Of a stretch of 64,000 nt of DNA, positions 1 to 64,000 are shown one piece after another. Under the pieces are notes generated by a model. That model was not told the origin of the DNA. It did no database searches and saw nothing but the letters and a program-made list of their open reading frames with translations. The stretch is taken from NCBI RefSeq assembly GCF_963921235.1, contig NC_086101.1, forward strand, positions 109,802,001 through 109,866,000, read 5' to 3'. This DNA comes from Mobula hypostoma. Lineage: Eukaryota. Both the position numbers and the translations under genes were made by a program. Position 1 is the stretch's first letter; each line of letters begins with the position of its first letter.

Positions 1-161
1 TCTTTTTTGAATATTCTGCTTTGTAGTGTCTGTGACTTGGGGAACATGAATGTTTGGTTGAATTTTTACTGTTTGAAAATAAATGATTAATACATCTGTT
101 TGAAATCAGTGCATTCCCTGTCTCACTTGCCGGACCTGCAGACCTGATTGTACATTGCACT

Positions 162-179
162 TGGCACTGCGAGCAGGTT
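162..179 (+). promoter_or_regulatory. Primer-binding site, tRNA-Ser-like
   Basis: TGGCACTGCGAGCAGGTT resembles the complement of a tRNA-Ser 3' end (TGGCGCTGTGAGCAGGAT, recalled); follows an AATAAA-containing U5-like stretch. Confidence 0.55.
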
Positions 180-461
180 TGGGTTTTTGAGAAGAAATGC
201 ATTTCTTTAAGAGGTTATCTAAAAGAGAGGACCTTCGGTATGAGAGATGCAGAGTCCCAGGGTGGGCAGATAATAGTGCAGTCTTTGGAAGTCTCGCTAA
301 GCTACTGAAGGGTTATGAATACCGGTAAATTGGTCAGACCAGGGTTAAGATGGGGCACTGCATTGTTTCTATACTTACATCATTTATTTTCCTAAAAAGA
401 TAGTTAGCAGGATGCTTTCTGGCTTTTTGCAACTAAAGCAAGACGTCCGTATAGAACAATA

Positions 462-1731
462 GTGAGCCTTAAGAATGAATTGGAAGATCACAGTATTATT
501 CTGAGTGAATCACTGTTGCTGGCCCAGAGAAGGGCTACAAAGTTAGAAGATATGAATATACAGATAGCCTGGCAGCTAACAAGAGTGCAGAATTTAGTGG
601 CAGTTCGAAGGGCTAGTTGGGAACCTGACCCGTTTAAGGTTCAAGCCATGTTGAGATGAGGCAATGATCCTACTAAGACTGGGAGATGGGGATATCTGGC
701 TGGATGATGAAAATGAAGGAGAAAGAGCAGAGTGGATCCCTCAGTTCAATCCTCGAGATCATTACCTCTCCCTTGTGTGTCGGAAACAGTAGGGGCCAGG
801 CCAGTGGTTATACACTCGCACACCTGCTGTTGGTGGGGGGGCATAGATCTGCAGCTTCTTCCTCTTGAGAAGGGGAGGGGGAGGAGGCTCAGGAATGTGT
901 ATGTGTGGGGGATGGTGTAATGGACACCTTGGATACAACAGAGCTCAGAGAATTCTCCATTAAGGAATGAGCGAGCTTCGTGGACAGGTACAGACAAAAG
1001 ACTGGGGAGCCTTTGGCCGCGTGGTTATTGAGGTTACAGAATGAGAGAGGTACAAGAGTGAGCCTATCTGATAGAGAGATGGGTGCTTTAGGGAGCCCAT
1101 CGTCCCAACACACAATCAGTAACGCCTGAGAACATTGCTTGCTTCCCCTGAGCATAGTGCATCACTATGGGTTCCAGTAATGACAGCCGCTAAACTTAGG
1201 TATCCCACTCTTATTGAATGGAATTTAAACCCCCAAGCAGAGTGGAGCACAATAGCAGAAGGTGCTAAGGTTTTACACCAGTGGGCTCTTACAACAGAAA
1301 TATACTACGATAGTGGTAGCCCACTAGAGAATGTTAAGTTAACTTCTGGAATGGTGAGACACATGGTTACGGAGAACATTTTACCAATAAAAAGACTGTC
1401 TTTAATTGCACACCTACAAGTACAGCAATTCAATTAGACCGAGGTTTAGAGTATGTAGGGAAGGGGGCACACAGCAAAGAACAAAGGTTAGCTAAGCAGA
1501 TGGAAGGTGGGGGAATCCCGTGTGTCCGGTACAGAAGTGAGTTTAGCGTTGCTTAAAGCTGGGGTTCCGGGGGAGCAGGTAAATGAGGTTCCAACCCCCA
1601 TCCTCCATTCTTCAAGTCCTCTGCAGTTAAGGGTTCCTTTTGTCCTCTGCCAGATTCCTGAGTCCATTCAGGGTTCCCTGCAAAGAATATTGATTAATGT
1701 TCACCAGCAGTGGGAATCAGGGGGTGGTTAG
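462..1731 (+). pseudogene. Fragmented gag-like coding region of the ERV
   Basis: Series of broken plus-strand ORFs (462-659, 1135-1437, 1507-1731) between the PBS and env; assigned mainly by position. Confidence 0.45.
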
Positions 1732-2203
1732 TATATTCGTGCCTCATTGTTGTAGGGAGAGTGTCATTCGACCTGCATCCCTCTTCCCTGTAAATAGAGT
1801 GTGAATGATTTTAATGCAGAGAAATGTGATCTGTGACCACACGCATCAGTTTACTTTCTGTACATTAGACCTTTGAGAACACTTTGTGAATGTGTTGGGT
1901 CCCGCCCAGTTGCTTTTTCCTTATCAGTTGTTCTCTAATAAGTGCTGTTTCTCTGTGAGAAATTAACTGTCTGTATTAAGTTTTTGCAGTTCCATAGGAA
2001 GTTTTAAAGAAGAGGGGTACAGCCCGGGCTTTGTGTTTTGTGTTCTAATCGGTTACATGTCTATTATGTCTTAATCTGTTACTTTGGTACTTGTTTCCTC
2101 ACCTGTTTTGTAATTAGTTTTAGGGATGACTCATTTTTCATAATGGTCATATGAAATTTGAGTTGAAATTTGGTAGAAATTTGGGCAACTTTATTTCGGA
2201 TAT

Positions 2204-2425
2204 CACTGGCTGGTGGCGTAGTGGCTTCAGCACTGGACTTTGGAGCGAAGGCTCCGGAGTTCGAATCCAGCTGGCTCCCTCGCACACTTTCCATCCGTGT
2301 TGGGTTGAGTGTCGAGCTAGCAACTCGGCCTCGTAAAAATAAGAAAGCCTGCTGAGAAAATGCCATCATGCCAGCGTCCTGATGATGCCACTCAGAGTTA
2401 AGGGCTTTTTTCTTCTTTCTTCTTC
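2204..2425 (+). mobile_element. tRNA-derived SINE inserted into the ERV
   Basis: A box TGGCGTAGTGG, B box GTTCGAATCC, (TTC)n tail; 13-bp TSD TTATTTCGGATAT at 2191-2203 and 2426-2438. Confidence 0.9.
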
Positions 2426-2949
2426 TTATTTCGGATATGAGATGCCCATATTTCAGAGGGAATTGAGCATTTGGGGAGCAATTCTTGCAGATTTATTGTT
2501 TTGTGTTTTCTAAATCTCCAGTGACTAATCAGGAGTGAATGCATTTGTACCTCCCTGCATTAAAGAATGGCAAAATGGTCAACACTGATTTGTGGTGGGA
2601 GATCCTGTTATACATTCCTGGAGGTGGCGTTTGAATTTGCACATGGGACCAAAGGGTCAGATTGCTGAATTTGTATAAAGACTCCTTACTACATCACAGA
2701 AGGGATGCCACTGATATCGATCACTTTGACGACAAAGAAAGGACTGTTGGGGGAAATTATCTGTCTTCTCGGATTTTGGAATTCTGTTTTGGGGGGAGCT
2801 GGGAAGAGGTAGTCTATTCCAGCCAGACTCAACTCAGAGTACGGTATATAAGGGTGGAGTACATGCTATAAGGGCTGGCATTTCCCCATATGTATAATTG
2901 GAATGTCCTGACTCTTAAAGTGATTTCTTAGAGTGTTGGTACGGGCGGT

Positions 2950-3574
2950 ACATTGAGTACAGGTACAAGGTGACAAGGTGGAGGGAAAGTGTGAGCAAGA
3001 GCAGTATCCTGGGATGGCTGTGTCTATGCCATTTGGTGTTGTGATGCTGGGCACTTGTTGGAAGCTGAATGGCACTTACTGGATATGCAGTTCCTAAGCC
3101 TAGCCGTTGTTCCCACTGAGTGGCGCGGTTGATATGTGGTGCTGTATGTATGTATGCCGCCCCAGCGCCCTGAATGAGCACCTTGCCCATGCTGGTCGGT
3201 AAGAGGGCTATTACAAAGGAAGGATGGTTTGAATGACAGCCTTTCTCAGTGTGGTACAGCCAGACTGTCTCAGGAACTGCTCACAAAGGAAGGCGGCACT
3301 GGTGCTATTATCGGTGAAGAATGCTTCACCTACATTCCTGCTGGGTTGGTGAACATCACTCACCTGGTTGCTCATATCTCAGAGTCCAAGTAGAAAATTA
3401 AATGGGGGACCAACTCATTGGCTATTACACTCCATGGTGGGGCTGGTGGTCTTTTGGGGCACAGGGAAGCTAGTGGACTACTATAGCAGACTGGGAGTGA
3501 CTATTGGGTTTACAGTACTGGGTGTTTTGTGTTTTATCTATAACTTAGTTGGGAGCTCAAGACAGTCATACTAG
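2950..3574 (+). pseudogene. ERV env remnant (SU C-terminus and TM)
   Basis: WKLNGTYWICSS*..LPTEWRG matches the gamma-type SU motif NGTYWIC...LP..W.G; LLTKEGGTGAIIGEECFTYIP is a decayed CX6CC motif (GGTCAIIGEECCTYIP); hydrophobic anchor IGFTVLGVLCFIY. Confidence 0.8.
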
Positions 3575-3605
3575 TGAGGGTTGGATCATCACGTTCACAA
3601 CTTTT

Positions 3606-4161
3606 GAGGGGTGGAGTGTCGTGTGGGGGAGGTGCCTTATTCTGATTGTTGAAAGTTGCTTCCATTGTGATTGGTTAGTTTAGAAACCGCAGCTGCTTTT
3701 CCCATCGGATGGCTGCCTGGTGTCTTGTTTCAACTATCCTGGGTATATAAAATAGTACATGGGAGGGGGTTGCTCTCTTCTTCCTTTGCTTGAGACATGA
3801 CCTTTGAGAAGGTGTACTCTGAGCACAATGAGCGAGTTTAGCCACAAGGCAGAAGAAGTTTCAGATCAGAGTTTTCCTTCTCCTAGAGGAGCTGCCAGCC
3901 TCGGCTGATGAGCCCCATCTGTCAGAAGTGACTGGTTTTTAGGCACCAGTAACCTGCCTTTGACCCTTCCCCTATCTGTAGAAATGGTTCCACTGGGCTT
4001 AGTGGCTAAACCACAGGTGATGGCCAGGAATTGGACTTGGTTGTCAGAGGCTATTTGAGTTGCACGCCATTTAAAAGATAGTGAGAGCTTGTCCTCACTA
4101 CCACCCGCGGCTATGACAACCTTAGGAAGCACCCGACTGATACCCCATATAATTTACTACA
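3606..4161 (+). repeat. Polypurine tract (3606-3616) and putative 3' LTR (3617-4161)
   Basis: PPT directly followed by TGT; TATA-like box at 3744; CA terminus at 4161. The right boundary is tentative. Confidence 0.5.
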
Positions 4162-4451
4162 GGTCAGTCACGCCCCCTTAACCTCCTCTGCTCCAGAAAC
4201 GAACTGACACAGCCTCCGCATTTTTCCCATGTAACTGAAACACTCCTATCCCAGGCTACGTCCTGGTGAATTTCTTCTGCATCCTCCTCAGAAGAGTCAT
4301 CTCTGCCTACTGCATGTATAAAGATAAAGATTAAAGACAAAATTTAGATTAAATTTTGGATAAAGATTAAAGACAAAGCTTTATTTATCACATGTACGTC
4401 AAAACATACAGAACAATGCCTCACTTGTGTCGAAGACCAACGTAATCAAAA

Positions 4452-4650
4452 TGGATGCCTGGTACAGTGGTAGAGGCAAATACATTAGAGGCTTTTAAGA
4501 GACATTTGGATAGGCACGTGGATGTGAGGATGATGGAGGGATATGGACGTGGTGTAGGTAGGAGGGATTGGTGTTTGGGGGTTTTGATTTGTTTTGTAGC
4601 TGGTTTGGCACAACACTGTAGGCCGAGTGGCCTGCTCCTGTGCTGTACTC
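4452..4650 (+). mobile_element. CR1 LINE 3' fragment
   Basis: VVEANTLEAFKRHLDRHVD, typical CR1 ORF2 C-terminus, then 3' UTR. Confidence 0.75.
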
Positions 4651-5387
4651 TTACAATCTATTTATCTGTTTATGCACAAGTGTTGCCACGCTTCCGGTGC
4701 CACATGACATGCCCACAACTTACTAATCCCACCCCATAAGTCTCTGGACCGTGCGTGGCGACTGGAGCACACAGAGGAAACCCACGTGGTCATGGGCAGA
4801 ACATGTACACACCTTAGAGTCAGCGGCAGGGTTTCAAACTGGCTTGCTGGTGCATCAAACTGGCTTGCTGGTGCATCAAAATGCTGGCCACTGCACGACC
4901 ATGCCAAGGGTAAACTCAAAGCTGTCTAGCCTGTCTAGTTAGAAGGTTTACGGTCACGATAGTGGTGAGGAGATGGAAATTGTGTGCTGGGCTGGAGTGC
5001 GAATTGATGCAGAACCAGCAGGAAGACGTGATCGAAAATACCAATGGTGAATGGATTTTTGACGGGACCTCGTGAGGGATTTCAATCCATGCAGACGAGC
5101 TGGAAAGAATTTCAGTGCTAAGGGGGGAGAACAGGGTGGCTGTCACAAGAGAGGACACAGGCTAAGATTGGAGTGAGATTTGTTGACTGCAAAGTGGTCA
5201 GAAATTCAGCAATGCTGTGTAGAGTTTCTGACTCTGAATCTCTTACCCATCGTGCACCCAGTTCTAAACCAGCCAGGATCCCTCACACTGCTCACCAAGA
5301 GCACTGGTTGCCTGGAAAGGACAAAGCTCAGACGTGCCCTGCTGATCCGTTTCTCACAGAGTCCCCGTGCGCAGGATGTACTCCGAG

Positions 5388-5489
5388 TCAGATTTCTGAG
5401 TAGATGGCTTGCCCGCTGGATCTGGCTGGCTGCTGAGCTGGTGTCGAGATGTACACAGGCTGCAGGATTCCCGGGTCCAACCTGGAGAC
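5388..5489 (-). CDS. Gene A exon 6 (terminal cytoplasmic exon): VSRLDPGILQPVYISTPAQQPARSSGQAIYSEI*
   Basis: Acceptor cattaacttccccgtctgctacag|GTC; phase 0 matches the exon 5 donor; ends in a Tyr motif AIYSEI directly before TGA (5390-5388). Confidence 0.8.
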   Translation of the reverse strand, partial: VSRLDPGILQPVYISTPAQQPARSSGQAIYSEI

Positions 5490-5689
5490 CTGTAGCAGAC
5501 GGGGAAGTTAATGCCCATGCCCAGGGTGTGAATGGGGGAGGAGGGGGGTGTGGTGTTGCTGGTTATGCCAGTGGGGTTCAGGGAACAGGGGGAATCCCAT
5601 GGTTCCAGATTCGAAATTCTAGTTTATTTCTCAAGTATACACATCGTTTGTGTCAACCAGCACATTCCAGGGTGTGTTGGGACCAGTTC

Positions 5690-6010
5690 GCAAGGACGTG
5701 CAAAGGATATTTCCTATAGTTAGGGAGCTTTGGACTGAAGGGCACAGCCTCAGAGTAGAAGGACATCCCTTTAGAATTGAGATGAGGAATTATTTCCTGA
5801 GCCGGAGGGTGATGAATCTGAGGAATTCATTGGCACAGAGGGCTGTAGAGGCTACAGCACTGGATCTATTTAAAGCCAAGGCTGATAGGTTCTTGATTAG
5901 TAAGTGTGTCAAAGGTTATGGGTAAAAGACAGGAGAATGTGGTTGAGAGGGATTAGCAATCAGCCGTGATGGAATGGTTGAGCAGACTCAAAGAGCACAG
6001 TGGCATAAAT
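5690..6010 (+). mobile_element. CR1 LINE 3' fragment
   Basis: TEGHSLRVEGHPFRIEMRNYFLSRRVMNL..AVEA motif. Confidence 0.75.
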
Positions 6011-6779
6011 CTTATGATCACACATTCCAGGACTAACACAGCATGTCTGCCATAACAACACAGAACACAAGTAACAAAATAATAACAGCAAGAAAACAAG
6101 CCCCTTTCCTTCCTACCATCCACTGATATACAGTCCTTTAACCCCAGGACAAGTCTCCAGCGGACACAGACATGGGCCTGCAGATACCAGGCTTTGACCT
6201 CCACAGTGGATTCTTAGAGATATGTAGACTTGGCTCCGGCCCTGATGTTGCCTCAACGGCCAAGAGTCCAGTCTGGGAGCTCTCCATGCACTGGGTGAGG
6301 GGTGGGGGGCATGGTGTGAAGTCAAACACCCAGCGTGTTAACTACCACACTCTCCCATTTGATCCCATCCCTCATACTGATGGATGGGAATGTTCATCCA
6401 CCGCAATTAATGTTATCTTATCTTCCCCATCTGACTCTGGTCTGGGATGCAAGATGGCCCCAGTGAACCATGGTGACATTCTGCAGACCACATACAAACT
6501 TCTAAATATACCTTTTTTGAATTACTCTCATTGCAATCTTTAGCATATATGATTTCCCTTTAAGATTTATTACTAGTACTTCTTTCTTTTCTTTTGTACT
6601 TACACCATCTGTTGTCTCTTGTACAGTGGAAGTTTACCATATTTGATATGGTCTTTCATTAATTCTATTATGTTTCTGGGATTTACTGTCTATGCCACAT
6701 GAAAATGAATCTCAGGGTTGCATGTGGTGACTTTTATGTACTTTGATAATAAATTTACTTTGAACTTTCAATCGTTGAA

Positions 6780-7160
6780 AGGGAACTTCAATCTGTGTAT
6801 TCCCCTGTCTCCCTTCCCTCTTGTTCCATTACCCATTCTGGCTCCCCACCTACCTCTTCTCTTTGCCATGCCCTGGTGCTCTCCTAACTCTCTTTTTCTC
6901 ATTGCCCAGCCTCCTCTCCTATCAGATTCATTCTTCACCAGCCTTTACCCTTTCACACTTATCACCCCCAATTTCTTACTTCATCATCCCTCCCCCACCT
7001 ACCTGGCTTCACACATCACCTTCTAGCTTGTACGACTTCAAGTCCCCCTACCATCATATACAAGCTTCTACCCGCTTCCATTCAGGTCCTGATGAACAGT
7101 CCCAACTCAAAACATTGACTGTTCATTCATTTCAATAGAGCTGCTGTGAGTTTCTCCACA
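6780..7160 (+). mobile_element. Penelope-like element 3' remnant with degenerate hammerhead motif
   Basis: Pyrimidine-rich tract followed by GTCCTGATGAACAG...AAAACATTGACTG at about 7086-7121, the same layout as the intact motifs at 43452 and 50346. Confidence 0.55.
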
Positions 7161-7184
7161 ATTTTGTGTCTGTTACTCCATACC

Positions 7185-9990
7185 TGTTTTGTGATGCCTG
7201 GAGTGTGTGATGGGAAAATGTAGAGGGAGCTACATCCTGTTTCTGACCCTGGGAGAGTGTGATGAGACAGTGTGGAGAGAGCTTCACCCCCACGTCTGAC
7301 CCTGGGTGTGGGTGATGGGAGAGAGTAGAGGGAGTTTCACTATGTTTGACCCTGGCAGTAATTGCTGGGATCTTGTAGAGGGAGCTTTACTCTTTGTCTG
7401 ACCCTGGGAAGGTATGAAGGGACAACGCAGAGGGAGTCTCACTCTGTGTCTTACCCTGGGAGTATATGATGGGACAGTCTAGGGGAAGCTTCACTCTGTG
7501 TTTGACCTTGGATGTATGTGATGGGACAGTGTAGAGGGAGCTTCACTCTGTGTCTGACCCTGGGAGTGTGTGATGGGACAGTGTAGAGGGAGCTTCATCC
7601 TGTGTCTGACCCTGTGACTGTGTGATGGGACAGTATAGAGGGAGCTTCACTCTGTGCCTGACCCTGGGAGTGTGTGATGGGACAGTGTAGAAACAGCTTC
7701 ACTCTGTTACTGTCCATGGAGCTTTCCCTGGTGATGGGACAATATAGAGGAAAGTACGCTCGGTGCCTGATCCTGTTAATGTGTGATGGGACAGGGTAGA
7801 GGGAGCAACACTCTGTGTCTGAACCTATGTGGTATGATGGACATTGTAGAGGGAACTTCTCTCTGTGTCTGAACTAGGGAGTGGTGATGGGACAGAGTAA
7901 ATGGAGTTTTGCTCTATGTCGGACCCTGACCCTGTGATTAATTGATGGGATCATGCAGAGAGAAGTTAACTCCTTATCCGACTCTGGTAATGTGTGAAGG
8001 GAGAACGGAGAGGGAGTTTCACTCTGCTGACCCAGGGATCATGTGATGGGGCAGTGTAGAGGGAGCTTCACTCTGTGTCTGACCCTGGGAGTGTGTGATG
8101 GGACAGTGTAGAGGGAGCTTCACTCTGTGTCTGACCCTGGGAGTGTGTGATGGGACAGGGTAGAGGGAGCTTCACTCTGTGTCTGACCCTGTGAATGTGT
8201 GATGGGACAGTGTAGAGGGAGCTTCACACTGTGTCTGACCCTGGGAGTGTGTGATGGGACAGTGTAGAGGGAGCTTCACTCTGTGTCTGACCCTGGGAGT
8301 GTGTGATGGGACAGTGTAGAGGGAGCTTCACTCTGTGTCTGACCCTGGGAGTGTGTGATGGGACAGTGTAAATGGAACAACAGTCTATGTCTGATTCATT
8401 CTGTGTATGACACAGGGAGTGTGTGATTGGATAGGGTATAGTGTGCTTCACCCTCTGTCTGACCTTGAGAGTGTGTGATGGGAATGTGCAGAAGGAGATT
8501 CACTCTCTATCTCACCAAGGGAGTTGAGGGAGCTTTATGCCATTTGTGACCCTGAGAGTGTGTGATGGGAAATGTAGAGTGGGCATCATTTTTTGTCTGT
8601 GCTTGGGACAATATAGAGGAAGCTACACTTTGTGTCTGACCCAGTGAGTGTGTGATGGGACAGTGTTGAGAAAGTTTCACTCTATATCTGACCCTGCAAG
8701 TCTGTTTTGGGAAAATATAGAGAGTGCTATAATCTGTGTCTGACCGTGGGGAGTGTGATGGACATTGTAGAGGCAGTTTCACGCTGTGTCTGAAGTAACG
8801 AGTATGTGATGGGACAGGACCGAGGTAGTCTCACTCTGTGTTGGACAGTGCAGAGTGTGTAATGGGACAGTGTAGAGGTAGTTTCACTCTGTGTCTGATC
8901 CTGGGAGAGTGTGATGGGATATGGCAGTGGGAGCTTCACTCTGTTTCTGACCCTGTGATTAATTGATGGGATCATGCAGAGAGAAGTTAACTCCTTATCC
9001 GACTCTGGTAATGTGCGAAGGGAGAACGGAGAGGGAGTTTCACACTGTTGACCCAGAGATCGTGTGATGGGATAGTGTAGAGGGAGCTTCACTCTGTGTC
9101 TGATCCTGGGAGTGTGTGATGGGACAGTGTAGAGGAAGTTTAACTCTGTGTCTGACCCTGGGAGTGTGTGATGGGCAAGGTAGAGGGAGCTTCACTCTGT
9201 GTCTGACCCTGTGAATGTGTGATGGGACAGGGTAGAGGGAGCTTCACTCTGTGTCTGATCCTGTGAATGTGTGATGCGACAGTGTAGAGGGAGCTTCACT
9301 CTGTGTCTGACCCTGGGAGTGTGTGATGGGCAAGGTAGAGGGAGCTTCACTCTGTGTCTGACCCTGTGAATGTGTGATGGGACAGGGTAGAAGGAGCTTC
9401 ACTCTGTGTCTGAACCTGGGTGTGTGTGATGGGGCAAGGTGGACGGAGCTTCATTCTGTATCTGACCAGGATGTGTGTTTTGGAACAGTGTAGACAGAGG
9501 TTGACGCTGTGTCTGACCTTGGGTGTACGTGATGGGGCAATGTATGGGAGCATCGCTCCATGTCTGACCTTGGGAGTATGTGATGGAAAAATGTAGAGAG
9601 AACTTCACTCTGTGTCTGTCCCTGGGACTGTGTGATGGGACAATGTAGAGGAAGGTACACTCCATGTCTGATACAAGGAGTGTGAAATGGGAGAGGGTAA
9701 GGTGTGCTTCACTTTGTGTCTGACCCTGGAATTGTGTGAGTAAACAGTGTAGGGGGAGCTTCATTTCATGTCTGTCCCTGGGAGTGTGTGAAGGGACAGT
9801 GTCGAGGAAGCTTCACAATTGTTTGACTCCGGGAGTGTGTAATGGGACAGTGTAGAGGGAGCTTCACTCTGTGTCTGACCCACAGCGTGTGTGTTGAGAC
9901 AGTGTGATGGGAGCTTCACTATGCGTCTGACCCTGGGGGTGCATGATGGGAGCGTGTAGAGGGAGTTTCACTCTGTGCCTGACCCTAGGG
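7185..9990 (+). repeat. 52-bp minisatellite array, about 54 units (intron 5 of gene A)
   Basis: Unit CTGACCCTGGGAGTGTGTGATGGGACAGTGTAGAGGGAGCTTCACTCTGTGT; exact 52-bp spacing at 8235/8287/8339. Confidence 0.95.
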
Positions 9991-10182
9991 AAATTTGGAA
10001 TATTTCAAATAACATTTTGGGCAGAGATGCCTCACAGATGTTTGATGTGATTGCCTGGGAACTCAGTAAGTGCAGCTGTCAAAATGGAAATATTGGGTCG
10101 TTTACTGATGGGAACTGATCCCGAGATTGGGCGGGTAGATGTACTACAAACCAAGGAAGTGTCAGAAGCCTGTCAAACTTAC

Positions 10183-10250
10183 GTTGTCCTCAGCTGACTT
10201 GGAGAAATGGTCAACTCCTTGATTGTTGCTTGGAGATCCTGATAATAGTC
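10183..10250 (-). CDS. Gene A exon 5 (cytoplasmic): (G)LLSGSPSNNQGVDHFSKSAEDN
   Basis: Acceptor ctttctttacag|GA, donor AAC|gtaagt; 68 nt, phase 1 in and phase 0 out, bridges exons 4 and 6 in frame. Confidence 0.75.
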
Positions 10251-10816
10251 CTGTAAAGAAAGTATGCATTTTGATGGACAGGAAGGAGAGCAGGTCGGTG
10301 CAAGACCACTGGGGACGCGTTCTCTCTAGTCTCTCGAACTCAACAGCATACCAGCCAGTCTCCTTGCCTCTTGAAACTTCCCCAGCTCACTCTCTGTCTG
10401 AGAGCGGACAGTTGGTTCCAGGGATGGTGGGCTGTAAGCGTTTCAGCTGAGAGCAGAAAGATCATTAACTTAAACAGAAATTTTTTTTTTAAAAACACAG
10501 AAGGTGGTATGTACATTTTGAATAAAAGCTGCCAGAGGAAGTGGTTGAGGCAAGTATAATAACAAATTCTGGACAGATATGTGGATTGGAAAGGTTTAGA
10601 AGGTTCTGGACCAGTTGGGCTTGGATGGTGCATCGTAGTCAGTATGTATCAGGTGAGCCTGCTGCTGTACTGTATGACTCCAAATGACTCTGAGTAGGCT
10701 TGAGGTTAGGAGACTGAAGGGAGATCTCATTGAAGCTGATCAAGTTCTTCAACGGTTTCACAGGCTGGATTCAGAGAGCACGTCTCTGTTGTCTGTGCTG
10801 TCGGGGATATCTACGT

Positions 10817-11730
10817 TCGGTGGCCATTTCATCAAGTGGTGCCTAATAAAGTGGCCAGAGTGGTGGAACCCAGTGTGATCTTCTGCTGTGGCACATCACG
10901 CGCTTGAAGGTTCGATGTGCTGTGCATTCAGTGATGCGCTTCTGCACACCGCTGTTGTAACGTGTGGTTATCTGAGTTACCGGCATCTTCTCACCTTCCT
11001 GTCAGCAGGAACCAGTCTGGCCATTCTCCTCTCACCTCACCTATTAACAGGACCTTTCTGCCCACACAACTACCGCTCACAGGATGCTTTTACTGTTTCT
11101 CACACCATTCTCTGTAAACCCTAGAGAATGTTAATGCATCAACATCCCCAGAGATCAGCAGTTTCTGAGATACACAAACCATTCTGTCTGGCACAAATGG
11201 TCAAAGTCACTTGAATCCCATTTAGAAAAATAGAGATCTACAGCACATTACAGACCCTTCGGCCCACAATGTTGTGCCAACCATGTAACCTGCTCTAGAA
11301 ACTGCCTAGAATCACCCCACCCTATAGCCCCCTACTTTACTCAGCTCCATGTACCTATCTAAGAGTCTCTTAACAGACCCTATTGTATCCGTCTCTACCA
11401 CCATCGCTGGCAGTGCATTCCACACACTCATCATTCACACACTGATCATTCACACTCATCACACTCGGTACCTATTTCCAGGCACCTTAAAACTGCGCCC
11501 CCTCGTGTTAGCCATTTCAGCCCTGGGAAAAAGCCTCCGGCCATCCACCTGATCACTGTCACTCATCTCTCTTTCCCCATTTTGATGTTTGGTCTGAACA
11601 ACAACTGCTCCTCTTGACCATGTTTGCATGCTTTTATGCATTGGGTTGCTGCCGCAGGATTGGCTGATTAGATATTTGCATTAATGAGCAGGTGGGCAGG
11701 TCTACCTGCTAAAGAGGCCACGGACTGCAG
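10817..11730 (-). mobile_element. Tc1-derived non-autonomous element interrupted by a CR1 3' fragment (about 11225-11530)
   Basis: TIR-like CCTAATAAAGTGGCCA at both ends; internal sequence shared with 34340-34900 and 62735-63285. Confidence 0.7.
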
Positions 11731-12442
11731 ATGCCATAGTTCAGAATCAGGGGTGGGTCATTAGGACTGAGAGAAGGAGAAACAGCTTCACTCTGTGTTC
11801 AGTGAATCCTTGGAATTGTTCCCTCCAGAGGGCTGTGATATATCCATAACAGAGACTGAGGACTTGAAGAAGGTAGAGAGCACATGGGGGCACCAAGAGC
11901 AAAATGCTGGAGGAACGCAGCAGATCAGGCAGCAACTGTGGTGGGAAACAGATGGTCGATGTTTTGAGTCGCGACCCTGCCTCAGGAATCAAGAGATGTT
12001 TCTAGAAAATGGTGCTGATCAAGAAAACCAGCACGGTGGCACAGAGGGAGACCATTCAGCCCATTGGTGCCAGGGCAAGGCTTCCGGTACGATGGCGGCA
12101 TGCTTGCTCGCAGCGGCCTCTCCCGGTTGCAAGTGTGCGTCGTAAACAATTTTCCTGTGATCACAAGGTCCTGTTGGACTTTGGTCATACAAAATAATGC
12201 ACGTCAGGTTGATTGTTTCATTGGTGAGACCGATGTCAGGGGAGGTGCATGACCTTGGTTGTTGCGCAGACCAGGGCCTCACGCTGCGGCAAAGCCTGTT
12301 ACAGCCACCCGGGGGAGGATGTCCCGGGGCAGTGTGGGAGTGAACAGAGTTGCAGCGGGCGTGCGGGAATCTGTGGTGGATTGGAGACTGGCTCTCCCAT
12401 TGGTGCTGTCCCCCAGTGTTCACTCCCTAGAAACAAAATTGG

Positions 12443-37002: not shown

Positions 37003-38256
37003 TACAACTAGTTTGTTGGAGCTGGCCGCACAGGATGCTTGTGGGCTCTTTCAGCTGAAATCTAACCACTGCTGTATAACATGTTTTAAACTTAGGCTGA
37101 TAGAAATGTGGTGGGCAGATGTGAAGGTCACAAGCAAACTTGAGTGCAGAAATCACAAAATTCAGACAAAACTAAAGATCTATTACTGAAATTAACCCAA
37201 AAAAACTAACAAGAGCTCAGGCAAGCTGTACAGTATCTTGATGAACTGAAATCACTCACAATACACAGAAGAACTCGGTCAGAGTTTTCACCAGACAAGG
37301 ATCTGCCTCTCGGTTTTTTTGCACTACCTTACTTTCCATTTTTCTATTTTACAAATTGAATTTTTAATATTTACTAATTTTTACTATTTTTAATATTTAC
37401 TATCAATTTGCAATCCAGGGAGCGGGAAGCGCAGAATCAAATATCGCTGTGATGATTGTACGTTCTAGTATCAATTGTTTGGCGACAATGAAGTATAAAG
37501 TATAAGTATAATTATCTACAATGAGCCAGCACAGAAGACATGGTAAGCCCTCCTGAAATACACCCTGGATCACATAGGAATTCAGGGCCAGTTAGACAAC
37601 ATAGGTGTCCAGTTGAAGCCATAATCCCCAAAGACAACAACTACAATGCAAGACAGTGCTAACTAAATTATCCAAATTTGAATAAAAGTAATAAATACAA
37701 AGAGAGTTTAACAATCCCCACAATCCCAAATGAGGCACCTGTAAAACAAAGTGAAAACCCAGAGCCCGTCCCTTAGACACAAAAGGTCAACGATCCAAGG
37801 ACAATGCAGACCCACCAGGTTGCACTGAGAAAATTCAGTAACTGAAAAAAAAAATCCTTTTTTTTAAAAACATCCCCTGGTTGTGACAGCAGACACAGTG
37901 AGCATCAAAGATCAGCTGAACCGAGAACCTGCCAGCTTATCCTCCTCCCTGTCCCACCCCCGGTGTTTGTATTCTGGCTCCTGCCCCTTTCCAGAAGGCC
38001 GTAAAACAGAGGCGTGCCAGAGGCTGAGGGGAGATCAGACAGAGGTTTACAAGATTAGGAGAGGCATAGGTAGAGTGGACAGAGAGTAAACTGTCCACTC
38101 TATCTATGCCTCTGTCCAGGGCTGAAATGTCTAATGTCAGAGGGTCTGCACCGAAGGTGAGGGGATAGGTTCAAGGGAATGTGAGGGGTAATTTTTAAAC
38201 TCAGAGAGTGGTGGATGCCTGGAATGTACTGCCTGGTATGGTGGTAGAGGCAAATA

Positions 38257-38742
38257 CGAGGGGTGATTGATAAGTTCGTGGCCTAAGGTAGGAGGAGTCA
38301 ACTTTAGAAAACCTAGCACATTTATTTTTCAACATAGTACCCTCCTACATGTTCACACTTAGTCCAGCGGTCATGGAGCATACGTATCCCTTCTTTGTAG
38401 AAGTGGTTCACAGCAAGGGTGATTGATAGGTTCGTGATCTAATGTGGAAGGAGATGAGTTATACATTTCTCGTTACGTGCACGTGCAGTTCAACTCTTTG
38501 AGTGAAAATGCAGAAAGTTTGAAGTTAATAACTCATCTCCTTCTATCTTAGGCCACGTACTTATTAATCACCCCTGCTGTGGACCACTTCTGGAGGTCCA
38601 AGACACCGACCTCTACAAAGAAGGGATCCGTATGCTCCACGACTGCTGAACTAGGTGTGTAAATGTAGGAAAAATAAATATGCTAGGTTTTCTAAAATTG
38701 ACTCCTTCTACCTTAGGCCACAAACTTATCAATCACCCCTCA
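38257..38742. mobile_element. Mariner-type palindromic MITE with TA TSD, inserted in a CR1 fragment
   Basis: TIR CGAGGGGTGATTGATAAGTT ... AACTTATCAATCACCCCTCA; TA at 38255-56 and 38743-44; the host CR1 reads through (GGCAAATA|CATTAG). Confidence 0.9.
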
Positions 38743-39489
38743 TACATTAGAAATTTTTAAGGAACATTTAGGCAGGTACATTGATGGAGGGATATGGACA
38801 TGGTATAGGTTGGTTGGATTAGGGTTTGGGTGTTCTGGATTTGCTTTTTAGCTGGTTCGGCACAACATTGTGGGCCGAATGGCCTGTTTCTGTGCAGTAC
38901 TGTTCTATGTTAATTAGGCCATTTGGCCCATTGAGACTGCTCCACCATTCTATCAAGGCTGATTTATTATCCCTCTCAACTCCATTCTCCTGCCTTCTCC
39001 CTGTAACATTTGATGCGCTTACTAATCAAGAATCTACCAACCTCCACTTTAAATATATGCAATGACTTGGCCTCCACAGCTACCTGTGGCAATGAATTCC
39101 AGACTCACTCATCCTCTGGCAAAAGAAATTTCTCCTCGTTCTGTTCTAAAGGGATGTCCTTGTATTCTGAGGCTGTGCCCTCTGGTTCTAGGCTCCCTCT
39201 GCCCAGTCCTGATGAAGGTTCTTGGGCCAAGACATTGACCGTGGATAATTTTACTCAACTCTGAACTGACTCCACAACCTATAGGCTCACTGATGAGGAC
39301 TGGACAACTCAAGTTCTCGGTGTTATTTATTTACTTCTTTTTTATTATTTGCTCTATGTCTTCTTCTTGTTAGTCTTTGCTTATGTATAGTTTTTCATAA
39401 ATTCTATTGTACTTTTTCATTTTCCTGTGAATGCTTGAAAAGAAAATGAATCTCAGTGGTGACATATACAGAACATAGTTTGATAATAA

Positions 39490-40760
39490 AGCTACACACA
39501 CACAAAATGCTGGAGAAACTCAGCAGGTCAGGCAGCATCTATGGAAAAGAGTAAACAGTAGAGTTTTGGGCCGAGGCCCTTCTTCAGGGCTGCGAAGGAA
39601 GGGGGGAGATGCCAGAATAAAAAGGTGGGAGGAGGGGAAAGAGGCTAGCTGGAAGGTGTTAGGCAAAGCCAGGCAAAGGGCTAGAGAAAAAAAGCATCTG
39701 ATAGGAGAAGAGAGTGGACAATAGGAGAGAGGGAAGGAGAAGGGACCCAGGGGAAGTAACAGGCAGGTGAGAAGAAATAAAAGGTCAGAGTGGGGAATAA
39801 AGGAAGGGGGGTGTAAATTTGTTCACTGGATGGAGAAATCATATAAGATTATTAAGGGATTGGACACGCTAGAGGCAGGAAGCATGTTCCCGATGTTGGG
39901 GAAGTCCAGAACCAGAGGCCACAGTTTAAGAATAAGGGGTAGACCATTTAGAACGGAGTTGAGGAAAAACTTTTTCACGCAGAGGGTTGTGGTTCTGTGG
40001 AATGCTCTGCCTCAGAAGGCAGTGGAGGCCAATTCTCTGGATTCTTTCAAGAAAGAGATAGAGATCTTAAAGATTGCGGAGTGAAGGGATATGGGGATAA
40101 GGCAGGAACAGGGTACTGATTGTGGATGAACAGCCATGATCACAGAGAATGGCGGTGCTGGCTCGAATGGCCGAATGGCCTACTCCTGCACCTATTGTCT
40201 AAATCGATATTCATGCCATCAGGTTGGAAGGTACCCAGATGGAATATAAGGTGTTGTTCCCCCACCTGATTGTGGCCTCACCTTGGCTTGACAGAGGTCA
40301 AGGATCAACATGTCAGAATAGGAATTAAAATGCTTGGCTACTTGGAAGTTCTACTTGTGGCGGATGGCACGGAGATGCTCGGCAAAGCAGTCCTCCAATT
40401 TATGATGGGTTTCACCAGAGGCCAGATCAGGAACACTGGACATAATAGGCGACCCCAACAGACTCACAGGTGAAGTGTTCCCTCACCTGGAAGGACTGTT
40501 TGGGGCCCTGAATGGAAGTGAGGGAGGAGCTGCAGGAGCAGGTGTAGCATTTATGATGTGCCTGGAGGAATATTAGGGGGAGGGACAAATGGACAAGGGA
40601 ATCATGGATGGAGCAATCCCTGTGGAATGGGGTGGGGGTAAGTAAATATATGTTTAGTGGTAGGATCCCTTTGAAAATGGCAGCAGTTGCGGAGGATAAT
40701 GGGGTGGTAGATAACTCAAAGTGACTAATAAATTTACTTTGATTAACACAAAATGTTGGA
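39490..40760 (-). mobile_element. Penelope-like element remnants interrupted by a CR1 3' fragment (about 39838-40200, plus strand)
   Basis: HKCYTC..TSIQGPKQSFQVREHFTCES..Y..QCS, the region leading into the GIY-YIG endonuclease (40427-40792); degenerate hammerhead at about 39560-39592. Confidence 0.7.
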
Positions 40761-41423
40761 GGAACTCGGCAGGTCAGACAACATCTGAACACAAGAAATT
40801 CTGCAGATGCTGCCTGACCTGCTGAGTTCCTCCAACATTTTGTGTGTTGCTCTGGATTTTCAGCAACTCACATATTTATACGGATAACCCATAATGAATT
40901 ATTTAAACAAACAAGAATGCTTAATCAACCCCTTCTGGTTAGATGCTGCCTGACCTGCTGAGCTCCTCCAGCATTTTGTGTGTGTGTTACTCTGGATACT
41001 GCAGGCTCTCTTGTGTTTAATATTTACTTCAAAATTTATTTCCCTCCAGAGATGTTGTCCGACTTACTGAGTTTCTCCAGCAATTGTGTGTGATGCTCAA
41101 GATCAGCTGAAGTTTAGCTGACTAGGTGTGGAGGGATGGGAACTTTGCAAATAGACTAAAATGCTGGACTGCAATCCCGTGAGCTACCATTTGCAAGGAC
41201 TATGAATGTCAATTAACAAGAAGTTCAAATGAACCAGATGGCTTTACGAATGCTGTTGGAGGGAATAAGAATTTGAATTAATGAAAGTCTGCACCAACTT
41301 GGGTGTTCAATCACTGTACAAAAGACAACAAACTGTGCAAATACAAAAGTAAAGAAATAATAATAAAAAACAATAAATATGGAGAACATGAGAGGAAGAG
41401 ACACTGAAACTGAATCCATACAT

Positions 41424-42750
41424 TTCAATGGTGAAATGAAATCGAGTGAAGTCCCACAACCAATGGAGTCACTTGGAAGGACTCTTCATCTCATGGAGGC
41501 TGGTGACCAGTGGTGTGCCTCAGGGATCTGTTCTGGGACCCCTACTCTTCGTGAATTTTATAAATGACCTGGATGATGAGGTGGAGGGATGGGTTAGTAA
41601 ATTTGCTGATGACACAAAGGTTGGGGGTGTTGTGGATAGTGTGGAGGGCTGTCAGAGGTTACAGCAGGTCACTGATAGGGTGCAAGACTGGGCTGAGAAG
41701 TGGCAAATAGAGTTCAGCCCAGATAAGTGTGAGGTGGTTCATTTTGGTAGGTCAAGTATGATGGCAGAATATAGTATTAATGATAAGACTCTTGGCAGTG
41801 TGGAGGATCAGAGGGATCTTGGGGTCCGAGTCCATAGGACACTCAAAGCTGCTGTGTAGGTTGACTCTGTGGTTAAGAAAGCATACGGTGCATTGGCCTT
41901 CATCAATCATGGGATTGAGTTTAGGAGCCGAGAGGTAATGTTGCAGCTATATAGGACCCTGGTCAGACTCCACTTGGAGTACTGTGCTCAGTTCTGGTCG
42001 CCTCACTACAGGAAGGATGTGGAAACCACAGAAAGGGTGCAGAGGAGATTTACAAGGATGTTGCCTGGATTGGGGAGCGTGCCTTATGAGAATAGGTTGA
42101 GTGAACTCGGCCTTTTCTCCTTGGAACGACGGAGGATGAGAAGTGACCTAATAGAGGTGTATAAGATGATGAGAGGCATTGATCATGTGAATAGTCAGAG
42201 GCTTTTTTCCAGGGCTGAAATGGCTTGCACAGTTTTAGTGTGCTTGGAAGTAAGTACAGAGGAGATGTCAGGGGTAAGTCTTTTTTACGCAGAGTAGTTT
42301 TTTTTAGCATGTCGCACCAGTCAGCCATTCTTGTCTGGTGCGTGGTGTCAGGATTGGTCTCCTTTCGGATTAACCGGGTCACGATAGGAACGTTTCTGAC
42401 TTGACCCTTGTTTTTTACGAGTGGCTAGCTCGACGCTCAACTCGGCATGGATGGAAAGCGTGCCTGATGGTGTGGCCGAACTTGGATTCGAACTTTGAGC
42501 CTTCGCTCCGGAGTCCGGCGCTGATGCCACTGTGCCACCAGCCACACGCAGAGTGGTGAGCGCGTGGAATGGGCTGTCGGCGACGGTGGTGGAGGCGGAT
42601 ACGATAGGGACTCCTGGATAGGCACATGGAGCTTAGAAAAATAGAGGGCTATGGGTAACCCTAGGTAATTTCTCAGGTAAGGACATGTTCAGCACAGCTT
42701 TGTGGGCCAAAGGGCCTGTATTGTGCTGTAGGTTTTCTATGTTTCTATGA
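41424..42750 (+). mobile_element. CR1 RT 3' portion
   Basis: VTSGVPQGSVLGPLLF, FADDTKVGG, HLEYCAQFW. Confidence 0.9.
42296..42545 (-). mobile_element. tRNA-derived SINE inserted in CR1
   Basis: A and B boxes, poly(A) tail; 9-bp TSD ACGCAGAGT at 42287-42295 and 42546-42554. Confidence 0.9.
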
Positions 42751-43202
42751 GAACAGGTTGAGTGAACTCGGCCTTTTTTCCTTAGAGCAACGGAGGATGA
42801 GAGGTGACCTGATAGAGGAGTACAAGATGATGAGAGGCATTATATGTCTATAATATCTGTCTTGATGTTAATTATTTATTTATTTATTTATTGTTATTTC
42901 TTCTTCTTTTGTATTTGCACAGTTTGTACCTTCTGCACAACATCCGGACGTAGGTATTGCTATTGTCCAGCGGAGAGCCGGCAATCAACACCGGCTTCTG
43001 CTCCTCTTGAACTCCCTCCCACCACTCTCTGTCTCCCACTGTTCCTTTTGCCCTCATGTCTCTGTCGTTCGTCTCAGCTGAGCTCTGTGCAACTGTGAAA
43101 CCCAGAAACCGGTCTTGGGGAAAATGGCCTCCTCTCAGGCAGCAGCAGGAAATGAACCTGGCTGGTCTGTGCTGTAAAGTGTTGTGCTAACCACTACTTG
43201 TG

Positions 43203-43375
43203 TGGGCACGTGGCCAAGTTGATAAGGCACTGGACTAGCGACCTGAAGATCGTGAGTTCGAGCCCCAGCTGAGGCAACATGTGTTGTGTCCTTGAGCAGG
43301 GCACTTAATCACACAATGCTCTGCAATGACACTGGTGCCAAGCTGTATGGGTCCTAATGCCCTTCCCCTGGGCAA
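43203..43375 (+). mobile_element. tRNA-derived V-SINE-like element
   Basis: A box TGGCCAAGTTG, B box GTTCGAGCC, V-domain-like GTTGTGTCCTTGAGCAGGGCACTT. Confidence 0.7.
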
Positions 43376-43451
43376 CTGCTGGTCTTCCATACAACACTCA
43401 CAATACACTGGAGGAACTCAGCAGGTCGGGCAGCATCTGTGGAAAAGATCG

Positions 43452-43485
43452 GTCGACGTTTCGGGCCGGAACCCTTCGTCAGGAC
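43452..43485 (-). ncRNA. Minimal type I hammerhead ribozyme motif (Penelope-associated)
   Basis: GTC-CTGACGA-A-GGGTTCCGGCCC-GAAA-CGTC/GAC: intact core, stem I GTC/GAC, stem II GGG/CCC, palindromic ACGT stem III. Confidence 0.7.
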
Positions 43486-44039
43486 TTTTCCTCCAGTGTG
43501 TTGTGACTGCTGCTTTGACCCCAGAATCTGCAGATTATTTTGTGTCTTCCATACAACCTTGCCCAGGCCTGTGCCCTGGAGAGTGAAGACTTTCCAGGCG
43601 CAGATCCATGGTCTCGCAAGACTAACGGATGCCTTTAAACCAGTACAGGCTGTGTAGACACCACATGCTGTCTGTCTGCTGATCATTTTGAGAGCTAGGC
43701 TGATGGATCGTTTCTGGATTCAGGCTTATTGCTTATATGTAAACATTACATTTGAAAGCCCCCAGGAATGCTGTGTCCAAACCATTGGTTGGTGGACTAA
43801 TGGGTAAGGAGAGACTATTAAAGTGTCTGACTGATTTATGGGGGCTTTGTTGTTTAAATGAAAGAAACCAGCCTGAGCTAATGTAAGAACAAAGAGTTTG
43901 CCTGTTTCTGGCTCTCTCTGCCTTGTGAATATATGTAGGGCTGCCTTTCCCGGTTTTGTTGGACTTCAACCAAGGGCTGGAAATCTCAATCAACGCCTAG
44001 GACCCACTCAGCGGTTGGTTTCACGAGTCTGAGTGTGGA

Positions 44040-44600
44040 GAAGAGCAAGGAAATCATTGTGGCCTTCTGGAAGGTGCAGATGAATTCATGGCTCCTCAGG
44101 AGAGAGAGTTAAGTACGCCAAGTTCCTGGGAGTCCACATCACGGATGACCCTTAATGTCACCTCCCTGAATAAGGAGGCACAGCAGAGTCTCCCTGTCCT
44201 AAGGAGATTGAGGTAAGCGAGGCCCCCTCCCGCCATCTCAACTGTGTTTTACAGGAGCACCATTAAGAGTGTCCTGACAAGTTGCATCTCCATCTGGTAT
44301 GGGAGCAGCAGAGCATCGGACCGGAAGTCCCTACAAAGGGCTGTGAGATCATAGGGGTCTCCCTACCACTCAAGGACATTGAGCAGAACTGCAGCTTACG
44401 CAGGGCCCTTAGTATTATTAAAGATCCCACCCATCTGTCCAGCATCCTCTTTGACTTTCTACCATCAGGCAGGAGACTCCGATGCATAAAAGCAAGAACG
44501 GTCAGGATGAGAAACAGTTTCCTCCCTCAGCCCATTCTGAACCCCCTGCCACATCAAGTGTCAGTGGTAAATCTGTTCTGTACCTTGCAATAATTCATTT
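44040..44600 (+). mobile_element. Rex1/Babar LINE 3' fragment
   Basis: FLGVHITDD..; RRALSIIKDPTH...LPSGRRLR. Confidence 0.75.
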
Positions 44601-44689
44601 ATGCCCTTTAGTTTATTTATGCGTAATCCACCTTTAGCTTTCGTGAGTTATGAGCCTTGTGCTTGATGCATACCGCACTGCTTTTACAC

Positions 44690-44936
44690 ACTGGTTCAGA
44701 GTAGCAGTGAGATCTGCGCTGGACTCCGGAGCGAAGGTTCCCGAGTTCAAATCCAGGTCGGGCCACCCCCCGAGCACGCTTTCCATCCGTGCCGGGTTGA
44801 GTGCCGAGCTGGCCACTCGGCCCCGTAAAAAATACAAGGGTCGAGTCAGGAACGTTCATAACATGACCGGGTTAATCCTGACACCATGTGCCAGACAAGA
44901 ATGGCTGAATGTCTGGTACGACACGCTTAAAAAAAA
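44690..44936 (+). mobile_element. tRNA-derived SINE (same family and tail as 42296-42545)
   Basis: Shared body TTTCCATCCGTGCCGGGTTGAG and tail CCAGACAAGAATGGCTG; poly(A). Confidence 0.85.
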
Positions 44937-46593
44937 GGGAAACATTGTCTCGCTTGACGGTATAAATGTGTTTAGTTAAATGATAATAAACTTGACAACT
45001 TGAGTGAGTCAGAATTTGGAGTTCCCCCGACAACAGCAATAATCAAGTGGTGACTAACAATCATGAGCCCTGAAATTTTAGTGCTTTGCGGAAATCTTTG
45101 TGACTTGTTATGTATTTTTTGTGGTTTATTGGTGCTGCACACTTATCACTGCATCTCCTGGACACCCAAATGGTTTGCATCTGATTAAGACAGCCCCTTA
45201 CACCCTTTCACTTCCTTTCCTTATCAGGTTTGCCTTCACTCACTCCCAGTTAAGACAAATGGTCTTTGACCTGAAATAATTAACTGTTTCTCTTCCCGCA
45301 GATGCTTCCCACACAAGTCCAGCATTTTGTTTTTGACACACAGTTTTAAACTCTCATGGTGGTACACAGCAATAAGGTACTTTCCACAGTAGTGTAACAA
45401 TTAGCCTAACTCTATCACAGTGTTAGTGACCTGGCTTGCAGTCCCACTGTTGTCTGTAAGGGGTTGCTACATTCTCCCTGTGACCTCCTTTCCTCCCACA
45501 TTCCAAAGACGTTTAAAGTCATTTGCTTGGCCGCACGGGTAAAATTGGGTGATGCATGCCCAGAGGGCCTATTACCTTGCTGCATCGCTGAATAAAGAGG
45601 GCAGAAACTTGGGCCCCAGTGAGTGAAAAGGGAGAACTGGAGTCTCAGTGAGCTCGAAGAGTGTGCGGCAAACAACCTGGTAAGCCGGATGCTAACCAGA
45701 ACAATCGGGATTTCCGAATAGCTGGGCAACATAATCAGAATTTTGCTAAATGAGCCGGCCAGCAGTGGGGCAGAGGGGGAGAGAGACACCCACCCACCCA
45801 CCCAGTTTCAGGAACAGCTTCTTCCCCTTCACCATCAGATTTCTGAATGGATAATGAGCCCATTGACTCTACCTCAGTTTTTTTTTGCACTCATTATTTA
45901 ATGTATGTATCTCATTGTAATTTATAAAATTACGTACTACAATGTACAGCTGCCACAAAACAACTTTCACAACCCAGTGATATTAATCCTGATTGAAAGT
46001 GGCAGCGGAAGTAGCGGATGATCAAGAAACTGCATGGCGGGGGAGAACATTCAGCCGTGATCGGATGGGCTGAATGGCCTAATTCTGCTCCTGTGTCTTA
46101 TGGACTTGTACGAGAGCTGATCTCACCAACTACAGCAAGTGGCTTTGACACTTCCTGAAGTAGTCTGCAATGCACTTTGCATTAACCAGTTCCATTCAGT
46201 CCTACCTTTAAAACATAAACGCTGCTGCACACCCCCTTACCAGCTTCATCTAAACAGCTCAGGGCATGCAGGCTGTCTGGATGCAAGTCTTAGAAATGAT
46301 GTGACAGCTTAGACGAAGCCTTCCAGTAACTCCCATATCAAGTGACGCTCATGATTCGCAAGCCACACCACAACAGCACACATAGTCTGCGAGGTGACAA
46401 TGGTGGGAGGAAGCCAAGTGACAGAGATGGTTATGCTGTATGTGAAGGTTCTCACAATCCCTTTAAACCCACTGGAGTGGTGTTGCCCCTGCTCCTTGCA
46501 TTCTTACTAAGGCACCCTTACTAAGAATGCAGGTCTGTGGTACCCATTTCCCATGCTTCCATTAAACTCTCAATTCTTAAAAAAATATAGATA

Positions 46594-47060
46594 CGAGGGG
46601 TGCTTGAAAAGTTCGTGGCCTAAGGTAGGAGTCCATTTTAGAAAACCTAGCACATTTATTTTTCAACATAGTCCCCTCCTACATTTACACACTTAGTCCA
46701 GCGGTCGTGGAGCATACGGATCTTGGACCTCCAGAAAGTGTCCACAGATGGGTGATTGATAAATTCGTGGCCTACCGTAGAAGGAGATGAGTTATGAACT
46801 TCAAATTTTCTGCATAATTACTCAAAGCGTTGACCTGCATGTGCATGTAACAAGAGCTGTATAACTCATCTCCTTCTACCTTAGGCTATGAACTTACCAA
46901 TCACCCCTGCTGTGGACACTTTCTGCAGGTCCAAGATCCGTATGCTCCACGACCGCTGGACAAAGTGTGTGAATGTAGGAGGGGACTATGTCGAAAAATA
47001 AATGTACTAAGTTTTCTAAAATGGACTCCTTCTACCTTAATCCCCAAACTTATCAATCAT
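46594..47060. mobile_element. Second copy of the mariner-type palindromic MITE
   Basis: TA-CGAGGGGTGCTTGAAAAGTTCGTGGCCTAAGG start; right TIR truncated at CTTATCAATCATC. Confidence 0.85.
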
Positions 47061-47902
47061 CAAGGGCAGTCCTTCTCACCTAATCTCTAAAATTCCACCC
47101 CTTGGTCAATTGATCCTTGCCGCGAGGTCCTCATCTACTTATTTATTTATTGAGATACGGTGCCGAACAGGCCTTCTGAGCCACCCCAGTTTAACCCTAA
47201 CCTAATCATAGGACAATAACCAATAAACTTGCCAACTGGACTGTGGGAGGAAACTGGAGCACCCAGAGGAAACCCATGCCATTACGGGGAGAACGTACAA
47301 CCTCCTTACAGGCAGCGGCGGGATTTGAACCTGGGTCACTGGTACTGTACAGCGTTGTGCCAACCATGGTGCCACTGTGAATCCACAGGTCCTAGATTCA
47401 GGGTAAAAGGTGAAATATTTAAGAAGAAATCCTTCACTTAGAGGGTACAGACAGTGTGGAATAAGCTGGCCGCAGAAGTGGTGGACTCAATTGCAACATT
47501 AAAGAAGTTTGGATGGGATAGCTATGGAGGGCTACGGTCTGAGAATGGGTCGATGAGAATATGCAATCTAACAGATTCCCTTTGCGTTCAATTGGTCCCT
47601 CTCCCTGGAAGCTGTCGGAAAATGGTGCTGGAGTCCTGGATTTTTGGCAAATTTTCATTGATGCAGTTTAGGGAGTGGATATTGTAGTTCACTTTATGAT
47701 GTGTTTCTGGTTTCTCTTGCTATCTTAGGTGACTTTAACTTGGGGCTGCCTGCAGATAATGAACACTGAGCTGAACTGAATACGCCTGGACTCTTTCAAT
47801 TTTGTGTTTTATATTTTCCATTTATGTTGTTGCCGCTTGTGTGATTTTTTTTTGCACAGTGGGAGTTCGATGTTTTTCTTTGTTTTGTGGCTGTCTGTGA
47901 AT

Positions 47903-48087
47903 NNNNNNNNNNNNNNNNNNNNNNNNNNNNNNNNNNNNNNNNNNNNNNNNNNNNNNNNNNNNNNNNNNNNNNNNNNNNNNNNNNNNNNNNNNNNNNNNNN
48001 NNNNNNNNNNNNNNNNNNNNNNNNNNNNNNNNNNNNNNNNNNNNNNNNNNNNNNNNNNNNNNNNNNNNNNNNNNNNNNNNNNNNNNN
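47903..48087. other. Assembly gap (185 N)
   Basis: Run of N. Confidence 1.
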
Positions 48088-48089
48088 AC

Positions 48090-50110
48090 ATTGAATCTTT
48101 GAATTGAATGGACTTTATTTCTTACATCCTTCGTATAGATGAGAAGTAATAATCTTACGTTTTCGTCTTAATGTGCAATTTATAATAAATAGTATGTACA
48201 ACAGGACGGTCAACATAACATAGGAATACAATTTTATCAACATGAATTAATCAGTCTGATGGCCTGATGGAAGAAGCTGTTCCGGAGCCTGTTGGTCCTG
48301 GCTTTTATGCTGCGGTACCATTTCCCAGATGGTAGCAGCTGGAACGGTTTGTAGTTGGGGTGACTCGGGTCCCCAATGATCCTTCAGGCCCTTTTTTCAC
48401 ACCTGTCTTTGTAAATGTCCTGAATCATGGGAAGTTCACAACTACAGATGTGCTGGGCTGTCCGCACCACTCTCTGCAGAGTCCTGTGATTGAGGGAAGC
48501 ACAGTTCCCATACCAGGAAGTGATGCAGCCAGTCAGGATGCTCTCAATTGTGCCCCTGTATAAAGTTCTTAGGATTTGGAGGCCCATACCAAACTTCAAC
48601 CATCTGAGGTGACAGAGGTGCTCCTTTTTCACCACATAGCCGGTATATACTGACCACATGAGATCCTCGGTGATGTGGATGCCAAGGAACTTAAAGCTCT
48701 TCACCTTCTCAACCCCAGATCCATTTGATGTTAATAGGGGTTAGCCTGTCTCCATTCCTCCTGTAGTCCACAACCAGCTCCTTTGTTATTGCGACACTGA
48801 GGGAGAGGTTGTTTTCTTGACACTACTCTGTCAGGGTGATGACTTCTCTGTAGGCTGCCTCATTATTATTTGAGATTAGGCCAATCAGTGTAGTGGCGTC
48901 AGCACATTTAATTAGCAGATTGGAGCTGTGGGCGGCGACACAGTCAAGGGTATACAGAGGGTAAAGAAGGGGGCTTAGGCCACAGCCCTGAGGGGCACCT
49001 GTGTTGAGGCGCAGAGGTGAGGGAGGCCACTCTTACCACCTGCCGGAGATCTGACAGGAAGTCCAGGATCCAGCTGCATAAAGCAGGGTGAAGGCCGAGG
49101 TCTCTGAGCTATTTGTCGAGCCTGGGGGGTATTATGGTGTTGAATGCTGAACTGTAGTCCAAGAACAGCATTCTCACATAAGCATCCCTCTTCTCCAGGT
49201 GCATAAGGACAGTATGTAGAGCAGTGGCTGTTGCATCATCTGTCGATCGGTTGTGTCGGTAGGTGAATTGTAGTGGGGGGGGGGGGTCCAGTTTGGGTGG
49301 TAGCAAGCTGCAGACCAGCTTCTCAAAGCATTTGCTTATTATTGAGGTGAGTGCGACAGCACGCCAGTCGTTCAGACATGATACCTTAGTCTTTTCAGAT
49401 ACAGGGACAATGGTGGATGATTTGAAGCAGGAGGGCACTCTACACTGGGAGAGGGAAGAGATTAAAAATGTCTGTAAACACACCTGCCAGTTGTGCCGCG
49501 CACATCCTGAGCACTCCCCCTGGGATGCCGTCTGGTCCCGCAGCCTTACGACTGTCTACCTGTTGGAAACACCCGTGTACTTCGGCCCCAGAGATGACCA
49601 AGCTGCAGGTCTCCTCAGGGCTCAGTACTGGTGACATTGAATCAAGCGTAAAAAGATTTAGCTCATCTGCGGGAGAGGCAGCAATGTTGTAATCTTCACT
49701 GCGATCAGCTTTGAAGTCTGTGATGGTGTGCAGACCTTGCCATAAGCTGTGTGTGTTGTTGGTGGAGAGTTGAGTGTGGATATTGTCCCTGTATTGCTGT
49801 TTTATTGCTTTGATGACTTTGCGCAGATCATAGCTGCGTTCCTTGAGTTCCTGTTGGTCACCGGCAATGTAAACTCTGTGTCGCACGGTAAGTACTGCTC
49901 GCACAGAATTGATTTGTTCTGCTTTTCTGTGTGAACAACACAACCTTTACACGTTGCCGGTGTTTTGATTGTACTGGAGAATCTGGCTAAGGACACAGCA
50001 AGCTCTGAAGCACAGGTCTGACAAAACCTCACGCAGTATTGTGTTGGTTCCATAGCCTTTGCTGTAGACAGTGGTCTCAGGCAGATAATACCTGGTGTGG
50101 ACATTAAATC
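48090..50110 (-). mobile_element. Rex1/Babar LINE, decayed RT and C-terminal domain
   Basis: [67 protein letters not shown]. Confidence 0.9.
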
Positions 50111-50282
50111 TAGCTTTACTTATCACAGGTACATCGTAACATATGTTTGCATTAAATCAAATCAGCAAAGATTATGCTAGGAGCGACCTGCAAATGTCAC
50201 CATGTTTCCAATGTAGCATGCTCACAACTATTAACCCTAACCACGCAAACAACAGGAATTCTGCAGATGCTGGAAATTCAAG

Positions 50283-50478
50283 CAACACACATCAAAGTTG
50301 CTGGTGAACGCAGCAGGCCAGGCAGCATCTCTAGGAAGAGGTACAGTCGACGTTTCAGGCCGAGACCCTTCATCAGGACCCACACTGACAAAGGGTCTCG
50401 GCCTGAAACGTCGACTGTTCCTCTTCCCAGAGATGCTGCCTGGCCTGCTGCGTTCACCAGCAACTTTGGTGTGTGTTG
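50283..50478. repeat. Near-perfect palindrome (about 93-bp arms) of Penelope-type terminal sequence, containing two hammerhead motifs
   Basis: CAACACACATCAAAGTTGCTGG...CCCTTCATCAG / CTGACAAAGGG...CCAGCAACTTTGGTGTGTGTTG. Confidence 0.9.
50346..50379 (-). ncRNA. Minimal type I hammerhead ribozyme motif
   Basis: GTC-CTGATGA-A-GGGTCTCGGCCT-GAAA-CGTC/GAC. Confidence 0.65.
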
Positions 50479-50965
50479 ATTAACCCTAACCATATGTCTT
50501 TGGAGTGTGGGAGGAAACTAGGGCACCCAGAGGTAACACACAGGGTCACGGGGAGAACGGACAAACACCTCACAGACGGTGACAGGAACTGAACTCCGAT
50601 CTTACAGCTGGCACTGTAGAAGCATTATGCCAACTGCTGTGCCACAAGCGGAAACTTTGACAATTCATCCACTTGGTACTTCAAGTAAAACTTCTGCCTC
50701 AGGAGTAAGGAAAAGAAAGAATGTGCTGACTTTAGTGAGGGCCCAGAGGAGGCTCATGAGAAAATTCCAGGGAATGAAAGGGTTAAGATATGAGGAGGGT
50801 TTGACGGCTCTCAGCATATACATACTGGAGTTTAAAAGAATGAGAAGGATCTCTTAGAAACCTATTGCATACTGAAAGGCCTAGATAGAGTGGATGCGAA
50901 GAGGATGTTTCCTATTGTGGGGGAGTCTAGATCCAGAGGGCACAGCCTCGGGATACAAAGACATC

Positions 50966-53900
50966 TGTAATGGCTTCTCTGTAATGTTAACTGCTGAGGT
51001 AATGGTTTCTCCGTAGCAGCAATGTTTGGGTTATAACTAAAGATAATGGGTCGCTATCCAATGGGAGAAATGTTATTCTTTCTTGTGTGTCTGTTGGTTT
51101 CGCGGGCTTTTGCCAGAAGACACGAGGGGAATGAAGAGAGGAGACACGACTTGAGAGAGTCGGCCGCCCGACCGGGTGGACTCTGTGTGGGAGTCCAGGG
51201 GTTGGTGACGCCCGGAGATCGAATGGTGGATAGAAGATCTTGCTGAGTGAGCTCCAACGATTTGTGCACGGACTGTTTAATAAGATTGGCGCCATTTTCT
51301 TTTATATTTTGTTTCTCTATTAACCACATAGTCAAAGTAAGAGTTATAAATCTTAGTTGTTTAACCGCATATTGTGTATTGTTCCTTATTTCTGGGTACC
51401 GATTTGAAACAGGGGACACAACGCGCAGCATCCACCCAAACGAGATTTATTAAGTTTGGCCGGGGCTGGGGGGGGGGGGGGCGGGTTATCACCCCCCCCC
51501 CGAGATCAAGCCGCTAGGCGAAGCGAGTGTTACAATGCGGGGGCTACGTCCTGGGATTGATTCTGTTGGATGCTGTGTGATTGCCCTGTTTAAATCAGCG
51601 CTGGTGTGCCTCTGTGGGATTGCGGTTAGTAATGCCTGCATGTTGAGTGGGGTGGACATTCGTACCCCGGATGAAGTGTTAATTTGATTTTTGAGTATGG
51701 TTAAAGCGGGTGGAAAAGTTGAAATCATAGCACGAATGTTTGATAAAATGGCGGGCTCAGACCTTGTTCTAGTTCAGACTAGCGCTGATGTAACGGCGGT
51801 GGGACTGCCAGCGTCTTTCGGGGCCCCAGGGGAGGCAGGGCCATGGCCTGACAGGCAGCTGCCGGAATTGAGTTCTGTGGAAGTTGTAGAGCTGAGAACT
51901 GAGATGTCCCGGGTGTTAACAGCAGGTGTGGACCCTCTGTACGATAGGATTGGTAGAGAGGGTCCCCCTCCCAAGGGGACGGAGTACGCAGAGGGCTGCG
52001 GGTGGCCAGGATTCAGCGAGAAAAGGGGCCGGTAGCGTGTGCTATAACTGTGGGGAAGAGGGACACTTCCGGCAGGGATGTGAGTGGCAGGAAGCCCCTT
52101 GGAGAGCGAGCCCATGGGTATCAAAGCAGGGAGAGTCGTTGGGAAAACTTAGAGGAGACCCAGTGGGTGAACGGCCTGGTGTCTCTGGGGGAACACGTTC
52201 CCAGCAATGTACCAAGGAACTCCTGAAAGCAAGAGACCCTATTCCTGAGGGCTTAGTGGGACCACACTCCAGGGTGTCACTACGGATAGAGGGAATCTAT
52301 GCTAAAGCCATACACGACACCAGGTCGCAGGTCAAGTTACTGCACAGTTCGCTTTACAACAGGTATCTGAAGCATTCACCCTTGTTCAGTGCACTGGAGA
52401 TTTGGGGTATCAGTGCTGGTGATTATCCAGACGACGGTTATTGGTCAGTGAAATTGGAGTTCTCGGAGGCCAATGTGTGAGTGTCTGAGGTTCGGGAATT
52501 GTTAGTGCTGGTTGGTCCGGACCTTGTTAAGACGGACGGCATTTCAATTCTGGAGGGGACCAAATCTCGCTTGTGAGGAGGCTCATGGGGGCCTGCAAGG
52601 AGAAGGTGGGTGAGAGCTTTTTGGGGACATTGTCTGTGCACCCAGTGTTTCGAGCTGCTTTTGAGGACGTGTGTGGCAGCATTGGGCCGTGTACCGAATT
52701 TAAACGAGGGACTGGGTGGTTCACCCAATCGAAGCCAATGGTGATAAGGCCGGGGGAAATAGCGCGAGTGATGGGGACCCCCAAATTTCCCGGAGTGCCT
52801 GAGGGTGAAGCCCTCCTAGTGGACACTCCGGGAGACCACGAGGGGAAGTCGAGATTTCCTGCAGGGGTACTGGTGAGGCTTGAATTGCAGAAGCCCTCGG
52901 TTGTACAGGCCAGCAGAGTGGCAGTGATCGTCAGGAACACTACGAAGAGGGAGGCCACTTCCAAGCGAGGGATGCCCCTGGCGCATTTGCTCCCAGTGGC
53001 GGTAATGGCTAATTCACCCGTGAGGCACGCCGGGGAGAAACTATTGGAAAAGGGGGAGAAGTTGACCACTGAGGACACTCCGTTTAGAGAGAGGTTGCGG
53101 CGACTGGCCCCTGCAGACGTGGAAGACATGTGGCAGCATTTGTGCAAGTTGAAGGAAACTGGGATCATCACTGAGTCCCAAGCCCCTGTGCGTCCCCAAT
53201 AGTAGTGGCCTGGAAGAAAAACAGGAAGGTATGCATGTGTGTGGAATATAGGACTCTGAATAGGCGCACCGTCCCTGACCGGTATGTGGTCCCGAGGGTC
53301 GAATTTGGACTTCCGATTGCCGTGTGTACTGCACACAGATGACAGCCGAAAGGATACCCCAGGGCATATTGGGAGCGCCTGCAACCTTCCAGCAAGTCAT
53401 GGAGAAGACGGTGGGGGATATGAACTTGCTTGAGGTGTTGGTGCATTTGGATGATCTCCTAGTATTTGGATCTACCTTGGAAGAACATGAAGCGAGGCTA
53501 CTGCAGGTACTCGCCAGCTCGGAAGCTGAAGGGTTAAGACTTTCCCTGGACAAGTGCCAGGTCTGCCAAAGGCCCCAGACTGTGAGCGTTCTGCACTCAT
53601 TCCTGGGGTTCTGTGGTTATTATCGGAGATTCGTGAAGGACTATGCCAAAGTGAGACACTCCTTGAATCAACTTCAGTGTGGTTACCCTCCCTTGGGGAA
53701 GGGAGGGGGAAAAGGACTGGAGGGTGGAGAATACTTAATCCCATCAGAGCCCTTTGGACAGAGGTGGGATGTAAAAGGTGAGGAGGCTTTTCAGTCACTG
53801 AAGGAGTTGCTGACCCAGGCACCGGTGCTGGCTTTTGTGGACTTCCGATTGCCGTGTGTACTGCACACAGATGATAGCCGAGAAGGTTTAAGGGGCCTCC

Positions 53901-56900
53901 TGTATCAGGATCAGGGCACCAGGTGGAGACCTGTGACGTTTGTCACTCCGAGAGAAATTATTCCATGCACAAGTTGGTATTCCTGGTGTTGAAATGGGCA
54001 GTTGCGGATGAGCTGAGTGACTATCTCTACGGGGCCAAGTTTGGGGTGAGGACGGACAACAACCCCCTAACTCATATCCTGACCTCGGCGAAAATGGATG
54101 CTACAGGCCATTGGTGGTTGGCAGCAGTGTCCGCTGATGATTTCAGCCTGAAGTACCGGCCGGGGAGCCGGAACAGTGATGCAGATGTTTTGTCAGGACG
54201 GGTGCGTGAGGGGCTGGACATAGACGTGGAGTGGAAGAGCGTTTTTGCCCCGGGGTGAAGGTCTTGTGTCAGTTTGCCATCACCAGGAAGGAAGAGGAAG
54301 AGGAGAGGACTGCTGATCCAGAGGATGATGAGCTGGATGTGTGGTACCTGCTGCTCTTCGCAAACTTCCCCTTGATTGAGGAAGAGACTCCTGGCCCTTT
54401 TTCCACTGAGTCAGGTGAGGTGGGAGGGGACTATCTGGGGGCAGCCTGGGTTACCGCAGGACCTTGAAGCAGGACTTGGACACGGGACAGGGGCTCCGAG
54501 TTGCAGGGGAGAATGAGTGATAGTTCGAAAGAGGATTCGGCAAGCAGACCCAAAGTATCCCCAGTAGCATCCGAGCCTGAAGAGTTAGGTGAGGGGGTAT
54601 AGAGGTCTCAGAGAATTCAGAAACCACTGGATAGGGTGGCCTACGTAGCGCCTGGGGAACAGGGCATGATATCTACTGTTTGGGGAGTTATGTCCCTGCT
54701 TTTGCACCTGGATTGGGTTTTGTGTTTGCAGGAAGGGTTGGCGAATTATCTCAACGTCATGAGGACATGACTAAATTTGGTAGGGGGAGAATGTAAGGGC
54801 TTCTCTGTAATGTTAACTGCTGAGATAATGGTTTCTCTGTAGCAGCAATGTTTGGGTTATAACTAGAGATAACAGGTGGATATCCAATGGGAGGAAAGTT
54901 ACTCTTTCTTGTGTGTCTGGAAGCTGTTGGTTTTGTGGACTTTTGCCAGAAGGCGCGAGGGGAATGAAGAGAGGAGATGCAACTTGAGAGTCAGCCGCCC
55001 AACTGGGTGGACTCTGGGGGGTCAGCGATGCCCGGAGGAGATTGAATGGTGGATAGAAGATCTTGCTGAGTGAGCTCCAACGATTTGTGCATGGACTGTT
55101 TAATAAGATTGGCACTTTTTTCTTTTATATCTTGCTTCTTAGGGCTTAATTAGGAAAGGGAAAAAGGATTATGAGAGAAAGCTGGCAGGGAACATAAAAA
55201 CTGACTGTAAAAGCTTTTATAGATAAGTGAAAAGAAAAAGATTGGTTAAGACAAATGTAGGTCTCTTACAGTCAGAAACAGGTGAATTGATCATGGGGAA
55301 TAAGGACATGGCAGACTAATTGAATAACTACTTTGGTTCTGTCTTCACCAAGGAGGACATAAGTAATCTTCCGGAAATAGTAGGGGACCGAGGGTCTAGT
55401 GAGATGGAGGAACTGAGGGAAATACATGTTAGTAGGGAAGTGGTGTTAGGTAAATTGAAGGGATTAAAGGCAGATAAATCCCCAGGGCTAGATGGTCTGC
55501 ATCCCAGAGTGCTTAAGGAAGTAGCCCAAGAAATAGTGGATGTATTAGTGATAATTTTTCAAAACTCTTTAGATTCTGGATTAGTTCCTGAGGATTGGAG
55601 GGTGGCTAATGTAACCCCGCTTTTTAAAAAAGGTGGGAGAGAGAAACTGGGGAATTATAGACTGGTTAGCCTAACATTGATGGTGGAGAAACTGCTAGAG
55701 TCAGTTCTCAAAGATGTGATAACAGCACATTTGGAAAGCGGTGAAATCATCGGACAAAGTCAGCATGGATTTGTGAAAGGAAAATCATGTCTGACGAATC
55801 TCACAGTATTTTTTGAGGATGTAACTAGTAGAGTGGATAGGGGAGAACCAGTGGATGTGGTATATTTGGATTTTCAAAAGGCTTTTGACAAGGTCCCACA
55901 CAGGAGATTAGTGTGCAAACTTAAAGCACACGGTATTGGGGGTATGGTATTGATGTGGATAGGGAATTGGTTGGCAGACAGGAAGCAAAGAGTGGGAATA
56001 AATGGGACCTTTTCAGAATGGCAGGCAGTGACTAGTGGGGTACCGCAAGGCTCAGTGCTGGGACCCCAGTTGTTTACAATATATATTAACGACTTAGATG
56101 AGGGAATTAAATGCAACATCTCCAAGTTTGCGGATGACACAAAGCTGGGCGGCAGTGTTAGCTATGAAGGGGATGCTAAGAGGATGCAGGGTGACTTGGA
56201 TAGGTTAGGTGAGTGGGCAAATTCATGGCAGATGCAATTTAATGTGGATAAATGTGAGGTTATCCACTTTGGTGGCAAGAACAGGAAAACAGAATATTAT
56301 CTGAATGGTGGCCGATTAGGAAAAGGGGAGGTGCAACGAGACCTGGGTGTCATTGTACACCAGTCATTGAAAGTGGGCATGCAGGTACAGCAGGCGGTGA
56401 AAAAGGCGAATGGTATACTGGCATTCGTAGCAAGAGGATTCGAGTACAGGAGCAGTTGTACAAGGCCTTGGTGAGACCACACCTGGAGCACTGTGTGCAG
56501 TTTTAGTCCCCTAATCTGAGGAAAGACATTCTTGCCATAGATGAAGTACAAAGAAGGTTCACCAGATTGATTCCTGGGATGGCAGGACTTTCATATGATG
56601 AAAGACTGGATCGACTAGACTTATACTCGCTGGAATTTAGAAGATTGAGGGGGGATCTTATTGAAACATATAAAATTCTAAAGGGATTGGACAGGCTAGA
56701 TTGTTCCTGATGTTGGGGAAGTCCAGAACGAGGGGTCACAGTTTGAGGATAAAGGGGCAGCCTTTTAGGACCGAGATGAGGAAAAACTTCTTTACACAGA
56801 GAGTGGTGAACCTGTGGAATTCTCTGCCACAGGAAACAGTTGAGGCCAGTTCATTGCCTATATTTAAGAGGGAGTTAGATATGGCCCTTGTGGCTAAAGG

Positions 56901-57225
56901 GATCAGGGGTATGGAGAGAAGGCAGATACAGGGTTCTGAGTTGAATGATCAGCCATGTTCATACTGAATGGCGGTGCAGGCTCGAAAGGCCAAATGGCCT
57001 ACTCCTGCACCTATTTTCTATGTTTCTCTACTAACCACATAGTCAAAGTCTCAATCGTTTAACCGCATATTGTGTACTGTTCGTTATTTCTGGGTACTGA
57101 TTTGAAACAGGGGACACATCATGCAGCATTCACCCAAATGAGGTTTATTAAGTTTGGCCGGGCAGGGGGGTGGGGAGGCGGTTGCCACCCCCGAGATTAA
57201 GCCGCTAGGTGAAGCGAGTGTTATA
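50966..57225 (+). mobile_element. Gypsy LTR retrotransposon 1 (PNMA-like gag family), decayed, inserted in a CR1 3' fragment
   Basis: 5' LTR 50966-51534 (TGTAA..TTACA); degenerate tRNA-Pro PBS; zinc knuckle [14 protein letters not shown]; protease AIHDTRSQ; [13 protein letters not shown]; RNase H LHTDDS and DYLYGAKFGVRTDN; PPT GGTAGGGGGAGAA; 3' LTR 54792-57225 (split); 4-bp TSD CATC/CGTC. Confidence 0.9.
55140..57020 (+). mobile_element. CR1 RT-bearing 3' portion inserted in the 3' LTR of Gypsy 1
   Basis: 384-aa ORF 55320-56474 (DFQKAFDKV, GVPQGSVLGP, FADDTK); LTR sequence resumes at 57021. Confidence 0.9.
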
Positions 57226-57554
57226 CGTCCCTTTAGAACAGAGATGAGGAGGAACTTATTTAGCTAGGAATTGGTGAATCTGTGGAATTCATTGCTACAG
57301 ACAGCAGTGGAGGTCAAGTCACTGGATAAATTTAAAGTAGAGCTTGATAGGTTCCAGATTAGTAAGGGCGTCAATGGTTACAGGGAGAAGGCAGGAGAAT
57401 GGGGTGAGAGGGATAATATTTCAGCCAGGATCAAATGGCAGAGGAGACTCAATGAGTCAAAGGGGTTAATACTGTTCCTGTGTCTTATGAAGGCAAACAA
57501 TTATCTTGTCCTCAGGAATTTTATTTTCTGTTGGTATATTTTCACAGTACCTAG

Positions 57555-60500
57555 TGTAACGGGTTTCTTCTTTCATGTTACTTGCTAAGGCTAATAAAAT
57601 GGCTTCTCTGTAATGTTAACTGATGAGGTAATGTTCTCTGTAGCAGCAAGTTTGGGTTATAATTAGTGATAATGGGACATGTATTCATTTGCTAAAAAAA
57701 TTGGGATAGATGTTATTCTTTCTTGTGTATCTGAAATCTGTTGTTTGCGTGGAACTTGGCGGAGAAGGCGTGAGGAGGATGAAGAGAGAAGACGTGGCTT
57801 GAGGAGACGGTTGCCGGACCCGCTGGGCCTGGGCTCGGGGCGGGAACCCAGAGGCTGACAACAAGCGGAGGAGGATCAGCGAAAGGGAATCCGTGAGCTC
57901 CAACGTTTGTGCACTGGACATGTTTATGAGATTACAGCATTGGCGCCTTTTATTTGTTTTCCTTGTCTTTTGTTTCTCTACTAACCCCATACTTAAATAT
58001 AAAATCTTAATCGTGTAAACGCACATCGTGGACTGAATGTTATTTCGGGTACTGATGTTACACAGGGGACACAACACACAGTATCCACCCAAACAGGAGT
58101 GCTAAAGTTTGGCCGGGTAGAGGGTGCCACCCCCGAGATCATGCCACTAGGCAAAGCGAGTCTTACAATGTGGGGTTACTTGTCCGGGATACGGATTTTT
58201 GTGGGGTGCTGTGTGTTCACCCTGTTTAAATCAGTGCTGGTGTGTCTCTGTGGGATTGTGATTAGACACGTGTGCCCCTGTGGGATTGGGGTGAGTAACG
58301 GGCTGAGTGGGGTGGATATTCGTACCTTAGATGGATTGTTATTTCGATTTTTGAGTATGGTTAAAGCTGATGGTGAATGTGAAATTGTAGAGCAAAAAGT
58401 TGATAAAATGGTGGGCTCAGACCTTGCTTTAGTGCGGGCCAGCGCTGACGTCACAGAGGTGGGATTGCCAGTGTCTATTGGTGCCCTGGGTGAGGCGGGG
58501 CCAGGGGCTGTCCATACTGTCAGGAGGGAGGGGGCAGAGGCGTACGAGACGTGGGCGGAACGGATCCCTCAGTTGTTAGATGACTGGCAGTGCTCGGCTG
58601 AGGAAGAGCGGCAGGGATTGGTTGAAAGTTTGAGTAGGTGGGCTGGTGATGGTGTTCGAACAGTCAGGGCCAATTACCCCATAGTGACAGCGGCCAGTTA
58701 TCTGAAAGCGGGGGAAAATGCGTTTGGTTCCACTGGAAGTAAAATGCAGCACCAGGGGGCTTTCCATACCTGTGTCAGGAGATTGGGGGAAAGTTTTCAG
58801 GGTATCTTCTCTGGCTAGGGGGGGCAGATAAATTGCTTGTGGTGCCAGGGGGATTAGCCCCTCCCTTAGTTGTTCAGCTGATCAGAGAGGTGTCGGTAAA
58901 CTTAATGGAGGTCCAGTGGGGGAACGGCTTGGGGTCTCTGGGGGAACACATTCCCAGCAAAGTACCAAGGAACTCCAGGAAGAAAATGACCCTATTTCTG
59001 AGGGCTTAGTGGGACCACGCTTCAGTGTGTTACGGATGGAGGGAAGCTATGCTAAGGCCTCCTCAACACTGGGGCGCAGGTCAAGTTGCTGTACAGTTCG
59101 TTTTACAACCAGTATTTGAAGTATTTACCCTTGACACTATTCTGGGCACTGGAAATTCGGCATATCAGTGGTGGGGATTATCCAGAAGATGATTATTGGT
59201 CAGCGAAACTGGAGCTCTCGGAGGCCAAGGTGTAGGTGTCTGAGGTTCAGGGATCGTTAGTGCTGATGTGTCTTGACACTGTTGAGACGGGCAGCGTTTC
59301 AATTTTGCAGGGAACCCACACCCCGCTGGTGAGGAGGTGCATGGGGGCCTGCCAGGAGGAGGTGGGTGAGAGCTGTCTGGGGGCATTATCTGTGCACCCA
59401 GTGTTTCGAGCTGCTTGTGAGGATGTGCATAGCAGCAATTGGGCCAGGTACCGAACTTAAGTAAGATCCGATGGTGGTACGGCACGGGTGAAGTAGCTGA
59501 GGGTGAGACCCTCTTAGTGGATGCTCCGACATACCACGCGGGGGGGGGGGGGGGGAGTTGACCACTGAAGACACCTCGGTGAGAGAGAGGTTGCGGCGAC
59601 TGGCCCCTGCAGACATGGAGGATGCAGGCAGCATGTGTGTGGGTTATAGGACCCTGAACAGGGGCACCGTCCCTGACCAGTATGTGGTCCCGAGGGTGGA
59701 AGACGCGCTGGTCTGTCTGAGAGGTGTGAAGTGGTTTAATGTGCGGGATCTGAGGAGTGGATGTTGCCAGATCCTGAGGCTGACAAGGAAAAGACGGCCG
59801 TTATAAGTCCCCTGGGATTCCTCCAATCCGAAAAGATGTTCCAGGGCATATCCGGAGCCCTTGCAACTTTCCAGCGGGGCATGAAGAAGACGGTGGAGGA
59901 TGCGGAATCATTTGGAGTTTTGGTGTATTTGGATGATCTCCTAGTATTTGGATCTGCCTCGGAAGAATATGAAGCGAGGCTGTTGCACGAGCGGCTGAGA
60001 ACTAAAGAGTTAAAGCTTTCGCTGGACACATGCCAGGTCTGGCGAAGGTCACAGCTCGTGAGTGACTGGCTCTACGGGATCAAGTTTGAAGTGAAGACGG
60101 AGAGACAGAATTCCCAGCAGAGACTGGAGAAAGTGATCCAGAACAAGTTGGAAGACTTGCAAGTTGGGGAAGACAAAGAAAGCTGTCTGACTAAGGCCAA
60201 CAGAAAATCGAGAGCCCAGAGAGGGAGGTTTGACTACACTTCCGAGGAGGTGAAGCAATTGAGGACAGATCTCAAAAGAGGGAAGTGGAAGCTTGAAGGG
60301 AACGTGAAGATGACCACTGACAGTTTAAATGAAGTGGAAAACCTGAAAGTTGACCTGGAAGAAGTCATTAGTTAGAAAAAGCTGGGGATAAGTTCAGTGA
60401 ACACTAAACTGGAGGCTGTACCAATCTTAACTGCTGCTTTTCAGGTCGGGGTGGAAGAAGCCGATGGAGTAACTGTGTCCCAGATTGAGATGGCCAAGAA

Positions 60501-61274
60501 GCATTAGTCAGAACTGCTGAGACTGTGGCGAGAGTTGGAGGAGTCCAAGAAGAAGCTGTCGTCTGGATTACAGGAGGCTGAAGCAGTCCAGGCCAAGTGC
60601 TCCAGCGTGGAGAGAACAAACCAGCAGCTACCGATCGAGGAAAAGGGGAAGAATACAGATTCGACGGATGGTGAGATGGAGGTGTGGTACATGCTGCCTT
60701 TCGCAAACTTCCCCTTGTTGGATGAAGAGGCTCCTGGCTCTTCTCCCGCTGAGCCAGGTGAGGTGGGGGGGAATAGCTGTGGGCAGCCTGGGTTACTGCA
60801 GGACCCTGAAGGAGAAACAGGGTGCCTGGACACAGGACAGGAGGCTCCGGGTTGTAGTGGGGGCATGAGTGAGAGATTGAGAGAGGATTTGGCAAGGAGA
60901 CCCGAGGTATCCCCAGTAGAGTCCGAGCCTGAAGGGTTTAGGTGAGGGGGTACGGAGGTCTCGGAAGATTAGGAAACTCCCAGATAAGTTGGCCTATGTA
61001 GTGCCTGGGGAACAGGGCATGAGGTCTACTGTTTGGGGAGCAATGTCACTGTTTGTACCTGGATTGGGTTTTTGTGTCTGCAGGAAGGGTTGATGAGTTA
61101 TTTAAAAGTCATGAGGACATGACTAAATTTGGTAGGGGGAGAGTGTTATTTCGGGGTACTGATGTTACACAGGGGACACAACATGCAGCACCCACCCAAA
61201 CAAGAGTGCTAAAGTTTGGCTGGGTAGTGGGCACCACCTCCGAGATCATGCCACTAGATGCAATGAGTCTTACA
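57555..61274 (+). mobile_element. Gypsy LTR retrotransposon 2 (same family), internally deleted
   Basis: 5' LTR 57555-58167; PBS-like TGGGGTTACTTGTCCGGGAT; PNMA-like gag EAYETWAE..LLDDWQCS..LVESL; [12 protein letters not shown]; PPT 61131-61142; partial 3' LTR 61143-61274; TSD CTAG/CTTG. Confidence 0.85.
60100..60640 (+). pseudogene. Captured myosin heavy-chain rod fragments (MYH16-like) inside Gypsy 2
   Basis: [61 protein letters not shown]; EEADGVTVSQIEMAKKH*SELLRLWRELEE; KKKLSSGLQEAEAVQAKCSSVERT. These match recalled sarcomeric MYH S2/LMM motifs. Confidence 0.85.
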
Positions 61275-61390
61275 CTTGATATGCACTTAACACAATGATA
61301 TAATTCAGATGGCACAATATACCAAGTGTTGCAAGACTCCAACTTCACAGGCTGGAGAGAAACTACACAGACTTCCTCTAGATCTCCCGA

Positions 61391-61488
61391 TTATGACAGA
61401 GTCATCACACAGCCGAACAGAACCACCAGTAATAAGGTTAGTATGTAGTGACTGTGAATCAGAGTTGGTTCTGTGCCGCTCCAGGTCT
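61391..61488 (-). CDS. Gene B terminal exon, GPI-signal-like: (E)TWSGTEPTLIHSHYILTLLLVVLFGCVMTLS*
   Basis: Strong acceptor tttttcttctctccaacag|AG; phase 1 matches the V exon donor; small residues SGT, spacer, hydrophobic C-terminus, then TAA with no cytoplasmic tail. Confidence 0.8.
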
Positions 61489-62734
61489 CTGTTGGAGAGA
61501 AGAAAAACTGGATGAAAACTTGGGCACTTTGAATTCTGAGTTCCCCATTTCCACTCTACCCACTTACAGAGAAACGACGCAAAGCATGGCTTTATCTCCT
61601 GGAGAGCACCCCAGTGCCCCCCCCCCAATTAGTCACCACGAATCTTTTGACCCCTCCCACTCTGCTATCTATTCCCCCCCACTCCCCAAACATGTGCTGA
61701 TGTACCGGTCAAACCAGTCCCTGTAAGAACAGAAAAAAATAGGAGCAAGAGTTGGCCAGCTGGCCTACTATTCAATTAGATCATCGACTCCGCTCCACCT
61801 ACCTTCCTCTTCCACATAACTTAATTTAGGCAAAAATCTACCTAACTGTGGCTTAAATATATTTAATGGGGTAGCCTCTACTGATTCCTGCACAAAAGGG
61901 CACAGCCTCAGGATAGAGGGGCGCCCTTTCAAAACAAAGATGTGGAGAAATTTCTTTAGCCAAAGGGTGGCAAATCTGTGGAATTTGTTGCCACATGCAG
62001 CTGTGGTGGCCAGGTTGTTGGGTTTATTTAAGGTGGAGATTGATAGGTTCTTGATTGGACATAGCATCAAAGGTTATGGGGAGAAGGCTTGGAAATGGGG
62101 TTGAGGAGGAGGGGGAGAAAAAGGATCAGCCTTGACTGGAGGCCAGAGCAGACTCGATGGACAAGATGGCCTAATTCTGCTCCTATGTCTTATGGAGAAT
62201 GATCACTATTGCCAATACTACCATCGGGGTGGGGTGGGGGGGAAGAGGTATAACAGCTGGAAGACTCACACACAACATTTTAGAAACAGCTTCTTCTATT
62301 ACACGCGGAAACAGAATTAGGCCATTCAGCCCATTGGGTCTGCTCCAACATTCGATCATGGCTGATTTACTATCCCTCTAAACTTCTGCCTTCATCCCCC
62401 TAATCTTTGACACCCTAATTAATCAAGAAACTACCAACCTCCTCTTTAAATACACCCAATGACTTGATCTCCACTGCTGTCCATGGCAATGAATTCCAGA
62501 TTCACCAGCTTCCGGCTAAAGAAATTCCTCCTCATCTCTGTTGAGAAGAGACATCTTCCCTGTCATCAGATTTCTGAATGGTCGATGAACCCTTAACACC
62601 ACCTGACTATTCCTCTTTCTGCACTAGTTATTTATCTACTTATCTATTTATTTATAATTTTTTTTATTGGAACTCACAGTATTTTTTTGTCTTACACTAC
62701 ACTGCTGCTGCAAAACAACATACTTTCTGACATT

Positions 62735-63285
62735 CATTCTGTGGCCATTTTATTAGGTATTTGCTCATTAATGCAAATGTCTAATTGGCCAATCATGTGG
62801 CAGCAACTCTATGCACAAAAGCATACAAACATGGTCAAGAGGTTCAGTTGTTCAGACCAATCATCAGAATGGGAAAGAAATGTGATCTAAGTGACTTTGG
62901 CTGTGGAATGACTGTTGGTTTCAGACAGGGTGGTTTGAGTGTCTCAGAAACTGCTGACCTCCTGGGATTTTCACACATAGCAGTTCCTAGACTTTACAGA
63001 GGATGGTATGAAAAACACACAGAAGAACAACCAGTGAGCGGCAGTTCTGTGGGGTGAACACGCCTTGTTAATGACAGAGGTCAGAGTAGAATGGTCAGAC
63101 TGATTCAAGCTGACAGGAAGGTGACAGTAACTCAAATAACCACATGTTACAACAGTGTTGTGCAGAAGAGCATCTCTGAATGCACAACACGTTGAACCTT
63201 GAAGTGGATGGGCTCCAGGAGCAGAAGACCACAAACTTAATAAGGTGGCAACAAGAGGCACCTAATAGAGTGGCCACTGAGTGAA
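62735..63285 (+). mobile_element. Tc1-derived non-autonomous element
   Basis: MGKKCDLSDFGCGMTVG..SVSETADLLGF; TIRs GTGGCCATTTTATTAGG and CCTAATAGAGTGGCCACTGAGTG. Confidence 0.85.
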
Positions 63286-63334
63286 TGCCAGTGATCATAA
63301 ACCCGATTCTGAAGAAAAGACTATTCCAAGTTAC

Positions 63335-63661
63335 CTGCAACGATGACATTTGAGACCGCACAGCATTCTTGTTTGGAGGCGGAATCTTTGAAGCAACTTG
63401 TGTAGTTTCCTGCTTGGGAAGTTGTGATGTTTTTTAGCAGCAGAGTAGCATTTCCACTTGCATAGCTGGCCAAAACACCAGGGATCTCTTTTACAGGTGG
63501 CTCCTGGCCAATGCTCATGGTAGTAATCAAGTTTCTGCCTTGCATCCAGGTTAGGTGTAGATTAGATGTAAAACATTTCAGATTGTGGGAAAAGTGGAGG
63601 ATTAGATCTTCCCCTGCCCTTACTGTGACCTCTGTGGAGCTTGCCCAGACATCTCTTTCAC
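63335..63661 (-). CDS. Gene B Ig V-set exon with non-canonical cysteines
   Basis: (G)ERDVWASSTEVTVRAGEDLILHFSHNLKCF..LHLTWMQG..GNATLLLKNITTSQAGNYTSCFKDSASKQECCAVSNVIVA. Acceptor ctttcatccttag|GT, donor GCAG|gtaact; 327 nt, phase 1-1. Confidence 0.85.
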
Positions 63662-63879
63662 CTAAGGATGAAAGGAACACATAACTATACAGCAACATGC
63701 CCATGATGTTGTGCCCACCTTTCAACCTACCTTTAGTTCCTTCCCTCCCAGGTAACCCTCCATTTTCCTCTCATCCATCTGCCCCAAGGTCTCTTGTTGT
63801 TGTTGCTCCTTTCCACGCTTTGTGGCTCATTGGGTGGGACCTTGCTGGTTCTGTAGCATTTTTTGTCTGCTTCTTTTTA

Positions 63880-64000
63880 CCAGGCCAAGTTGCTAGCTTG
63901 GCGCTCAACCCAACACGGTTGGAAAGCGTGTAAGGAGCTGGCCAGATTCGAACGCAGGACCACTCGCCTCAAAGTCCAGTGCAGATGGCACTTTGCCACC
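63880..64000 (-). mobile_element. tRNA-derived SINE fragment
   Basis: Same head and body as the 2204 and 42296 copies; runs to the window edge. Confidence 0.75.

Follow-up and report, generated by a model that had tools for sequence, protein, structure and literature searches.

A probable CD28H-like receptor gene in tandem with a gene for a predicted GPI-anchored two-Ig protein in the ray Mobula hypostoma

Among the closest described systems to the locus studied here is the CD28 family, for which a 2024 survey recognized nine members (Quiniou et al. 2024, PMC11599192). CD28H, HL1 and HL2 share the loop motif YxC[EKQN]xxxEIP[PALV][PFL], with VEIPAPIRRASGEG as the loop of shark CD28HL2, whereas CD28HL3 is defined by a loop of the form YxCxxxxx[IAVL]P, by an ITIM/ITSM pair ([IV]xYxxL ... 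V[TL]YxxV), and by synteny with prkab1b, pla2g1b and tmem233, and has the tail motif V[TL]YS[ED][VI] (PMC11599192). In the same survey, CD28HL3 was not found in cartilaginous fish, and CD28HL2 was found to have been lost in rays (PMC11599192).

Using the window, i.e., the whole 64,000-nt stretch of Mobula hypostoma DNA that we analyzed, we observe two separate genes, annotated already yet unnamed, which we refer to as gene A and gene B. Both are located on the minus strand, in tandem and head-to-tail, so that the same-strand arrangement described in the original prediction is confirmed. The proposed spacing of about 24 kb was also correct: approximately 24.4 kb lie between the gene B stop (61391) and the gene A ATG (37002 in RefSeq, or 36933), a distance that counts a 185-N gap whose length is only an estimate. 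In agreement with the view that only repeats are recognizable between the genes, this interval contains retroelement open reading frames with Pfam matches to RVT_1, RT_RNaseH_2, zf-CCHC and a PNMA-like gag (Table 1); a tblastn search identified no further Ig exon within it, and Rfam and tRNA scans returned nothing. A second N gap is located 125 nt upstream of the acceptor of the gene A transmembrane (TM) exon, and the gene A exons on its two sides, each in phase 1, run colinear with the Hypanus orthologue and lack no residue. Coding sequence is untouched by either gap, and the uncertainty that they bring is limited to distances.

Table 1. Positions of gene A exons, gene B exons and non-coding features in the 64,000-nt window
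Feature	Position	Strand	Evidence
Gene A last coding exon with stop, VSRLDPGILQPVYISTPAQQPARSSGQAIYSEI	5388..5489	-	tblastn, splice sites
Gene A cytoplasmic exon, 68 nt, phase 1 to 0, GLLSGSPSNNQGVDHFSKSAEDN	10183..10250	-	tblastn, splice sites
Gene A cassette exon, 78 nt, phase 1-1, AGNLELPTVSTSALLIQTGEYQIRPE	13064..13141	-	RefSeq model
Gene A stalk and transmembrane exon, 123 nt, phase 1-1	28659..28781	-	tblastn, splice sites
Assembly gap, non-coding, in gene A V-to-TM intron	28906..29380	.	
Gene A V-J-type Ig domain exon, 360 nt, phase 1-1, start (32475) preceded by AG	32116..32475	-	Pfam V-set 40.5 bits
Gene A leader exon, ends phase 1 at 36870 with GT donor	36870..37002	-	tblastn 100%, splice site read
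Intergenic interval, ~24.4 kb, LINE and LTR-retroelement fragments, including N gap 47903-48087	37003..61390	.	Pfam on long ORFs
Gene B terminal exon with stop, E-TWSGTEPTLIHSHYILTLLLVVLFGCVMTLS	61391..61488	-	tblastn 78% to Hypanus C-terminus, splice site
Gene B second Ig-like domain exon, 327 nt, AG acceptor, GT donor, phase 1-1	63335..63661	-	Orthologue alignment

Gene A (minus strand, 37002..5388) corresponds to RefSeq LOC134347327 of M. hypostoma with a 100% match, and its exons have canonical GT-AG sites and form a single open reading frame that is 100% identical to the RefSeq protein. Five- or six-exon models give proteins of 238 or 287 aa, and the 78-nt cassette exon that is present in the Mobula RefSeq model is missing from isoform X1 of Hypanus. 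The true start is likely to be at 36933 (MTWVAFLW..., a signal peptide) rather than at the RefSeq ATG, and the Hypanus protein begins at MTWV. The V exon is 68% identical to that of Hypanus and 44% identical to the Heptranchias exon, and, besides an additional pair of cysteines (C-x6-C), the domain has EKPAPV as its F-G loop and a GYGNGT. It is followed by a stalk without Cys, TEPEEASAESSRVLQT, and by a TM segment without a charged residue, and the last exon contains a tyrosine motif, AIYS[E/Q]I, with ...DAIYSQI as the Heptranchias equivalent. Both E-K-P-[A/V/L]-P and AIYS[E/Q]I are kept in all three elasmobranchs compared (Mobula, Hypanus and Heptranchias). An AlphaFold model of the V domain, built from these three sequences, had a pLDDT of 31.

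We consider it likely that gene A encodes a type I receptor of the CD28/CTLA-4 family, within the CD28H-like subgroup, and that gene B is a separate gene for a GPI-type two-Ig protein with a B7-H3/butyrophilin-like V domain. The architecture of gene A is that of the CD28 family, i.e., one extracellular V domain (Pfam V-set), then a stalk, a TM segment and a cytoplasmic tail. The loop between its F and G strands, YYCEIQVEKPAPVRRGYGNGT, can be aligned with the CTLA-4 MYPPPY loop with no gap, and when a 31-aa segment spanning this region was searched against the whole PDB, 19 of the 20 matches were CTLA-4 (gapless alignment YYCEIQVEKPAPVRRGYGNGTALDVTEPE); with a 48-aa segment, CTLA-4 was the best non-antibody match. 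The proline motif EKPAPV is in the register of MYPPPY, with P-x-P kept in Mobula, Hypanus and Heptranchias, and the GxG bulge of the G strand is present as G-[YSQ]-G-[ND]-G-T in 3/3 species. With the entire V domain, by sequence or by profile, the top PDB scores are antibody and T cell receptor (TCR) V domains, which swamp such searches and make them uninformative for family assignment.

Comparison with the individual members of the family showed that gene A shares with the CD28H-like subgroup one V domain whose G strand has the GxG, a YxC followed by four residues and E-x-P-[A/V/L]-P (VEKPAPVRRGYGNG in gene A and VEIPAPIRRASGEG in shark CD28HL2), and a TM segment without a dimerisation motif. 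It differs from CD28H, HL1 and HL2 by a Lys in place of the Ile of E-I-P in 3/3 elasmobranch sequences, and contains neither the YxNx tail motif of CD28H and HL2 nor the Y[ED]SF motif of HL1. The AIYSEI core is like the VTYSEV or VLYSDI of CD28HL3, but the [IV]xYxxL ITIM is missing (PVYIST is present instead), the loop has K-P and not [IAVL]-P, and an Ala is located where ITIM and ITSM motifs have S, I, V, L or T. None of the CD28H-like synteny markers was seen around gene A in the 64-kb window. With CTLA-4 and CD28, gene A shares an F strand, F-G loop and G strand that match gaplessly, the GxGNGT, a domain end of [D/E]PE, and an exon layout of leader, V, TM and cytoplasmic exons; it differs in having E-K-P-A-P where these have M-Y-P-P-P, and in lacking the stalk Cys, the TM YxxxxT and the tail YxxM of CTLA-4, CD28 and ICOS. 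The two extra cysteines of gene A, spaced C-x6-C, are much closer together than their counterparts in CTLA-4 and CD28, and the CD28 locus is a three-gene cluster, whereas gene A has no CD28-like neighbour in the window, which covers approximately 5 kb downstream of gene A.

An identity with PD-1, prompted by the five-exon layout and by a DCR motif, was rejected: PD-1 is without a proline loop and has the tails VDYGLV and TEYATI, whereas gene A has P-x-P in the loop and other motifs in its tail. The analogies with CD7/SECTM1 and NKp30/B7H6 were also set aside, with no such chains in the PDB searches using the F-G segment; a literature search for these pairs in sharks gave nothing.

The exon at 63661..63335 had been taken in the original prediction to be the V exon of gene B. 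Our analysis demonstrated that it aligns to residues 141-247 of the 280 in the Hypanus orthologue and thus encodes the second, membrane-proximal Ig domain, sharing 73% identity with Hypanus XP_059831128 over these residues and 53% with Pristis LOC127586520 over residues 221-326. The gene B leader and its actual V exon fall beyond base 64000, the window containing the 3′ part only. A segment with an in-frame ATG immediately upstream of this exon, MGMLLYSYVFLSSLG (63703..63662), was rejected as the leader, since the orthologues run on into a V domain at this point and the AG acceptor fits a junction between ...DPG and ERDVW. Using a profile of the gene B orthologues, the best PDB matches were CD276 (2.1e-14), BTN2A1 (1e-08), BTN3A and MOG, and the B7-type assignment of the V domain is accordingly one made on the orthologues, the Mobula V exon being outside the window. 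This N-terminal V domain scores highest with B7 proteins and butyrophilins (CD276/B7-H3, VTCN1/B7-H4, BTN2A1 and BTN3A), whereas the second domain has its matches among domains of the V/I type (CEACAM, titin, VEGFR2 and, in B7-H3, the V2 domain) and is not constant-type, so that gene B is without the usual V-C architecture of the B7 family. The second Ig exon alone scores just 16 bits with Pfam V-set, and the weaker library matches to it are named CD276-like, VTCN1-like or butyrophilin.

By inspection, the C-terminus of gene B, WSG-TEPTLIHSHY-ILTLLLVVLFGCVMTLS followed by the stop, resembles a GPI-attachment signal: small residues (S, G) come first, then a short spacer, and the protein ends in a hydrophobic stretch that leaves nothing in the cytoplasm, a pattern that is conserved in Hypanus, Pristis and Heptranchias. 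B7-H4, which has been described as GPI-linked, likewise ends in a hydrophobic stretch and has hardly any tail. We read gene B as encoding a predicted GPI-anchored protein with two V/I-type Ig domains. An exhaustive homologue search identified clear orthologues in elasmobranchs only, and that of Hypanus is labelled a CXADR homolog in RefSeq. A model of the orthologue (pLDDT 57) gave JAML and CD226 as top Foldseek matches, with TM-scores of approximately 0.3; these have two V-like domains in tandem but are transmembrane signalling receptors and not GPI-anchored, and the likeness comes from a moderately confident model. The analogy drawn in the original prediction with CD2/CD58 and CD244/CD48 holds as a concept, in that a receptor gene is located close to a GPI-capable two-Ig gene, but neither gene resembles the CD2/SLAM family: gene A is CD28-like, the V domain of gene B keeps a canonical Cys pair (C37 and C103 in the orthologue protein), and the 60 PDB matches listed for the profile of gene B orthologues include no CD2, CD48 or CD58 chain.

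The gene pair, whose conservation had been put forward as a check, was looked for in other elasmobranchs. In the hexanchiform shark Heptranchias perlo, a gene A orthologue is located approximately 9 kb downstream of the gene B orthologue, on the same strand and in the same order and orientation as in Mobula, whereas at the Pristis locus no gene A exon was found within 10 kb downstream of gene B. The Hypanus orthologues of both genes are present on one 182-Mb record. The shared arrangement of ray and shark suggests that the B-then-A order predates the ray/shark split.

Other readings of these genes differ in what they ask of the loop, of the neighbourhood and of the transcripts. Gene A could be another V-J-type single-Ig receptor (NKp30-, CD7-, CD79- or NITR-like) in which the likeness of the loop is convergent, and this would fit with the highest scores of the entire domain being to Ig light-chain and TCR alpha V domains, with a G-strand GxGxGT that is common to many V-J receptors, with the inexact match to E-I-P, and with an N-terminal VSQSPP...CNFS that resembles NKp30. 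The F-G segment, however, finds CTLA-4 almost exclusively and 0 NKp30, CD7, CD8 or CD79 chains, the E-x-P-x-P register after YxC and four residues fits the CD28H-like group, and the TM segment is without the charged residue of the NKp30 type, all of which makes this reading very unlikely. With gene A placed in a family, CD28/CTLA-4, that is known to partner with B7-family proteins, a receptor-ligand pairing with gene B as candidate ligand is plausible, as judged from the families involved. It is doubtful that the two form a linked module, in which GPI-anchored, B7-like B is the physiological ligand of CD28-like A, in trans or in cis, and in which adjacency has been kept by selection. Such a module is in line with the binding of CD28-family receptors mainly to B7-family proteins (PMC11599192), with the retention of P-x-P in the B7-binding register, with the B7-H3/BTN-like V domain of the gene B orthologue and its GPI-type C-terminus, and with the agreement of ray and hexanchiform shark; the atypical domain architecture of gene B and the lack of a gene A exon in the 10 kb searched downstream of gene B in Pristis argue against it, and microsynteny by itself is no proof of functional coupling. 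Elasmobranch genomes retain much microsynteny without functional reasons, and the mammalian CD28-family/B7 pairs are not known to be linked. We regard as unlikely an ancient cis-linked co-signalling pair, i.e., a CD28H-like receptor, possibly the missing CD28HL3, and its own GPI B7/butyrophilin-like ligand, adjacent since before the ray/shark split; if true, a primordial receptor-ligand linkage would have been preserved, and an orphan CD28-family branch would gain a named ligand.

A further possibility is a conjoined gene, in which read-through splices the second Ig exon of B to the V exon of A to give a functional chimeric multi-Ig transmembrane receptor. The original prediction was right that the gene B donor (63335, phase 1) is frame-compatible with the gene A V acceptor (32475, phase 1), and the direct join produces one open frame, ...NVIVA-G-YQGEILVSQ..., through to the gene A stop, with matching junction phases in Heptranchias too. 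Phase 1-1 is the usual rule for domain exons of the Ig superfamily (IgSF), and most of the domain-exon junctions that we mapped in the two genes are phase 1; because phase 1 is generic to Ig exons, the compatibility is a by-product of this rule, not above chance, and no evidence for a chimera. Nor would the join give the two-Ig receptor that had been proposed, since 63661..63335 encodes the second Ig domain of gene B and the product would carry three. In Heptranchias, RefSeq isoform X1 (three transcript accessions), the only read-through model found, joins gene B exons to the acceptor of the gene A V exon, but does so through a 60-nt exon that ends in phase 2, so that translation enters the V exon in the wrong frame and meets a stop after 29 codons; this bridging exon has no counterpart in Mobula, where shared repeats alone matched. 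Read-through transcription of B into A is therefore plausible, and a functional chimera unsupported. The RefSeq models of Mobula and Hypanus separate A and B, and a leader exon that belongs to gene A itself and supplies an ATG and a signal peptide is conserved in three species. With the sole model frame-shifted, the phase argument generic and the exon mislabelled, we consider the functional chimeric receptor extremely improbable.

For gene A as a CD28H-like receptor, we infer ligand contact through the F-G loop and signalling through the tyrosine motif. The EKPAP loop would occupy the place of MYPPPY in CTLA-4 and CD28 and contact a B7-type ligand on another cell; the tyrosine of AIYS[E/Q]I would then be phosphorylated and recruit an SH2 protein. 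In line with what has been proposed for the comparable motif of CD28HL3, this protein would most likely be a phosphatase with an inhibitory role or an adaptor of the SAP type. Found in two rays and one shark, this probable CD28H-like gene is a clean fit to no listed elasmobranch member, and either fills a gap of the 2024 survey (CD28HL3 or CD28HL2) or adds a member. Its conserved B7/butyrophilin-like neighbour is a candidate ligand, cheap to test, for a CD28H-like receptor outside mammals. Should A and B bind, they would be a rare case in which the receptor is of the CD28 family, the ligand is of the B7 type and the two are encoded side by side, with a bearing on ideas about how co-signalling genes were linked early on; without binding, they are one more uncharacterised IgSF gene pair.

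At the Pristis locus the upstream neighbour of gene B is a SPRY/SOCS-box gene, without a clear assignment to SPSB1, 2 or 4; this gene is not near gene B in Heptranchias.

Using the proteins of Mobula hypostoma (LOC134347327, P0003) and Hypanus sabinus (LOC132396365, P0002) as tblastn queries, and then reading the splice sites directly, we located the exons of the CD28/CTLA-4-family-like receptor gene (gene A), which, like those of the B7/butyrophilin-like gene B, are all on the minus strand. The gene A exons match P0003 at 100%, so that the window comes from M. hypostoma or from a genome nearly identical to it. Every junction is GT-AG, and the five-exon form encodes 238 residues that align colinearly with isoform X1 of Hypanus. 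In RefSeq the start is set at 37002, which places 23 hydrophilic residues ahead of the signal peptide (window 36934-37002, minus strand), and since the Hypanus orthologue begins at MTWV, the true start is probably 36933 and the annotated start of LOC134347327 probably too far upstream. The cassette exon contains GEYQI, is absent from Hypanus isoform X1, and keeps the frame whether included or skipped. One of the two runs of N in the window (28906-29380) falls in the intron between the V and TM exons, with 125 nt separating it from the TM acceptor; as both neighbouring exons are phase 1 and the protein lacks no residue compared with Hypanus, it hides no coding sequence. The second run (47903-48087) lies between genes B and A, and both gaps leave doubt over lengths only.

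Coding exons of genes A and B in the Mobula window, and of the gene A orthologue in the Heptranchias perlo locus (L002)
Feature	Position	Strand	Remarks
Gene A leader exon	37002 or 36933..36870	-	3' end phase 1
Gene A V domain exon	32475..32116	-	360 nt, phase 1-1
Gene A stalk + TM exon	28781..28659	-	phase 1-1
Gene A cassette exon	13141..13064	-	78 nt, phase 1-1; Mobula RefSeq model only
Gene A cytoplasmic exon	10250..10183	-	phase 1 to 0
Gene A last coding exon	5489..5388	-	TGA stop included
Gene B second Ig domain exon	63661..63335	-	327 nt, phase 1-1
Gene B terminal exon	61488..61391	-	encodes E-TWSGTEPTLIHSHYILTLLLVVLFGCVMTLS*
Heptranchias gene A leader	L002 27777-27851
Heptranchias gene A V exon	L002 ~30402-30764		44% identity to Mobula
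Heptranchias gene A TM exon	L002 near 31943
Heptranchias gene A distal exon	L002		encodes ...DAIYSQI

Pfam recognizes a V-set domain in gene A. Antibody and TCR V domains dominate the PDB matches to the whole domain, and these matches show only that it is of V-J type. The informative test was confined to the F strand, F-G loop and G strand (48 or 31 residues): CTLA-4 was the top natural non-antibody PDB match to the 48-residue segment, and 19 of 20 matches to the 31-residue segment in the entire PDB were CTLA-4, a count that takes in 4n8p, which was deposited as an “uncharacterized protein” but contains MYPPPY. The gene A stretch YYCEIQVEKPAPVRRGYGNGTALDVTEPE aligns without gaps to the F-G region of CTLA-4, so that EKPAPV is in register with MYPPPY, the B7-binding loop. 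The motifs of each CD28-family member were taken from a 2024 family survey, where a Glu five residues past the Cys, followed by x-P (E-I-P), marks the group of CD28H, HL1 and HL2 (PMC11599192). The gene A loop, VEKPAPVRRGYGNG, is very close to the loops of shark CD28HL2 (VEIPAPIRRASGEG) and HL1 (IEIPAPVRKSGS). CD28, CTLA-4 and ICOS carry a stalk cysteine, a YxxxxT in the TM and a YxxM tail, whereas gene A lacks all three, and PD-1 motifs are likewise absent. In comparison with CD28HL3, the end of the gene A tail (AIYSEI) resembles the second tail motif (VTYSEV, VLYSDI, VLYSEI), and PVYIST, the first gene A motif, does not conform to a canonical ITIM. According to the survey, CD28HL3 is not found in cartilaginous fish, and CD28HL2 was lost in rays (PMC11599192). 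Judged by these motifs, gene A is a putative CD28-family member, new or unrecognized, that belongs to the CD28H-like branch.

The Heptranchias locus L002 (CM068671.1) contains an unannotated orthologue of gene A. Common to Mobula, Hypanus and Heptranchias are VSQSP, an extra C-x6-7-C pair, ISxLxIRNxExKD, YYC, E-K-P-x-P, GxG[ND]GT and AIYS[EQ]I, and the sharing of these residues by three species argues for a functional F-G loop and tyrosine motif.

The exon 63661..63335 had been taken for the V exon of gene B. On its own it gives weak Ig signals, and a length-limited homologue search with it returned no match. An exhaustive search identified Hypanus XP_059831128 (73% identity, residues 141-247 of 280), Pristis LOC127586520 (53%, residues 221-326) and, as a weaker match, Heptranchias XP_067828262. 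In these orthologues a leader is followed by a V domain and a second Ig domain, and the C-terminus is short and hydrophobic; alignment to residues 141-247 of the Hypanus protein places the exon in the second Ig domain. The edge of the window truncates gene B, leaving its leader and V exon outside; the V-to-Ig2 intron of the Pristis orthologue is ~10 kb. An ATG at 63662-63703 (minus strand), in frame with the Ig2 exon, immediately ahead of its acceptor and encoding MGMLLYSYVFLSSLG, was rejected as a leader, as the orthologues show this stretch to be intronic. The C-terminus encoded by the terminal exon looks like a candidate GPI-attachment signal. A profile of gene B orthologues matches CD276/B7-H3, BTN2A1, BTN3A, MOG, JAML and CAR, and distant matches to the exon itself are named CD276-like, VTCN1-like and butyrophilin. 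The model of a gene B orthologue is of moderate confidence (pLDDT 57 for the whole model and 70-88 over most of domain 2), and proteins with two V domains, JAML and CD226 among them, match it at low TM-score. The second domain behaves as V/I-type, and gene B is B7/butyrophilin-like, of predicted GPI type, and not a classical V-C B7. At window 63389-63391 (minus strand), Mobula has NYTSCF where the orthologues P0028, P0005 and P0023 have the doublet NYTCCF or QYQCCL, i.e., one conserved domain 2 cysteine is lost; the canonical B-strand Cys of this domain is kept in Heptranchias and absent in Mobula and Hypanus.

Our analysis bears out the original prediction of two same-strand genes about 24 kb apart with only repeats between them: ~24.4 kb separates the gene B stop (61391) from the gene A start, and the DNA between them is made up of fragments of LINEs and LTR retroelements. 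Conservation of the pair held in Heptranchias, where L002 has the same B-then-A order and strand with ~9 kb between the genes. In the Pristis pectinata locus (L001, CM019891.1), the 10 kb downstream of the gene B orthologue contain no gene A exon. Both Hypanus genes are on one shared 182-Mb record. The same order and strand in Mobula and Heptranchias show that the B-A pair is older than the ray-shark split. A conserved neighbourhood alone is not proof of a functional tie, and that genes A and B are a candidate receptor-ligand pair is a reasonable hypothesis, if an improbable one. In L001, the gene B orthologue has a SPRY/SOCS-box gene (383-2620, minus strand) 7 kb upstream of it, with PDB matches to SPSB1 and SPSB4 at a similar level and to SPSB2 lower; no such neighbour was seen within 10 kb in Heptranchias.

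A direct join of the 63335 donor to the 32475 acceptor is in frame, as predicted, and almost any Ig or TM exon would join here in frame because most such junctions are phase 1. The chimeric receptor proposed to arise from splicing B onto A is not supported. The only conjoined model found, Heptranchias RefSeq isoform X1 (P0029), links gene B exons to the acceptor of the gene A V exon via a 60-nt exon (L002 25647-25706) that ends in phase 2, so that the V exon is read out of frame (L002 30402-30492), with a stop after 29 codons. Gene A carries a conserved leader exon itself. Its Heptranchias orthologue lacks a separate gene model in the annotation listing for L002. In our reading, P0029 reflects run-on transcription that was taken up into a gene model and does not represent a chimeric receptor, and a functional B-A chimera is unlikely.

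The window is vertebrate DNA with a GC content of 45.6% and a CpG observed/expected ratio of 0.35. A 52-bp satellite occupies gene A introns at 7197-9991, 13910-14118 and 28366-28473, with ~53 copies in the main array and higher-order periods of 103 and 155; its minus-strand translation gives repetitive ORFs (...PITHSQGQTQSEAPSTLSHHTLPGSDT...). The TM-to-cytoplasmic intron of gene A holds, in the orientation of the gene, a LINE ORF2 of 879 uninterrupted codons (24710-27346, minus strand; endonuclease and reverse transcriptase), with zf-RVT and RT fragments just downstream (20379-24236). An interspersed repeat at 62785-63300, starting ~40 nt downstream of the gene B Ig2 donor and with a second copy in a gene A intron (10879-11121), recalls a Tc1-type DNA transposon, the Pfam match being only HTH_23 (E = 0.12). 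Two decayed intergenic copies of one LTR-retroelement family (51900-54000 and 58000-60400, plus strand) share one orientation and encode gag with a zinc knuckle or PNMA-like domain, followed by RT and RNase H.

What the first reader, a model, noticed from the sequence alone, without database searches (positions are those of the whole stretch)
61391..63661. GPI-anchored-type single V-set protein with both canonical cysteines displaced
Seen: the B-strand Cys position holds Phe (LILHF) and the F-strand DxGxYxC reads QAGNYTS. Four Cys occur off register (NLKC, YTSC, ECC). The next phase-1 exon encodes SGT, a spacer, a hydrophobic stretch and a stop. Known: V domains without the core disulfide occur in CEACAM N-domains and the CD2/SLAM family, and CD48, CD58, CD160, Thy-1 and several CEACAMs are GPI-anchored. 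Inference: an unusual GPI-linked IgSF ligand or decoy with a rewired disulfide pattern or free thiols for dimerisation.
Basis: partly seen in the sequence, partly recalled or inferred. Interest (0 to 1): 0.8.

Follow-up and report, generated by a model that had tools for sequence, protein, structure and literature searches.

The report
Second Ig domain of ray surface protein
The flagged exon is real and expressed, but it is the membrane-proximal second domain of a two-domain, probably lipid-anchored cell-surface immunoglobulin-family protein found only in sharks and rays; in devil rays it has lost the usual internal disulfide, which is a modest curiosity and not a new kind of molecule.

Summary
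A minus-strand exon (63335-63661) encodes a 108-aa V-type Ig domain with Phe and Ser at the two canonical cysteine positions and four other cysteines. It is spliced exactly as predicted (63335 to 61488) to an exon encoding SGT, an 8-residue spacer, an 18-residue hydrophobic end and a stop. That junction is present in RNA-like contigs of three closely related organisms.

The "single V-set" reading is wrong. The exon is domain 2 of RefSeq LOC134346906 (Mobula hypostoma, 281 aa, uncharacterised). A canonical V domain lies on an exon 15 kb upstream, outside the window, preceded by a leader exon.

Orthologues exist only in four other elasmobranchs: Hypanus, Hemitrygon, Pristis and Heptranchias. All end in the same tail-then-stop build, so a GPI anchor is likely but untested.

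The canonical cysteines are ancestral. The B-strand Cys is kept in the shark, became Phe in stingrays and Mobula, and the F-strand Cys became Ser only in Mobula. Three non-canonical cysteines (C29, C89, C100) are invariant.

The gene evolves fast (dN/dS about 0.7 against Pristis) but stays intact.

Verdict: an uncharacterised, lineage-restricted member of a known kind. Interest is moderate to low.

The parts
63335..63661 (-). Exon encoding domain 2 (D2), 327 nt, phase 1 at both ends. It is a V-type Ig domain of 108 aa with F23 and S88 at the canonical cysteine positions, cysteines at 29, 89, 99 and 100, and N-glycosylation sequons NAT, NIT and NYT.
   Evidence: Sequence and translation. Identical to P0028 residues 142-249. 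RNA-like contigs cover it with 0 mismatches in X5 and X7. AlphaFold model pLDDT 80, pTM 0.73. Foldseek TM 0.75-0.81 to V domains.
61489..63334 (-). Intron of 1846 nt between the D2 exon and the tail exon. It is full of interspersed repeats.
   Evidence: Joint L011 288>2135 'skips 1846', ends CT..AC on the plus strand (GT..AG on the minus strand), in all four runs. Window 63000-63315 matches thousands of copies genome-wide.
61391..61488 (-). Coding part of the last exon: (E)TWSGTEPTLIHSHYILTLLLVVLFGCVMTLS plus stop (TAA at 61393-61391). Candidate omega site S-G-T, 8-residue spacer, 18-residue uncharged hydrophobic C-terminus, no cytoplasmic residues.
   Evidence: Identical to the C-terminus of P0028. 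Same build in four orthologues.
61201..61390 (-). 3' UTR. It is at least 190 nt here and continues at least 47 nt further downstream.
   Evidence: X5 contig record 16 lies on L011 1-288 and runs 47 nt beyond the start of the laid stretch.
63662..64000 (-). The 3' end of the roughly 15-kb intron that separates the D2 exon from the upstream exons of the same gene. Those exons lie OUTSIDE the window. The D1 exon (canonical V-set domain, 342 nt, phase 1/1) is at window-scale 78758-79099, equal to L009:4758-5099. The leader exon (FQVQGVLFYASLAAKVLCLSTLVSE, 76 nt) is at window-scale 80482-80557, equal to L009:6482-6557. The exon carrying the ATG was not located.
   Evidence: Peptides of P0028 located there. 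Sequences with ag/gt borders. Pfam V-set 56 bits over P0028 residues 42-138. Transcript contigs carry 446-448 nt upstream of D2 that do not lie on window 63664-67200.

Best explanation
The flagged exon and its tail exon are the last two coding exons of a four- or five-exon gene, RefSeq LOC134346906 of Mobula hypostoma (281 aa). The gene encodes, in order, a signal peptide, a canonical V domain (D1), a second V-type domain (D2, the finding) and a short stalk with a C-terminal hydrophobic stretch.

The protein is most likely a glycosylated cell-surface molecule held by a GPI anchor. I infer attachment at or near S253 of the conserved WSG motif, with the last 28 or so residues removed. D1 resembles B7/butyrophilin/CAR-type V domains and would present the binding face. 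D2 would act as the membrane-proximal support.

In the stingray/devil-ray lineage, D2 gave up the core B-F disulfide in steps. The B-strand Cys became Phe in the myliobatiform ancestor, and the then-orphaned F-strand Cys became Ser in Mobula. A large/small Phe/Ser pair now fills the core. Three invariant non-canonical cysteines remain: C29 in the B-C loop, C89 on the F strand, and C100 at the start of the G strand. With C99 they could give two alternative disulfides around the B-C and F-G loops.

Shown: exon structure, splicing, expression, orthology, V fold, and the order of cysteine loss.
Inferred: the GPI anchor, the disulfide pairing, and a role as ligand or adhesion molecule.
For: Gene model:
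- P0028 contains the D2 and tail exons letter for letter and lies on a contig of 199,023,498 bp, the length of the window's contig.
- The D1 and leader exons were located with canonical splice sites.
- The Pristis orthologue has the same exon plan, with identical D1 (342 nt) and D2 (327 nt) exon lengths.

Expression and splicing:
- The junction 63335>61488 is present in four runs.
- Contigs extend 446-448 nt 5' of D2. The expected length is 418 nt for leader plus D1, plus a short first exon.

Fold:
- D2 model pLDDT 80, with strands A', B, C, C', D, E, F and G.
- The best Foldseek hits are V domains: sodium-channel beta-4, TCR V-alpha, VL, CLMP, TMIGD2.
- The full model resembles tandem V-V proteins: scFv, JAML, pIgR.

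D1 kinship: BTN2A1 V 40 bits, CD276, CAR, JAML, MOG.

Cysteine history: alignments A2 and A3 combined with taxonomy.

Tail: small residues, 8-residue spacer, 16-18 uncharged residues, then stop. No basic or cytoplasmic residues in any of the five orthologues.

Not decaying: the ORF is intact in five species at dS 0.43, with 27 invariant D2 positions including W38, G84, Y86 and three cysteines.
Against: - No GPI predictor or experiment was available. In Pristis the WSG motif reads WSD-M, and my simple rule finds a different candidate site there.
- A hydrophobic C-terminus could instead serve as a tail-less transmembrane anchor.
- I could not read coordinates of the models, so no Cys-Cys distances back the proposed disulfides.
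- The extracellular cysteine count in Mobula is odd (5 in D1 plus 4 in D2), so at least one cysteine is unpaired or intermolecular. The cysteine pattern is fluid across species.
- dN/dS of 0.6-0.86 shows weak overall constraint.
- The D1-D2 junction itself was not seen directly in reads, because D1 lay outside the laid stretch.
- No ligand, tissue or function is known.
Confidence: 0.6

Rival explanations
1. Same two-domain protein, but anchored as a type I membrane protein whose transmembrane helix ends at the C-terminus, with no GPI remodelling. It might pair with another membrane protein for signalling.
For: The AlphaFold model makes the last 23 residues one helix, 258-280. The hydrophobic run of 18 residues is near the lower limit for a transmembrane span. 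The Pristis motif WSD-M fits the small-residue rule poorly.
Against: There are no basic stop-transfer residues and no cytoplasmic residue in any orthologue. The helix has no charged residue of the kind that recruits DAP12- or FcRgamma-type adaptors. The small-residue motif, 8-10-residue spacer and terminal hydrophobic run match the established GPI-signal build and are conserved from shark to ray.
Confidence: 0.25
2. A single-V-domain GPI protein is also made. It would arise either by skipping the symmetrical (phase 1/1) D1 exon, or from an intronic start at the in-frame MGMLLYSYVFLSSLG just upstream of the D2 exon.
For: Skipping the 342-nt D1 exon keeps the frame. An in-frame, signal-like ORF abuts the D2 acceptor. 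A low-depth contig (3.8 against 728) runs from the exon into that intron in X5, and the main X5 contig breaks at this boundary.
Against: The low-depth contig is what unspliced pre-mRNA or DNA carry-over would give, and it suffices to break the assembly graph. The share of exon-plus-flank words held by RNA-like runs (0.77-0.80) equals the value expected for the exon alone. The intronic 'leader' is the polypyrimidine tract read in frame, and its Pristis counterpart is much less signal-like. None of the annotated isoforms in Hypanus or Heptranchias lacks D1.
Confidence: 0.07
3. The gene is drifting towards loss of function in Mobula. On this reading, the loss of both core cysteines in D2 is early decay of a dispensable gene.
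For: dN/dS is 0.70 overall and 0.86 for D1. The family is small and patchy, with only five species found among 1.8 and 5.8 billion proteins. The few differences among three Mobula-like organisms are mostly non-synonymous: 4 of the 6 listed, one removing a sequon.
Against: The ORF and all splice sites are intact. Contig depth is high in some samples (728 and 654). There are no frameshifts or stops at dS 0.43. The cysteine loss is compensated by Phe/Ser and the cysteine count stays even in D2. The Phe is shared with Hypanus and Hemitrygon, so that state has been maintained since the myliobatiform ancestor. The domain is modelled confidently.
Confidence: 0.08

Closest known systems
CXADR (coxsackievirus and adenovirus receptor) / CTX family (CAR, CLMP, GPA33, ESAM, JAMs)
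   Same: NCBI names the Hypanus and Hemitrygon orthologues 'CXADR homolog'. D1 aligns to CAR D1 (34 bits). D2's best Swiss-Prot model hit is the V domain of Xenopus CLMP. The language-model features of the whole protein are nearest to a two-Ig-domain vertebrate cluster, 'Ventral pancreatic 1', which from memory I take to be CTX/A33-like. Both have two Ig domains and extra cysteines on the A and G strands.
   Different: CTX-family members have V plus C2 domains, a transmembrane segment and a long cytoplasmic tail, and (from my knowledge) Ig domains split between exons. Here the second domain is V-type, each domain sits on one exon, and there is no cytoplasmic tail. BTN2A1 scores higher than CAR for D1 (40 against 34 bits). 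It is not an orthologue.
B7 / butyrophilin / MOG V domains (CD276, BTN2A1, BTN3A, VTCN1, PD-L1)
   Same: These are the best sequence matches of D1 (CD276 E 5.5e-15 summed over its two V domains; BTN2A1 2.3e-9). Part of D2 also matches (CD276, VTCN1, BTN1A1). They are two-domain cell-surface ligands with short or no tails. From memory, VTCN1 has been reported as GPI-linked.
   Different: In B7/BTN proteins the second domain is a C-type Ig domain with its canonical disulfide. Here it is V-type and lacks it. No orthology was shown.
JAML and pIgR (tandem V-type domains)
   Same: These are the nearest natural solved structures to the whole-protein model (JAML 3mj6/3mj7/3mj9 at E about 1e-13; pIgR 5d4k). 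The profile aligns across two pIgR domains.
   Different: TM-scores are low (0.3-0.4). Both are transmembrane with cytoplasmic tails. The CD300/pIgR-type extra disulfide motif is absent from D1 (sequence).
CEACAM N domains and CD2/SLAM-family V domains
   Same: These are V-type domains that fold without the B-F disulfide. The local sequence is similar (HNL...; GNATLLLKNITxxxxGxYT; CEACAM6 E 1e-4). Some members are GPI-anchored.
   Different: In those families the disulfide-less V domain is N-terminal and binds ligand, followed by C2 domains. Here the N-terminal domain is canonical and the disulfide-less one is membrane-proximal. The similarity is confined to the E-F region common to many Ig domains.
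Thy-1
   Same: A V-type domain on one exon followed by a separate exon for a GPI signal. Thy-1 clusters are among the nearest by language-model features (0.95).
   Different: Thy-1 has one domain with its canonical disulfide. No sequence-level homology was tested or found here.

Membership tests
Immunoglobulin V-set domain (Pfam PF07686) | Sequence match above the Pfam gathering score | tested here: inconclusive
   Mobula D2 scores 16 bits against the cut-off of 26. The Hypanus D2 orthologue scores 28.9 bits and passes, Pristis 20.9, Heptranchias 16.6.
Immunoglobulin V-set domain (Pfam PF07686) | Beta-sandwich with A', B, C, C', (C''), D, E, F and G strands, closest to solved V domains | tested here: met
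   AlphaFold model pLDDT 80 with eight strands including C'. The C'' region (residues 51-61) is poorly defined. Foldseek TM 0.73-0.81 to TCR V-alpha, VL and sodium-channel beta-4 V domains, against 0.62-0.72 for I-set domains.
Immunoglobulin V-set domain (Pfam PF07686) | Canonical B-strand Cys / C-strand Trp / F-strand Cys triad | tested here: not met
   F23, W38 and S88 in Mobula. Only the Trp is kept. The triad is present in Heptranchias, and the F-strand Cys is present in all four other species.
GPI-anchored proteins | N-terminal signal peptide | tested here: met
   The P0028 N-terminus MFQVQGVLFYASLAAKVLCLSTLVSE is hydrophobic and modelled as helix 3-25. No dedicated signal-peptide predictor was run.
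GPI-anchored proteins | C-terminal signal: small omega and omega+2 residues, polar spacer of about 6-10 residues, then 15-20 hydrophobic residues ending the protein | tested here: met
   S253-G-T, spacer EPTLIHSH (8), then YILTLLLVVLFGCVMTLS (18), then stop. A like build is present in all orthologues (my own rule-based script; alignments). PredGPI and NetGPI were not available.
GPI-anchored proteins | Actual lipid anchorage (PI-PLC release, anchor mass) | not testable with these tools
   Needs an experiment.
CXADR / CTX family | V + C2 ectodomain, transmembrane segment, long cytoplasmic tail | tested here: not met
   The second domain is V-type. The protein ends with the hydrophobic stretch.
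CEACAM family | N-terminal disulfide-less V-type domain followed by C2-type domains | tested here: not met
   The N-terminal domain has the canonical C52/W65/C118 triad. The disulfide-less domain is the second and last one.
CD2/SLAM family | N-terminal V domain without disulfide plus a membrane-proximal C2 domain with two disulfides | tested here: not met
   The domain order of the disulfide pattern is reversed, and D2 is V-type.

The most novel reading that the evidence does not exclude
This gene family is an elasmobranch-only, fast-evolving GPI-linked V-V co-signalling ligand. It is genetically linked to its receptor: a CTLA-4/PD-1-like V-domain gene about 29 kb downstream on the same strand. 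The fluid cysteine pattern of D2, including the odd extracellular cysteine count in Mobula, would reflect a switch between monomeric and disulfide-linked dimeric forms under pathogen-driven or receptor-driven selection.
Probability: 0.07. Interest if true: 0.6.

Novelty: new member of a known kind. Interest (0 to 1): 0.3.

Why it matters
The finding documents a small IgSF family restricted to sharks and rays that has no name and no literature I could find. Automatic annotation labels it misleadingly as "CXADR homolog".

It also gives a clean natural series for how an Ig V domain gives up its core disulfide. Both cysteines are present in the shark, one is lost in stingrays, and both are lost in devil rays, while three extra cysteines stay fixed. 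That is useful for protein-folding and comparative-immunology questions. It does not overturn anything, because disulfide-less Ig domains and GPI-linked IgSF proteins are well known.

Tried and rejected
- Leader exon just beyond the window. A scan for ATG, hydrophobic run and phase-1 donor between 63.7 and 79.5 kb gave only two poor candidates. The true leader exon is at 80.5 kb, and the ATG lies further upstream and was not found within 70 kb.
- Paralogues. D2 has none in its own genome (next best E 0.05). D1 has only distant V-domain matches.
- Word-indexed protein search with the exon alone found nothing because of its length filter. The exhaustive HMMER search found the orthologues.
- Profile search for more relatives returned only the same five species.
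Only Pristis DNA was obtained.
- Synteny. The SPRY/SOCS-box neighbour seen in Pristis is not within 70 kb upstream in Mobula. The CTLA-4/PD-1-like V exon of Mobula is not within 10 kb downstream in Pristis.
- CD28/CTLA-4 YxxM-type motifs and PD-1 ITIM/ITSM motifs for the neighbouring gene were not found in the window.
- D2 against the neighbour's V exon gave only generic Ig similarity (hhalign probability 86%, 21% identity).
- DUF2103 and Peptidase_C24 Pfam hits are below threshold and were discarded as noise.
- The contig piece at window 65131-65270 (depth 82) lies in repeat-rich sequence and is not part of the RefSeq model, so I did not count it as an exon.
- Cysteine pairing could not be measured, because the model coordinates are not returned.
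Full report
**What is there**

On the minus strand an open exon runs from 63661 to 63335. It follows a pyrimidine-rich acceptor (ccttag) and ends at a gtaac donor, in phase 1 at both ends.

It encodes 108 residues, ERDVWASSTEVTVRAGEDLILHFSHNLKCFTSNLHLTWMQG...GNATLLLKNITTSQAGNYTSCFKDSASKQECCAVSNVIVA. Counting from E1, the B-strand position that normally holds Cys is F23. The conserved Trp is W38. The F-strand position of the DxGxYxC motif is S88. The four cysteines are C29, C89, C99 and C100.

After an intron of 1846 nt, an exon at 61488-61391 continues the frame with (E)TWSGTEPTLIHSHYILTLLLVVLFGCVMTLS and a stop.

**Is it expressed and spliced as predicted?**

Runs X5-X8 (organism A) hold all sampled 31-mers of the exon but only 77-80% of those of exon plus 76 nt of flank. 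That is the fraction expected if they contain the exon without its introns. Runs of two near-identical organisms, B and C, hold 69-75%.

I laid X5, X7, X18 and X25 on window 61201-67200 (L011). All four showed one joint from L011 288 to 2135, which is window 61488 to 63335. It skips 1846 nt with CT..AC ends, that is GT..AG on the minus strand.

The contig in X7 (1010 nt) continues 448 nt upstream of the exon, and that in X18 continues 446 nt. Neither stretch lay on the 3.5 kb of genome upstream that I had included.

The listed differences in organisms B and C within the coding parts are few: T79S, T87A, L127S, L128L, S121C and L132L. None is an indel or a stop. T87A removes the NYT sequon in organism B. 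A few further differences were not listed by the tool, so I cannot state that codons 23 and 88 are identical in B and C.

**What gene is it?**

Pfam alone barely sees the domain (V-set 16 bits, cut-off 26), and the exon has no paralogue in the 3.5-Gb genome.

An exhaustive HMMER search of 1.8 billion representatives found only two strong relatives. P0001 (280 aa) is 73% identical, with the match at residues 141-247. P0002 (359 aa) is 53% identical, with the match at 221-326. A third protein of the same build, P0020, came in at E 3e-4. In all of them the domain is the second one, not the first.

Their sources are Hypanus sabinus ('CXADR homolog'), Pristis pectinata and Heptranchias perlo (both 'uncharacterized').

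Searching with P0001 returned two more proteins: one from Hemitrygon akajei and P0028, 'uncharacterized protein LOC134346906 [Mobula hypostoma]', 281 aa. P0028 lies on a contig of 199,023,498 bp, the length of the window's contig. It contains the D2 exon and the tail exon letter for letter. The window is therefore from Mobula hypostoma, and the finding is part of an already predicted but uncharacterised gene.

**The rest of the gene**

The D1 peptide of P0028 maps to a 342-nt phase-1/1 exon at window-scale 79099-78758 (L009 5099-4758). That is 15 kb upstream and outside the window.

The leader peptide FQVQGVLFYASLAAKVLCLSTLVSE maps to a 76-nt exon at 80557-80482. The ATG must sit on a further exon that I did not find within 70 kb.

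Leader plus D1 is 418 nt, which fits the 446-448 nt that the transcript contigs carry upstream of D2. This is indirect evidence, because D1 was not in the laid stretch.

The Pristis locus (L016) has the same plan, with D1 and D2 exons of the same lengths (342 and 327 nt). This is a two-domain protein.

**What kind of domains?**

D1 is a canonical V-set domain (Pfam 56 bits; C52, W65, C118). Its best solved relatives by profile are the V domains of CD276, BTN2A1 (40 bits, the best single-domain score), BTN3A, JAML, CAR and MOG.

D2 was modelled with its four orthologues and gave pLDDT 80 and pTM 0.73. The strands are A' 8-13, B 19-24, C 34-40, C' 43-50, D 62-67, E 70-75, F 84-91 and G 99-107. 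Its nearest solved structures are V domains (sodium-channel beta-4, TCR V-alpha, VL, CD96; TM 0.73-0.81). Its nearest Swiss-Prot models are likewise V domains (CLMP, TREM1, TMIGD2, CD8 beta, JAML). The Hypanus D2 passes Pfam V-set (28.9 bits). 'V-set' is therefore right.

The whole-protein model is only moderate (pLDDT 66) and resembles tandem V-V proteins: scFv, JAML and pIgR.

F23 lies in the middle of strand B and S88 in strand F, both in confidently modelled blocks. C29 lies in the B-C loop, C89 next to S88 on strand F, and C99/C100 at the start of strand G.

**History of the cysteines**

In the alignment of the five D2 domains, C29, C89 and C100 are invariant.
- The canonical B-strand Cys is present in Heptranchias (a hexanchiform shark). 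In Pristis it sits one position earlier. It is Phe in Hypanus, Hemitrygon and Mobula, all Myliobatiformes.
- The canonical F-strand Cys is present in all species except Mobula, where it is Ser.
- C99 is Cys in Mobula and Pristis and Arg in the other three.

The simplest reading is stepwise loss. The B-strand Cys became Phe in the myliobatiform ancestor, leaving C88 without a partner, as is still seen in the two dasyatid rays. C88 was then replaced by Ser in the Mobula line. The canonical pair is ancestral and its absence is derived.

D2 keeps an even number of cysteines in three of the five species: four in Mobula and Hypanus and six in Pristis, against five in Hemitrygon and Heptranchias. From their positions, pairs such as C29 with C99/C100 (loop to loop, as in some single-domain antibodies) and C89 with C100/C99 (across the F-G hairpin) are plausible. 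I could not measure distances, so this is inference.

The mature Mobula ectodomain has nine cysteines, so at least one is free or intermolecular. The count varies between species, so I draw no conclusion about dimerisation.

**The tail**

All five orthologues end the same way:
- a short stalk with small residues (E-x-W-S-G-A/T-E in the myliobatiforms, STSGAE in the shark, WSDME in Pristis);
- about 8-10 mostly polar residues;
- 13-18 uncharged hydrophobic residues, up to about 22 in the shark if one Glu is tolerated;
- then the stop, with no basic or other cytoplasmic residues.

This is the established build of a GPI attachment signal. Its conservation across sharks and rays argues that it is functional. 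No GPI predictor was available, so anchorage remains a well-founded inference. The rival is a tail-less transmembrane anchor.

**Selection**

Against Pristis, Nei-Gojobori dN/dS is 0.70 overall, with D1 0.86, D2 0.60 and tail 0.62, and dS 0.43. This is fast evolution, as is common for immune-type surface molecules. It is not strong evidence of constraint.

Decay is unlikely, however. The frame and splice sites are intact in five species at this divergence. D2 has 27 invariant positions including the structural W, G, Y and N residues. Contig depth is high in some samples.

**How it most likely works**

The protein is a glycosylated surface molecule with four sequons, three of them on D2. It is tethered by GPI. 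D1 is the exposed binding domain and D2 is a V-type pedestal whose core is held by Phe/Ser packing and whose loops are probably stapled by non-canonical disulfides.

Its partner is unknown. About 29 kb downstream on the same strand lies a V exon (32036-32521) whose nearest Atlas clusters are CTLA-4 and PD-1. That invites the idea of a linked ligand-receptor pair, but nothing tests it.

**Comparison with known families**

The protein works like GPI-linked IgSF ligands such as CD48, CD58 and CEACAMs, and possibly VTCN1. It is a member of none of them.
- CEACAM and CD2/SLAM architectures put the disulfide-less V domain first. That feature was tested and not met.
- CXADR/CTX proteins have a C2 second domain and long tails. 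Not met.
- B7/BTN proteins have a C-type second domain. Not met.

I found no paper on this family.

**Verdict**

The headline, a single V-set protein, is wrong.

This is an annotated but uncharacterised, elasmobranch-restricted member of a known kind. Interest is moderate to low.

Noticed in passing
window 32036-32521 (-): A canonical V exon with a J-like end (GNGTALDVTE) and a 'KDCR' motif. Pfam V-set 39 bits. The nearest Atlas clusters are CTLA-4 (0.97) and PD-1 (0.95). It lies about 29 kb downstream of the finding's gene on the same strand. No YxxM or ITIM/ITSM exon was found in the window, so the family (CD28/CTLA-4 or PD-1) is unresolved.
   Followed up: partly
window 63000-63315 (inside the intron, 20 nt from the D2 donor): A high-copy interspersed repeat with thousands of genomic copies at 81-93% identity. 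An ORF on the plus strand at 62785-63057 looks like a Tc1/mariner transposase remnant (from memory, not tested).
   Followed up: partly
window 63880-64000 (-), continuing to about 64010: A tRNA-like SINE head (ggtggcaaagtgcc...gttcgaatc...) sits about 220 nt upstream of the D2 acceptor in the 15-kb intron.
   Followed up: no
window 63662-63706 (-): The end of the intron, read in the exon's frame, gives MGMLLYSYVFLSSLG directly before ERDVW, which mimics a signal peptide. It is probably the polypyrimidine tract read in frame. The Pristis counterpart reads MVNLCTNNLCIIFCCITG.
   Followed up: yes
G000:C12:109931787-109932095 (+), about 66 kb beyond the window end: Another V-type exon distantly like D1 (32% identity, E 5e-4), so this region holds several IgSF genes.
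   Followed up: no
L016:383-2620 (-), Pristis pectinata: A SPRY plus SOCS-box gene (263 aa, SPSB-like) lies 7 kb upstream of the Pristis orthologue. No counterpart lies within 70 kb upstream in Mobula. The 5' 90 residues of the Pristis model P0002 look like a spurious extension.
   Followed up: partly
window 63401 and 63425 (L011 2201, 2225): In organism B, a close Mobula relative, T87A abolishes the NYT sequon beside the lost canonical cysteine, while T79S keeps the NIT/NIS sequon.
   Followed up: yes
L011:3931-4070 (-), i.e. 1131-1270 nt beyond the window end: A 140-nt contig piece with no mismatches and depth 82 in X5 (13.8 in X7) lies in repeat-rich intron sequence. It could be an expressed repeat or an unannotated exon and is not in the RefSeq protein.
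   Followed up: partly
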